From positions 682,001 through 746,000 of the forward strand of contig CATNEN010000015.1 of NCBI GenBank assembly GCA_950097015.1: a stretch of DNA of 64,000 nucleotides, read 5' to 3'. The position numbers and the translations under genes are program-made. The first letter of the stretch is position 1. Each line of letters starts with the position of its first letter. Of the stretch, positions 1 through 64,000 are shown piece after piece. Below the pieces are notes generated by a model. That model was not told the origin of the DNA. It saw only the letters and a list, made by a program, of their open reading frames with translations, and did not search any database. Origin of the DNA: Macrostomum hystrix. Taxonomy: Eukaryota > Animalia > Platyhelminthes.

Positions 1-2514
1 TGTTTCTTCAGCTCCAGTTTTAGCTTGTTCAGCCTGAATACATAAAAAAAACAATATACGTTTTTTAGCCAACGCACATGCTGCAGATGAGTCTGCAGAT
101 GAGTCAATTTAAACATTGTACAAATATTAGCGAAATATGCACATATATTATAAGAATTAATTTACTGAACTACTTTCGTAGAACAATTAATTGTTTATAG
201 CGATAATTTAAACGTGAGAAAAAGTACAACTTTCAACTGTGCTCAGCTGTAGAGAGCAATCCCCGGCACGTCCTTAATAAATTATAATCACTGTCATTCA
301 AATAAAATATTATATCTATAAAGTGTATCCATAGTTTAGTTTTAAATTTTGCAGCAATGTTAATACCTATCTGTTCCTCTTTGCTTACAGTTTGAACTTT
401 GTAATCAGGAGTGGAGTGTTACAAAAAGAAGCACATGAATATAGATTTTTTATAGTTTTGTATGGTTTCCCATCTCCTATGTGTTGTAGGCCTAACTTCT
501 TAATAAATTCTTAAACCTAATAATGCAACCAAATTTGTTGTAGGGTAATGTATCATCAACCAAACAAGAATGTGTATTTTTTTAACTTCAAACCTAAGCT
601 AGGCCTACAGATATTCTATTTAAGATATGGTGATAAATCAAAAGCCAAGTTAAAGAAAACAGTTACATCTTTCTAAAAGGTATCAGCTTTTGCTATTTTA
701 TCAAATAGAAAAAAGTTATTCCTGCTTTTTATCTAAAACTGAACAATAATTTTCATGTATCTTCAAACCAAACAGAGAATTTGATGTTTGGTTTTAAAAT
801 TTGAGTGAGTGGTTTAATCTTATTTTAAGGAGTGAACTATCATGAATTATGTAATTTGAAAGCATTTTTAATGCTCTATAAATAGGCCTAACTACATTTA
901 TGGTCATTTAATTGGCAAGCAACCACATACAATCTTCGTCTAAAGTACATACTAAAAAAATTTTGTTAAAAAGTATGCTTTTGCAATAAAAATTTCTATT
1001 GAAACATCAATATCTTTCTTTCCTCTTAATGCTTCATTGCACATCATGCCTCAGCTTGTAGATAATTTCTTCAACTTTCAAATTAGTTGTTCTGTGAAAC
1101 ACAATAGCTTGTTTTTGTCTTGCACAAGACCAAGGAAGAAGTCAAAGTTCTTGTTTGGTTTTGAAGATACACTGATCGGTTGATGATACATTACCCTAGG
1201 GCTATTTTCTAATATTTAAAATACCACTGCTGTTAGGCCTACCAAAGTTGTTACAGGGCTGTTCTAAATAATTCAAACATTGTCTTATAGCAAACTTATA
1301 AATGTCATTAGGCCTAATTATTCACATAATGTACTTTTTATTTCAAATTACAATTGGTAGGCCTAGCATTATGTATTTAATCTGATGGCATTTGTTATTT
1401 TTCCAGTTAACAGGACAAATAGCTGTACTTGATTATTCATCCAGTTGATTATTTTATCTTGCAAATGATAGAGGTTCTCGTGGTAGCATTACAACCCCTT
1501 CTAACTTAGGTAATCACTAAAGAGGAAAGCCTATTGAGGAGTTGAAATTGTGGTCCTTGCTGTTGATCTGGGTATCGTCCTTCGCTGGTGACCCAGTTGA
1601 CTTTGTAGAAGTATTTGAATGAGTCGCTACAACTTCACTCTTCAAAGGAACTTAGGTTACTCTTTAGTTGGATAAAAATACAAATCAAACAGACATTAGT
1701 TAGATATAAACAATTTGGCTTAAAGGGAAGATCTCTTCCGACATGCATAGTTTTGTGCCTTCCTTCTAATGTAGACATTTGGTATGAAATCTAAAATTAG
1801 GCCTAACAATAAAATCACTAACCGGACGAATAACAACTGCCTAATATGATAGCCTTATATTTTCAAAATGGCTGATGTTTATCCTTTCTATAACTTTACT
1901 GTATTCATACATGCGCAACACCCAGCTGAACCGGCCAGGTGAAACGAGGGCCAAGCAAGGTAAGTCGCAAAAACCAATCAACCAAGCACAAAAAAATCAA
2001 AAGGGGACCAAGGGACAAAAAAGGAAAGCGTGAAGAAAAGGAAAAAAGAGAGCAAATGAGAGCAAACTTAGTCATAAATAGAGCAATGAAATGAACTAAG
2101 TCACAAATGAGAGCAAACTAAGTTGTACATAGAGCAAAAACTAAGTTGCATGGCCAGCTAAGATTTGGGAGGTTGCACATGTATGACTGTATTATTTATG
2201 TAAGTACTCTTTATCAGTCTTTATCCATCTTTATCAATCTTCAATTATTCTTCAATCAATCTTCAGTTCAGTCTTCAGTCCATCTTGGGCTTTACCAGTG
2301 GATCTAGGGTTACAGCTGTCCTTTCACTCTCTTCAAGGTCTCTTCAAATAACTTTAGGACAAACACAAGTTTCAATATTCAAGCTTTCTTATTCTCAACG
2401 CAGCAAAAATTGTACTTTAGTTTCCTGCCTTCTCTGACTTGTGTATTTGTACCTATTTTTCACTTCCCTTCTTCACTACATTAAAACTGTTGTATTTTTG
2501 GTACATCAGTGGAT

Positions 2515-3205
2515 CCATAGTCAGGAAGGTGGCAGAGTGTAGCGCCGGAACACATTTTTGCCTCTCCCAAAATTGTGCCCCGTGTGCTGGCACAAAAACC
2601 CTTGTGTGCACTGTGCGCCAGCTCATAAACCCTGGTGTGCGCCATTGTGTGCCTGTCACTACCTCCTTGTGACAATAAAATACCTTTTTATAACATAGTA
2701 ACAATTTTTGTGCGACATAATATTCTCACTAAGCCCTACCCCTATATAAATTATGAGAAATTGCAATCGTTAAACAGAAACCAAAAATAGAATTAAATAA
2801 AAATTAGATTTTAATTTTGATTTTTAAATCAAAATAAACACAAAAACTAAGCTAATGGCAAAAAGAAATGTAAAAGAAAAGAGAAAATGCAATTGTTTAT
2901 TTTATTTTACTGCATTTTTTGCAAGAATGCAATGTCACACTAGATAGAACAGTGAATAGTGTAATGTAATGAGTAAAGACTTTAATAATTTCATGGTAAA
3001 CCATGAAATACCAGGTGCTGATGGCGGCACCCACTGCCATGCCCCAGTGTCCTCCTATGTGTGCCCACTGTGTGCTGCTGTGTGCTGTTGTGCCCCGCTG
3101 TGTACCAATTGTGCACTGCTGTGCACTGTTGTGCATTGATATGTGCGAAAAAAATTGTGTGTGCGCCAGAATTTTCTGACCAAACTGCCACCTTCCTGAC
3201 TATGG
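2515..3205. mobile_element. Non-autonomous MITE (~690 bp) with 21-bp TIRs and 8-bp TSD (hAT-like TSD length)
   Basis: ccatagtcaggaaggtggcag (2515-2535) is the exact reverse complement of ctgccaccttcctgactatgg (3185-3205). Flanks cagtggat (2507-2514) and cagtagat (3206-3213) match 7/8. No transposase inside. Confidence 0.75.
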
Positions 3206-3654
3206 CAGTAGATAAAAACAAAATTTGGTGCATTATAACAAAAGGAGTGCATTAAAACAAAAAATATATTTCTAAGAAAATGAACAAAGCCCCATCTCAT
3301 GCTTTTAAAGAAGATGTTTACTATGAATACTTGGGGACAGATAAACTGTCCACAGGTGTGGCCTCATTTTTCAGGCTAAAAACTGGACTAGCTAGGTGTA
3401 GCATAGGCCTGGTTGACTTGTTATAATTGATGAAGACCTAAGCCTGGCTAATGGCTATGCTGTAGAGTGTAGTAGGCATAGGCTAATCAGTTTTATTAAT
3501 TTTATTAATTCTGTTGTTTTTTGCTAATATATCTTCATGTGACATTGCCAAATAAATTATGCCTATTTGATATTTTTGTTTTTTTAAGTTCAAAATAATT
3601 TTATATGTTAGGCAAGAACTTCTATAGAAATATGTACAATAACTAATAACTAAT

Positions 3655-4240
3655 GATAGGTGTGGTGTCCTACCAGTACATGGACTGAACAGCTAGGATA
3701 GGTGTGGTGTCCTACCAGTACATGGACTGAACAGCAAGGATAGGTGTGGTGTCCTACCAGTACATGGACTGAACAGCAAGGATAGGTGTGGTGTCCAACA
3801 AGTACATGGACTGAACAGCAAGGATAGGTGTGGTGTCCTACCAGTACATGGACTGAACAGCAAGGATAGGTGTGGTGTCCTACCAGTACATGGACTGAAC
3901 AGCAAGGATAGGTGTGGTGTCCTACCAGTACATGGACTGAACAGCTAGGATAGGTGTGGTGTCCTACCAGTACATGGACTGAACAGCAAGGATAGGTGTG
4001 GTGTCCTACCAGTACATGGACTGAACAGCAAGGATAGGTGTGGTGTCCAACAAGTACATGGACTGAACAGCAAGGATAGGTGTGGTGTCCTACCAGTACA
4101 TGGACTGAACAGCAAGGATAGGTGTGGTGTCCTACCAGTACATGGACTGAACAGCAAGGATAGGTGTGGTGTCCTACCAGTACATGGACTGAACAGCAAG
4201 GATAGGTGTGGTGTCCAACAAGTACATGGACTGAACAGCA
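3655..4240. repeat. 42-bp minisatellite, ~14 copies
   Basis: Unit gataggtgtggtgtcctaccagtacatggactgaacagcaag repeated head-to-tail. It accounts for ORFs 3650-4279, 3693-3905 and 3945-4328. Confidence 0.97.
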
Positions 4241-4850
4241 GTACGCAGCCTTCCAATGGACCTGTGCTATCAGCTGCACATCTGGCCTGATTAAGCATTA
4301 TGTAAATATTTAATAATATTAATTGCAAATGTCCATATCCGTTACTTCCTAAAGCTGTATCTGTAGCTGCAGTAAAAATCTAACTATTTTATCGAGTGCA
4401 AAATATAGACAAGGAATGTTTCTTTCCTAATGAAGAACCAAGGACCAAGGCATGTATAAACATTTAAGACAGATAGGTAATTAAAAGTCACTGATTCTAA
4501 TAGATTAAGCAGACTAACTTGCAAGGAAAATGACATTAATATAAAGATTGCTGAGGCTGTAGACTAGTGACTAAAGTTAGTACATAATAATATAATAAAC
4601 GATGGCTTCAGGTTTAATCTTTGCACTACTTTCAGTACTACTGTAAACATTTTTTGCATTGAATTGATAATTCAGTTCGCAACCAATCAGCTCTTACCCA
4701 GCCTGCACAGGCCAGACTCCTATGTAGATTTTAAAACTGACCGCCTCTGCCTTTCAAATACCGCAGCGATCGCTCCGGTAAGGGACTCACTCTAATACAC
4801 AGCTAAGCGACAGCAACTCAACCAGTCAGCCAGGACGCATCGCCGCTGAA

Positions 4851-6795
4851 ATGTCGTTCACCGTGCCAGAAGGACTAACGGAGCTGCTGCAGGACTTCAC
4901 AGTTGCCGTGCTGCGCGCCCAGCCGCCCAGCCTCATCCCCTTCGCCGCGGCCTACTTTCAGCGGCTGGAGCGCGGCGAGACCGCCGCCGGGCCATCCGCC
5001 GCTGCCGCCGACGCGGCTGACCAGCAGCGCAGCCTGCGCCGCGAGGACTCAGGAGCCGAGGTCGACGACGATGACGACCTGGCCGCCCTGCCGGACACCG
5101 CCGCAGCTGCTCGCATCTGCGGCGCCTGCACCCGGCGTCGGGTGAGCGTCGCTGCGCCGTCCTTCGACCCGGAGAAGCACGAGGCCACCTACCAGCGCCG
5201 GGTGGTGCCCAAAACCGACGAGCAGCGCCGCCGCCTGATGGAGGCCGTCAAGCACATCCTGCTGTTCCGCAGCCTGGATCGCGTTGGCCTCGGTCACGTG
5301 ATCGACGCCATGGAGGAGAAGCCGGTGGCCGCCGGTGACGTCGTCATCGAGCAGGACGGCGAGGGAGACAACTTCTACGTGATCGAGCGGGGCATCTTCG
5401 AGGCGTTCGTACGCGACAAGGCCACGTCTGAGAGCCGGCATGTACTCACGTACAATCATGAGGGCTCATTTGGCGAGTTGGCGCTCATGTACTACTGCCC
5501 CAGGGCTGCCACCGTCATCGCCAAGACTGACGGCGTGCTCTGGTCCTTGGACATGGAGACCTTCCAGCAGAAGGTTGGTCTCGTTTTTTGTGAGGAGAGC
5601 ATTGTGTGCCCCAGTATAGTCCACCGAAGCATTGGGGCCATTTTATCTCGATGCACTTTTAATTAGGGTTTCCTTTCCATTCCTGCCAAAGTTGCTGGCC
5701 CGTAGCTTAATTGCATGGCAACCGTGGCGGCCTTCCTAGTCGGCACTGTATCACTGTTCTATCTTAGTATTTAGTGCCTGAGCCAAGCCTGGCTGAGTTG
5801 CTTGAAGCTTGAGTTTCTTTGAATAGAACTTTACTGCTGACTTGGCGCTAGTGGCTTTCCCCAGCCCACGCCTCAATTAGGAGCTCCATTGTTGGTTGAT
5901 GCACTGCCGTTGCATTGCCTGCTCAGCCTCTCTGTCCCGACCACCTCCTCCCAGGTGCTGATGGCGGCATTCAAGCACCGCAAGAAGTACGAGTCCTTCC
6001 TGGCATCTGTAAACCTACTGGCCGAGCTCACCCAGTACGAGCGCCAGAACGTGGCCGACGCCCTGAAGGAGCGCGAATACTCTGACGGCGAACCCATCCT
6101 GCACCAGGGCGAGATCGGCAACGAGATGTTCTTCGTGGAGGAGGGCGAGGTCAAGGTCATGCGGCGCAACTCGGAGAATGGCCTGGAAATGCAGGTGAGC
6201 TGGCATGGTTTTGAGTCGGTGCTTCCCCAGTTAGTCATTCTGGATCTTCCGAGGTACTTATGATATTTCATTTTCAGTTAGGATATTTCATTTTCAGTTG
6301 GGATAATTTCGTATTCAATTGGGATATTTCATAGTCAGTTAGGATATTTCATTCTCAGTTCGGATATTTCATACTCGGTTGGGATATGTCATACTCGGTT
6401 GGGATATTTCATATTCAGTTGGGATATTTCATATTCAGTTGGGATATTTCATATTCAGTTGGGATATTTCATATTCAGTTGGGATATTTCAAAGCCAGTG
6501 AGGATTTGCAGGTGAATTAAATTTTCCCACCCCTACCCTCATGTCGCAGGTGAACCAGCTGGCCAAGGGTGATTACTTCGGCGAGTTGGCGTTGATCACG
6601 AAGGAGCCCCGGGCCGCCAGTTGCTACGCGGTCGGCCACACGAAGGTGTGCGTCCTGCACGTGTCGGACTTTGAACGCCTGCTGGGACCCTGCGTTGACG
6701 TGATGCAGCGCAACATTGACACCTACAAGAAGCAGCTCAGCGACATCTTCGGCGACGAGGTTGGCAAAGCCGCCCTGGCCAGGTTGGCCGTCTGA
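4851..6795 (+). CDS. PRKAR2: cAMP-dependent protein kinase type II regulatory subunit, 3 exons (4851-5573, 5955-6194, 6550-6795), ~402 aa
   Basis: N-terminal RII docking/dimerisation domain ([30 protein letters not shown]), RII inhibitor/autophosphorylation site RRVSV, and two CNB phosphate-binding cassettes ([28 protein letters not shown]). Two phase-0 GT..AG introns keep the frame. AATAAA at 6945-6950. Confidence 0.95.
6262..6490. repeat. ~20-bp minisatellite in PRKAR2 intron 2
   Basis: gggatatttcatattcagtt and variants, ~11 copies. Confidence 0.9.
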
Positions 6796-9263
6796 ACTCG
6801 GCGTCACGTGACTGCTCACACTGAACAATGGGATCTGAGCTGGGAGGGCTGGATAGTATGGAGTCCGTAGCCTAGTTTCACCCGGAGCAGCGGTTCTCTC
6901 CCTCAGCGAACGGGGTATGTTTAGGCAAACAAATTATTAGTCCAAATAAAATCTAGAAATCCAATCGCTGTTTGTCTATATTAACTGTCGATTTCCTAGT
7001 TATTTGTCTCGTGGGAGAATCGGAGCAATGCCCCTGGTCTAGTTCTCTCTCTCGTGGAGGTTTTTTTTCTCATTTTGGGAGAAATTTCCCACTCACCGGC
7101 GCCAGCGCATCCGCAGTGCGACTCGGTCACTCCAGCCAGACAACCCGTGCCCGTGTCCCAACACTGCAGCCGTCTGTTATAACAATAGCTTTTTCTAATA
7201 TGCGTGTGTGCGTTTCTCATTCTAATAAGCCGGCCGTGTTCGCTACTGACACAGTAAAACAAAATGCTTATGTTTACCACATTTTTGCTTCATTTTTTAC
7301 AATTTTACTGTCGCAACAGATTTTGCTAGCCGTTGAGATCTGACCGTGCGTGTGTTTTGCCTCCGTTGTAGAGAACAGATTTGTCCTCAAAGCACCCTGT
7401 TCCCTGTTTGTTGTTCTCAAAATCACTCCACCCGCGTACAACATATGGTTATAACCAATTCAGATCATTTTATCTCTACATGCTAGGCGTCTGAGTGTGT
7501 TTAAACTCGTCACCTGTTTCTGTGTAAACTCAGTGTCTCAGATGGTTTAAAACTGTTGCTGAACGCTTCTAGTTGGGCGCTAATTCGGACTTGTTATTCA
7601 GTTCCTTATTTGACATGGGTTTCTTACAGTACAAGACATTATAGGTTTACTTTGGCTATAGGTTATTCAGTATCAGTTCTGAGTTAACGAGTCATCTGTG
7701 AGTTGGTTCTCGTAGTTGAGCCCATCGATTCGAGTGCTGTTGCCTGATTGACACGAGTGAAGGAGATAAGCAGGGGGATGGACTTCATGCTTGTACAGTA
7801 ATAGGCAAATGTAGATTCGCTAGTCCGAATCCATAGACCGCACAGCATACTCACGCAGCGACTCAAAGTATGGACAGTGTTTGCGGTCGAGTTTCAGTGG
7901 GATGATCCGTTACATGCGGTCAATTAGCCCTTAGCTAGTCGCTGCTGCAGCAACATGCATAAGCATTAGTTTTGCTTAGAATTTCAAATCCCGGGCTATC
8001 ATTTTCCCGCTGCAAGTGAATAGGCTGAGATCCCATCTCAACCTGCAGCTCTCTCTGAGCTCCTCTGGGCTCGCTTCGGTCTGTAATTACACGCCAAGGC
8101 CCGAATTAGAAGGCTGAGCACACGCACAGGGAGCTGCTGCTGCTGCTGCTCTTCTATGGAGGGGGTGGACTGACAAGTAATTATCTTCCACAGGGATCTC
8201 GCCTTTCCTTGACTTCCTTTTGTGATTCCGGCAATGTCAGGCGTAGGGGGGGTTGAGGATGAAGGACCTTTCGTGACCTGCTCAAATATTGCTCAAAGCA
8301 GCTGAGCAGATGCAAAATTAGCTGCTCAAATCCCTGGCGCCCATAGTAGAATCCATGGCGTGCTGAAGATGACAGAACTCACAGCTCACAAGGCCTCATA
8401 TAATTTAATTGTTAATTTCCTCTTTTTTCACTTACAAGCTCTACTTCATTCCCTCACATGTTGCCAAATTATTTAGTGTTGAGAAGATGCCCAGCTTTTT
8501 TCTGCTCAAAGTCTGCCCTGTTTTTACATAAGCTTCGTTTAGCTATGTTTGCTTGTTTTCGCTAGCGATCCAAATCACTCCAGCAGACCGCCCACTGGTG
8601 CACAAGCGTTGCCCATCTGATGCCGTTCTCACGATCTCAATTTTTGCGTTTTTCGTCACATTTTTATAGAGATTTTCAGTTTTTCTTTTTTGTCAGTCGA
8701 GTTTTGTCTTTGACCCTGCTTGCTTTATCCTCTCACAGCTTTCTGTTACGCCTTTTTGCCTCCGTTTAGTAACAGTTTGTAGCTAATTTTGAGTGACATT
8801 CACTTTTTGTCCTTACTTCCCTTCATCGGCAGTTTACTGTTTGAGTCTGCAGCAAGCAGGCAGGTGAGTGCAGTTCTCGCGCTGTGATAAGGCCCATTGC
8901 TGTAACTGGTGAACACGGATATCAAATATATACTAGAGCCTCACTGGCCATATGCATATGTGTTTGTGTGCGCTATCGACCTGTAACCAAACTGCATATA
9001 CAGTGCATATTCAGCCTCTGCTAAGCCTTTGCTATTTGCTTATACCTGGCATCTAAGCAGCGCCTATCGCCCTAACAACTGTGAGGCTATTAATAATGCA
9101 GGCTAGCTGGGCTGCCAAGTTCCGCGCAAACATTTATCTCTGGGTCGCTGGCTCAGACGATAAGCGCAGAGCTGCCTGAATGCAGCCAGTTTGCATATGA
9201 CTTGATTCGTGTCTTGATTGGTATCTCCCATTAACCATAGAGTTTAGCACATGTTCTAGAATA

Positions 9264-10858
9264 GCTTTTGTCAGGCTATCTCAGCCTGTGGGCATTCAAA
9301 CTCAGCCAGCCCATCTTGTCACTGCGGTTTTTTTACTGAAGCTGCTAACTTTTACCATAGACATGCATTTTAAGACCATGCAATCTCAGCTTGGGACGAG
9401 CAAACTCAGCCAACCTATAAGTTCTATGTTATTCTGTCTATAGTTTTGTTAACATTTTTTTAAACAGTCTATTTACAAGAGAAAAACTGGGTAACAGAAT
9501 ACAGAGTATGGGATGGGATATACAGAGCAAACTTTGAAATGGGCTACCAGAGACGATCAGTTAACAGGCTATTTCAGTTTAGTTGAAAGGTACCTCCTGG
9601 ATGCATTGTGGGAAGCTCCGGTTGCACTGAATTTCGCACCTGGCTACCATCATTGGCGTCACAGCTTGTAAAGAGTCGGCCCACTCGCTCCAGCAGAAAA
9701 ATGCGCCATTCCACGCAGGTGACTCCATCAGGTCGGCCACCAGCTTCTTCCTCCACCAGTGCGGGGTCAGCGAGTTGCAGCTTGATCGAAGCCTTCACTG
9801 CACTATGAGCCATCTCACACGGGTTGAGAAACGGCGAGTAAGCGGGCAGCAGCTGAATTTCAAACTGATGGCGGTGCTGCTCCGGCACTGTCACACCGCG
9901 ATGAAAGCTTGGACCATCGCAGACTATGACGACTCTGGCGTTGCCGATTTCCGGGATGACTTGCTCCACGAGGTCATTGATGAATTGTTGAAACCTCTCC
10001 TTTGTCTGGCCTCCTCTGAATAACTCACTCTTCACCAACCCAAGTGCAGATGACACGGCCAGACAGATGGAAAGATTTGGACCCCTCTGTGTTGGGCAAC
10101 GCCGTCTCACTGGCTGACCTCGTCGCGACCTTCCCTGTGATCTGCGCGTCCAGAGGTTGTACCCCGTCTCGTCTATATAGATTACCAACGTATCCAGTTG
10201 CAGTCCCGCCATGAGTAGCGCATACTCGCGTCGCTTCTCTATCACCGCGGGAGAGTTCGCACTCAATCGAATGTCGCAGTTCTTAGTGGCAATCTTAAAT
10301 GTATACAGGGCTCCATCCAGAGCTCTGGCTATTGTCTTAATGGAGACCGGTGGCTTGTCTGGAAGCTGAGCAGCGAGATTAGTCTGCAATGCTTTCAGTG
10401 TTGCCATCGGATTTTCATTTAAGAGGTCGATGAGCGCTTGGCGCATCTCGTCGTCCAGCTTGCAAGAGCCAATCTTCCGGCCTCCGCGCTGAAGAGCATC
10501 AATCCGACCTGTAGCTTCAAAAGTGGCAATGATGTGGCGAGTGGTTTTAAATTTGATGCCACGAATTGTAGCGGCTAGACCAATATCCTGTCCTTCCGTC
10601 CACGCGGAGATCAAGCGTCTTCTATCAACGCTGCTGGTTGCCCTCATTTTGGCGGAACAGCTTCAAATGTTAACAAAACTATAGACAGAATAACATAGAA
10701 CTTATATGTTGGCTGAGATTGCTCGCCCCAAGCTGAGATTGCATGGTCTTAAAATGCATGTCTATGGTAAAATTTAGCAGCTTCAGTAAAACAACCGCAG
10801 TGACAAGATGGGCTGGCTGAGTTTGAATGCCCACAGGCTGAGATAGCCTGACAAAAGC
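9264..10858 (-). mobile_element. IS630/Tc1/mariner-superfamily DNA transposon, ~1.6 kb, with ~194-bp TIRs and TA TSD
   Basis: 9264-9457 is an inverted copy of 10665-10858 with a few mismatches. TA at 9262-9263 and 10859-10860. Encloses the transposase ORF. Confidence 0.9.
9574..10647 (-). CDS. IS630/Tc1-like DDE transposase (357 aa as read; probable C-terminal frameshift)
   Basis: N-terminal HTH-like region. Catalytic motifs IYIDETG, VCDGPSFH and LPAYSPFLNPCE, with 33 residues between the 2nd D and E. Confidence 0.9.
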   Translation of the reverse strand: MRATSSVDRRRLISAWTEGQDIGLAATIRGIKFKTTRHIIATFEATGRIDALQRGGRKIGSCKLDDEMRQALIDLLNENPMATLKALQTNLAAQLPDKPPVSIKTIARALDGALYTFKIATKNCDIRLSANSPAVIEKRREYALLMAGLQLDTLVIYIDETGYNLWTRRSQGRSRRGQPVRRRCPTQRGPNLSICLAVSSALGLVKSELFRGGQTKERFQQFINDLVEQVIPEIGNARVVIVCDGPSFHRGVTVPEQHRHQFEIQLLPAYSPFLNPCEMAHSAVKASIKLQLADPALVEEEAGGRPDGVTCVEWRIFLLERVGRLFTSCDANDGSQVRNSVQPELPTMHPGGTFQLN

Positions 10859-11136
10859 TATACTTTGCTCTTCCGATAAACCATAAGTGCTCAAATCTAA
10901 AATTATAGATTTCTGCTGGAAATAAAAATACAGCTGTCTCACTTTTCCCGTCGAGATAAGGAGTCTCATTCTCGCACCAAGGTCCCTGAGCTCGATTCTA
11001 CGACTAGCTTACGAAAAGCTGGGTTTCATTTAGGAACCATAGACCATGGCTTATCAACAGATTTCTAACCAAATGGGTCAACAGTGGAAAGACTAGAATC
11101 CAGAACACGGGCTTACATTTTCCGCTCTTGCCGGTG

Positions 11137-11510
11137 AAATAACTTCAAGAATCACTAAAACATAGGCATGTTCGAGATATTCAACGATTTTCGTCGGGGT
11201 GTCTGGTGGAAAAAACCACCAATAGGCATAAAACTCTGCTCATAATGTACCCGCATCGGCCATTAAGGGTGATTAACGAACCAATACGGATTCGCCATAG
11301 AGATGTATGCATCTTGTCCTTGTCACCAGGATCTTCGACAAGAATTGCTGAATATCGATGCTGACGATGGACGGCTTTGAAAGTAATTTCATCCTAACGT
11401 GCGAAAAAATTGATCCACGTGGAGGACTTTCACGGAAATCGGTCATTCGGTTTGGGAGCCACGAGAAGTAGGCAGTGCATGGGTATTTGAAATACCACTG
11501 CGGTCTTTCC
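11137..11510. repeat. Left arm of a diverged ~400-bp inverted repeat pair (partner ~14915-15311)
   Basis: aaataacttcaagaatcac...gagatattcaacgattttcgtcggggtgtctgg and gaagtaggcagtg..gggtatttgaa are reverse-complemented in 14915-15311, roughly 75-85% identical by eye. Confidence 0.75.
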
Positions 11511-13825
11511 CGGGAGGAAAAATAGCTTGGTCCTTCCAACTGTTAAGCTTGACTGCAGCTGAGAAAGGGTCTTATGCTACAGAGATTGCTGAAATGCTTG
11601 CAGTGAAAACACAATTCTCAAATGAATTCGTTGTGTCTATTCACATTCACTTCGTGTGCTGTGCATTTTACAGAATTTTAATCAAGGCTTGAAAAAATGT
11701 CTGGCTTTTGAAGGCCGAAATCCGTTTCTAATGCCATTGACAAAATGTTTCCACTGAGAGCGGCCGCATCTGCTAAAACGAGGCTTATCGGCTTCTTTAG
11801 TGCTGAAGAGGTCATCTTCTTTTCCCAACAGTGACGCACCCTCGCAGCAGTTCACACGAGCGTTGCATGTGATGACGAGAGCCAGAAGGCGAAAAACGAA
11901 TTGCGACAGCGATGTTGCAGTGTGCCCTGATTTGCCGTAATCGACGGTGCGTGAAGGACAGAGGGTCATGCATCCCTGATTTAATTGCTGTCCATCGCTC
12001 TCAAGGCTGCCGTGCTGTAAGTTCGTTCCGGCAGCGGGATAAAGAGGCTGCGAATGAATTGTGGGCCGGCCAATTATTATGGCTCAATTAGGAAATCTTC
12101 AGCGAGAACAGATTGAGTAAAAAAGCATTGAGTGTAATGCTCGTAAGCACGCGCAGTACTCTATGAACAAATGCACGAATAACTTCGATGGCTGCTTGAT
12201 AAACTCCATTAGAAATGCATTGTAAAAGTACAATATTTTAACTCGCTTTCGCAATGACGTTCGAAAATTTAATTTAAAAAGTTTCCTTACTATCCAACTA
12301 GTGTTTTTGCCGTGGAATTTCAGGGTCCAATATAAACACCATCGGTGAACTGTCGGCTTTGAAGGTTGAAATTGAAATCGTTTTATGAAAATTCACACAC
12401 GTGAATAATTTTTGTTATACTATACTTCTAGCTCCTCGCACAGGCAGGTGAAGTGTTTGCTTCGCAAATTTCTTAAAAAACTCCCCAAAAATCCGCCCTG
12501 CGCCTCTTCCTCTTCGGTTTTCTCAGCTGACATGTTTGCTCAAGAGGAAGAGAAAACCCGAGAACCAGGGGAAGGCAGCTAGGGGCCGTTCATTTCGCAG
12601 CGCCGGTACGATCTGCAACCCACCCGCCCGGGAAAACCGGGAACGGAAGTTGGGCTGCTGCTGTTTGTGGTCGTCTGCTGGACTAGGAAGAAGTGCGTCA
12701 GGTATATCGGGTGCCAGCTCCTGCTCGGCGTTCTGTTGCACTGAAAAACTCCAGGAGGGAGGGAGTACACGGTGACGGCACGGGTCGGGTGAGATCTGTC
12801 GGCCCGTTGTTTATCCTCTTTTAAGAGAGGCCTACAGTTTTCCCGTGACGGCCGGGATTGATTTAAAGGTGTGCAGCTTCGAGTAGCCGAGATGAGCCCA
12901 GCTGAGCTCAGGGAAGAGAGTGGAACTGCTGGACAACCAGAGCTAAGCAATCAGGCCTAACATTGGCTGCAGTGATGCTTATTGAAAACAGCTGTGCTCT
13001 GAGCAGCTCTCGGAGTATTGTTGATGAAAAGATTATCTCAGTTAAGCCGCGAAAAGCTAGCTTCTGCTTAATGGCGAATTCCAAATAAGTCTACAGAAAA
13101 GTGATGCGATGCGAGCTTCGTGTGAGCACCCAACACGGATTATAGCGCCAGGTAGGCAGCTAGATATACTGATTCGCCAGGTAACTAATCTAACACTTGT
13201 GATGATGGGGCTCGAGGGCTCAGTCCTCAGGGGCGCCCCACGGACCCGGGCTACTGACCCTACTGACCCTGGCTACGGTCGACCCGCGTACGACACAGAG
13301 TCGGCTGGACTAGGCAGATCGAGCGTACGACGCACGATAGCCTCCAGTGAGCGTACGACGCACACTGGTGAAGGTGAGATTGGGGTACGACGCTCCACTT
13401 CCCCTAGGGTGCCTAAAGCTAGCCCGCAAAGGACAAACACGGAGTCGAAGGCTTACCAACCAGCAGTTAACAACAGTCGCGCGGCGCAGGCAGGGCCGGA
13501 TGACGGGAGGTAAAACCCGTGTATTGTTAATCAGTCGAGTATCGTAAATCAGACAGAGCAGCGTTCCCGTCAGTCGTTGTTTTTAGGCGTCGCATGTAGT
13601 TGACTTGAGGGGGGCCGGCGGTAGCAGAGGCCGAGATCCAGCGCTCCACAATAAATAGCACCGCGGCGGGGGGGAAGACCATGTCTAAAGCCCCACCCCC
13701 GAGGGGCAGACCCAAGACCCCCAAAACACGGCCCCGCCAATCAGCGCAGCACACGCATTGATAACTAGGGGGAGGGAGGGTACAGCGACAGGTGTAAGCC
13801 GGCTGTGACAAATAACCGGGGGTAG

Positions 13826-13945
13826 AGGCACAGGGTCAAAATGGCCCAGCCAATCAGCGCAGGGTAGAGGCGCAGGGTCAAAATGGCCCAGCCAATCAGC
13901 GCAGGGTAGAGGCGCAGGGTCAAAATGGCCCAGCCAATCAGCGCA
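13826..13945. repeat. 42-bp tandem repeat (~3 copies), each carrying an AGCCAATCAG CCAAT-box motif
   Basis: cagggtcaaaatggcccagccaatcagcgcagggtagaggcg x~2.8. A further ccaatcagcgc lies at ~13737. Confidence 0.8.
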
Positions 13946-14914
13946 GGCCGAGGTAAAAAATAAACAACCACTGGGGAGGATTCGACCCGAACCTTAACTA
14001 AGCCCAGTCACCACGCGCTCATGCACGTGCAAAGCGCAAAGCACTTTAGGATTTCGCGTTGCATCTGAGCGTTCTCGTTAAAAGCCTCGTTTCTGACGCT
14101 GCTTGTAATGCCGCTCTCAAATCCCTGTGTCCGCTTCTGAAATCTGACGAAAATCTGACGAGAATGCCGCCTGGCGAAACACAACATGGCACCGAGTAAT
14201 GGCGCGAACCCAAACGGTCTCGTTGACCACCAGTCAACTTCGGGCTCTGAGTTATGCCACTAATGTTGCCATGTTGGACCATGATGTCCAACATCATCGG
14301 GAACCAGCTGTGCCAGGTGCACGCGGTCTTTTTAGCCAACAACCGTGAAGAGAACAACAGCTTGCCCTAAATCCACATTCGAAATTTAGTACAGCAAGAA
14401 GTGATTTTAACTGCGGAACAGCTGTTATATATTTTCAAAGACATCATATACTGCAGAAAACGCAATAGACGCTGTATGGTCTGACAACTTTCCTGATGGA
14501 CTCATGAGTGGGAAGAAGTGAGAGGAAGTGCTCCCACTCTGCCTGCACAGGAAGTGTTAATCCAGGTGATCCAGATCAGAGATAAGCGCAGGTGAGCCTG
14601 AGGACGAGCAAACATTCAGCTGGAAGGACTGCATAAGAAAAGGCAAACAGAGAGACAGGAGATTAACTGATGGTTTGATGCAAAATCCTGAACCAAGGTA
14701 GCAATATTCTAGAACAGTACAGCATATGCTTCATGCTCAAGCTTGATTCTCTGACTGAATGATGCTCTAACTTTGCAGCCACCGTCAGCGCATAATCCTA
14801 TCATTGTAGCGTCTCTGTCTGTTGACGTTCCAACCCGGAAACACGCACTCTCGTATTCTATCTGCGAGCTCCCTTTTCGGGTTTTACAATAGAAAGATCA
14901 CGCTAGACTTTTCC

Positions 14915-15311
14915 CCATACGGACCACGGGGGTAATTCAAATACCCACTGCCTACTTCTCGATGGCTCCCAAACAGCGAATGACCGATTTTCATGAAATT
15001 TCACTAAATTGGATCAAAATTTTCTGCCTTTTACGATGAGCTAACTTTAAAAGCCGTCCGACGTCAGCATCGTCGAGATATTATGAAATTCTTGTCGAAG
15101 ACCTTGGTGAAAAATAGAACTACAATTGCTCAGTATAAGCCTCTATGGCGAATTCATACTCGTTGAATAATGAAAAAATTAACAGTAATGATAGCCGACA
15201 TAGTTACATAATGAAATTGGTGATATTGGTGATTAAGCCGCCAGACACTCCGACGAGAATCGTTGAATATCTCGGCAATGCCGATGTTTCGTGATTCTGG
15301 AAGTTATTTAA
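14915..15311. repeat. Right arm of the diverged inverted repeat pair, interrupted at its outer end by the TTAA MITE
   Basis: Reverse complement of 11137-11510. Homology resumes beyond the MITE at ~15910-15930 (ttccgctc motif). Confidence 0.7.
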
Positions 15312-15909
15312 CAGTAGGACTACCAAGCCATTTTGCCGCCCGTTTTTATACCAAGGGGGGGGGCGAATTTCCCCCCTGAGAACATTTTTGGAAGCGCCTG
15401 AAAGCTAACCGCGTAGGGTGGTGACTGATTGGCTGACAGACTAGGCGATGGTGTACTGTGGTTGAGCTGCGCCTAATATTTTGGCTTCAGCAGTGAAATT
15501 TTAGAAATTCGCGTCAGTGTCCAGAGTGGCCTATTTCCACATTTTTTGCATTTGAAGGTCCCGCAGTCCGTCTAGATAAAGGTAGGTGACCACCAAAGAC
15601 GAAGATGATGCAGGCACATTCGGGTGACATGCTGATAAAGTTTGAAGGTCTGGAAAGGCCGCACTGAGGCGCAGTGCAAATTCGTGTATAGGGGTGTGTG
15701 AAATACACTAGCTCTTGCGGAAAAAATCGGACCTTCGGCCAGAAACATTGAATATCTCGACGGTCTGAAGAGCTGACGACTTGTTTCTTGTTTCAGAAGA
15801 TGCGCAACAAAAATTTGGCCCGTGTTCTTGAGTTTCGTGTGCTTGCATTGTTCCGTTCGGGTGCAGCAAAAAAAATTGTCAGGGGGGAATTTCCTTGGTT
15901 GTTCTACTG
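15312..15909. mobile_element. Non-autonomous CAG...CTG element (MITE) with TTAA TSD; right TIR internally deleted
   Basis: Starts cagtaggactaccaagccattttgccgcccgtttttatacc and ends ccttggttgttctactg. TTAA at 15308-15311 and 15910-15913. Internal sequence is homologous to the copy at 48840-49474. Confidence 0.85.
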
Positions 15910-18269
15910 TTAATCGGATGGAGCGGAAATATTAGATTTATTTTGGGAGACACATAAGAAAGAAAAATGTGGGTATTTTTATGCAATAAATCAAGACCAC
16001 GAGCGCTTCTTACACTCTGATTAGGCTGTGCGGCAATGCAGAAGGCCGCTGCACCACAGGTTGCCCGCGTTGACCATATTCATTTCGGCCCTCCTCCGGA
16101 CTCCAGCAGAGCGTGACGAGGCGGGCCGTGACTGCCCCAGGGCTGTGACCGTGGAGCGGGACTTTTCCAGCCGAAATTGGAGCGAGCGGTTTGAGCTGCA
16201 AGCGAGAAGCAGACCGATGAGGCTAATCAGGCACATCCCTGTGCGAGGCGAGCTCTATTATTGAGCATCACGCATCGTTGGACATCTTTCTCTGGGACTG
16301 TAAAAATATGAATTTCGACTGCTCAAGTCCTTCTCGGTTCTTTAGTACGCCATCGGGGAGAATGGCCCTGGCTTCTAGGAAAAAATGCCACTTTAAGCAT
16401 AACGAAATTAAAGTCGGTCATTCTATCTAAAATTAGGGTGATTAGTACGCTGAATGTAAGATTCGGCCGGCACTGTGAAGATAGTGAAATTGAAATTTGC
16501 TTTTGGGGTTCTAGAAGTGTCTTCAATTCTTCAGCTGAGATGGCCTGAAAGTGCGCCTCTTCCGCGCAGACGATATCCCTGTACGACGTGTAAGCTGTGC
16601 CTGTGATATTCTGCGATTTCCGAGGAAGTCCAGCTCAGCATGACTGCTGGCGAAGACCGCCGCGGGCTCAGGCTTGGGCTCCACAGGCGGCAGCAGTTGG
16701 AAGTCAGGGTGGTGCAGCAGATCAGCAGGTGGCTAGCCGTTTTCTTGCCTTTGCCACAGAAACAGCCAGCGAGCGCAGCGTTGACACCGTGCCGTCGACA
16801 ACGCGGCTGTCATGCAGGGCCGGGCAGCGTCGGCTCTCAGTTGGTGGATCAGCAGCTGTTCAGCAGACTGATGTCTCTCGGCCGCAGAGACACTGGCACA
16901 GCCAAGCCAGAGCTCGTGCCCCTCGTGACAGAAAGGTAAATGCCGGGTGCGATGACCCTGTAGAGCCGTGACCTTGTGATACGGGCGTGAACCCAACCTG
17001 CTGTTGCCCGGAGATTGCGTCCCTGCCTATACTGCTGCCCAGGTGCTGGTGGGTAAGCAGATGGCCCAAGGAGCGAGGGGCGCAGCGATCAGATTCGGTT
17101 AGTGTTATGTATTCTGTTTCTTGTTCTGCAGCTTTAACAAATTTAACAACAGCCAGTTTACACTGGCCCTCCTTCATCAGGACCGACACATTACTGCTAA
17201 ACTTTGAAGCTGAGCTGTGAGTGCTAAAATTTGTCATGTATTTCTTGCTACGGATACGAGCCGTATGTTTTCAATGAGACTTTCATTCCTTCAAGCCTTC
17301 AGACACCCTCTGATGCTCCAGACGATGATAACGATGAAGCAACCTGACGATGTCGACCACCACTTGGCTGATAGTAAGTTATACGAGTAGGAAATAGGCG
17401 ACATTCTAGCGACAATCAAGAGCAAAGACGCTGCTGAATTGTTATACGTAATGTGCATCTAGTGTAGAGTGTATTTGCTTTGTGAATTTTAATCATTTCA
17501 CATCATTCCGCCTGGCAAACCAAACTGTTGGCTGGTTAAACGGTTAGTTTTAGTCAAACAAAAATGGGATCGACTGTGATCGAGTCTCGCTGTGCGAGGT
17601 TGATTTAAAATTTGTGTTTTCGCACCGGAAAACTTTTCTGTCGAGACAATATGCTCTCCTTGCTCTCGCTATGCTCGTCATATTCTGGCCAGCGAGCTCT
17701 GAAAAGGCGGGGCACGCTACTTTCCCAGCACCCTGTTACTGCCTGAGCGGATCAACGACTCAACTGCAGGACGCACGTCTTTGAAAAACTATCACCTGGG
17801 CGACAAAAAGTTGCATGGCTTGAGTTGGTATAATTTAGTTTTACGCATTAATCGAAATATACTACTGACTATAAATGACGGGAAAATCATATTCAGCTGT
17901 AAATTATTTTTCTTTGCTTAATTTAACTTTTGCTAATTTGCTAACCTTTCGCTGTTTCAGCTGTCCCTTCTCTACGAAGTAAGTATCTACCTGGATGATG
18001 TTTCAGGCACCGAGTTCATCAATAAGAATCATTCCTACAGCAAAAAATTGCAAACCAGCACTGGATTTTGCGTTTTCCAGGTGGCGAGAGCGATTATGCA
18101 GAATAGTTTTATGTAACCTGCCGAGTAATTGCGAGGAGGCCGCCTAGCCTTTGTTGGCTTGCTGTTGTGACGATATCGTTTGCTTAATCGTCGTATTAGC
18201 AACTTCAACGATAATATGGCGGCGTGTTATTGGTGATAGCAGATGGCGCCATCTGCAGTGGATGCACCT

Positions 18270-18833
18270 GTTGCAGACTCTTGTGCTGTTGCAGACTCTT
18301 GTGCTGTTGCAGACTCTTGTGCTGTTGCAGACTCTTGTGCTGTTGCAGACTCTTGTGCTGTTGCAGACTCTTGTGCTGTTGCAGACTCTTGTGCTGTTGC
18401 AGACTCTTGTGCTGTTGCAGACTCTTGTGCTGTTGCAGACTCTTGTGCTGTTGCAGACTCTTGTGCTGTTGCAGACTCTTGTGCTGTTGCAGACTCTTGT
18501 GCTGTTGCAGACTCTTGTGCTGTTGCAGACTCTTGTGCTGTTGCAGACTCTTGTGCTGTTGCAGACTCTTGTGCTGTTGCAGACTCTTGTGCTGTTGCAG
18601 ACTCTTGTGCTGTTGCAGACTCTTGTGCTGTTGCAGACTCTTGTGCTGTTGCAGACTCTTGTGCTGTTGCAGACTCTTGTGCTGTTGCAGACTCTTGTGC
18701 TGTTGCAGACTCTTGTGCTGTTGCAGACTCTTGTGCTGTTGCAGACTCTTGTGCTGTTGCAGACTCTTGTGCTGTTGCAGACTCTTGTGCTGTTGCAGAC
18801 TCTTGTGCTGTTGCAGACTCTTGTGCTGTTGCA
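18270..18833. repeat. Perfect 18-bp minisatellite, ~31 copies
   Basis: Unit tgttgcagactcttgtgc. It has no stop codon in any frame, hence six overlapping repeat ORFs. Confidence 0.97.
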
Positions 18834-19033
18834 GTGTATTCGCCAGAGAATTGAGCGGCATGCATTGCAAGTGATGGGGCGGGGCCATGTCAAAATTTGC
18901 GGATACTGCATCACGTTTGCCAGTCAGAGTTATCGGCACGTTTCTCCCGCATGTGCTTTCAGACCGCCAAGCTCCGCCAGACCGCCACCTCAGTCGCTGG
19001 GCCCGAGAACTGCTTCTACTGAGGGTTGCATGC

Positions 19034-19620
19034 AGGGGCGAGGGGGGTCAGCGGCTAACGTCGCTGCCTCGCATTCCAAAGGACGCTAGTTCGATTCACC
19101 CTTCACGTCACGATTAATTTCGGTACTTGTTGGGGGGGTTTGGACAGTAGCGACCGGCGGAGGTGCACCATATTTCGTGCAATCAAAGCTTGAAAAATAG
19201 CTTCGCTCCTACCTTTCTGTGTGCCTGTTCTGCGTTGTATGAGTTATGTGCGTTGGCGCTGGGGCGTTAGACCTTGCGGGGGGTGGCTGGGGGGCGGGTG
19301 TACACCGCCGCGCGCTCATCTGGATTTCCGTCAGCGCGATTGGATAAAGTGTACACTCGTCACCCGCCCCCCCCCTGAGGACTGATTTCTATCAGCCTTC
19401 CGCCCCGGCTTGGTCTGCTCTCTGCGTGTGCGGGCCTGGGGTGAGAGGCACTCCGGCTGCCGCCCCCTTCCCCGCTTGGCTTGCTACTGTGTGTGTGAGG
19501 TGCCTGCTCAGGGGAGGCGGCGCGATGGGTGGCTCTCGCCTAGTTCGCCGGCCTGGGGGCATGCCGTTCCTGTGTTTGTGCGTCAAGTGCCCCAGGCCCC
19601 CCTGCAAAGTAAGTAAGTAA
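19034..19620 (+). mobile_element. tRNA-derived SINE (~590 bp) with 13-bp TSD and (TAAG)n tail
   Basis: TSD gagggttgcatgc at 19021-19033 and 19621-19633. Head has an A-box-like gggtcagcgg and a B-box-like agttcgattc. 3' end is aagtaagtaagtaa. Confidence 0.8.
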
Positions 19621-20804
19621 GAGGGTTGCATGCGAGCGCTAGGCCTTCAAATGCGTCACAAACTGTCCAATTTCGCTAGTGGTTCTTGTCGAGCATGCTT
19701 TTGATGGACGGTGGCTAACTGGCCTGCTGGGCCGCCTGGTGGCGAAGGCTTCCGAAGTCGTCTATTTTGCACTCAATGACAAATATGAGATTAATTAATT
19801 CTAATAGGCTTGTCATTGTACTTTAATTATCCAGAGCCTAAATTTTGTTTTACGCATCCTTGCAACAGATACCATTTTATTGATTTATTTATATTTTAAA
19901 CGCGCATGCCATCTGTGTGTTCTGATTTTTTAATGTATATTTTTGATAATTTAATTGATCGACAAAGAAGAGTTTTTCCAGAGATTTTATTTTTTAAATT
20001 CGATCGTGCAATTTTGCACTTACTGCATAGTCTATTTTCATAAGGAATTTTAATTCTGGCAGCTCGCAATGTTGCGAGCTTGATTGCAAAGCGGTTTTTT
20101 TCGGCAGACACTGCATCAGTCGCCAATGAGAATTCAAGTGGTACCTCTTGAATACTGGAGCCTCTAGAGAGGATCTCTGGCATCAACGGTTTTGTCATGT
20201 CAATGAGAACCAGTTGAAGCAATTCAGCCCTTTAATTCATCCATTCCTACACACCCCAGAAAGATATGTGTAAAGTTCAGTCGCTTGATTGTTAGGTATG
20301 AAAAAGTTTAACTTTTTAATAAGATGCTGTTCAATACTGGTTTCAGCAAACTGATGGCAGTGAAATGAAGGCCATTTTTTTCGCAGGAGGGCTGTGGAAA
20401 ATGGCACATCATTTGGTGACAGTATGACAAATACTACTGTAAGTAGAAGTAATTGATTTTGAAGTAAAAGTCAATTTGCTTTTTATTTGGTATAGAAAAA
20501 ACTATAAACACTTAAGTGCTGAAGGTATTTTCCTGACTGGCTTCAATAAAGGGCGACGTCAAACTCAGGGGACCAAATATGGCCACAATGGCTTGCCTTG
20601 ATGGTGTGCCACTGCAGGTGCTAACCGACTAATTGAAGACAAACAACTTGTTCCAAAATTTCATCTTAGAATTATCATAGGGATCTTGGTACACTTTTAT
20701 TAACTTAAATTTAGTCTCATTACAATGAAGCACTGATTTGTTCTTAACGAAACTTCTCAGTTCACACACTGATCACGCCCTGGACCGTTGCAGCCTTCAT
20801 CGCA

Positions 20805-22544
20805 TTAGCCGATTATCTGCGGCACAGGCAGTTCACAATTCCCATTTACTTCAATCCTGCCCGACTCCGCACAGGTGGCATAGCAGCGGCCGTTCACTTT
20901 GAAGTTCCGACACGCCACGCACATGTCTGGCCCGGGTCCCCAGCATTCGTCCTGGCACTGAGCATCGCAGGTAGCGTTCCGGCAAATCTCGCTGCTGTCA
21001 TCAAAGCTCAGGTTTTTTATTGTAATTTCAAATTCTTTAGTGACTTCCTGGATTTCTCGGATTCGATTGCTTGGATACCAGGCCCTGCAAAGATCACTAA
21101 TATACTCAAGCTGAAGGTGATGAGTATATTCCAAGCTAGCTAGTCCGAGGTATCTTGTCTGGAGCCAGAACATGTTAAGGGTATCAGTGACGAGTTTGAT
21201 ATTACGTAGTGATCGGAAATGGTCTGGCAAGTATTTAGTTGTCCAAATTGTTAAATTGCCGTAAAAGTACTCTAAATTCTCCAATACTCTAAGGCTATCT
21301 AAGCTACTTAACGCAGCATCAGACACGTGTAGAGAAGAATAGGCCCTCCAAATCGAACACTGCTCAGTCCTCAATAAGTATGCTAAATTGTCTGACATTA
21401 CATCGGAGACATTGCACGATTTGCAGGGCTTAGAGCTAATTTTGTCAATACACTTTGTGCAAACTCCTTTGATAGGGACTTCTGCTGACGGACACTCGAT
21501 TAAACAGCGCCTGCCGTCAGAGCTAACAATAAAGGGCAGTGAGCACTTCTCTACGCAGATGTTGCCGATCTGTCGCCAAACAGTCACGCCAGTGCCATTA
21601 CCACTAGCGGTGCTAGTATTCGACGGACAGGATTCTCTACAGACACCATTGAACAATACTCCACTCCGACAGGCGAAGCACTCGTTGGGCCGGTTTGAGC
21701 AACCGCCAAGGCAGTCGTCGTGGCAGCAGTCTTCTTGGCCAGTGGTCGGGTTACGGAAGCATAGGTTCGTAAATTTGCACTTGCGCTTACGACACAGATG
21801 ATTACTTTGGCAGCCATCGACACCGTCGGACCAGCAAGTTTGGTTATAAATTGGAGTACGAGAACAATTAGCGTGACAGGAAAGGAGATGACTGCAGTCA
21901 CGCCTATCAAGCACACCGGAGATCGAGCTTCTCTCAAGAACTTGGTCATCTCCAGTACTAAGAGAAAGCACATCATCAAAAAAGCGCTGGCCTGGTTCTT
22001 GAAACATGCTTGGCCAGTTGATACTGTGGGACAGGTGGCAGTACAAGCTAGGTTTCATTTTTTTACCAGCTAGACGAACATTTCTCCTTGTGATAGCAGT
22101 CAACTTGGGCAATTCCAGCTTGCTCATTTTCTGCGACAATATTACAAATGTTTCCGAATAAGATTTTTCAAAAGCGGAACCTCGGATGGTGCGCAAGTTG
22201 CGGAAGGTGACGCGCTCAAGGTTGACGTTCTCGATCTTTATTTTTCCTCTGATCTCCACGATGGAGTCAAGGAAGTCAGTTTGCATGCCTCGAATTGCAT
22301 CGTCCAGCGGTTTGTACGTTGATTGGTTAATACCTATATTCCTCAATGTCACGTCGCCGAAAACATACTGGCAGCCAGCTACTAAAGCCGTCAAGTCCGC
22401 CTGCAAGCGACTAACATTTCTGTGGTTCTCATATTCGTCGTCTGAGATATGTAAGAATTTGCAGATCCGGATGCCAGAAGCAACATTGTCGTGAAACAAC
22501 GGAAGCAAAAGAAGCAACCGAAAAACAAGCTGCAGGAAATTCAT
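20805..22544 (-). CDS. Intronless secreted EGFR/ErbB-type ectodomain protein (L1 - furin-like CR - L2 - partial domain IV), 579 aa; no TM, no kinase
   Basis: Hydrophobic signal peptide (MNFLQLVFRLLLLLPLFHDNVASG). L1 motifs GCQYVFGDV / FRNLRTIRG / LELPKLTAI. Cys-rich CCHDDCLGGCS..CFACR..GVCRESCP. L2 (LENLEYFYGNLTIW..LGLASLE). CWGPGPDMCVACRNF is typical of EGFR domain IV start. TAA is followed by AATAAA on the minus strand at 20696-20701. Confidence 0.88.
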   Translation of the reverse strand: MNFLQLVFRLLLLLPLFHDNVASGIRICKFLHISDDEYENHRNVSRLQADLTALVAGCQYVFGDVTLRNIGINQSTYKPLDDAIRGMQTDFLDSIVEIRGKIKIENVNLERVTFRNLRTIRGSAFEKSYSETFVILSQKMSKLELPKLTAITRRNVRLAGKKMKPSLYCHLSHSINWPSMFQEPGQRFFDDVLSLSTGDDQVLERSSISGVLDRRDCSHLLSCHANCSRTPIYNQTCWSDGVDGCQSNHLCRKRKCKFTNLCFRNPTTGQEDCCHDDCLGGCSNRPNECFACRSGVLFNGVCRESCPSNTSTASGNGTGVTVWRQIGNICVEKCSLPFIVSSDGRRCLIECPSAEVPIKGVCTKCIDKISSKPCKSCNVSDVMSDNLAYLLRTEQCSIWRAYSSLHVSDAALSSLDSLRVLENLEYFYGNLTIWTTKYLPDHFRSLRNIKLVTDTLNMFWLQTRYLGLASLEYTHHLQLEYISDLCRAWYPSNRIREIQEVTKEFEITIKNLSFDDSSEICRNATCDAQCQDECWGPGPDMCVACRNFKVNGRCYATCAESGRIEVNGNCELPVPQIIG

Positions 22545-22967
22545 TTTCTTAAATCACCTCTGCCGTGCTTTGTTTCTATTTTGATTCCCAGCTCTGAAGC
22601 TTTTCACTTCTTTAAATACGAGTGAAAATCGAATTGCTTCCCGCCACGCCATTTAAGTCATGACGAATTGAATGAAATGCGACTCGTCGAAAATAAAATT
22701 CCTTCACAGGCAAGTTTAAAAAAAATGACATAACTTTCCCCATTTTGCCCGTTTCTCTGACTCCACAGAAAAACTTACTCAAAAAATTTCTGCCGCATGC
22801 TTTTTAAAAAGAAGTATAAAAATCAATCAATAGTTACAAGTAAAATAAGTTTAGCTTGCTTTCTTTTTGGCTCTTAAATTCCAGGAGTTAATTGTGCTCC
22901 AACTCGGGCAATTCTCAGTGAAAGAAGCGACGAAAGTTAACGTAAAGGCATCTTTGTTTCAAAACTA

Positions 22968-24327
22968 CTACGGGTGTGTCATAAGTAATGTCACTGTGGT
23001 TGTTGTGCGGGAACCCAAAGCAATAATCATCCAAATATATTATATTCTGAAAGTACATTTATTGAGAAGTTGCCACCACACCTGAGCAGCAATTTTAATG
23101 TCTATGGCCAAAACTGTCGCAAGAATTTGTTAATCAGATTCAGCAAGCGCAACGCGATGAAATCTTATTTTTGCAACGAGCAAAACTCAACATGAATCAC
23201 GACAAGACGCACATCCAGTTCTACGCTTTCATTCGCTTCAAGCTTGGAAAATCTGCACTTGAAGTAGAGGAGGATCTCCGGAACACACTGCCAGACAACT
23301 GCCCAACTCGCAGGACAATTTACAGGTGGTTTCAGAACTTTACTGATCCTGGATTCGAATTGGGAGATGCCGCCAGATCTGGACGACCATGTTCAACCAG
23401 GACAATAGAGAATATCGAAGTCATCAGCGACCTGGTCAAGGAAGACCCGCGGCAGTCTGTCAGGTAGCTAGCGGACTGCTTGGAGATTGATTTCAAGACA
23501 GTCTATCGCATCTTGACAGAGGATCTCCATCTCCGAAACGTCTGCTCGGTCTGGGTGCCCCATGACCTCACTGCGGACCAACGTCAGGCCCGTGTGAACT
23601 GCGCCAATCAGATCCGCAAGGTGTTCAGCAGCCGGGGCTTGGATGACATCCTAAACTGCCTGGTTGTTGAGGATGAGACCTGGCTCCACCTGGATGGCAA
23701 AAGCAGCAAGGCAGACAATCGCTGCTGGCTGGGAGCTGGGGACTCCAGGCTGACTGTGACCAGGAGGTCCATCTCAGACAAGAAGACCATGCTGCTGGTG
23801 GCATTCACGCCAAACAAACGAGTCTCCATCTGTACAACTCCGCCAAACACCAAGGTCGATGGCCAGTACTTCATCGACTTTGTCCGACACACTGGGAACC
23901 TCTGGCGCACGCTCCGGTCAAACCCGATTCACCTGAACGAAGTTCTGTGGCAGATGGACAACGCACGGCCCCACACCTGTCAGGCTGTTTCGGATTTTCT
24001 GGCTGGACGGCGAGTAAATCTGCTCTGGCAGAGTCCCTACAGCCCAGACTTCAACTTGTGCGACAGGTTTCTCTTTAAATGGCTGAAGGCAGACTTTTCC
24101 CAGAGAAGTTTCGCAAACCATGATGAGGTCAAAGAAGCCGCGTTGCACAGGTTCCGACAGCTGGAGGAAAAACACCTGCAGGCTGAGGTAGAGAAGCTGT
24201 ACGAGCACTGCCAGAGGGTGATTGATATTGGGGGACACTATGTTGTTGATTGATACAGTTTCGTTCATCTGCGATTGTTAGTTGGTCTGTTTTACCCTCA
24301 GTGACATTACTTATGACACACCCGAAG
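22968..24327 (+). mobile_element. Mariner (DD34D) element, 1360 bp, 29-bp TIRs, TA TSD
   Basis: TIR ctacgggtgtgtcataagtaatgtcactg (22968-22996) vs cagtgacattacttatgacacacccgaag (24299-24327, 1 mismatch). TA at 22966-22967 and 24328-24329. Confidence 0.93.
23192..24253 (+). pseudogene. Mariner transposase interrupted by one in-frame TAG (23465-23467)
   Basis: ORFs 23171-23467 and 23480-24253 are in the same frame. Motifs RSGRP, WVPHDL, EDETW, QMDNARPH and YSPDFNLCD, with 34 residues between the 2nd and 3rd D. Confidence 0.9.
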
Positions 24328-25170
24328 TATTTCCCTCTTGGCTGAGATTCGAACTCCCGACGTTTCATTCAAAGTCCGAAACTCTTATCACTGGGTTACA
24401 AACATCAGCAATAAGTTGCATGAGATATTTTACTGAATTATTTATACCTGTCTCAATCGTTACTTTTATATGCAGCAAATATGAAGCCAAATTTGCAGTA
24501 TCGTTTCTCTGAGTCTGCTCTTATCTGAACTTGCTGTGCACTTTCTTAGGTTTAATTTTCAACTAGACTTGACCAGCTTAGCTTAGAATCTGCTTTCTAG
24601 ACGAAGCAGTCATCGCACTAGTGTGAAATGGCTTTGAAAAATAAAAGAATCGTACTAAAACACAATGATTTCACTGCATTGAATTGCTTCAGGTGTGAAA
24701 GCAATTGTCAAAAAAGCAAGCCAGGCAGTAAAACTTGCAATAAGGGTCGTTTTTGCTTAAAAAGCCTTTATTGTCAGCAATTGCGCGCTTGACTGCGCAT
24801 CTGGATGAAAATTCGTGACCTCAGATGGAGCTGGCTAAGAGCTCAGGGTTATTGTTCTTAAGGAAACTCAGACACAGGATCGCTTCTCATTCGTGTCAAC
24901 CTCCGCATCCCTAGCTGAGCAGCCCGTGTCTTTTTCAGCCGCGCACGTAGAGATCCCAGTCAGGGCCGCTCAGGCTGGCTGGCGGGTAGGCGAACGCGAG
25001 CAGGTGGCACGTGAGGAGTCGCTGTGAGAACACGGCAGCCTGACAGTCGTCTCTGGCGCTGCACTGGAGCAGGCAGTCAGCGTCCGTCTTGGCGGTGGCC
25101 GGCCAGAACGAGGTCTGCGAGGTCGCGACTGTCAGGCCGGATCCGCTCGCAACCGTGTACACGTTCCTGT
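24328..25170. repeat. Local segmental duplication unit (near-identical to 27096-28034)
   Basis: 24328-24830 matches 27096-27596 almost base for base. 24831-25170 matches 27688-28034. Copy B has a ~90-bp extra segment at 27597-27687. Confidence 0.9.
24331..24400 (-). mobile_element. tRNA-like SINE head fragment (copies at ~27100-27165 and a related one at ~58464-58520)
   Basis: Minus strand taacccagtgataagagtttcggactttgaatgaaacgtcgggagttcgaatctcagcc has A-box/B-box-like motifs and a Gln(TTG)-like ggactttgaat loop. No complete cloverleaf could be built. Confidence 0.5.
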
Positions 25171-25650
25171 CTGAATACAAGAGGAGGAACGCATGTTTTT
25201 CGATGGCCTGACTCTTTCCAAGCTTCATGTTCTCCTGCTCAAAGCAGACCACTCACCCGCGTAGGTCAGACCAAACACCGAATTGTGATTGGCAGCCCCG
25301 CATCTCTGCATTGAGTTTCCGGAGCAGACTGTGGCACAATTTTCATCCGCAGAGTTGCCCTGCGATCCGTAGGAGTTGGCGCAGAAGCACTGCTGACCCA
25401 CTTGGATTCCGAAGTAGCGGAAGCCGCCTAGAGAGCACACTTGGCTGCACAATTCGTGAGTCATGCTCAAACTTCTGAAGTAGCCGCCGTTCAAGATGTT
25501 GAACGCGCCGATGCTGCCCACTCCGCTGAGGCCGCTCAGGTCTCTAGTCGAGTTGGTGTTGTCCACGAAGCAGCCTAGGTATGAGATGTTGGCAACTCGG
25601 CCGGCCACTCCGCTCAGCAGCGCACAGAGCAGAAGGAGCTGCCGAAACAT
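24935..25650 (-). CDS. Secreted WSC-domain + PAN/apple-like protein, copy A, 2 exons (25650-25257, 25170-24935), 209 aa
   Basis: Signal peptide MFRQLLLLCALLSGVAG. WSC pattern YLGCF.D...MT.ELC..VC...GFRYFGIQ.GQQCFC...C...C.G...CG. Phase-1 GTGAGT..TTCAG intron. Exon 2 has a C-x3-C-x5-C-x-A-x2-F...C-H-L PAN motif. AATAAA on minus at 24767-24772. Confidence 0.85.
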
Positions 25651-27798
25651 TCTCTGTTTTGACAGATGACGTCTTGGCAGGCAGGTCACTGCATGGATGC
25701 TTTATATTCAGAATTCTGCACCCAATGGCGTGAGGTTCTTCGTGATTTAGTAGCCAGGTGAGACTAGAATCCAAGGAGTGTCATGGGATTTCATTGGGAA
25801 AATCCCCTCAGTTGGATGAGGCGACGGTGGGACAGAGCTGCCGTTCACCCCTGGTTTGATTAATTAGATTTGCTGGAGCTTTCTAGAGCTAGCACCATAG
25901 GGTAATTATTTGCTAAAAAGAGTTCAGTCATACAAAAAATAGATGTACGCTGCGACCAAAAGGAAGAATTGGGTAAGAATTTAGGGCAGAGCATAGATGC
26001 AGGTGCGTGTTCTGTGAACACTTGGGGTGGGGATCAGTGATGAGGCAGCGAGCTATTATTTTGGTAACAATAGCACGACATTTTGGCGCCAAAGGTTGTA
26101 ACGGCAGGGAACTTCAATCATGTGTAAACAGTTAGGTTGCAAGAGTTTCTGGTGAGTTTGATTGGCTCGTGAGCGTATGATTGATGATGCTTGTGACTGT
26201 ATTGGGATGGTGGAAAACTGCTTGCAATGCTGCATTCCAGAAGCAAAAGCTTTCCAGAACTCTCCAGGATTTTCCTGAATCCTTCGGTCAGCCAAAAGTC
26301 CATCTGTCTCGCAACATGTGTACCTGACGTCAGCGTTGATCTGCGGGTGCCTCGAGTGACTTGGCTGCATTTATTTTGTGAGGCGGTTGTCAAGACCGTC
26401 CTGCAGTAAAACACCGAAACCTGGACGCTGAAGGGCTCGCTCGAACAGCAAGTCGACGCGCACCGCAGCGACGCTCAGCGTCGAGCGATCGAGTTGCCAA
26501 CTCGGCCTGGCATGTCCAAGTGGGCTTCTGCGTCTTCGTCGAATGCCGGCGTCATCAAGGCTGGTTGACGCTGGTAGCCCAACACTTTGCCGGTGGCGCG
26601 GTCTTCGTTCCCATGACAACGTGCAATATTTTTATTGCCTAAGTTTTGTGTACTACTGCCAGTATTATGTCATGAATAGTTGCTTGAAACAATAAACTCA
26701 CGCAAAATCTGGATACGCCCAGATGCGGCCTCGTTAATTTTATATTGTCCGAATTTTTAGTTCGGCTTTATTCTTGTTTTCTGAAATACAAACACGCCAT
26801 TATAATTCTCAGGCAAAAGTTTTTCAACATTCCCAACCAAAGTCTGTCACTTAATTGATCTACTAAAATGTCGCTTGGATTTCAGGTCTAATGCAATGCT
26901 ATTGTTAAGCAGGTATGCAAATTGAAATTAAGCCTAAATCTTGGACTCGATGAACAATCATGCATTTATTTTGTGGCGAGATCGAAGGGCTTGTGTGCAG
27001 CCTTTCAGTCCATGGACTGCGTGGGCGCCACTCTCACCAAAATTTCTACCCCAGCTGAAGCTGGTACGCACTTATCAGGTCACAGGGACGTAAATTATTT
27101 CCCTCTTGGCTGAGATTCGAACTCCCGACGTTTCATTCAAAGTCCGAAACTCTTATCACTGGGTTACAAACATCAGCAGCTAAGTTGCATGAGATATTTT
27201 ACTGAATTATTTATATACCTGTCTCAATCGTTACTTTTATATGCAGCAAATATGAAGCCAAATTTGCAGTATCGTTTCTCTGAGTCTGCTCTTATCTGAA
27301 CTTGCTGTGCACTTTCTTAGGTTTAATTTTCAACTAGACTTGAGCAGCTTAGCTTAGAATCTGCTTTCTAGACGAAGCAGTCATCGCACTAGTGTGAAAT
27401 GGCTTTGAAAAATACAAGAATCGTACTAAAACACAATAATTTCAATGCATTGAATTGCTTCAGGTGTGAAAGCAATTGTCAAAAAAACAAGCCAGGCAGT
27501 AAAACTTGCAATAAAGGTCTTTTTTGCTTAAAAAGCCTTTATTGTCAGCAATTGCGCGCTTGACTGCGCATCTGGATGAAAATTCGTGACCTCAGCCTAA
27601 TCTTTTTGCATTCGTAAATTTGCGTGTCATTTTGCAGCTCCTGCTGCTGCTGGTTTGAATATCGAGCTCGTAGGATTCGACTTCGCAAAATGAAATGGAG
27701 CTAGCTAAGAGCTCAGGGTTATTGTTCTTAAGGAAACTCAGGATCGCTTCTCATTCGTGTCAACCTCCGCATCCCTAGCTGAGCAGGCGGTGTCTTTT

Positions 27799-28605
27799 TC
27801 AGCCGCGCACGTAGAGATCCCAGTCGGGGCCGCTCAGGCTGGCTGGCGGGTAGGCGAACGCGAGCAGGTGGCACGTGAGGAGCCGCTGTGAGAACACGGC
27901 AGCCTGACAGTCGTCTCTGGCGCTGCACTGGAGCAGGCAGTCAGCGTCCGACTTGGCGGTGGTCGGCCAGAACGAGGTCTGCGAGGTCAGGACTGTCAGG
28001 CCGGATCCGCTGGACCTTGTGTAGATGTTTCTGTCTGAAAGGGAGTTAGGGCAAATCAGGCTAAAAGGTTTGTTCCTTGCTCAGTTGGATCAAATAGTTG
28101 GAATTGTTCACTCTCAAAACCTTGGAAGCCTCTTGCAATTCGCAAACTCGCTCGCACTGATATACACGTCTGCAGGCCAACCAGTGCACTCACCGACATA
28201 GATCAGAGCGAAGACCGAGTTGCGGTTGAAGCCTCCGCACTTCTGCAACGGATCGCCGGTGCACGGGGATCCGCACTGGGCCTCAATGGCCGTACCCTGC
28301 GATCCGTAAGACTTGCCGCAGAAGCAATGTTTGCCGTTTTGCACTCCGAAGTAGGCGAAGCCAGCCAGTGAGCAGACGCCACTGCAGAATTCCCGGGACA
28401 TTGCAGTGGCGCTGAACACATTGCCATGCGAAGAATCGACAGAATATTGTCCAAGACGTCCAAACCCGCGGAGTCCGTTGAGGTCCCTCACCAAATTCGT
28501 GCTATCTACAAAGCATCCGACGTACGAGATGTTGTACACTCTACCTGCCACAGTTGCCAAGAGAGCGCACAACGGAACTAGCGACAACTGCTTGATTGCG
28601 AACAT
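27799..28605 (-). CDS. Secreted WSC-domain + PAN/apple-like protein, copy B, 2 exons (28605-28194, 28034-27799), 215 aa
   Basis: Same architecture and the same phase-1 intron position as copy A. Signal peptide MFAIKQLSLVPLCALLATVAG. Confidence 0.85.
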
Positions 28606-30610
28606 CTTTCACAATTTGCTTGAATGCTTGAAAACTGACTTAAGAGGCAACGCTTTCAAAATTGGCCTTCTTTTAAGCAGGCATTGTTAAAGTCTTGTGG
28701 CTTTTCCCTGACTTTGTATTTGTATTTGTCGAAAAAAGCTGAACCAATTAAAATTGTCTAGCTTATTGTATAGTAATAGTGGGGATAATTGTCATGTCTA
28801 CTCGTTCAACTACAGAAAAGCAGATCGCAAGTGTTTGCAAGTCGTCAGTGTGGCACTACCTTTTTAGTATTACTTGCGAGCAGCTCAACCAGGAGAACAG
28901 TCAGTTATGATTTAAGCAACCCAACTACCGTAGCTCGTTTCCAATGCACCTCCAGCTGAATTGGCTCTCTCTTGCTACAGCTTGAGATTCGTAGCAGTTC
29001 TCAAAGTTTGCTGAATTGTCACACAAAGCAGCTGTAGCCATTAAGTCTGCAGACACTGCGTATACTGTCTGTTCTCAGACTAGCTTTTACGAGGAATTCT
29101 GAAGCCACTAGTTAAAGAACCTGAAACCCAGTTACCTCACGTACGAGCGTAGTTGGTGTGGTTGCCTATGCATGAAGACATTGGCATCGCGGTGTGACTT
29201 CAGGCAAAGTCTTCAATCGACTTCACTTTAACAAAAAAAGTTCCCGCGTCGTCAATCCTTAACTTACTGGCGGTCCAGGTTCATATATTAGAAAACGCCA
29301 AAAAACTCACCACACTTTCCTTTGATTTAGTGATCTGTTTTCATCGATGATGAACGTTTGATATCAAAAGAGCTTTTTCAATATTTTCTCCTCGGAAGTC
29401 AAGGAAAAGGCCTTCTGACTGTAAGCTCCAGAGGACTTTATTGAGGGAGATTAAAAGTTCTTGCTGCGCATCACATGACTGATGCACTTTAGATCCACCG
29501 CTCATTGTAGTTTACTGTTTATTCGCACTTCCCGTTTGGCTCGGACTGAAGCAGATGCAGATTTTCAATCCAGTCAGTTCCTGTCGCTGTTTCCTCTTCC
29601 ACGGACAACAACATTCACTTCTGAAGTGCATTTGAATTCTAAGGGAAAAAGTTGCTGAAATCACTTCCTAACACCCGGCCGATAGCCCGACAATGATACA
29701 ATGAGCTCTGAATGTAGAACCAGGAGAGGCTGACTACGGGCCTGTCCCACCTATGCACTGAGCAAGAGAACTCTGATGCGCTTTTTTGGAAAACACCGAA
29801 AAATCCCTTTTCTTACAACAGATTTTTTCAAACTTGTTTTGCATTCCTAGAATAGCCGAACAAATTATCGATATTTCACAATCGTTGCTGAAGCTCGCTT
29901 GTCTGCCTGTTTTAACAAGCGAGCTGTGTTCAAAGGAAGTTAAAGAAAAATGATCGCAATTTTTTATTAATCACAAAGATTTAGGTTTTTGGTTTTAGGC
30001 ACAGCAGATGCACAAGCTTCAGCAGAAAAGTAGAGATGCTATTCAGCTTTTTAATAAAACAAAAATTGTGAAAAAAAATTGTCATAAGAAGCGAAAGGTA
30101 TCAGCATTTTTTCAAGTAGTGTTTGAATTATCTTTCACAGCCTTCGTAAGATAAGCGTGATCCAAGTTCCTACCTCACCTGTGTGATTTTCAGTCCTTAA
30201 TTTTGAACTTCAGGATACGCAAGTTTTACAAGTAGAGGCCAAAAATACATCAAAGTAAAACAAATTGTTACGATTCGAATGCTCGCAGGAAAAAAACAGA
30301 AGACAAAAGTATATTATTATTTTATCAAAAAACACAAAAACGTCATAAAGGCTAAAACATGTTATTGAATGGCATTGCGTACAGTGCATTAGCAATGTAC
30401 AGTTATGAAATTGAATTTTGAAAACGTTTTTAGACTCGTGAATGGTCATCAATTTGCGATCAATTTGCTGGGACTGCAATACGATTCTCATAAAAATTAT
30501 AGCCCCTGTGCATAAAAACGCGAGATGTCTCTTAAACCTCAGGTAACTCAGACACAGGATCGCTTCTCATTCGTGTCAGCTTCTGCGGACACGAGCAGGC
30601 GGTGTCTTTT

Positions 30611-30844
30611 TCAGCCGCGCACGTAGAGAGCCCAATCGGGGCCGCTCAGGCTGGCTGGCGGGTAGGCGAACGCGAGTAGGTGGCAGGTGAGCAGCCGCTG
30701 TGAGAACACGGCAACCTGACAGTTGTCTCTGGCGCTGCACTGGAGCAGGCAGTCAGCGTCCGACTTGGCGGTTGTCGGCCAGAACGAGGTCTGCGAGGTC
30801 AGGACTGTCAGGCCGGATCCGCTGGACCTTGTGTAGATGATTCT
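30611..30844 (-). pseudogene. Orphan third copy of the PAN/apple exon; no WSC exon found upstream
   Basis: Open reading RIIYTRSSGSGLTVLTSQTSFWPTTAKSDADCLLQC...LYVRG*. The putative acceptor (tttag) is one base short of the phase-1 junction used by copies A and B. A SINE lies immediately upstream. Confidence 0.7.
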
Positions 30845-30888
30845 TCTAAATTGGGCGTAGGATTTAGTTTAGATTATGCCAGACTGTC

Positions 30889-31253
30889 GGGGGCGGGTCG
30901 GTGGCAGAGCGTCTGGCACGTTTGCCTCTCGCATCAAGGTCCCTGATCTCGATTTCACTGCGAGGCCACATTCATTTGGGGCGCAGCCCTGGAGAGAAGG
31001 CTTGAGGGCTTGACGGGCAGTTCATACCCTTTTGAGGGCCAACCTCCAAGGCACAGTGGCAGCGTACACTGCCTGGCGATGAGAAAGTCAGGGCAGATGT
31101 ACATAACTGTGTGAGTGTGCCTGCGTACGGTATCTGTGTGCGTTTGTGCTCAGGAGTCAGCGAAATGGGCGGAATTGCCTCCTCGCTAGCTGCGGGTCTA
31201 GTGTCACCAAATGATGTGCCATTGCCCGCAGCCCTCCTGCAATTATTATTATT
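30889..31253 (+). mobile_element. tRNA-derived SINE (~365 bp) with 16-bp TSD and (ATT)n tail
   Basis: TSD attatgccagactgtc at 30873-30888 and 31254-31269. Head ggggcgggtcggtggcagagcg...aaggtccctgatctcgatt. Inverted copy at ~51885-52220; fragments at ~10973-11000, ~35580-35640 and ~36826-36900. Confidence 0.82.
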
Positions 31254-32379
31254 ATTATGCCAGACTGTCTTCTAATTTTTGGATAAATTCAGGTTTTTGT
31301 TTGACGCGGTGTCCGCTTGGGTGCTAGCAATTTGGTCACCTTTCTGACTCACCTAATTAGAGAAAAACCAGGGCTTCTCCGTCTTGATGTTAAAATGCTT
31401 TCTTTTTAATTTGTCCTTATAGGGCCAGATGTGCTGCCGAAACCGTGACCATCAAGTCGTGAATCCGACACTGAAACCTTTAAGCTCTTACCTTTTTGCA
31501 GCAAAATAACACGACGTTGTTTGCCTAAAACTCTGGCTTAACATCCGAAATTTTTTAGAGTAAAGAAACTCTTTCCTTTTGTTTTTGATCGCTCAAAAGC
31601 ATCTTTCGATGAAAATGTCCAGTTTACATCTCTCGTGACCCATCTCATAATACTTAGATTTAGATTATAATACTTAGAAGTATGAAAATGTAAGCCTACG
31701 GTTCTACTGTTCTCGTATTTATAGCATATAAGATTTAAAGACTTTGTAGTCTTCCTGAAGGACTTTGGCAATGTTTGTGTGTGTCTGTGTGTGTGTGCGG
31801 GCCATGCAGCCGGCTAGGAGGGGAGACAGCCCGCTGCGCAGCTGTTGTCTGCCTGAGTAGGATTTCCTGAGTGTCGCGAACTGATCTGTAGCCTCGCGAC
31901 GCTCTCCTTCCATCCTTTCCCGCCTATCAATTCTCATGCTTATCTGTCAAGGCATGCAGGCATGGCAAGCAAGGCATGAATAAAAGAAATTGAACGCGTA
32001 GCATTAAACCGTGGCACAAAAGAGAATCGCATCATTAAGGCACTAATTCTGCATTAAAAAATTGACAAGAACTGTAAATGGGTTGGATGCGTGGCCAGCC
32101 AGTTGTACATTGCCGGACCACTTAACCTCAATATTTAGAAGCACACGATTAAAGTCATATGGATTACTGTCAATTAATCTGGGCACACTGGATGATGCGG
32201 CGCCAAGCAGCGATGCCGTAGATTCCTCCGAATTCCGCGGTCAGGACGCGCAGGCCCGGACGAACAGGTCGGTCAAAGGAGGCCCCCTTCACGCAGGGAC
32301 TATGCCAAGTGCCGTCTCGACGTGCGCACTCGGCCCTTCGGGTTTTTTGAGCGGGCAGCAGACCAACCCCGAGGTGTCT

Positions 32380-32736
32380 CGCCACCGGCTTCTTCTGTCG
32401 GGGGACATTGAGCAAAATCCCCGTCCTTCCCAGGCCGACGTCCGCATCTTGCAATGGAACCTCAACAGTCTGAGGATGCGGCGTCTGAGGATGCTCGAAG
32501 AGCTGAAAGTCGACGTCGTTGTCCTGCAAAAATCAAACCTCACTGCGCAAGACCTCGCACCCATCCTGGATGGCTTCTCCAAGCTCCTCCGAGACCGCAT
32601 CGTCCTCCGGAGGGCGGGCGGCCTTCTCACAATTTGCCCACGAGGAGGTGGTCGGAGCCTTGAGAATTCTAGAGACTGCCCGGCTCATCAGCCCGTGATA
32701 AACGAGACGGCAGGCTCCATTCCGCCACCTAGTTAA
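32380..32736 (+). mobile_element. Degenerate non-LTR retrotransposon ORF2 5' fragment: 2A-like peptide followed by APE endonuclease N-terminus
   Basis: RLLLSGDIEQNPRP followed by VRILQWNLNSL...KVDVVVLQKS (APE motifs WN and QE, with E>K). Confidence 0.7.
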
Positions 32737-32859
32737 GGCCTGACTACGTAGTGGTGACTTTCGAGACGGTTTGCACATCCTCGATTATCAAGACGATCGA
32801 GCAGCTCGCAGAGCGACAGAGAAGAAGTTTTCTGCCTGGCCGCAAACGAGGTACCATTA

Positions 32860-33600
32860 CTCGACACCTCCCTCAAGGCAGGCAACTGAAGGCGCTCATC
32901 GATAGCGGCGCGAGCTGCAACGTTATCGGCATGACAACTTTCCTAAAACTGGAGACAGCCAAGACGCGCCTTGTTCGATCAACACAGTTGCTGCACACGC
33001 TTGGCACAAGATCACCTCTAGAAACGGCAGGCAGAGCTCAGGTCCCAGTCAACATCTGCGGCTCAGAGGGCCTGGTCAACTTCGCGGTAGGGCACAAATC
33101 TGGAGAAAAGCTGGACGCGAAACATATCGGCAGGCAGTGTCGTACAAACAGCCTCTACACCACAACTGACTCAGCGCCAGAGACCGTCGGGTTCGAATTC
33201 CTCGCGCCCGGCACTTCATGGTAGTTGTCGACCATCGCTCACGCTACCCAGTGGTTGTGGCCATGAAATTGATGACAGCAGAAGCCACTATCAAACAACT
33301 GCAGCAGATCTTCGGGACGTTCGGAACCCCTAGACAGGTTGTTTCCGACAACAGCCCGCTATTCGCATCAAAAGCGTTGAACAGCGTTATCAAAAGTCTC
33401 AGGATCAGCCATCTGTATGCATCAGACGATACCACGGCAAAGAAAATTGCATTGCAGAGCAACTAAATCGGTCCTTCAGCAAGCTGCTCTGCATTTCTGA
33501 AGAATGAGAAACAGATTGGCGAGCTGCGCTGCGGTTTAACGCAACACACCACACACCGTCACGGGAATCTCCCCCGCCGATCTGATGTTCGGAATGTCAG
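32860..33600 (+). mobile_element. Degenerate Ty3/Gypsy-type pol fragments: aspartic protease and integrase core, RT/RNase H absent
   Basis: LKALIDSGASCNVIG (protease). VVVDHRSRYP...IFGTFGTPRQVVSDNSPLFAS (rve core). Frameshifted continuation ..NTPHTVTGISPADLMFG at ~33540-33592. Confidence 0.75.
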
Positions 33601-33684
33601 TCGATGGCAGCATCTGGTGTCAAAATAAAGCGAACCGCTAACATCCAGACAGATTTAATACAAATCCAGGCTCAGAAACGATAG

Positions 33685-34375
33685 AAATCGAGACTCGGAA
33701 TGGATAGATATCTAGGCTCAGAATTGATAGATATCTAGGCTCAGAATTGATAGATATCGAGACTCGGAATGGATAGAAATCTAGGCTCGGAACGGATAGA
33801 TATCTATGCTCAGAATTGGCTGATATCTAGGCTCAGCATTGATAGTTGTCTTTACTCAGAATTGGTAGATATCTAGGCTCGGAATAGATCGATATCTAAG
33901 CTTAGGATTGATAGATTTCAAGGCTCAGAATTGATTGATATCTAGGCTCAGCATTGATAGATATCTAGGCTAAGAATCGATTAGATATCTAGGCTAAGAA
34001 TCGATTAGATATCTAGGCTAAGAATCGATTAGATATCTAGGCTAAGAATCGATTAGATATCTAGGCTAAGAATCGATTAGATATCTAGGCTAAGAATCGA
34101 TTAGATATCTAGGCTAAGAATCGATTAGATATCTAGGCTAAGAATCGATTAGATATCTAGGCTAAGAATCGATTAGATATCTAGGCTAAGAATCGATTAG
34201 ATATCTAGGCTAAGAATCGATTAGATATCTAGGCTAAGAATCGATTAGATATCTAGGCTAAGAATCGATTAGATATCTAGGCTAAGAATCGATTAGATAT
34301 CTAGGCTAAGAATCGATTAGATATCTAGGCTAAGAATCGATTAGATATCTAGGCTAAGAATCGATTAGATATCTA
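33685..34375. repeat. Minisatellite: degenerate 23-bp units grading into ~17 perfect 24-bp units
   Basis: gatatctaggctcagaattgata variants (33685-33960), then gatatctaggctaagaatcgatta (33960-34375). Confidence 0.95.
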
Positions 34376-34841
34376 ATTTAAAGTTAGAAAAGGTCCTAAC
34401 TACCCAGAAATTTTTTAAAACATTAAATGCGTGATCAAAAACGGTAGAAAATTATTTTATGAGCTTAACTGTGTTTATCTTGGCTCGTGATACAATGCAA
34501 TCAACCGCACCATCGATGGTGCTCAAAATGCAAGTGCTCAAAAAACTGACGAATTCGATGGCTATAGAGCATGTTTGCAGGAGCTTTTCTCAAACTTTCA
34601 TCGTGTCGACTCAAGCTAAAGGGATTCAAGTTATATTTGCAGCTAAACTGCTTTTGGAGGATAGGTAGATAGTTTATGTACACAAGATAGAGTTGTGTAC
34701 ATACTCAATGCTCTCTTGAAAACAAAAACAATTCTAAGAAACATCGAGTACTAAAAAACAAACTGAGTTAGGATAACGAACACAACATTAACCCCGAGAA
34801 TGATAGCGTTGGCTGCATTGAGACTGTCAGCCGCGAAGCTC

Positions 34842-35260
34842 TCAGGCGTTGAAGTTGATGGCGTACTTCGGGTAGGCGCACTCCGCACTGCCGACTGTCC
34901 ACGGTCTGGCGCTGCTGCCATCGCCCGCACAGGGCAGCACTTTGCACAGCAGCGCCAGCCTCCCAGCCTGGCCCCGGAGCTCCGGCGTGTCGGTAAACCT
35001 CAGCTCAGCAACGGAGCCAGGAGAAAAGCCAAGCTTCATCGCCGACTCAGCCTCCAAGCTGATCGCCCAGGTGAATGCGTACAAAGGCTTGGCGGCGGCG
35101 CCGGCCTTCAATCGACAGGCGTCAAACTTGGCTAGCAGGTCGGCATTCTGGTTCACCCACACTTGCGTCACCGTGGCCTTCTGGCCTGTCAGACCTGCCA
35201 GGAACCTAGAGCTGGCGATGGACCAGTGAAGGAAGGTGGGACTGCTGGAGTCCACCTCGT
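34842..35260 (-). other. Second, degenerate PARP-fold domain at the C-terminus
   Basis: [52 protein letters not shown] aligns motif-by-motif with the first domain but lacks the H, Y and E residues. Confidence 0.7.
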
Positions 35261-38200
35261 GTCGCTGAGGCCTCTCGATGCGGGTCACACCCTCAGGCAG
35301 GCTGGTGGGTAAGGCTTTGAGCTCAGCGGAGCCGTGAACAGCATTGTAGTGCACAATGTACTTCGGGTAGGCCTGGGCCGGGTCAAACACCACGAATTCA
35401 TCGTTGAGCACGCCGTTCGTGGCGCGCGAGTTGCGCGGGGCGAACAGGGAGTCGTACTTTTCCTGCCGCATGCGCTTGAAGTTGTACGCGTTTTTGGTGG
35501 CCTGGTGCACTGTCAGGCTGCGACCTGCAAGGGGAGGACATGTTGCAGGTTAGAACCTCGGACTTAAAATCGAACTCTACGCTGGCATACACTCATGCAG
35601 GTGTGTACGTCTGCCCTGACTTTCTCATCGTCAGGCAGGGAACTACGACATTTGACTGCTGCAATTTGACTTCCACCATTTGACTGCGGAGCATTTGACT
35701 GCGGACAATTTGACTGCGGAGCATTTGACTGCGGGCAATTTGACTGCCAGCCATTTGACTGCCACAATTTGACTGCGGACAATTCCACACTTTTGGCTGC
35801 ACATTTATTGACTGCCACTTCAATTGACAGTGGAAAAATTGCATTCGACTGCGGACAAGTACATGTATAGATTTATAGATTTGGCATGTACTCATGCACT
35901 TCCTAAATTTGAAATTTGTATCCTAAATTAGACCCAGGAGCAGGATGTGAATTTGCATCCACTCCCTAGCAAAAAACCCAGTCCGGCAATTTCTAAAATT
36001 AAAAAACAGCAAAGCAAACTTCTCTGTTGCCATAAATTTAGCCTAGTTAGCCTAGGTTAGGCTAGGCCTATCATTCAAGGAAGACAGTAGCAATTCGTTC
36101 ATGCTTTTGCAACAAAGATGGTCAGACTCAGTGCAGTGGAAAATAGGGGCTATGGTGGGAGGTGGGCCCATGGTCATGTATCCAACACTGCCATCCTGAC
36201 TGTGACTCCCATCCCATTATCCCATAGCTTGCACTTTAACTGCACTGGGAGGGGAAATAAATGGATTATTACCCAGGGCAGATGAATGAAATGCGTAAGA
36301 TAATTAGATTAGTGGACAAGAGCCCGAGCTTCTGGGGGATACATTCCCAAAATCAACTAATTTCCCAAAAACATGCAAAACGCATTTCGTTTAGATGTTT
36401 ATAAATTAGTCGCAGAGCGGTTGAAACGAGGGTCACTTTAAACCCATTGCAAATTCCCATGGCTCCGTGAGGATAATTTCAATTGCAAACAATTGTCAAC
36501 AGAGGATTTTCCTTCTCTCAGAGCTCGAAATCTCAAAGATAAAAATGACTAACAAAGTGTGAGAGCAACCGTAAAATACTCATAATTGGTTGCTGAGGCA
36601 CAATTTTTCATTGACAAATTTATACTTATTTATCCGGAAATAATTATATACCTATTGCGAAGCTTTCTGGTCGTGGAGATGGAATGTTATAATGAACGAA
36701 TTTACCATTTATTCTGGTTCTGGAACTGGGGAATCAGATTGTGGCAGTCAAATGTCGGGCTCCCGTCAGGCAGTGCACACTCTCACTGTGCCTGGGAGTT
36801 TGACTCTCAAAAGTCGTAAATTGCACGATAAGCCCCCAAGCCCTCTCTCCTAGGCTGCGCCCCAAATGAATGTGGCCTCGCCGCCGAATCGAGCTTTGGT
36901 TGGAGAGTCTCGTTACCGCAATGCAATAGCAGCAAGGCTGAGCTCACCAAGCAGCACCTCGCACAGCAGCAGCATGTTGGAGCCCTTGGTGTAGATCTCT
37001 CGAGCGCTCTTGGACGAGTCAGAGGCAAAGTAGATCCCAGCGCCGTACATGCCGGCCTTCTCAGGCAGCTTGAAGCCGTTGGTGATGATGCCCTCGACGC
37101 CCTCTACTGAGGTGCCGTGGAATTTCAGCTCGCACCTGCAGAAATCAAGCTCAATTGATAGTTGGATTTCTTCGCTGTCTACTGTGAGTATCACACTGCG
37201 GTCCAGTTACCTGTCTGGCTCGTACATCATGCTGGTTCTGTAGTGCAGAAACCTCTTCCTTAGCGACGCGTTGAGCACCTTCTCAATTTTGGTGACAGTC
37301 GGATACCAGGAGTGCTCAGCCCTGATGAACTTCATCACCCGATCCTCGACGTCCAGAAACTCGGAGGCCGTGTCGCCAGTCCTTTCGAGCGGCTCCCGTT
37401 TCACGCAGCCGTCCATTCGCTGCTTGATGGCATCCAGCTCCGCCTTCGCCTCGAGTCGCGCCGCATTCTTGGCGGCTTCGCGACGTGCCTGAAGCTCCGC
37501 GGCTCGGTTAGCCTCGTCGACGCGGCACTGGGCGCAGGTCTCCGGACTGCAGGGCTGCCAGCACAGCTGCTCACACCTGTGACCGCAGCCAGGGAGGTCT
37601 CGCTCGCAGGGCTGGTAGAGTAGTCAGAGGGTTCAGCATTGAGTTGTCTGGAATGCGCTAAAATTCATTCAGACCAAAGAGCTAACCAGACTCACCTGCT
37701 TGCACTTCAGCTGGCTGACTGGCTGCCAGCACTCCTTCATATCAGGGTGACCGCATTTCTCAAAGACAAATTTAACGAGCTGCCTGCAGCGCAGCGACTC
37801 CACAGCCTCGTGACAGGCCTTGACCATTCTGTGCCCGCAGTCCGGCAAGGTCACCTCAGACCGTTCGCCGCAGCGATCGTGCGAGTGCCTCGGTTGGCAT
37901 GGCAACAAGCAGCGGTGCAGGCCGCAGTGCATCGGTGACCGGCACTCCAGGCGGCAGAAGGCGGCGCCAACGGTCGGCACCGAGGCGGCATCGACTGCAG
38001 TCAGCTGAGTTTCTGTCGGATGCATCGGACAGCGCAGCTGCAGCTCAGTGCCAACGCAGCCGGCGGTTTGCATGGAGCTGACCAGTTTGCGCCAGTGCTG
38101 CGCCTTGTGCGACAGGCAGGCCGCGTTGCCGACTAGCCAGAAGCCGCAGCGGGCGCGCGACTGGGCAACGCAGCGCCGGCTGACCTCCTTGAGGAAGCCG

Positions 38201-39670
38201 ATGTCACCATCCGAGTTGGACCGCACCAGCGACACGATGACGAAGTCGTTTTCGTCTCCCTGATAGACGTCGATGGTGTGCGCCAGGATTGGCGGCCCGC
38301 GAACGCTTGCCGAATCATCGTCGCCGGCGTCCGGAGCGGCTTCCGTAGCGTCGGTTGAGCCAGTCTTCTTGACCTTCTCCTGCCTGCCGGCCTTCCCGGC
38401 TGCAACCGGACGATGCAATTTTAGGATTTTGAAACTCGAGGATACCAAGAATGCCATAAAAGACCAACTCACCTTTGCGACACTCCTCCGGCTTGAAGTC
38501 GGGGAACAACTGCGGATGATCTGCCGCCCGCTGACGCACCAGACGGCTGATGCGGGCGGTCTGGCTGCGGTAGGCGGCCAGGATGGTGATTCGAGATGGG
38601 GCCACGCCCTGGCAAATCAGAAACAGGGCCAGGGCCACGCAGCGCTGGGCCTCCTCCTCGTTGATGTAGCTGCGATCGCCCGACTGCGGCGCCGTGTGGT
38701 CCCAGAAGAAGGCGGGCTTCACCATACAGGCGGCGGGCTGGTGGTAGCAAACAACAGCCTTGTTGTCACGCAGGTCCGGATAGATGTCGTGGAGGAACTT
38801 GGCCAGCTCGGGTCGCATGCGGTTCTGCAGCGCGAGCCGGTCATAGGCGATGCCGTTGTTCACAAGGCGCTCGAACATCGAGACGTTCAGGTCGAAGTCT
38901 CTGCCATAGACAATCAAATAACATTTAAGGTCAACTGTCAACTGTGAAGAAGGGGATCAAGATCCCGAGACTCACCTGGCCAGTTGGTGGCTCTCAGGCT
39001 GAGGTCGCAGCTGCTTGTGGTCTCCGATGAGCACAAGGTGCTGCACAGACGGGCCCAGGCAGGCCACGAGCTGCGGCTCGCCAACCTCGGCAGCCTCTTC
39101 AACCACCACCAGGCTGGGCCGCACCAGGCGCAGGATGTCGCGCTGGATGCTGGCGCCGGTGACCGTCATGCCGACGATCCGGCGGCTGCGCAGAAGGCGG
39201 GCCGTGCGGCGAAGCCGAAGCTCGCGACGCATCGCGGCAAGACTGGAGAACTCATCGATGGCTGCCTGGGGTGGGAATAGACTCAATCAGCTGTTATCCC
39301 ATCCAATCAGCTGTTATCCCATCCAATCAGCTGTTATCCCATCCAATCAGCTGTTATCCCATCCAATCAGCTGTTATCCCATCCAATCAGCTGTTATCCC
39401 ATCCAATCAGCTGTTATCCCATCCAATCAGCTGTTATCCCATCCAACCAGCTGTTATCCCCTCTAAGCTAAGAGGTTCTCACCTGCAGCTGAGGCACGCA
39501 GTCAGCGGCCGACTGCAGGAGGATGAGCTGCAGCAGCACCGCCCGCTCCTCGCTGTTCAGCGCCCACAGATCTGGCACTTTGGCCAGCTGAGCTGCCCGG
39601 GCGGCAGTGGCGGCGGAGCCTGCGCCACCACCAGTCAGCTGGTCTGGCGAGGCCAGAAACGGAGCCAGCC

Positions 39671-39708
<38 letters not shown>

Positions 39709-40034
39709 GTAAGCTGAGTGTCCCATCCGAAGCGGACAACAATGTCCTTCTCCAGGTTACCAGCGTGATCCACAAAAGCGGCCAGCCGCTCCTCCTGCTC
39801 CAGTGCCACATCAGCGTCGGCGTCAGCGTCGGCGTCAGCGTCGGCGTCAGCGTCGGCAGCGGTCGCAGCATTGCGTCGACGCGTTCGACGTTTGCGACTA
39901 GACTTTTTGGTCTGAGCAGTCTGGAGCTGTTGGGACTTGAGATTTCTGCCGCCTGCAGGCTCGAAAGCAACTTCTGGGAGCTGCTCAGCCTCCTCTTCTT
40001 CGGACAGTTCGGGCATCGGTGGCGGCGAAAGCGG

Positions 40035-40065
<31 letters not shown>

Positions 40066-43000
40066 GGCGGGCGGAAAATCTTTTCAGTCACCGAGGGGTC
40101 GGGAATCCACAGCTTCAGGGCCTGAGATTTTATATTAGGGATCCATTAGCAAATCCTTGGGATTCTCGGACACTCAATTAGCAAATCCTTGGGATTCTCG
40201 GACACTCAATTAGCAAATCCTTGGGATTCTCGGACACTCAATTAGCAAATCCTGGGGATTCTCGGACACTCAATTAGCAAATCCTTGGGATTCTCGGACA
40301 CTCAATTAACAAATCCTTGGGATTCTCGGACACTCAATTAGCAAATCCTGGGGATTCTCGGACACTCAATTAGCAAATCCTTGGGATTCTCGGACACTCA
40401 ATTAGCAAATCCTTGGGATTCTCGGACACTCAATTAGCAAATCCTTGGGATTCTCGGACACTCAATTACCAAATCCTTGGGATTCTCGGACACTCAATTA
40501 GCAAATCCTGAGAATTCTCGGACACTCAATTAGCGAATCCTTGGGATTCTTGGACACCCAATTAGGATATCCTTGGGATCATAGAACTGCATAGCGATGC
40601 ATATTCTATCCCATAATCCCAATCGCAAAGTCTCACGTCAACAAAAGCGGCAGCCAGCGGGCTCAGTCTGGTTCGAGCCTCATCGGCCAGCTGACTGATG
40701 AGGTGCGGCTTGAGCTCGCCAACCGTGTTCAGCTCGGCTTGCAGGCCCTGCTGGCGAGTCAGCAGGAAGCGGCGCAGCTGGTCCTCGTTCAGGTGCTCGG
40801 CCAGGAGCAGGGCCTGCCGGCTGAAAACCCGGTTGAAACGAGCGAACAGGTGCTGCAAATCCGCTCTGGCCCTGTCCTGCTCCTCCGACACCTGGCAAAA
40901 TGCAGGATCGGGATAAATTTGGACTATGCTCAATATCAAGTAGTCTTATCAAATCACAAAGTGTCTTCTAATCTACTCAAATTCCAACCTACCTGATTTG
41001 CTCAAATCCACACCTGTCAAATCTACTCAAATCCTGACCTGTCAAATCTACTCAAATCCTGACCTGTCAAATCTACTTCAATCCTGACCTGTCAAATCTA
41101 CTCAAATCCTGACCTGTCAAATCTACTCCAATCCTGACCTATCAAATCTACTCCAATCCTGACCTGTCAAATCTACTCCAATCCTGACCTGTCAAATCTA
41201 CTCAAATCCTCACCTGTCAAATCCACTCAAATTCTCACTTGTCAAATCTACTCCAATCCCAGCTGTCACATCTACCCAAATCCCACCTGTTAAATCTACC
41301 TAAATCCCACCTGTCAAATCTACCCAAATCGCACCTGTCGGAGCTGCTCGCCGCTGCCGCCCTCCAGCTTGGCCAGCAGGTGTCCCAGGCTGATGCTGTC
41401 CAGTTCTTTCTTGCTGCACCTGCCGCCAACCCGCAGCACCTGGTCCTCTGGGAAGTGCTTCAGTAAGTCGACCAGGAAGTCGTCCAAGGCTCGATTCTTG
41501 TAGGCCAGCACGAGAGCCGGAGGTCGGAATGTTGGCAGTGCCGTCAGCTGGCGGACGATGAGCACACCGAGGCTGCTCTTGCCAGTGCCCGGAGGTCCTT
41601 GGATGACTGCCAACCGACGATGCAGAGCGTTGCTGAAGGCTGTCTGCTGGCTTCCGTCCAGCTGGAACTGGCCTCCAATGTCCAGGGTGGGCAGCCGCGG
41701 TGGAGCCGGCCGAGTTGCGTAATACCTGGCCACATAGTCCGGTGGGTCGCGAGCTTGAGTCACGCGGGCTTTGACCAGAATGTCGGCGAAGGGCAGGCGG
41801 TCAGCATCGCAGAGCTGCAGGCCGCGCAGAACCGGCTCGCAGGCTTTGAACAGCGTTGGCGACTCGGCCATGAGCATGCCAGCCGACTGCCTTCATGGGC
41901 GGATGAGGCCGAGGAAGCTGGCTGAGACAGTTCCAGGTAGAACAGGAAACCAGCATTGCGTCAATTACCTGGCGAGCATTCGCTGGAAGGCCTCCACGTC
42001 GCTGACGGTGTTGCAGTCGTTGCAGAGCTCGATCCAGATGATTGACTCCAGCTGCAGCTGGCGCGAGTCCCTGAATGCCACGGTGGCCCACAGCAGCTGG
42101 CTGGGATCGAAGCCTCCGTCCGGGGAGACGCAGAGCAAATTGCCCGGCAACAGCTTGGAGCTGCGGTCCCACCGCTCCGCCCGGTCCCCGTTGCCCCGCT
42201 GGAAGCGCAGGCCGAGGGTCAGAGGCGAGGAGCCGCCGCCGGAGCAACTCAGGCGGACTCCGCACAGCCGGACCTCCGTGTACACCGACATTTCGCGGGG
42301 GTCAAGCACGCCGTGTTGCCAGGCACGCGTGCCCTTGACAACGCGATCGAAGCAGTCGGCGCGGAACAGCCTGAAAGGAGTGAAGGAATGAGTGAGTGAG
42401 TGAGTGAGTGAGTGAGTAAGTGAGTGAGTGAGTGAGTAAGTGAGTGAGTGAGTGAGTGAGTTAGTAAGTGAGTGAGTGAGTGAGTGAGTGAGTGAGTGAG
42501 TGAGTGAGTGAATGAGTGAGTGAGTGAGTGAATGAGTGAGTGAGTGAGTGAGGGAGTGAGGGAGTGAGTGACTGAGTGAGTGAGTGAGTGAGTGAGTAAG
42601 TGAGTGAGTGAGTGAGTGAGTGAGTGACTGAGTGACTGAGTGAGTGAGTGAGTGAGTAAGTGAGTGAGTGAGTGAGTAAGTGAGTAAGTGAGTAAGTGAG
42701 TGAGTGAGTGAGTGAGTGAGTGAGTGAGTGAGTGAGTGAGTGAGTGAGTGAGTGAGTGAGTGAGTGAGTGAGTGAGTAAGTGAGTAAGTGAGTGAGTGAG
42801 TGAGTGAGTGAGTGAGTGAGTGAGTGAGTGAGTGAGTGAGTGAGTGAGTGAGTGAGTGAGTAAGTGAGTGAGTGAGTGAGTAAGTGAGTGAGTGAGTGAG
42901 TGAGTGAGTGAGTGAGTGAGTGAGTGAGTGAGTGAGTGAGTGAGTGAGTGAGTGAGTGAGTGAGTGAGTGAGTGAGTGAGTGAGTGAGTGAGTGAGTGAG

Positions 43001-45042
43001 TGAGTGAATGAGTGAATGAGTGAGCAAGCCAAGCTGCCAACACTGACTCACCTGAAGTAGGTATTACAATAGTCCTCAACATCATCGTAGGCACCCTGCG
43101 TTCGCACCGGCAGGAGGAACTCGGCGATGACGGAGCCTCGGCTGGCGGGTGATTCCATCTCGAAGGCGGTGGGCACCACGGGGAGTCGGCGCCACGGCTG
43201 GCGCAGCTGTTCGCTGCCCTCCAGCGCGACAGAGAGCTGCAGGAGTTCCAGCAGCAGGGTCTGGCTTGTCTCTGACTTTTTATCAGCCATGCCAACCAGG
43301 GGCTCGATGAGGCGCAGCATGGCGGGCACGCTGCAATTGCGGGCATGGTCCAGGCACAGGCGCAGGTAGGAGAGCAGGAGACTGCGGTCCTTTGCGTTGC
43401 CCTCCGTGGCGCTCTTGAATAGCGGCGAGAAGAATTCTCCGGGGGCCTGCGTGCCGCCTGCCGACAGGCAGCGATCGAGGAAGTTCGGCAGCAGGCCGCG
43501 GCGCCGGAGCGGCGGGCGGCTCAGCCCGAGAGAGAGCTCGCATAGGGAGCGGGCGGCCTGCAGTGTTGGAGTGAGGGTGTAGGCAGTGAGGGTGCTGGCA
43601 GTGAGGGTGTAGGCAGTGAGGGTGCTGGCAGTGAGGGTGCTGGCAGTGAGGGTGTAGGCAGTGAGGGTGTAGGCAGTGAGGGTGTAGGCAGTGAGGGTGT
43701 AGGCAGTGAGGGTGCTGGCAGTGAGGGTGTAGGCAGTGAGGGTGTAGGCAGTGAGGGTGTAGGCAGTGAGGGTGCTGGCAGTGAGGGTGTAGGCAGTGAG
43801 GGTGCTGGCAGTGAGGGTGTAGGCAGTGAGGGTGTAGGCAGTGAGGGTGCTGGCAGTGAGGGTGCTGGCAGTGAGGGTGCTGGCAGTGAGGTTGTAGGCA
43901 GTGAGGGTGCTGGCAGTGAGGGTGTAGGCAGTGAGGGTGTAGGTAGTGAGGGTGCTGGCAGTGAGGGTGCTGGCAGTGAGGGTGTAGGCAGTGAGGGTGT
44001 AGGCAGTGAGGGTGTAGGCAGTGAGGGTGCTGGCAGTGAGGGTGTAGGCAGTAAGGGTGTAGGCAGTGAGGGTGCTGGCAGTGAGGGTGCTGGCAGTGAG
44101 GGTGTAGGCAGTGAGGGTGCTGGCAGTGAGGGTGTAGGCAGTGAGGGTGTAGGCAGTGAGGGTGCTGGCAGTGAGGGTGCTGGCAGTGAGGGTGTAGGCA
44201 GTGAGGGTGTAGGTAGTGAGGGTGTAGGCAGTGAGGGTGCTGGCAGTGAGGGTGTAGGCAGTGAGGGTGCTGGCAGTGAGGGTGCTGGCAGTGAGGGTGC
44301 TGGCAGTGAGGGTGCTGGCAGTGAGGGTGCTGGCAGTGAGGGTGTAGGCAGTGAGGGTGCTGGCAGTGAGGGTGTAGGCAGTGAGGGTGTAGGCAGTGAG
44401 GGTGCTGGCAGTGAGGGTGCTGGCAGTGAGGGTGCTGGCAGTGAGGGTGTAGGCAGTGAGGGTATTACAGGCGTGTTGACACGAGTGTTAAAGTACATTT
44501 TATTTACCCACCTCCAAGTCCACCTCGCGCTCGGTGAGTGCCCGCCAAATAATCTGGCAGCGCATGGCTGCTACCAGAGCTTCCTCAGCTCTGTCGCCTT
44601 CATTTGAATCGCTGTACTCGGTGTCACCTTCAGCGCCCTCGTCAGCTGCCACCTTTAGCAGCTGCAGGCAGTGGTTCAGGGCGTCCTGCCACTCAGCTGG
44701 TGAGCGTCGGCTGAGTTGAACCAGAGTCGGCTTGACGGCAGAGGGCTTGCCATCGCCATCGGGCTTTTTGCCGCCCTCACGAGGCAGGAAGGCCAGGCGG
44801 TCCTCAAGCTTGGGGCCCAGAATCTGGCCATAGCCTGACACATTGTCAAAGTGGAAGTGGTAGTCGCGCAACTCCTGGTCAGATTTGGTATTTGGTGCGG
44901 AATTCTCATTGCTGCGAGCAACTCCATGCGATTGGTGGCGCCAATGGACTCCGATGAAGCCGAATCTCTTATTAGGAAACAGGCGCACAATCCAACCTGT
45001 GACTGTGTTGCCACCAAGGCTTATATTCTCTTCTGATTCCAT
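34842..45042 (-). CDS. ZNFX1: ZNFX1-like SF1 helicase fused to PARP domains, 12 exons, ~1860 aa: CSD-like - ZNFX1 N-region - UPF1-like helicase - NFX1 Zn fingers - coiled coil - PARP catalytic (H-Y-E) - degenerate PARP fold
   Basis: Hand-spliced exons: 45042-44512, 43557-43052, 42370-41969, 41890-41335, 40891-40637, 40121-39483, 39265-38976, 38900-38473, 38399-37696, 37611-37211, 37135-36948, 35524-34842. All introns are GT..AG with matching phases; total 5583 nt. ZNFX1 motifs: W..LPVVPT..E...G.Y...[103 protein letters not shown] zinc fingers. Confidence 0.88.
35330..37400 (-). other. PARP-type ADP-ribosyltransferase catalytic domain (exons 10-12 of the ZNFX1-like gene)
   Basis: [16 protein letters not shown]...ELKFHGT (H 37117-37119), [16 protein letters not shown] (Y 37030-37032), LLLCEVLLG|[22 protein letters not shown] (E 35397-35399). 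Confidence 0.9.
35655..35830. repeat. Degenerate ~20-bp repeat with atttgactgc core (intron 11)
   Basis: About 9 recurrences of (c/a)atttgactgc. Confidence 0.8.
39285..39460. repeat. 20-bp minisatellite (intron 6)
   Basis: atccaatcagctgttatccc, ~8-9 copies. Confidence 0.95.
40140..40575. repeat. 32-bp minisatellite (intron 5)
   Basis: aattagcaaatccttgggattctcggacactc, ~13 copies. Confidence 0.95.
40975..41339. repeat. 25-bp minisatellite (intron 4) whose unit includes the exon 4 splice donor
   Basis: aaatctactcaaatcctgacctgtc variants, ~14 copies. The minus-strand unit reads GACAG|GTNNGATTTGAGTAGATTT. Confidence 0.9.
42388..43025. repeat. (GAGT)n microsatellite filling intron 2
   Basis: ~160 units with scattered gtaa/gtga variants. 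Confidence 0.97.
43561..44465. repeat. 15-bp minisatellite filling intron 1 (two interspersed variants)
   Basis: gcagtgagggtgtag / gcagtgagggtgctg, ~60 units. Confidence 0.97.
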
Positions 45043-47851
45043 TGTGCTGCAATGTGTTTCAAATTATGGTTGCCCAACTAGTTTAATGAAGAAATGGCTA
45101 TAAAACTGAAACTTGGGAAAAGCAAAATGATAATTAATATAGGCCTATATTACTTAAAAATCTGATTCAAATCTGATTCATGAAACAAAACTATCAAAAT
45201 GTGCAAAATTTTACTATGCCCAAGCCAGCAATGAAATTACTGGTTTTACTTAATAAGCAAGCCATATATATGGATAACCTAGTGTAACCCTAAAAAGTTA
45301 TTACACTTATACATCCCGAAAAAATAAGCATGAAATTATATAGATATGGCTAAAAGCTTTGTCTAACAAAGTAATAAAAGTGTTATTAATGTTCTTTTAT
45401 AACTTCATATTTACACATTTTTGTGTTAATTAAAAGAAATCTGACTAAATTTACTCAATCAGTGTAGAGCTATTTTAATAAATATTTTCTCCTAATTGTT
45501 TATATATGCAATGATATGTTGCAATTATATGCAATGTATTTAAATAAGAAACACACTCAATTCAAAAGAAAGTAATTATTGTGTTAAAAAATTGACTTTC
45601 AAGTCATTGCATCTTTTTATTTAACTAAATGAAAAAAAGATATTTTTTAAGGAAGAAGCCCATTCAGTTTTATAGTTGGAGTGACAGCTAAGACAATGTG
45701 CTGCATTGCAAGTTTATTTAAATTTACAACCAGCATAGGCTAGAGGTGCGAAGGAATGTGGCATATGGCATAATCAATAGACTTGCCAAACATTTGGCTT
45801 ATTGAGTTGGCTGGCTTGTTGCACTAAACCCACCTGAACTAGACAGAAATGAAGAGGTTACAATGGCACTTGCTGATCACATATTTTCAGGCTGCCTCAT
45901 TATAATAAAAAGTTTTTGTCTAGTTTTAAGCCTAGCTTACATTCAATAGAAGACCACATTTCTGTAGGTCAACCTAAACAACAACCAATAAATTAGCATG
46001 AAAATGAAATTTGCCAGCCAGCTATATAAATTTTGAATGTGACAAGCTATAGTAAAAATTATTTGACTTTCGCAGTCGCAATTGCTGCCGCTGCGCTGTC
46101 AACTACACATCTGGACTGGCCCAAATGGACCATGGTGGCAGGCTCGACAGGTGTAATTGATTAATATTACGGCTGCAAACGTAATAAATAAATATTTTAA
46201 TTAAGCAAAAAAGGAAATAATAAGGTAATTCTAAACACCTACTAAAACACAAATATGCTTAACGTCACTTTGCTTTGCATTCGCATTATCAAAAGCGAAA
46301 ACTCTTTCTTGGAAAGAGAAAAATTTAAATATGAACAAAATCTAAGAAACATAACAAAACACTTTTCAATGAATGACAAAAATCTTTATAAGCACACATT
46401 AAAAATTTCTTCTTTGAGTTCCTTTACGAACTTCTGACGTAAATTTTAAGAAATAAAACCTATAAGAAAATGCAATCGATTGATAGTAAACCAACTATTT
46501 TATTACAAATTTTGGCCAATGTGATAAAAGCGAGGGACCGGCCCATTCTGGTCAGTGGACGGGCCGTAAACTCCCGTCCACTTTTATATATTTATACTTC
46601 TATACCATATACTTCTATATTTAATGAAGCATTTTAATCGTTGCCCTAGTCTTTCAGTTTTATGATTTCGAGTACTTTTTAGATTAAAAATAGCCCAGCT
46701 GCTAGATCATTGCTAAACGTTGAAAGAGCTTCCGATAGAACGTTCAGAGATCTCACTCGTTGCATGTATCTTAGTCGAAGCACATTGTTTCAGAACAAAT
46801 TTATATACACTTTAGTGCATATGAATACAATAAAATGTACTGAATTTCGCTTTAAAAAGCATTTAAATACTTTTGAAAATAATTACGATGTTTTAAAAAT
46901 ATTAAAATATTATATTAAATATTAAATTACGACATCTTTCGTTGTAGCAGTACTTTTAAACAAAATGATTTTTACGTGCAAGTATGGCAGCTACACATAA
47001 TAAGAAATGCGTGTACATGGTAAGTAAATATATTTGATATTGTTTTTATTAGATAATTACTTTTATTTTTAGCAGTACAAGCAATTGCGTAGCGATTTGA
47101 AAGGTTTTCGTTTTTCGTTTTCGTGGTGTTTCGCCGCTTGAGCTTGTCTTCCCGCTCGTTTCACAAGCATATTTTAATATTTTACGTAGAAACTAGTGTC
47201 ATGTAGTTTAAGATTAAGCTACACGTTTAAGCGACTCCAGATATGGAGAAAAATACACATCTGAAACTGTATCTTGGTAAGTCTTTTTGGTATTTTTGGC
47301 ACTATTTTGTGACAGATAAATCGTAGAAAAATCTGTAAAGCCAATTTAACCACTCAGAAGTATATTTTATGTATAAGTAAATTTTTCAATACTTAAAAAA
47401 ACATACATTTGTTTTGGATTGGCAAGACTAAAATTCTTACCATGAATCTGATATTATACTAGATGTATATTAGCCATAGATAACCAACGGCATTGTGTGA
47501 GCTTTTCAGCATAGCTAACTTAGCTCACAACTCACAATTAAGGTGACGGCAACTAGAAGATCTTAGGTAGGTCTTCTGGTACAATCTGTCTGCTCGGTTG
47601 CCAGAATGTATCAGGAGAACTTATCCAAGATGTCTGGATTTCAAGATGTCTGTCTCGATTAAGTAAAGAGTAATATTGTTAGATATATTAAACAGCTAAT
47701 GTTAGTCAAAACTGCCAGAAATAAATTCAAATAGACAATTTAACAAAAATACAAAAGTACATCAGTAAACTGATCCATTCTACTCGACTTCAAAACTGAT
47801 CTTACATTTTATTCTTTCATTCAACTTTATTTAGTTTTAGCTTTTCCTCAG
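45043..47851. promoter_or_regulatory. AT-rich divergent intergenic region; putative shared promoter region of the ZNFX1-PARP and RNF213-like genes
   Basis: Lies between the ZNFX1-like ATG (45042,-) and the first RNF213-like exon I can place (47852,+). No specific elements were identified, and it may contain 5' exons of the RNF213-like gene. Confidence 0.4.
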
Positions 47852-50800
47852 TGTTCATCAGAGGAGGCTGAATCTATCAAGCAATTCGTCAATGAACGCC
47901 AAGAGAAGCTTGTTTCTGTAGTCTGTGATTTCATGGGCCGATATGCAACCATAGAAAGACATTCACTCGAATGTCGCCCAATAAATGATCGACAAGTCCG
48001 GTTTGGAATTTTTTTTGAAGTTTCATTTGCGAGTGCCCAAACTGCTGCAGAATTTTGCAAGCTGTGGACTCAACCTGAATTCAAGGATTCCATTTTGAAG
48101 CTTCAGGAATCTGCTAATGCTCAGTTGGATGGAAGGTTGCTCTCTACTATCTACTTTAATCCAAATCAACTGCAGAAGTGAGTTTCCTTTTTCTATGATT
48201 GATATTTTTACTTAGCTTTCCTAGCTCTTACTTAAATACTTAGTTATGTATATAATGTACTTAAGGTTTGATAAAGGGTATTATTTTCACCAGTGAAAAA
48301 TTTTGTTCTACAGAGGGTCAAGCTGCGATATTGGAAGGCTTTTTCATTTCTAATTGACAATTTCCACTTCCGATTTGTTTACCAGTGCCCTCGCGACAGC
48401 AGGAAATGAAGCAGCCTTCAGTTCTAATGCTGACAATCCGACAGGCCAGACTGGGCCTCAGAATCCGACAGGCCAGACTGGGCCTCAGAATCCGACAGGC
48501 CAGACTGGGCCCTTAAATCCGACAGGCCAGACTGGGCCCTTAAATCCGACAGGCCAGACTGGGCCTCAGAATCCGACAGGCCAGACTGGGCCCTTAAATC
48601 CGACAGGCCAGACTGGGCCCTTAAATCCGACAGGCCAGACTGGGCCTCAGAATCCGACAGGCCAGACTGGGCCTCAGAATCCAACAGGCCAGACTGGGCC
48701 TCAGAATCCGACAGGCCAGACTGGGCCTCAGAATCCGACAGGCCAGACTGCAAGGCCTAATTCAGGCTCATCGAATGTTACTGCGCACGGAGATCACAGA
48801 TTTGGTGGTCGAAAGGTTAGTAGAAAAGGTATCTATTATCAGTAGGACTACCAAGCCATTTTGCCGCCCGTTTTTATACCAAGGGGGTTTTTTGGCTGAA
48901 AATGTTTTTGCCAGCGCCTGAATGCTTTGGGGGTGACTGATTGGTTGACAGACTAGTCGAGGGTGTCCTATGGTTGAGCTGCGCCTAATAGTTAGGCTTG
49001 AACAGTGAAATTGGAGAAATTCGCGTCAGGGTGTCCATAGTGGCCTAGTTCCACCTGTTGTAGCTCTTGAAGGTCTAGATAGATAAGAGAGATAGATCTA
49101 GATAAAGGTCGGTGACCGCAGGAGTCGGAGATGATGCAGGCACATTCGGGTGACATGCTGATAAAGTTTGAAGGTCTGGAAAGGCTGCACTGAGGCGCAG
49201 TGCAAATTCGTGTATAGGGGTGTGTGAAATACACTAGCTCTGATGGGAAAAAGAAAAATCGTACCTTCGGCCAGAAACATTGAATATCTCGAATGTCTGA
49301 AGAGCTGGCGACTTGTTTCTTGTTTCAGAAGATGCGCAACAAAAAGTTGGCCCGTGTTCTTGAGTTGTGGGATTGCATTGCTCTGTTCGGGTGCAACAAA
49401 AATTATTGTCAGGGGGCTGAATTCCCCTCCCTTGGTAGAAAAACGGGCGGCAAAATGGCTTGGTAGTCCTACTGTTAATTTTGTCGTTCAAAATCAATCA
49501 ATATCAATATAGATAAATCCTCACATTGTTTGGGCTTGAATTATTTGGTGAAAAAGATAAAAGGCGTGAAATGATTCAATTCAACTATAAGTCGTCCTTG
49601 TACATGCGCTATAGGGTCGGAGTATCTTTTTAAGCGATGAAAACATTTTTGTCTTTTCAGTCCGCTGTTTTCGAAGAAGAATATCAGAGTATGCCGCCAA
49701 ACATTCGCCAGTTCTATGTAAGTAATCATAAAAAAGATTTTATTTTCAGTCAAATAAATATTTTTAAGGAATTGCAACTTTCACACAAAAACTGTTCTTG
49801 TAGACGAGGCGGGTCTTCTGCATTCAGATTGCCCAATTTTTTCATCTACAACCGAATATTCATGATTATGAGCTCCTCAGAGGATTGAATGGCCAAGTCT
49901 TTGTAACAGCGAATGGCTTGCTGCCGGATATGATATGGCCTATTAATATTTCGTCGCTTGTGCGATCGTTAATTGCTGTCTTCTACACAGAGTCGTCCGT
50001 AAAAAATGTGGATTTGCAAATCGGGCTATCTTTTCTACAAAATAATGAAAATATGGCTGCCTTTCAATCGCTACTCTTTGCAAAGGAGATTAAAGGACAG
50101 TTGGAAAAAGGTTTTCTTCAACAGGTCGACTCACACGATACATTCGGATTGTTGGAGCGGAAGTCGCATGTTGTGAATTTGAAGCAGGAGCCTACGATGC
50201 ACTTCATTTGTTTTGGATATTGCAACCGATTTCTGCCCAATTCATATGTCTTCTGGAACTTTTTTGCGAACCATCTAACCACGTGTGCACTGACTCTGAG
50301 CAGTGATGTCCAGACAATTGATTTCGAGCTGTGTCTGGATGCTCTTAAAAGTCACATTGCTGATACTGATAATGACTTCAAGCAAAGAAATAAGCCAATG
50401 AACGTTGGAGCATCTGTGGAAATGCTGGCAAAGGTTTTGACGAAGCACATGATACAGTTCATTCACTTTTATAACTGGCCTCTAAGCGAATCTGCATGTT
50501 TGCTTTACGTATGCATTCTGCTGCATGCCAATAAAATTGAAAGCGACCAGTTCAAAAACTACGGAGGAAAGGCACAGTTACCATTTTTAGGCGTCCTGAA
50601 CAAGGCACTCACATTATCAAGTGAAAAGCACGCAACGACTTTCATGCAAGCTGCAGGCGACAACCCAGTAGGTTTCGTATCTCTGCTGAAAAACATGAAA
50701 GCTTTCAACTGCCCTGAAACTGTTAAGCTGCTTCAATATTTTCTTGATCGCTTCGATGCAAAATCGCCTATCTTTAATGCCATTCTGGATGATTCCGAAA

Positions 50801-53800
50801 CGATGAAATGCGTTAGTATAATCGAAAAAGTTAGGCTGTTTGTCAAGGCCGAACGAGAGCTGGATCTCGACAAGATTTTGCCGCATGTTACTAAGCTCGC
50901 TGAGATCCCTAAACTGCTTGAGGCTGTATCACAATTAGATTCTAATATTCAAGATGACTTCAAATGCTGCATTCGGGCAAAGGCTGTCGATGTACTTTTT
51001 GCAGAAATAGATCTCGACAATCATCTACGCATTGGTGTTCATGAGTGGCAGCAGATTAATGAATTTATGGACACATGTGGATTTGCTGAAGATCAGAGAA
51101 AAATTGTGTGCGATGCTGTAAAAGCTGCGTGCATGAAAACCCTTTCTGTAGATTCGCCTTTGCAGGCCAGGGAAGAGTTTCAAAAGTCTGTCGCCACCTT
51201 TCTGAATGAATGCAGATTCATTGCCAGCCCTGATGAGGCTATCGAAGTTCTGAGCACTATATTTGAGTTGCAAAAGTCGCCAAAGCTGAAAACGTTTTTG
51301 GCAGAGCAGCTAAACGACCTAAAGGTTGTAAAACTTGCTTTACAAGAATCGAAGAGAGAAGCACTTGAGGTAGTCTTCACAAAAGCATTAAATCTGCTTG
51401 AAGCAAAAGGGAAGCAGGCTAACGACAAAGAAACGAAAAAATGCTGTGTTGTTCAAGACTTGCAGCTACAAATGGAGAGCGCCAAAAACACTGAGGGCCT
51501 GCAGCCACTGTGGCTTGAGGCTTTTAGAAGCTTTACTTTACAGCCACGTTGTGCAACTAAAGAGTACCTTACTGCAATCTGGCATGATTTGAAACAGCTA
51601 AGCGATCGCCCTGACGTAACAGAGCTCTTTGAAGTTTTCTATGAGAGTTGCCTCAGCCATTTGGAGAATCAGCAAACGACAAGACAAGTGGGAGACTTCC
51701 TGCTGGAAATTGATTTCGGAGAAGTATTGCAACCAACAAAGTAAGCAACTGTTCTTCACCTGCAATCCTTACCTGCAAGATGATTTTTTTAACTCAGTGT
51801 TTTAGACAGTTAGTTTTTCTCTGCACACTTTTTCTATTCTTGCGCTTTTATTCAGTTTGTAAGTACATAGACATTAAAATGATATTAAGGGCAGCAGGAA
51901 GTGACACATCTGTTGATGACACTAGACCCGCAGCCAGCGAGAAGGCAACTCTGCCCATTCTGCTAACTCCTGAGCACATACGCTCACAGATACCGTACTC
52001 AGGCACACGCTCATACAGGTGTGTACGAGCGTACATCTGCCCTGACTTTCTCATCGTCAGGCAGTGTACAATTCACCGTGCCTTGGTGGTCGGCCCTCAT
52101 GGTCGTAATTTGAATGACAAGCCCCCAAGCCTTCTTTCCGCGGCTGCGCCCCAAATGAATCGAGCTCAGGGACCTTGGTGCGGGAGGCAAACGCAAATCA
52201 CAGCTCTGCCACTCACCCGCCTACATGCACACGTTTGCTTACTAAACAGTATAAAGTGTCAGACTCCAAAAAATTGTTCGATTATCATAACATTTGCATT
52301 TCACAGGACTACTCGACTTCTTCAACAAGCCGTTTTTTCCTATCTGATCAACACTAAGGTTGCGCACCAGTCCAACCAACTAGAAGACAGACTTTTGACT
52401 ATGTTGAAATGCCCTACGGCCTGGTGTTGGTTGGAGGCTACGAGGGAACACAGCGAAGACATGGAAAGATTACTCGACTGCGAAAACATGCAGCAGTTAA
52501 AAAGCTGGCTGAGTAAACTTAAAGCAATGGAATTCACAGTGCCCCAGCTTGAAACTTTGAAGGCAAAGTTCAAAGATGAGCTTCTGAACATGTTTGATCG
52601 CTTCCTCAGTGCGTGCCGGATTTCAGAAGATCGCGGGATAAAAAGTCTGATTGACAAGATGACTGAGACGAGCGACAGGTACCAAGCTGACGTGGAAAAT
52701 GCAAAGAAAGTACTTGATTGGCTGTCCTCTTTCAGTGAAACGCTTGACGATTTACAAGTTTATCAGAATAGATTCAAGGACACTACTTCAGAAGTATGCA
52801 ACTGCATAAATCTAATGGCAGGACACAACCTTTTTAAATGTGTCTTTCAAGAGTATTACTCCATTTCTCGTGAGCTAAGTGACCTCTTAGAGTCGACAGT
52901 TTTCACTGCAATTTACTCAAGCAGATGTTTTGATGTTACTGAAAGCGTTAGTGAAGTGTTTGGAATAGTTAAACCTGCAATTTCGCAGTACAAGAAATTT
53001 TTGCAAGAAACCATCTCATACAAGAGACTTTCGGATGTTCAAGGGAAATTTTCCCCCGACACAGACATCGATTCCGAACAAAATCTTGCTCGCAGGTTTC
53101 TCGACCAGGAGCCTGAAGCCCTGATGGATACAGCTTTGGTTGAAAATTTAATGCACCTAAAGACATGGAAGCTGTATTGCGATCTGCTTTTAAAGTCGCC
53201 ATTGCGGCATCTTTGTGAAAATCCCGTGCTGCAGGCTAGTAAGCATTATTTAGAAAACTGTGCCGATGATGCGCTCGTGACTGATTTTAATGAGGCGGCT
53301 CTCCAACTTAAACAAATGTGTTTGCCTCTCTCAACAAATCATTGGAACATTCTCACAGCCCTGTGTGATAGAAAGGAATTATTTGAATTTCTAATTGCCC
53401 AGATCAACTCTGACTTTCAACAGCTTTTTGATGCGGCCAACGATGAAGACTCAGAGGAAGTCAGCTTCTCACACATCAATGCTCTCATAAAGCTTCAAGA
53501 AATGTTCAGGCTTCTCATTAATAAAGTGCAGACTGGCGAAGGCATGATGAAGAACAAAACAACAATGGAGGAGCTAGCGATGGCCCTTGATTTTGGTATT
53601 GAATGCTCAGATCAGGAGACCCCAGACGGACGAGCCAAAGACGCAATAGATTACATCGAGATCTGCCACAGCCATCTCAGAGCGATTCAGGCTTTGCACG
53701 ACAGCCTATCGTCTCGTGGCGACTCTTCTAGAAAGCAAGCCCTAACCTTGGTCCAGTGCTTGGATGATGAGAAACTTGATTTTGCGATCGAAATTAGCGA

Positions 53801-56800
53801 CAGTGAATCTACGTGCACATTGATGGATGTTGAAGTACTCGAGGACTGGCCATTGGCTAAATTAATTGAGCACAGATGTCGAGTGCTGATGATCCTGGGA
53901 TCTTCGTATTCCCTTGTCGATGAAAACGACCGCATCCAGTTAAAAATATTTGTGGAAATAGTAGACGTACTGGAGAAGGTAAGTGATTCCATAAATCAAA
54001 TATCTGGTATTTCATTTATGTAAAAATCAAATAGGATTTTTAGGACTATTTAAGACACTAAGCTAGCGAGCTTTTACGAGCCCTGATTCTAACCCGAAGA
54101 TCCAGATTCTCGTTATAAATCAGTAGACTTTTTGTTTGCGCCTTTTATTAATTTTAAGTATTTTTTTACAATTAAGAACCTCTAACTAAATTTCGTAAAA
54201 TATTGCATGCAATAAATTTCTAATCCCCAGGTTTTTCTACTGTACACAAAGCTCCGCGCAGTTGGCCATCCACTTCACAACGAAGCTAGTGTTCAGGGCT
54301 CTGCGAAAGGTTTGAAAGATCGCGAGGGTGAGTGTCGCCAGCATCTGGAGACTTGGGAGGCTGTGCTGCGTGATGCGAGGCAGAGGAAACCTCTACTGAA
54401 CTATTTGTTTGGAGCCAACCTGCTCTGCGTGCACCACCATTTTCTAACGCACTCGCGTGACATTGATATCAAGCCCATTCTTCGCTTCATGAATCTGAAT
54501 GCTGAGAGCGGCGTCAGGCAGTCGCAGGTTCAGTTTAGCTTGGACCAGGTCCGGAAAATGCAGATTAAAGAGCAAAAGGAATGCCTAATGAATCATCTGA
54601 TGTCACTGGCTGACGAGCTGGCTAAGCTGGATGGCCTGCCTGACCACCAGCTTTACTGTGCGCAGCATCTGCCCAGTTCGCCACTGTGTGTTCAGCAAGG
54701 GCGACTCATGGTCTTACGAGTCGATCCGAGCCACGAGCCGCATTCTATCAGAGCGTTTCTCAGTGTCTGGCGTCACTCTCAGGTAATTTCTAATTGCTGA
54801 AAGGAACGAACCTACATGAGAAGTCCATTTGGGTGTCCATACTAAACATATTTCATTTGTATTGTTTGTTTACTTGATATAGTGTTCTAGTGCATTTAAA
54901 GTCACCGTATTTATTGCCCTACATTCATGTAGGCTTTCAGGATAGATGTAGAGTTTATTTAATTTACATTCTACGCTATAAGTTGATTTGTTTTGCAATA
55001 AGCTTGAATCACCAATCCTTGCAGTCCTACAAGCCGCAACCATCAGAGATTTTATTCTGTTCTGCGGACACCGCCGAGGAAGAAATCTCTCTTATCCTGC
55101 GCCGATGCGCTCAGAGTCGTGACAGAGTTCACTACATCATCTGTACAGAGCTGCTCAGTCAGCGACTGCTCAACCACCTGGCTGCTGGAATTCTCTACCT
55201 GTGCGATGCAGGCAACCTTGGGCGCCTGGCTGTGTTCTGCCGAGCTGCCATCAATCACCGACTGCTCGGAATCTTCAGGGACCAGTGTCAACAGCTGCAG
55301 CCGGAATGGGACTCGAATTCACAACTTTCTGAGTCACTCGGCGCCATCTGTGACAACTCTGTCACTGTTGTTCGATCTGAGAGGGCCGGCTGTGGCAAAA
55401 CGGAGATGGTGCGCAGGCTGGCTGCCGACACGGAGAGCAGTCTGAGGTGCGTTCACGTCAGCGGCAGAGTCAATAAGCTTGATCTCGTGGCGAGGCTTCG
55501 TGATCTGGATGAAACTCACCTGCTGCATCTGGACATTGGTTGGGTTGAGGATGCTGGTGGACTAGAGACTTTGCTGTTTGAGGCCCTGCTTACTGGAATG
55601 CTTTGCCACTCCAGCAGACCGTTGATTTTCAAGCCTGGTCGAGTTGTCATCGAGTTGGCAAACAGCGCTAACGATGAGTTGGCAGAGCAGTTCGTACTAT
55701 TCAACCGTCTGCCGTCACGGCATGTGGTGATGATTCGATGGCAAAGCCTGGATGACCTTCTGGTATCGCGCGAGCCAAGGAGCCCAGTTCAGATGGTTGC
55801 GAAGTACAAGCAAGCTCTTGACTTAAGAAGCCTAGACTCTACAGAAGTTTCATTGGACAATGTACTGGAACCTGATGAATGCCGCCGCTGGTTGAAGCGC
55901 GCACTGGACCCCTTGGAAGAGCAGTCCTACCTGACTGTAACAGCCACTCTTCGAGTTTTGGCGGATCAGCTGAAGAAGCTGTCCTCGAGTGCTTTCTTCA
56001 AGATCTCCGGTGTTGCAGAAACGTTTGGCCGCAACGCGTCGCCAACAATCAGATCAGATCTGGTTCGGCTTCTTTTTACCTCAGTTTTGCGGCTGATGTG
56101 CCGATCGGTGGCCCCGTCTAAAGCGAAGCAAGCCAAGTCTAAGCTGGGCGAGTTTGGCTCGGATGAATCAGTGAAGCGATTTGAAGGCTTCCTAAGCTGG
56201 GAGTCCTTCGATCACCTGTCACCGGTGTTTCAGAAGCAGGACATTGCCGCAGTGGAGTTGGTTTATCGCAGTTTACGCGATGTTCCCGATGAAATCCGTC
56301 GTCTGTTCGAGCGGAATATGAGCGCAGGCCGCCTTGTTGACTACGCTGAGATGAAGCAGGCGAAGCTGCTAGAGAAGCTAGTGCGGATCGCTGGCCGCGG
56401 GAATCCTGGACACCGTCCACCGGGACTGTCGGAAGAAGACGACGACGAGCGTGGCGGGAGCGGGTTGTATGCCATCACGGCCGACAACTTTCTGAAGATG
56501 GTTCTCATCAGTCTCCGCATCGACTGCGATGTTCCTGTGCTGATTATTGGAGAGACTGGTTGTGGAAAAACTAGCTTGGTTCGATTCTTGAGCAAGGTGA
56601 GTCTTCAGTCTCACAATTCAGCTGTCTGTACTATGCGTAAGTTTTTCAATATTCAACAAATTTTCACATTTTTTTCGCGAACAGGTTCACGAAGCTCGCC
56701 TAATAGTGCTAAACTTTCACGCGGGCACAACGCAGGAGCGGATAGTCGATGCGGTGAAGAGGGCTGCCAATGAGGCCAGGAATCTGATTTTACAGCGCAG

Positions 56801-59800
56801 AGAAGGTGAAAAGCTGCGGGACACAAAGTCCGTATGGATGTTTTTAGACGAAATCAACACCTGCGACCACCTGGGCATGCTGAAGGAGCTCATCTGTCAC
56901 AGACGCCTGCTAGGGGCTCCGCTGCCCCCCAATCTTCGCTTCTTGGCCGCTTCAAATCCCTACAGGCTAAGGGACCCGGAGGCTGCCCTGACCGCCGGAT
57001 TCCGGCTAGCCGAGAGGGAGCACGACCGGATGAGGCACCTGGTTTACCGGGTGAACCCCCTCCCAGAGTCCATCCTGGACCTCGTTTGGGACTTTGGTCG
57101 GCTGCAGGATGCGGATGAGATGGAGTACATTAAGCGGATGCTTCGAGACCAGCTGCCGGAGATGCAGACTCAGTTACTGGAAACTTTAGCCACGGCGGTG
57201 TGTAGATCCCAGCGTTTCATTCGGCTGCTGGAGAAGACGGAGTACGCAATCAGCCTCCGGGATGTTCGTCGTTGCTGCGAGTTCATTGCCTTTTTCCGCT
57301 GGTTCTACGACCTAAAGGACAAGGAGTGCGGGAAGATGCCCAGAGCTAACCCTCATCGGCAGCATCACCCTCATCTGCCGCTAATCATGTCGCTGTACGT
57401 CTGCTATTATGTGCGCATCCGCTCTGCAGCCAAGCGGACTGAATACGCGAATACCATCTTGTCCCTCCTGGCTGCTGAGGCTGAGGTAAGAATGCACGAG
57501 TAATATTTTTATCGGAATGGAATCTATACGTCCATTTCGGGCAAACGCTTTTGACGGCTAGCATTTTGTGAGGTTTTAGTTTCTGTTTACATGTAATTTA
57601 CAAGTAGTTCCTGTTGCCTTGTAGTCAGATTGTATACATTGAGTATTTTCGAATACCTAGTTCAGTCTATGAGTTCTTACTCTCTTTGAGAACAAGATTT
57701 TTTTAGTTACCTAATGCAGAGACCGTCAGGACCAGACTGTTAAACAGTTTCATCTTGCGCACACCTGGGAGATCTGCACTGTTTGAGCGTTCTAGATGTT
57801 CTAGACCCGTTAGAGTCTCCCGGAGATTCTCTTAACCGGTAAAGTCTGATACATTTCCCGTCCCATCCCAGGACATTATTCGCAAGGATCAAGAGGACAT
57901 CATAGGTCGCATGGCGCTGCCAGAAAACGTGGCCCGCAACGCAGCCCTGTTGGAGAATGTGTTCATCCTGCTGTGCTGCGTGTACAACAAGGTTCCAGTG
58001 TTCCTGGTCGGCAAGCCCGGCTGCTCCAAGAGCCTCGCAGTGACGCTCCTCCGAAGCAACCTGCGTGGCCGCGACTCCGGCGACCCATTCTTCAAGGCGC
58101 TGCCCGCCCTGCGCTTCTTTTGCTACCAGGGCTCGGAGGCCTCCACTTCGGACGGCATCTACAAGCTGTTCCAAAGGGCCACCCAGAAGGCACACGAAGA
58201 GTCTAAAGAGGAATACCGGTGAGAGAAGAACTGATTTGAAGTAGGATGTCTTTTCTTAGCTGGTTACCCGTACTGTAATTAATAGAAATGACACCTTACC
58301 CGAGTGGGTCAGATGTGCAGTCAGTCGCACAGCCGACTCTTCAAAGGTTCAGTCTGTACAGCTGTTCAGTCCATGGATGCGAGCCACCACACTCTCACCC
58401 ATTTTGCAGCTGGGGGAATTCAAGCACTGGGGAATTTAAGTGTCTTGCTTAAACAAAAATTCTCTTGGGCTGAGATTCGAACTTGCAACCTCTCGGTCTC
58501 CTCCAATCACTGGGCTACTCCTCAGCATCCGTGCGCACACTCCTCAGCTTTTCTTTGTCATTCCGCAGCTACGTAGTTCTGCTTGACGAGATTGGGTTGG
58601 CCGAGAAGTCGCGCCACAATCCGCTGAAGGTGCTCCACAGCCTGCTGGAGCCGGAGGAATCCGAGTTCACCTGCAAGGCTCGCGTAGCCGTTCTCGGTCT
58701 CTCCAACTGGGCGCTGGACCCGGCCAAGATGAACAGGGCGGTGCACATCTCCCGGCCTGAAATGACCTCTGATGAGCTGCTCATCACTGGCACCGCCATC
58801 GTGCTGGAGGGCAGTGAAAAGCAGGGCGAAGGCAATGCTGGTGGTCGAATCGACAAGGACGATATGGAGAAAATTGCTACGGCCTGTCATGCGTACTTCA
58901 GCGAACAGCCTGAAGAGGACTTCCACGGACTGAGGGATTACTATTACCTGGTGAAGTTCCTGGCCAAGGAGAAGCTCAACATGCAGCTGAACAAGCTGGG
59001 CATCTTGAGCCGCGGCCTTGTGCGCAACTTCTCCGGGCTAAAGCAGCCGTATTTTCTCGAACACTTTGTGTGCGAGTACTCTGGCCTGGACTCTGCTTAC
59101 TCAGAAATGATTAGCCAGATGGACAAGGTAGGACGTGACCAGCCATTTGTTGCACACACCTACTGGTTCATTATTAGCATTAATTACTCTAGCCGTCAAA
59201 CCTGTCATAAAAATAACAAACGAAAAGCACTGAAATCATTGTTTTGTGGCCAGAGAGGAACATTTTGCGCTTATGATATTTATATGTTTTTATTTTACTC
59301 CGATTTTAAGGTGTCAGTGCTGATGGAAAGCCTGTCCGATAAGTCAGCACGCCACTTAATGCTGATCACGGACACTGACAGAGACCTGGACCTGCTGGCT
59401 CACGTGCTGCAGCAGAAGGCCCGCCGTTTCCGAGTGCTTCACGGTAGCACTTATGAGCGGGACCAGCTAAGCGAGCAGTTCGCGCTGCGAAAGCTGCACG
59501 AGGTGATGATGTGCATGGAGAACGGCATAGTCGTGCTGTTCAAGGACTTCGAGCTCGTCTATGGCAGCCTGTACGACATGCTGAACCAGAACTACTCAGA
59601 GTACAACAAGCGCCGCTACTGCCGCGTTGCTATGGGAACTCAGGCCAACAAGAACTGCTCTGTGGACGATGCCTTCCGCTGCGTGGTGCTAGTGAGGGCG
59701 GACACCCTCGAGCGCGTGGACAGGGCCTTTCTCAACCGCTTCGAGAAGCAGACCTTCGGCTTCGGAGATGTGCTCAACGCTGACCAGATGCGAGCTGCCA

Positions 59801-62800
59801 GTGAAGTGCAAGACAGCTTTGTTGCTAAGGCAACCAGGTCTGATGAATGCAGTTTTGGCCTTGGATTTTTACAATAATAATAAATAAATGCTTCTTGATT
59901 GGAGATTAGGTCCTCAAGTTTTTTAATTGGTGATCAACACGTTTCTCATCGTGCTAAAATGCGGATTTTATTGAGAGGTTAAGGCGCTTTAGCAGTAGAA
60001 ATCTGTATTTGTGTATCAAGCCAGAGTTCATGATTTTTTTCTCCAAACTGATCCCATTGCCAGCATCAACGGCCTGGCTTGGCAGCAGAAGGGCGACCGC
60101 TTGCAGTTTTCTGCTCAGGAGATATTCTGTGGCTACCACCCGGAGCTGCTGGGCGCCCATCTGCTGGCGGCGGGCAGCGGTGACTCTTCCGAGGAAGCGG
60201 TCAGCTGGCTGCCACGTCTGCTGCTGTCGCAGGCCTTCCCGGATGCCGTGCTGCGCCTGTCTTACAGCGACCTGCCAGCAGAGAGGCGGGAGTTGCTGCA
60301 GCGAGGGTACTTCAACAGCCTCTCAGACGTCTCACTGTCCCGCCACGTTGCTAAACAACTGGCCGAGGGTATCGTCAGCGGGACCATTGTGTACACCCGC
60401 ACCCGCATGGAGGACGCGGGCTGGAGACAGCAGCTCGGTGTCAAGTGCACAGTGTTGCGACTGGTTGATTTCATGGGAGAGGATGAGCTCAGGTGAGCCA
60501 GTTTTGCATCTTTGTCGTCATGAACTCTGTTAATACCTCTGGGTGCTGTTTGCAAGGAACGCTTGCCATATGTTGGAGTTGCACGAATTGTGCAATATAA
60601 AATATTCATAGTGCTCAGGCATTAAGTAGCAAAGTACAAAGTACCCGAAGACAGGAAATGGCTCGGGGCTGCTCAGTGTGGTCGGCCAGCCCGTCCTATA
60701 GCTTTGTCTTCTGTGGAAAAGAATGTGGTTCGTCTTGTCACCTGAAGGAACTTGACGAGCCGTCTGATGCATCAAAGGATGCTGTCGGGCTCGCAAACCT
60801 CATCGGTAGACTAGTTGGGCTGTAGATCTCTGTTAAAGTAAAAGCAGCGACAGGCGAAATTCTCAGCAACTTCGTTGTCAAGCTCGCCGAAGGGGCAGAG
60901 TTCACTCTTAAGATCGACCTGGAGAAAGCAGTGCCTGTCGAGGGCGCCTCGCGGTTTTGGTTCAGAGGATGTTTTTAGCCTGGTCTGTCCCAGCTGTCCC
61001 CATTGAGGGACATAGTAGAGTTAGTTCAAGGGAGCTTGATGCCCTTAAAGACTTTTGACCGACTGGTCGGGAGTTCGAATCTTCGTCTGCAGAAAGAATT
61101 GTCTTTAAGCAAGACTCTACATTCTCTAAAGCTGAGTTTACCTGGCTGTAAAATAGATATTTGCGTTAGCGGCGTGCTACCAGTCCACTTGGGCTATAGG
61201 TTGCATTCTATGTTCGCATTTCTCCTTGTTATTTGCAGTCAGTACAATAGTCCTAACAATCCTTTCGTGCTAGGCTCATACTTCTCTCTGTTATGAACTC
61301 TACGAACTTCGACGACGTTGTTTAAAATATTTCGAGATATAAAAAATGGTCATTCTCCTGTGTGCCAGTTATTTCAGTTAGTTAGCTTCGAATATCTCAA
61401 CGCCTTTCGAAACCACAACGCATACTCAACAGGGATGAAGTCACGGCGGCTCTTCGTGACAATGTCGGCGGAGTCGTGGCTCTGAGCTGTCGGCCCTCGG
61501 TTGACTCTGACACTGCTCCACAGCTGCGCTGGCTGCTGGAATCACTGATGGAGGGCGCGAAGGGCCCGTTAGTTCTGCTCTGGATCTTCCACCTTGGCGG
61601 AGGCGGAGGTGTCTCAGAAGGCCGTCAGACCTGGCAGTGGTCTCCGCTGCTCTCACGCTGGCGTCTCCTCTGCCTGGAGTCGCTCGGCGAGGCGGATTCA
61701 GACAGCGCCGCCACCCTGCGCGCTTTGGTCTGCAGCCGCTCTGTCAGCGAGGTACTGGCCGACTGTCCAGCCTTAGTTCGAAGTCGAACAGCTGATAATC
61801 TACAGGACTCGGTGATCGAGGTTCTTGAACCTGGACCGCGGCGTGAAGCCGCCTCCCGTCTGCTGCGCAACCGCCCTGAACTCATAGAAGCCCTGGTGAA
61901 AGCCGCGATCCAGCGAGCTGCGCGCCATGACGGTGACAGCATCGACGTAGAGGCGCCGGAGTTTTCGCCGGGACACTGGATGGTCTCCCTCGCCCGCGAG
62001 TCCGCGCAACTCGCCAGATTTGCCACGCTTGCCGATTTTGCCTTCACCCATCTAGCGAATCGCGTCCATGATGGCCTTCTAGACCTTCTGCGGCTGCTGC
62101 GCGATGCCCGCGCCTTCGATGTAGCTGACGTCACTCTTGACGCCCGAACCCTCGATTGCCTCGTACAAGGCCTCAGCCATCTCGTGCAAGTTCAGAGACA
62201 TCCCGTCAATCTTAGCATCGGAGCCGGCCTTCGTTTCCCGCTAAGCGGCTTTGTTTTTGCCGACCTGCAAGCAGCTGCGGCCGCTGCCGAAGAAAAATGC
62301 GCCGCTGCAGATGGCGGAGCGGACGTGGAGGAAGCTGTGGCAGAGGCGACTCTGGTCGCTCTGAAATTCTGGTTGGATGTTTTTGGTCTGAAAGACGATC
62401 AATCCGAAGCGGCTGGCCTACTTGCAGGTGATCTACTCTCTATGGCAACCGAGTCGGCCTGCGGCTACGACTTTTCGAATGAATTCAAAGGTGTTATGAT
62501 TGCTCTGCCAGCTCTTTCTGCGGTCGCTGACGTTGGACCAGTGTGGGCGCCGGTTGCTGCTGCTATCGCCCTGGCTGCGTCCCTGACAACAACACTGAAG
62601 CTCTGGTCGCTTGTTTCTGTCGCCTGTCCAAGCCTTCGATTCGCTGAGCTCACCGAATTGGAAGATAGTCCGCCTGCGCGCAGCGAGCTGACTGAGCTGC
62701 TAGTCGGTGCCCTACTGCCGAGCAAGGAGAACCTGCAGAGGTTTGGCTTGGCTGACTCTGTAGCCAAGTGGGACTGCATAGCAGCCAGAGCTCTACTCAT

Positions 62801-64000
62801 GCTGGCAGACTCGGAATGCGCTTCTGTCGTAAGGCTGTCGCATTTTACACAGTGTTGAATTATAATACAATACAATACAATAATAACTTAGGCCAGCTGT
62901 GCAGTTCCAAAAGATTCTGCAGCTGTGCCGTCCATGGACTGGGAGGCCACCACACCCAGCTATAATTTGTAATCTCATACTGGTAAACGTTTTACAGGTA
63001 GAGGGAAATGAAGCACTAAGGAATTTAGTATCAAAAGCAAATAGTTTCCTTTGAACTGGGATGCAAACTCCCGACCTATCGTGGGAATTCAAATGCTCTA
63101 ATCAATGGGCTACAATCTCCTTTGTGGCTTTGTACTCAGCATGATGCAGATTTGATTCTCCTAGTGCATCAGATTATTCTTTTCCGAAACCCACAGCCGG
63201 TCACTGAGCAGTTGAGCATGTGCCGCCTATTCACTGCGACGGTCCTGCTGCCCTTCAACCTGCCGTCGATCTGCCTGCACAAAGTGCAGAGCTTTCTCTC
63301 TGAGCACACTGGCCAGACTGACTCTCTCTTCAGTGAGTCTGGCGTCTCCAGGATAGAAAATCTGCTGTCAGAGTCTCTTCCAGAGCTACAGGGACTACCA
63401 GTGTCGGAAGAAGACTTGCAGCAGCAGCTGCAATGCCTTTGGAGCCTGTACCTGCATCAGGTTGTCCAGCGCGGAGCTCTGACCGCGGGCCTAGCCAAGG
63501 TCTTTCTTCAAAAGATAGCGGAGAACCAACTGCCGCTTGGCTGCTTTGTGCAGCTGTGGAGCGCTGTCTTTAGCAACGGGGCTGATGAAAGCGATTCAAC
63601 CCGGGCTGCCATTCTAGACTGGGTTGATGAACGATTGAAGATTTCTGCCGGCAAAGAACTGGCGCAGCTTGTGACTGCCCGCATGCCCGGCCATCTGCTG
63701 ACTTCCTGCCCGCCCATCAGCAGCCAATCGCTCCGGGGCGTCGCCTGTACAGCCAGCCCAGGTGTTCCTGAACTTCTTCAACTGCAAGCCTTCAAGGCGA
63801 CCGCTGCTCGTACATTCCATCTCAGTGAAGGTCAACTCACTCTCACTGATGATGGACGGGGTCTTGTTCAGATGATCAGAGATATCGAGCCCCTGCGACA
63901 CGGCCATCCCCTGGTGATCGCTTTCGCACAAGCTGCTCTTCCACTCGCGCCCCTGGCTGATGTCGTGGACTTGCTAGACCGTGAGCTGTCTCTCAGCGTC
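47852..64000 (+). CDS. RNF213: RNF213/mysterin-like giant AAA+ ATPase, partial (start not placed; runs off the window end), >=14 exons, >=3795 codons
   Basis: Exons 47852-48177, 48386-48815, 49661-49717, 49828-51740, 52307-53978, 54231-54782, 55025-56596, 56685-57485, 57872-58218, 58569-59127, 59311-59837, 60064-60492, 61433-62828, 63197->64000, all with phase-compatible GT..AG junctions. RNF213 motifs: PSEILFC...[31 protein letters not shown]...[102 protein letters not shown]. Confidence 0.9.
48436..48750 (+). repeat. 27-bp coding minisatellite ([10 protein letters not shown] x ~11-12) in an N-terminal exon of the RNF213-like gene
   Basis: aatccgacaggccagactgggcctcag / ...cccttaa. Lies in frame between a strong acceptor (tttaccag, 48385) and a GTTAGT donor (48816). 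Confidence 0.8.
48840..49474. mobile_element. Complete CAG...CTG MITE (635 bp, ~45-bp TIRs) in an RNF213-like intron
   Basis: cagtaggactaccaagccattttgccgcccgttttt...aaaaacgggcggcaaaatggcttggtagtcctactg. Flanks ttat / ttaa. Same family as 15312-15909. Confidence 0.88.
51885..52220 (-). mobile_element. SINE copy (family of 30889-31253) in an RNF213-like intron
   Basis: Reverse complement of the 30889-31253 body (ctagtgtca..., gcgtacggtatctgtg..., aaggtccctgagctcgattc). It explains the non-homologous N-terminus of ORF 51780-54023. Confidence 0.78.

What the first reader, a model, noticed from the sequence alone, without database searches (positions are those of the whole stretch)
34842..45042. 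ZNFX1 helicase whose C-terminal effector is a PARP rather than an RZ-finger E3 ligase
Seen: phase-consistent splicing joins a full ZNFX1-type helicase and NFX1 zinc-finger chain, through a short coiled coil, directly to a PARP catalytic domain, with no RZ finger before the stop. Established: vertebrate ZNFX1 is an antiviral RNA-sensing helicase ending in an RZ (RNF213-ZNFX1) finger ubiquitin module, and C. elegans ZNFX-1 acts in small-RNA inheritance. Inference: this is an effector swap giving an RNA-triggered ADP-ribosyltransferase (sensor-writer in one chain). I do not know of a characterised example.
Basis: partly seen in the sequence, partly recalled or inferred. Interest (0 to 1): 0.92.

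Follow-up and report, generated by a model that had tools for sequence, protein, structure and literature searches.

The report
ZNFX1-type helicase fused to PARP domains
A flatworm-like genome carries one intact, transcribed gene that joins a ZNFX1-type RNA helicase to an ADP-ribosyltransferase (PARP) instead of the usual ubiquitin-ligase finger. The same fusion sits unstudied in databases for many animals, algae and plants, so it is an old uncharacterised family, not a one-off.

Summary
Its order is: divergent cold-shock-like N-terminus, ZNFX1 domain, SF1 helicase, NFX1-type zinc-finger stalk, helical linker, PARP-A with an intact H-Y-E triad, and a degenerate pseudo-PARP-B. There is no RZ finger.

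Spliced transcript contigs from four runs confirm nine of the eleven introns. One 3179-nt contig joins the helicase exons to the PARP exons with no mismatch. Exon 10 alone carries a zinc finger, the linker and the start of the PARP domain.

The fusion is not special to this genome. Of the 150 nearest cluster representatives, 82 carry PARP and 10 carry RZ; none carries both. A second search found 128 mostly full-length relatives with the same architecture in horseshoe crabs, crustaceans, cnidarians, Macrostomum, a conifer, a green alga, a haptophyte and a likely Euglena transcript. The effector difference is therefore ancient, and its direction is unresolved.

I found no paper describing or testing this architecture. 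RNA-coupled ADP-ribosylation remains an inference.

This scan had already reported a paralogue on another piece of the same genome (s1-084983), with the same conclusion.

The parts
44512..45042 (-). Exon 1 (aa 1-177), first ATG at 45042. Aa 16-90 (44773-44997) form a divergent cold-shock-like domain ([17 protein letters not shown]).
   Evidence: ORF and upstream stop. BLASTP to P0076 aa 38-168, E 2e-13; the P0076 stretch 40-100 is Pfam CSD. Pfam CSD is not detected directly on the window piece. The donor at 44511 is inferred.
43052..43557 (-). Exon 2 (aa 178-345), N-terminal region ending in ...CNTYFR.
   Evidence: GT-AG borders and phase are inferred. Its length fits the 1094 nt that the 2358-nt transcript contig extends upstream.
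41969..42370 (-). Exon 3, containing the ZNFX1 domain (about 41995-42294).
   Evidence: Pfam PF25396, E 2.1e-10. The 3' junction is confirmed by spliced contigs.
41335..41890 (-). Exon 4, helicase RecA1 start; Walker A GPPGTGKS at 41575-41598.
   Evidence: Pfam AAA_11. Best PDB match is ZNFX1 9q9z, E 1.5e-14. Both junctions confirmed.
40637..40891 (-). Exon 5, a stretch between Walker A and motif II with no family match (probably a helicase insertion).
   Evidence: Both junctions confirmed. No Pfam hit.
39483..40121 (-). Exon 6, low-complexity insertion (P13, (DA)7, Q12; about 39582-40076) followed by helicase sequence.
   Evidence: Open frame. Tiled by transcript contigs that break only at the simple repeats.
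38976..39265 (-). Exon 7, helicase motif [10 protein letters not shown] at 39086-39109.
   Evidence: Pfam AAA_11 C-terminal part. Junctions confirmed.
38473..38900 (-). Exon 8, helicase RecA2.
   Evidence: Pfam AAA_12, E 5e-13. Junctions confirmed.
37696..38399 (-). Exon 9, helicase motifs V (38215-38277) and VI (38149-38169), then the NFX1-type zinc-finger stalk (from about 38034).
   Evidence: Pfam AAA_12. Aligns to ZNFX1 9q9z residues 1266-1450 through the fingers, E 1.2e-24. Junctions confirmed.
37211..37611 (-). Exon 10, the junction exon: last zinc finger ([13 protein letters not shown]), helical linker (37408-37524) and the start of PARP-A.
   Evidence: Single open frame. Both junctions confirmed in X4, X5 and X1. 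The homologue model shows a long helix running into the PARP fold.
36948..37135 (-). Exon 11, PARP-A core: H1577 (37117-37119) and Y1606 (37030-37032), with a tankyrase-like [16 protein letters not shown] loop.
   Evidence: Pfam PARP, E 1e-14. PDB hits PARP3, PARP15 and tankyrase. Junctions confirmed.
34842..35524 (-). Exon 12: end of PARP-A with catalytic E1676 (35397-35399), then pseudo-PARP-B (34845-35252) and the stop codon.
   Evidence: Pfam PARP C-terminal end. Triad mapping. AF2 model of the last 160 aa: pLDDT 90.3, pTM 0.86; best fold match is the inactive PARP13/ZAP domain, E 1e-5.

Best explanation
Shown:
- This is a single, intact, transcribed gene for a member of an ancient, eukaryote-wide but uncharacterised branch of ZNFX1-like SF1 helicases.
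- The domain order is cold-shock-like domain, ZNFX1 domain, UPF1-like helicase, rigid NFX1-type zinc-finger stalk, helical linker, then two PARP-fold domains. These occupy the place where vertebrate ZNFX1 has its Miz-like and RZ ubiquitin-ligase modules.
- PARP-A keeps the H-Y-(Y)-E NAD+ site. PARP-B has lost the His and Tyr in this flatworm lineage.

Inferred mechanism (about 0.4):
- The helicase and the cold-shock-like domain bind RNA. As reported for human ZNFX1, RNA binding relieves helicase auto-inhibition.
- The stalk holds the PARP-A writer next to the bound ribonucleoprotein.
- PARP-A then ADP-ribosylates itself, nearby proteins or RNA ends.
- The dead PARP-B acts as a scaffold or regulator, as the inactive PARP domain of ZAP/PARP13 is thought to.
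- The likely setting is antiviral or transposon/small-RNA surveillance.
- Mono- versus poly-ADP-ribosylation cannot be decided from sequence.
For: - One gene, one mRNA: spliced contigs join the helicase and PARP exons, and the junction exon carries both a zinc finger and the PARP start.
- ZNFX1 identity: PF25396, AAA_11 and AAA_12. The best PDB match is ZNFX1 through the finger stalk.
- PARP-A: Pfam PARP. H1577/Y1606/Y1619/E1676 align with the H-Y-Y-E that 143 of 187 family members keep.
- PARP-A in the homologue: the model of the 72%-identical homologue has pLDDT 88 and matches tankyrase and PARP4 catalytic domains at E 1e-13.
- PARP-B: the PARP fold is predicted with pLDDT 90 and is nearest to inactive PARP13, with T and R in place of H and Y.
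- Family spread: 82 of the 150 nearest representatives carry PARP. 128 relatives at E<=1e-10 share the Pfam set PARP+AAA_12+AAA_11+ZNFX1(+CSD) across animals, algae, a conifer and a likely Euglena transcript.
- Placement: the window protein is sister to Macrostomum lignano proteins (100*, 98*).
- Mechanistic analogy: RNA-relieved auto-inhibition and the rigid stalk in human ZNFX1 come from bioRxiv 10.1101/2025.10.14.682297.
Against: - No biochemical or expression-under-infection data exist for any member.
- An H-Y-E triad does not prove activity or polymer formation.
- RNA (rather than DNA) binding is assumed from ZNFX1/UPF1 relatives.
- The cold-shock domain is below the Pfam threshold in the window protein itself.
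- The two 5'-most introns are inferred, not seen in reads.
- C. elegans ZNFX-1 works in germ granules rather than in antiviral signalling, so the biological setting is open.
Confidence: 0.75

Rival explanations
1. Two adjacent genes (a ZNFX1-like helicase and a separate PARP gene) wrongly read as one, or a chimeric assembly.
For: The large 1423-nt intron 11 splits the PARP domain and holds a transposon-like element. Transcript contigs are assemblies, not single molecules.
Against: One 3179-nt contig in independent runs crosses five introns from helicase motif II to the 3'UTR with 0 mismatches. Exon 10 contains both a finger and the PARP start in one frame. More than 100 homologues from other species have the same order in one protein.
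Confidence: 0.02
2. The gene works in germline small-RNA inheritance or transposon surveillance, like C. elegans ZNFX-1, not as an antiviral sensor. The PARP domain would modify granule components or build poly(ADP-ribose) scaffolds for condensates.
For: ZNFX-1 in C. elegans lacks an RZ domain and acts in nucleoprotein granules (cited in bioRxiv 10.1101/2025.10.14.682297). The window protein has P-, DA- and Q-rich low-complexity stretches. Background knowledge: poly(ADP-ribose) is a known condensate seed.
Against: No tissue or germline expression data were examined. The family is multi-copy in Macrostomum (P0001, P0033, this gene, and s1-084983), which fits fast-evolving defence genes at least as well.
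Confidence: 0.2
3. The PARP module acts mainly as an NAD+ consumer, or as a nucleic-acid (RNA-end) ADP-ribosyltransferase, rather than as a protein writer.
For: PARP-A has an intact NAD+ site. Background knowledge: several PARPs (PARP10, 11, 14, 15) can ADP-ribosylate phosphorylated RNA ends in vitro. The writer is tethered to an RNA helicase.
Against: No feature examined here separates protein from nucleic-acid targets. PARP-A is nearest to tankyrase and PARP4, which modify proteins.
Confidence: 0.15
4. The PARP part is catalytically silent and the protein is just a helicase or scaffold (a ZAP-like use of a dead PARP domain).
For: PARP-B is clearly degenerate in this lineage. H-Y-E alone does not guarantee activity.
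Against: PARP-A keeps H, Y, Y and E and the GxGxYFA loop under strong family-wide conservation: 143 of 187 members have HYYE, and there are near-invariant columns in the alignment.
Confidence: 0.1

Closest known systems
[quoted passage not shown]
   Same: ZNFX1 domain PF25396, UPF1-like SF1 helicase motifs, an NFX1-type zinc-finger stalk directly after the helicase, and a helical segment before the C-terminal effector.
   Different: The C-terminus is PARP-A plus pseudo-PARP-B instead of the Miz-like plus RZ ubiquitin-ligase modules. The N-terminus is cold-shock-like, with no armadillo match seen. A long low-complexity insertion sits in the helicase.
Database family 'NFX1-type zinc finger-containing protein 1-like' / 'Poly [ADP-ribose] polymerase'. 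Examples: Limulus XP_013775656.1, Macrostomum lignano A0A1I8J2R6, and unnumbered records from Tachypleus, Rhopilema, Xenia, Tigriopus, Cymbomonas, Prymnesium and Cryptomeria.
   Same: Same domain order CSD-ZNFX1-helicase-fingers-PARP-PARP. 72% identity to the M. lignano fragment over aa 963-1859. PARP-A has H-Y-Y-E.
   Different: Most members keep H-Y-Y in PARP-B, with E, M, A, I or Q at the catalytic position. The window protein and its M. lignano sister have lost H and Y there. None of these proteins has a published function that I could find.
Tankyrase-1/2 and PARP4 catalytic domains
   Same: Nearest solved relatives of PARP-A by sequence (E 3e-10) and by fold (E 1e-13, TM 0.72-0.78 on the target). 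Shared H-Y-E and the GM(Y/F)GAGIYFA loop.
   Different: Only about 24% identity. No ankyrin/SAM or vault context. No membership in those clades is claimed.
ZAP/PARP13 (RNA-binding antiviral protein with an inactive PARP domain)
   Same: A nucleic-acid-binding N-terminal part tethered to a PARP fold that has lost its NAD+ site. The window's PARP-B is structurally nearest to the PARP13 domain.
   Different: ZAP binds RNA through CCCH fingers, has no helicase and has no active PARP domain. Here an apparently active PARP-A precedes the dead one.

Membership tests
ZNFX1-type helicases | UPF1-like SF1 helicase core with motifs I, II, V and VI | tested here: met
   [37 protein letters not shown] and VAQSRAR are present. 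Pfam AAA_11 and AAA_12. Best PDB hit is ZNFX1, then SEN1 and UPF1.
ZNFX1-type helicases | ZNFX1 domain (PF25396) upstream of the helicase | tested here: met
   E 2.1e-10, 41 bits against a cut-off of 27, on exon 3.
ZNFX1-type helicases | Chain of NFX1-type zinc fingers directly after the helicase | tested here: met
   Alignment to ZNFX1 9q9z residues 1266-1450 runs through the fingers. CGH-x-C motifs are present. The Pfam zf-NF-X1 model itself gave no hit on the pieces.
ZNFX1-type helicases | C-terminal RZ finger (PF20173) | tested here: not met
   No Pfam hit. An RZ profile built from P0147 found 10 relatives but not the model. No PARP-bearing relative has RZ.
ZNFX1-type helicases | N-terminal armadillo-type dimerisation domain | tested here: inconclusive
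   No Pfam hit on exons 1-2. The N-terminus aligns instead to the CSD region of relatives. No structure was predicted for aa 100-345.
PARP/ARTD ADP-ribosyltransferases | PARP catalytic fold (PF00644) | tested here: met
   Pfam E 1e-14 on exon 11 and the C-terminal end on exon 12. The homologue model matches tankyrase and PARP4.
PARP/ARTD ADP-ribosyltransferases | H-Y-E NAD+-binding/catalytic triad | tested here: met
   H1577, Y1606 (+Y1619) and E1676 in PARP-A. Not met in PARP-B (T, R and gaps).
PARP/ARTD ADP-ribosyltransferases | NAD+-dependent ADP-ribosyl transfer | not testable with these tools
   Needs biochemistry.
CSD-ZNFX1-helicase-PARP-PARP database family | Same domain order and closest kinship on a helicase tree | tested here: met
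   Sister to M. lignano P0001 (100*) and P0033 (98*), inside PARP-bearing rows. Shared Pfam sets.
CSD-ZNFX1-helicase-PARP-PARP database family | Second PARP domain retaining H-Y-Y | tested here: not met
   Family domain B is HYY+E/M/A/I/Q in about 157 of 163 proteins. The window has T, R and P0001 has T, K.

The most novel reading that the evidence does not exclude
ZNFX1-like helicases are an ancient eukaryotic sensor chassis whose rigid finger stalk carries interchangeable writers: ubiquitin (Miz/RZ) in one lineage and ADP-ribose (tandem PARP) in another. The PARP lineage would be an RNA-activated ADP-ribosylating immune or RNA-surveillance effector. It is absent from the named hits among vertebrates, insects and nematodes, which would explain why it has gone unnoticed. 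The PARP form may even be the older state. Here it also lies head-to-head with an RNF213-like gene; RNF213 is the only other RZ-finger protein.
Probability: 0.3. Interest if true: 0.8.

Novelty: new variant of a known kind. Interest (0 to 1): 0.5.

Why it matters
Human ZNFX1 has been reported as an RNA helicase that couples RNA binding to ubiquitin ligation (bioRxiv 10.1101/2025.10.14.682297). A sister lineage builds on the same chassis but carries a PARP writer, and it is conserved from a likely Euglena transcript and algae to cnidarians, arthropods and flatworms. That would show that RNA sensing has been wired to ADP-ribosylation as well as to ubiquitin deep in eukaryote history.

The idea is directly testable. 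Recombinant protein can be assayed with and without RNA, and RNAi can be done in Macrostomum or Nematostella-like models.

The family also adds a helicase-linked group that two standard PARP family surveys do not mention; neither contains the word 'helicase'.

For this particular window the value is lower. The gene is one more member, and the scan had already found a paralogue in the same genome.

Tried and rejected
- Pfam on exon pieces did not report zf-NF-X1 or CSD for the window. Both were supported only through alignment to ZNFX1 and to relatives with Pfam CSD.
- A PDB sequence search with the N-terminal 81 aa gave only chance-level uS8 hits.
- Blasi et al. 2022 (metazoan ZNFX1 survey) and Aravind et al. 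2015 (ADP-ribosyltransferase natural history) are not held. I cannot exclude that one of them mentions the fusion.
- Literature searches with ZNFX1 + PARP, PARP domain, ADP-ribosyl or cnidaria returned nothing that describes the architecture.
- 'Separate genes', 'assembly chimera' and 'pseudogene' were considered and rejected on the transcript, open-frame and homologue evidence.
- The whole spliced protein was not submitted to any database tool, because only exon pieces can be referenced. Whole-protein statements rest on local scripts.
- The tree is a quick LG+G4 search on a sample biased towards the query's relatives and has no outgroup. I draw no direction of change from it.
Full report
**What is in the sequence**

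The stretch 34842-45042 holds a minus-strand, intron-containing eukaryotic gene. Open frames on that strand carry helicase, zinc-finger and PARP sequences. Pfam on the raw ORF pieces finds AAA_11, AAA_12 and the PARP catalytic domain.

With splice sites placed from transcript evidence, 12 exons give a 5583-nt CDS. It encodes 1860 aa with a single terminal stop.

**Transcript evidence**

Four runs of one study (X4-X7) hold intron-free contigs that match the window at 100%.
- They show GT..AG joints for nine introns: 35525-36947, 37136-37210, 37612-37695, 38400-38472, 38901-38975, 39266-39482, 40122-40636, 40892-41334 and 41891-41968.
- One 3179-nt contig runs from exon 6 (39661) through exons 7-12 into the 3'UTR (34700).
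- A 2358-nt contig runs from exon 6 (40080) through exons 5, 4 and 3 and continues 1094 nt upstream. That is exactly the length of the predicted rest of E3 + E2 + E1 plus 27 nt of leader.
- The contigs break only at the proline and glutamine codon repeats inside exon 6. Shorter contigs tile the gap between them.
- Runs of a second study (X1, X3) independently show the 37136-37210 and 37612-37695 joints.

Independent of any reads, exon 10 (37211-37611) is a single open frame. It contains a zinc finger ([13 protein letters not shown]), a helical linker and the first strands of the PARP domain. The fusion is therefore written in the genome itself.

**Domain content of the 1860-aa protein**

- N-terminus (aa 16-90, [17 protein letters not shown]...). 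It aligns to the N-terminus of relative P0076 at E 2e-13. The matching P0076 stretch is a Pfam cold-shock domain. Pfam does not call CSD on the window piece itself, so this domain is divergent here.
- ZNFX1 domain. Exon 3 hits PF25396 at E 2e-10.
- Helicase. Motifs I, II, V and VI are intact. For both helicase exons the best solved-structure match is human ZNFX1 (9q9z). For exon 9 the alignment continues from motif V through the zinc-finger stalk (E 1.2e-24). UPF1 and SEN1 follow at about 5e-9.
- PARP-A. After the fingers and a helical linker comes PARP-A, with H1577, Y1606, Y1619 and E1676. Its [16 protein letters not shown] loop resembles tankyrase.
- Nearest solved relatives of PARP-A, tested with the 72%-identical M. 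lignano homologue P0001. By sequence they are tankyrase-1/2, then PARP15, ZAP and PARP4. By fold they are tankyrase and PARP4 at E about 1e-13.
- PARP-B. The last 160 aa fold confidently (pLDDT 90.3, pTM 0.86) into a PARP fold. The best structural match is the catalytically inactive domain of ZAP/PARP13. The His and Tyr of the NAD+ site are replaced by T and R. This domain is therefore a pseudo-PARP.
- No RZ finger. None was found by Pfam or by a local RZ profile that recovered 10 relatives.

**How common the architecture is**

A phmmer search with exon 9 against 1.84 billion cluster representatives gave 7501 hits. The best 150 break down as follows:

| Set | PARP after the fingers | RZ finger | Neither | Both |
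|---|---|---|---|---|
| All 150 | 82 | 10 | 58 (mostly fragments) | 0 |
| Those of at least 1400 aa | 47 | 9 | 11 | 0 |

Every RZ protein ranks 94th or lower.

Pfam on full-length examples gives CSD - ZNFX1 - AAA_11 - AAA_12 - PARP x2.

A second search used the tandem-PARP region of the Limulus protein. It returned 128 proteins at E<=1e-10, and nearly all carry PARP + AAA_12 + AAA_11 + PF25396. The hits that carry names come from:
- chelicerates: Limulus and Tachypleus (named 'NFX1-type zinc finger-containing protein 1-like');
- crustaceans: Tigriopus and Artemia;
- cnidarians: Rhopilema, Xenia, Paramuricea and Clytia;
- the flatworm Macrostomum lignano;
- non-animals: the conifer Cryptomeria, the green alga Cymbomonas, the haptophyte Prymnesium and a EukProt record labelled EG_transcript_85 (probably Euglena gracilis).

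No named hit was a vertebrate, insect or nematode. Absence from those groups was not tested.

The nearest relative is a 902-aa M. lignano fragment, 72% identical over aa 963-1859. The window therefore probably comes from Macrostomum or a close relative.

**Family-wide pattern of the two PARP domains**

161 of the 259 proteins fetched have two PARP domains.
- Domain A is H-Y-Y-E in 143 of 187 proteins.
- Domain B keeps H-Y-Y in nearly all. The catalytic position is E in 61 proteins and M, A, I, Q or V in about 82. This echoes the split between H-Y-E and H-Y-[I/L/M]-type PARPs.
- Loss of the domain B NAD+ site is particular to the window protein and its M. lignano sister.

**Phylogeny**

I built a quick maximum-likelihood tree of the helicase C-lobe plus finger region (105 rows).
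- The window protein is placed with M. lignano P0001 (100*) and then P0033 (98*).
- All 10 RZ proteins fall in one clade, together with truncated rows.
- PARP-bearing rows, protist and plant sequences included, make up the rest.
- The starred branches allow a single origin for RZ.

The sample is biased towards the query's relatives and the tree is unrooted. The data show two old lineages with different effectors. They do not show which effector replaced which.

**Literature**

- I found no paper that describes or tests a ZNFX1-PARP protein.
- Two standard surveys of PARP evolution do not contain the word 'helicase' (PMC2964712; PMC4245714).
- A 2025 ZNFX1 review lists the armadillo fold, helicase, six NFX1 fingers, coiled coil and RZ finger. 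It has no occurrence of 'PARP' or 'ADP-ribos' (PMC11959080).
- The 2025 cryo-EM preprint reports RNA-relieved auto-inhibition, a rigid finger stalk and a bi-catalytic Miz-like + RZ E3. It traces RZ back to choanoflagellates and does not mention PARP (10.1101/2025.10.14.682297).
- Two possibly relevant papers are not held.
- An earlier follow-up in this scan, on another piece of the same genome, reached the same conclusion about a paralogue (s1-084983). I reached mine independently and then found it agreed.

**Mechanism**

What is shown: the architecture, an intact frame, transcription, intact helicase motifs, and an intact PARP-A triad.

What is inferred (about 0.4): RNA binding by the helicase and the CSD positions or activates PARP-A, which ADP-ribosylates itself, neighbouring proteins or RNA ends. 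The dead PARP-B serves as a scaffold or regulator.

Rivals are a germ-granule or small-RNA role, NAD+ consumption or RNA-end modification, and a silent PARP. They are listed with the tests that would separate them.

**Verdict**

It is wrong in implying a local or unique swap.

The gene is a new member of a widespread, database-visible and, as far as I could find, unstudied variant of the ZNFX1 kind. Interest is moderate for this window and higher for the family as a whole.

Noticed in passing
window 49885-62858 (+), running off the window end: Long ORFs of a giant ATPase gene. One ORF (54890-56770) has a dynein-type AAA_5 P-loop, and its best solved-structure hits are RNF213 (E 1e-13, over only 49 aa). 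It lies head-to-head with the ZNFX1-PARP gene. RNF213 is the only other protein family with an RZ finger.
   Followed up: partly
window 35525-36947 (intron 11): A MITE-like insertion with inverted arms at 35646-35674 and 36729-36757 (83% complementary) and 15-nt subterminal tandem repeats (ATTTGACTGCGGAnA). Its ends reach a transcript-contig depth of 800-1950, against about 16 for the exons, so it belongs to an abundant expressed repeat family.
   Followed up: partly
window 43558-44511 and 42371-43051 (introns 1 and 2): Both introns are almost entirely microsatellite-like arrays (periods of about 15 and 12 nt) with GC skew up to +0.45. They create long spurious ORFs (PSLPA..., THSL...) and block read mapping.
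   Followed up: no
window 39582-40076 (exon 6): A coding low-complexity block (13 prolines, seven Asp-Ala repeats, 12 glutamines) inserted between helicase motifs I and II. Transcript assemblies break only here.
   Followed up: no
window 32751-33466 (+): ORFs resembling retroelement protease (DSGAS motif) and integrase fragments just downstream of the gene's 3' end. Read by eye only.
   Followed up: no
P0203, P0204, P0208, P0211, P0244, P0247 (relatives): The same tandem-PARP module occurs with other partners: C2H2/dsRBD-type domains in Artemia, a protein-kinase domain (P0211), ubiquitin (P0244) and CCCH fingers in Prymnesium (P0247). This suggests the PARP pair is a mobile effector cassette.
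   Followed up: no

What the first reader, a model, noticed from the sequence alone, without database searches (positions are those of the whole stretch)
34842..64000. Head-to-head ZNFX1-PARP / RNF213-like pair: candidate two-component cell-autonomous immunity locus
Seen: the two genes diverge from a ~2.8-kb AT-rich interval (45043-47851). Established: RNF213 and ZNFX1 are the two families that define the RZ finger; RNF213 ubiquitylates bacterial LPS, and both are interferon-induced in mammals, where they are not neighbours. Inference: a co-regulated module pairing an RNA-sensing ADP-ribose writer with a giant AAA+ ubiquitin ligase. ADP-ribose-primed ubiquitylation, as in the PARP/DTX and tankyrase/RNF146 systems, is a testable possibility.
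Basis: partly seen in the sequence, partly recalled or inferred. Interest (0 to 1): 0.85.

Follow-up and report, generated by a model that had tools for sequence, protein, structure and literature searches.

The report
Divergent ZNFX1-PARP and RNF213-like genes
In a Macrostomum flatworm, a ZNFX1-type RNA helicase fused to a PARP domain and a giant RNF213-like ATPase gene sit head-to-head and are both transcribed, but nothing I could test shows they work as a two-part immune system, and the pairing is absent at the orthologous gene of the closest annotated relative.

Summary
The minus-strand gene (34845-45047) is a true ZNFX1-helicase/PARP fusion. The plus-strand gene is RNF213-like and starts at about 47136, not 47851. 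RNA contigs show a missed first exon (47136-47275; ATG 47243). The untranscribed AT-rich gap is therefore 2.09 kb, not 2.8 kb.

The "two-component module" reading is not supported. The gene groups 100/100 with M. lignano BOX15_Mlig005943g1, which has no ZNFX1 or PARP coding sequence within 10 kb. Neither do seven other RNF213-like loci. No ADP-ribose reader was found in the window part or in full-length M. lignano homologues. Those homologues lack a RING. At the RZ position they keep only a four-cysteine knuckle, without the catalytic Cys/His. The window gene's own C-terminus lies beyond base 64000.

The ZNFX1-PARP mRNA begins at a splice acceptor with 22 unmatched letters, probably a spliced leader, so a bidirectional promoter cannot be shown.

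New here: an ISRE-like element, GAAAACGAAAAACGAAAA, sits just upstream of the RNF213-like transcript start. The identical 18-mer sits upstream of the M. lignano orthologue.

Earlier scan notes report ZNFX1-PARP fusions and RNF213-like genes elsewhere in this genome, but not this pairing.

The parts
34845..45047 (-). ZNFX1-helicase/PARP fusion gene, about 12 exons and roughly 1,850 aa. Stop codon at 34842-34844, ATG at 45042-45040.
   Evidence: Pfam; PDB ZNFX1 match; PARP matches; open segments; approximate splice sites. Only exon 1 has RNA support here.
44512..45047 (-). ZNFX1-PARP exon 1. Its 5' end is a splice acceptor (ttgcag|CACAATGG) 5 nt before the ATG. RNA contigs carry 22 further letters that do not lie on the stretch laid.
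   Evidence: records 8, 14 and 20 (record positions 23-559 lie on 45047-44511, no mismatches); sequence. This fits spliced-leader trans-splicing, which affects 20-30% of Macrostomum genes (PMC10468722, PMC8629364).
41968..42370 (-). Exon encoding the ZNFX1 signature domain.
   Evidence: PF25396, E 1.6e-10; exon start.
41575..41598 (-). Helicase Walker A, GPPGTGKS. Motif II VVEEAAE is at 39086-39106 and YQGDE at 38251-38265.
   Evidence: AAA_11 and AAA_12 hits.
37210..37623 (-). Single exon joining the last NFX1-type zinc finger (CGHRC, 37573-37587), a coiled coil and the region leading into the PARP domain. This is the fusion point.
   Evidence: Stop-free stretch; no Pfam domain of its own.
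36916..37206 (-). PARP catalytic core with His (ELKFHGT, 37111-37131) and Tyr (GAGIYFA, 37024-37044).
   Evidence: PF00644, E 2.6e-16; PARP3, PARP2, PARP15 and tankyrase matches; motif positions.
34845..35549 (-). Last exon. It holds the PARP C-terminal part with Glu (NDEFVVF, 35385-35405), then a second stretch of about 150 aa that repeats the 'AYPKY(I/A)' ending and matches no Pfam family.
   Evidence: PF00644 weak hit, E 0.0029; no family for 34845-35300.
45048..47135 (.). Untranscribed AT-rich spacer of 2,088 bp between the two mRNAs. No Rfam family and no annotated-type gene.
   Evidence: Zero RNA depth in four runs; GC 0.33; Rfam none.
47105..47122 (-). ISRE-like tandem GAAA element, GAAAACGAAAAACGAAAA, 14-31 nt upstream of the 5'-most RNA contig ends of the RNF213-like gene.
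   Evidence: Unique in the window, 0.01 expected. The identical 18-mer is at L001 9889-9906, 95 nt upstream of the orthologue's ATG, in a promoter that otherwise does not align.
47136..64000 (+). RNF213-like giant AAA+ gene, running off the window end. It covers residues 1 to about 3830 of the 4,732-aa M. lignano orthologue. RNA-defined exons: 47136-47275, 47834-48177, 48386-48813, 49659-49717, 49804 onward.
   Evidence: RNF213 in PDB; tblastn of P0252; RNA joints, all GT..AG; open frame from ATG 47243; tree.
56549..56572 (+). First AAA P-loop, GETGCGKT. It aligns to the RNF213 stretch that carries the same GETGCGKT motif. Walker B FLDEINT is at 56841-56861.
58010..58033 (+). Second AAA P-loop, GKPGCSKS. 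Walker B LLDEIGL is at 58579-58599.
48381..48831 (+). Coding 27-nt tandem repeat ([10 protein letters not shown], about 15 copies) in exon 3.
   Evidence: family D1; in frame; NQPVQTGTP repeats in P0252.
48835..49479 (.). MITE-like element with 51-nt terminal inverted repeats, inside intron 3.
   Evidence: pair I1, 96% complementary. RNA depth reaches about 900 against about 25 on neighbouring exons, with many loose ends, so it is a multi-copy element.

Best explanation
These are two separate, intact, transcribed innate-immunity-type genes that lie back-to-back in this Macrostomum species. The juxtaposition is lineage-specific and does not look like a conserved two-part system.

Gene 1 is a ZNFX1-family SF1 RNA helicase. 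It has the ZNFX1 domain, the helicase core and the NFX1-type zinc-finger stalk. Its C-terminal RZ/Miz ubiquitin-ligase end is replaced by an H-Y-E PARP domain plus a second unassigned domain. It most likely binds RNA and ADP-ribosylates targets itself (inferred).

Gene 2 is the orthologue of M. lignano BOX15_Mlig005943g1. It is an RNF213-like AAA+ machine with two intact Walker A/B pairs and a short N-arm. Its promoter carries a conserved ISRE-like GAAA repeat, so an IRF-type factor may drive it (inferred).

The ZNFX1-PARP mRNA gets its 5' end by splicing, probably from a spliced leader. Its promoter lies somewhere in the 2.09-kb spacer and could share regulatory DNA with the neighbour. A biochemical hand-off from ADP-ribose to ubiquitin is not indicated.
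For: - Gene identities.
- Fusion within one exon.
- Both genes transcribed and spliced, with a silent gap between them.
- Open frame from ATG 47243.
- Orthology: the window gene is sister to the P0252/P0001/P0151/P0152 clade, support 100/100, 73% identity over 1,297 columns.
- No ZNFX1 or PARP coding sequence within 10 kb of the orthologue or of seven other RNF213-like loci. There are no N gaps in the M. lignano upstream flanks.
- No ADP-ribose reader in the RNF213-like exons or in the M. lignano proteins.
- The rest of the window is not an immune cluster. It holds a PKA regulatory subunit, transposases, an EGFR-like ectodomain and WSC genes.
- Conserved ISRE-like element.
- Diverged IRF homologues are reported in flatworms (PMC13563047).
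Against: - With about 5 ZNFX1-PARP and about 4 RNF213-like genes (counts from unchecked scan notes) among roughly 37,000 genes, immediate adjacency by chance is about 1 in 1,000. This figure is post hoc.
- The two families are linked by the RZ finger and by interferon induction in mammals.
- The gap is short, has no other transcript, and could hold a shared control region.
- The M. lignano flanks reach only 10 kb in a repeat-rich genome, so a more distant neighbour is not excluded.
- The window gene's own C-terminus was not seen.
Confidence: 0.6

Rival explanations
1. Co-regulated divergent pair. The 2.09-kb spacer is one control region, possibly IRF/ISRE-driven, that switches both genes on together during infection. 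The two proteins then act independently.
For: The gap is short and silent. A conserved ISRE-like element sits at the RNF213-like start. The ZNFX1-PARP 5' end is a splice acceptor, so its true start may lie deep in the spacer. Contig depths of the two genes rise and fall together in three libraries: 14.6/28.9, 13/22.8 and 7.6/9.1.
Against: Three libraries of different size are no test of co-regulation. The element lies 2.06 kb from ZNFX1-PARP exon 1. It is conserved in M. lignano, where no ZNFX1-PARP neighbour lies within 10 kb, so it belongs to the RNF213-like gene. Elsewhere the spacer has only two chance-level GAAANNGAAA cores.
Confidence: 0.25
2. The ZNFX1-PARP protein writes ADP-ribose on an RNA-associated target, and the RNF213-like protein reads or ubiquitylates that mark, as in PARP9/DTX3L or tankyrase/RNF146.
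For: The H-Y-E triad is present in the PARP domain. RNF213 ubiquitylates non-protein substrates, and DELTEX ligases ubiquitylate ADP-ribose (papers listed). The two genes are adjacent.
Against: No WWE, macro or DTC domain was found in the window part or in M. lignano full-length homologues. None of 228 long homologues has a RING. The RZ position in the M. lignano orthologue lacks the nucleophile Cys and the IGG..NH base. Adjacency is not conserved. The paper search surfaced no title or abstract linking RNF213 to ADP-ribose-dependent ubiquitylation; the papers were not read.
Confidence: 0.05
3. Assembly artefact. The two genes were joined by a misassembly in the AT-rich spacer.
For: The spacer is AT-rich and the genome is rich in repeats. 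The best DNA holder may be the assembly's own source.
Against: All 279 sampled 31-mers across 44700-47400 are present in a DNA run. No large repeat lies in the spacer. RNA contigs match both flanks without mismatches.
Confidence: 0.03

Closest known systems
Human ZNFX1 (NFX1-type zinc finger-containing protein 1; PDB 9q9z)
   Same: ZNFX1 signature domain, SF1 helicase core and NFX1-type zinc-finger stalk.
   Different: Human ZNFX1 ends in a Miz-like domain plus an RZ finger that form a bi-catalytic E3 (bioRxiv 10.1101/2025.10.14.682297). Here there is no RZ pattern on either strand of the window. The C-terminus is a PARP domain plus a second unassigned domain.
Mammalian RNF213 (PDB 6tax, 7oik, 8s24)
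   Same: Dynein-like AAA core with two P-loops and Walker B motifs. A profile of the C-terminal halves of this invertebrate family, including the M. lignano orthologue, matches chain positions 3621-5235 of human RNF213 entry 8s24 at E 4.5e-108.
   Different: The N-arm is much shorter: the first P-loop is at about residue 2190 of 4,732 in P0252, by my own recollection against about 2420 of 5,207 in human. No RING is found in any of 228 homologues. The RZ finger is degenerate in the Macrostomum proteins. The window gene's own C-terminus was not seen.
M. lignano BOX15_Mlig005943g1 (PAA56905.1; P0252) and its near-identical copies A0A1I8JA77, A0A1I8JDC3 and A0A1I8HL83
   Same: Orthologue or co-orthologue: same clade at 100/100. 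It shares the N-terminus MxxxTxLKLxL, the same 9-aa coding repeat and the identical 18-nt promoter element.
   Different: No ZNFX1-PARP gene lies within 10 kb upstream or downstream.
PARP9/DTX3L and tankyrase/RNF146 writer-plus-E3 systems
   Same: A PARP-family writer and a ubiquitin-ligase-family protein are both present.
   Different: Those E3s carry an ADP-ribose-binding DTC or WWE domain, and none is detectable here. Physical and functional coupling is known for those pairs and untested here.
Vertebrate ISRE / IRF-E elements (GAAANNGAAA cores) in interferon-stimulated gene promoters, RNF213 and ZNFX1 included
   Same: Tandem GAAA repeats with 2-3 nt spacers right at the transcript start, conserved between two species.
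   Different: No interferon is known in flatworms, and their IRF homologues are diverged (PMC13563047). Binding is untested, and the element could instead be a core-promoter feature.

Membership tests
ZNFX1 family | ZNFX1 signature domain upstream of the helicase | tested here: met
   PF25396, E 1.6e-10, above the curated cut-off.
ZNFX1 family | UPF1-like SF1 helicase core (AAA_11 and AAA_12) with Walker A and motif II | tested here: met
   GPPGTGKS and VVEEAAE.
ZNFX1 family | NFX1-type zinc-finger stalk after the helicase | tested here: met
   phmmer match to human ZNFX1 residues 1266-1450, E 2.4e-24; CGHRC-type fingers.
ZNFX1 family | C-terminal RZ finger (C-x3-H-x6-C-x8-C-x2-C-x8-H) | tested here: not met
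   No match to the pattern in any frame of the window. A PARP domain occupies the C-terminus.
PARP (ARTD) catalytic domain | PF00644 fold with the H-Y-E triad | tested here: met
   E 2.6e-16. His 37111-37131, Tyr 37024-37044 and Glu 35385-35405 motifs. Activity was not tested.
RNF213 family | Dynein-like AAA core with two nucleotide-binding modules | tested here: met
   RNF213 chains are the top PDB hits, at 5.6e-34 and 1.3e-13. Walker A and B pairs.
RNF213 family | E3 shell and C-terminal domain after the AAA core | tested here: inconclusive
   This part lies outside the window. In the M. lignano orthologue, three collinear segments match the family tail profile at 4.7e-07, 9.5e-06 and 1.4e-05. 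That kind of profile matches the human RNF213 E3 module and C-terminal domain at 4.5e-108. Single-sequence searches of that tail find nothing.
RNF213 family | RING finger | tested here: not met
   Tested by proxy only. None of 228 long homologues matches a RING pattern, the M. lignano orthologue included. The window's own C-terminus was not seen.
RNF213 family | RZ finger with catalytic Cys and His | tested here: not met
   Tested by proxy only. P0252 has RCARC-(20)-CPLC aligned to the nearly invariant Cys columns. It lacks the CPNGH, GxCG and IGGxNH features seen in canonical members.
ADP-ribose-dependent ubiquitylation pair (PARP/DTX, tankyrase/RNF146 type) | E3 partner carries an ADP-ribose reader (WWE, DTC or macro) | tested here: not met
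   No such Pfam hit in the ten RNF213-like exon translations or in P0001, P0002, P0151 and P0152.
ADP-ribose-dependent ubiquitylation pair (PARP/DTX, tankyrase/RNF146 type) | Physical or functional coupling of writer and ligase | not testable with these tools
   Needs co-IP and in vitro assays.
Bidirectional-promoter gene pair | Divergent transcription starts within about 1 kb | tested here: inconclusive
   The RNF213-like 5' end is at 47136-47143. The ZNFX1-PARP 5' end at 45047 is a splice acceptor with 22 unplaced letters. The gap is 2,088 bp.
Bidirectional-promoter gene pair | Arrangement conserved in related genomes | tested here: not met
   None of four M. lignano RNF213-like loci, the orthologue included, has the partner within 10 kb.

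The most novel reading that the evidence does not exclude
The pair is a flatworm antiviral module switched on from one IRF/ISRE-type control region. An RNA-sensing ZNFX1-PARP would mark targets with ADP-ribose, and the RNF213-like AAA+ machine would act on them. That would imply that the IRF-RNF213/ZNFX1 regulatory link predates interferon. A weaker and more likely form is only that RNF213-like genes in Macrostomum are driven through a conserved ISRE-like element.
Probability: 0.08. Interest if true: 0.75.

Novelty: new member of a known kind. Interest (0 to 1): 0.35.

Why it matters
If the two genes really worked together, this would be a natural experiment linking the two RZ-finger families, and ADP-ribosylation to RNF213-type ligases. 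The present evidence does not carry that.

Three things remain useful:
- A clean, RNA-supported 5' structure for both genes.
- The point that Macrostomum RNF213-like proteins, like most of their invertebrate relatives collected here, lack a RING and mostly lack a canonical RZ active site.
- A short, conserved ISRE-like promoter element. It offers a simple test of whether IRF-type control of RNF213 is older than interferon, in an animal where transgenesis and RNAi exist.

Tried and rejected
- Reciprocal synteny from the ZNFX1-PARP side failed. The longest stop-free piece (315 aa) found only 253-522-aa fragments from unnamed sources, because of the search tool's length window.
- A search for the C-terminal part of the window species' RNF213-like protein found nothing.
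- A single-sequence PDB search of the M. lignano C-terminus found nothing. A family profile was needed.
- The ESM Atlas look-up of that tail gave only generic helical scaffolds at scores of 0.64-0.67.
- UniProt's names for the M. lignano copies, 'Poly [ADP-ribose] polymerase' and 'CARD domain-containing', could not be reproduced with Pfam or phmmer. P0152 is fully collinear with P0252, so it is not a merged gene model.
- No Pfam family was found for the ZNFX1-PARP N-terminus, for the second C-terminal domain, or for the RNF213-like N-terminus. The N-terminal '[15 protein letters not shown]' only looks like a cold-shock motif by eye.
- Rfam found nothing in 45000-49900.
- tblastx found no collinearity between the M. 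lignano flanks and the rest of the window.
- I rejected co-expression as evidence, because three contig depths do not test it.
- Read laying was kept under 6,000 letters.


Full report
**What is there**

The window comes from a Macrostomum-type flatworm. The nearest database proteins are all from M. lignano, at 60-85% identity. RNA and DNA runs of one coded organism hold the sequence without mismatches. The years of those runs fit the published M. cliftonense and M. hystrix genome and transcriptome work (PMC10468722), but the species was not identified.

**The minus-strand gene (34845-45047)**

- It carries the ZNFX1 signature domain, AAA_11 and AAA_12 helicase halves, and a PARP catalytic domain.
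- Its helicase C-terminus plus zinc fingers match human ZNFX1 best among solved structures, E 2.4e-24.
- The PARP core matches PARP3, PARP2, PARP15 and tankyrase.
- His, Tyr and Glu motifs of the catalytic triad are present.
- A single stop-free exon, 37623-37210, holds the last NFX1-type finger, a coiled coil and the start of the PARP region. This is therefore one fused gene, not two neighbours.
- No RZ-finger pattern exists in any frame of the window.

**The plus-strand gene**

- Exon translations hit the mouse and human RNF213 AAA core as top PDB matches, at 5.6e-34 and 1.3e-13.
- Two Walker A/B pairs are intact.
- In a tree of the AAA core, the window gene is sister to the M. lignano P0252/P0001/P0151/P0152 group (100/100). 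It is separate from a second Macrostomum subfamily made of P0002, P0154 and P0003.
- P0252 (PAA56905.1, 4,732 aa) aligns to the window from its first residue to about residue 3830. About 900 residues of the window gene therefore lie beyond base 64000.

**Transcripts and the gap**

I laid spliced RNA contigs of three libraries on 44400-50300.

- The RNF213-like mRNA begins at 47136-47143.
- Its exon 1 runs to 47275, followed by a GT..AG intron to 47834. Further exons are 47834-48177, 48386-48813, 49659-49717 and 49804 onward.
- The frame is open from ATG 47243. The N-terminus reads MEKNTHLKLYL, against MDMKTQLKLFL in P0252.
- The ZNFX1-PARP contigs cover 45047-44511 and then carry 22 letters that lie nowhere on the stretch.
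- Position 45047 follows a ttgcag acceptor, 5 nt before the ATG.
- In Macrostomum, 20-30% of genes receive a 35-nt spliced leader (PMC10468722, PMC8629364). That is the likeliest source of the 22 letters, but I could not read them.
- Between 45048 and 47135 there is no RNA in any run. The spacer is 2,088 bp, AT-rich, and has no Rfam match.
- A DNA run holds every sampled 31-mer across it.

**Is the pairing conserved?**

I fetched 10 kb on each side of eight RNF213-like genes:

- the M. lignano orthologue (L001);
- three other M. lignano paralogues (L002-L004);
- Branchiostoma lanceolatum RNF213 (L006);
- three intron-poor environmental eukaryote contigs (L005, L007, L008).

tblastn with all twelve ZNFX1-PARP exon translations found nothing in any of them. 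The annotated neighbours are unrelated: MFS_1, Spy1, HTH, TerD, ubiquitin and reverse transcriptase. The M. lignano upstream flanks have no gaps.

Scan notes (unchecked) list ZNFX1-PARP genes at three or more other places and RNF213-like genes at two or more other places in this genome. No note pairs them.

Two limits apply. Ten kilobases is short in a repeat-rich genome. I also could not start from the M. lignano ZNFX1-PARP side.

**Does the RNF213-like gene have an E3 module or an ADP-ribose reader?**

- Within the window, no Pfam family beyond AAA P-loops is found.
- The M. lignano full-length copies likewise show no RING, RZ (PF20173), WWE, macro or DTC domain.
- A profile of 70 family tails matches the P0252 tail in three collinear segments, so a divergent E3-shell/C-terminal region is kept.
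- A 29-sequence tail alignment that includes P0252 matches chain positions 3621-5235 of human RNF213 entry 8s24 at 4.5e-108.
- None of 228 long homologues matches a RING pattern.
- At the RZ position a minority are canonical (CPNGHxYxIGxCGxP...CPxC..IGGxNH). Most have only CxCG...CPxC.
- P0252 has RCARC-(20)-CPLC on the nearly invariant cysteine columns. It lacks the nucleophile cysteine and the histidine base defined for ZNFX1 and RNF213.
- Ligase activity of the Macrostomum proteins is therefore doubtful on sequence grounds. The window gene itself remains unseen at that end.

**An unexpected promoter element**

- The 17-mer GAAAACGAAAAACGAAA occurs once in the 64-kb window, against 0.01 expected. 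It lies at 47106-47122, 14-30 nt upstream of the RNF213-like transcript ends.
- The same sequence plus one further A (18 nt) occurs once in the 44.5-kb M. lignano locus, 95 nt upstream of the orthologue's ATG. The surrounding promoter does not align.
- A paralogue has GAAATCGAAAA about 165 nt upstream of its start.
- The repeat contains the GAAANNGAAA core of vertebrate ISRE/IRF sites (my own knowledge).
- Diverged IRF homologues are reported in planarians, and an IRF-like gene is discussed for Schistosoma (PMC13563047; PMC2194728, listed, not read).
- Because the element is kept in M. lignano without a nearby ZNFX1-PARP gene, it belongs to the RNF213-like gene and is not evidence for a shared switch.

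**Verdict**

The two genes are new members of known kinds. According to earlier scan follow-ups, which I did not re-test beyond this locus, the ZNFX1-PARP fusion is widespread in databases.

The pairing looks lineage-specific. The proposed ADP-ribose-to-ubiquitin relay lacks its defining parts where I could look. Shared regulation remains possible but untested.

I put about 0.6 on independent genes in a lineage-specific juxtaposition, 0.25 on shared regulation only, 0.05 on a true two-component pathway and 0.03 on an assembly artefact.

Noticed in passing
window 47105-47122 (minus strand); L001 9889-9906: ISRE-like tandem GAAA element, GAAAACGAAAAACGAAAA, just upstream of the RNF213-like transcript start. 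It is identical at the same place upstream of the M. lignano orthologue, and unique in both loci (0.01 expected in the window). A paralogue (L002, about 9833) has GAAATCGAAAA.
   Followed up: partly
window 48835-49479: MITE-like element with 51-nt terminal inverted repeats (96% complementary) in intron 3 of the RNF213-like gene. RNA contig depth reaches about 900, with many loose ends, so it is a transcribed multi-copy element.
   Followed up: partly
window 48381-48831: A 27-nt tandem repeat that looks like a microsatellite but is coding. About 15 copies of [10 protein letters not shown] sit in exon 3, in frame by RNA evidence. M. lignano P0252 has the equivalent NQPVQTGTP repeats.
   Followed up: yes
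window 45047 (minus strand): ZNFX1-PARP transcripts in three libraries begin with 22 letters that do not lie on the locus, joined at a ttgcag acceptor 5 nt before the ATG. This is probably the Macrostomum spliced leader. The letters themselves were not shown to me.
   Followed up: partly
P0252 residues 4037-4075; alignment A2: Across 29 RNF213-like tails, the RZ position is canonical in a minority and reduced to a CxCG...CPxC knuckle in most. None of 228 long homologues has a RING. The wider 'RNF213-like' family may largely lack the two known catalytic zinc modules.
   Followed up: partly
P0152, P0001, P0151 (M. lignano): UniProt names these RNF213-like proteins 'Poly [ADP-ribose] polymerase' or 'CARD domain-containing protein'. 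Pfam at E up to 0.1 and phmmer with this window's PARP pieces find neither domain. P0152 is collinear with P0252, so it is not a merged model. This is unexplained.
   Followed up: partly
window 44977-44997 (minus strand), ZNFX1-PARP N-terminus: The N-terminal '[17 protein letters not shown]' resembles a cold-shock-domain RNP motif by eye. Pfam finds nothing, even at E up to 5.
   Followed up: partly
window 43330-44510 and 42371-43050 (minus strand): The first two ZNFX1-PARP introns are almost entirely microsatellite ((PSLPA)n-like and (THSL)n-like when translated). They create long false ORFs of 325-365 aa.
   Followed up: no
window 9574-10647 and 23480-24253: Two DDE_3 transposase ORFs (one also with HTH_32). 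The same part of the window holds a PKA regulatory-subunit gene, an intronless EGFR-like ectodomain ORF and two WSC-domain ORFs. The neighbourhood is not an immune gene cluster.
   Followed up: partly
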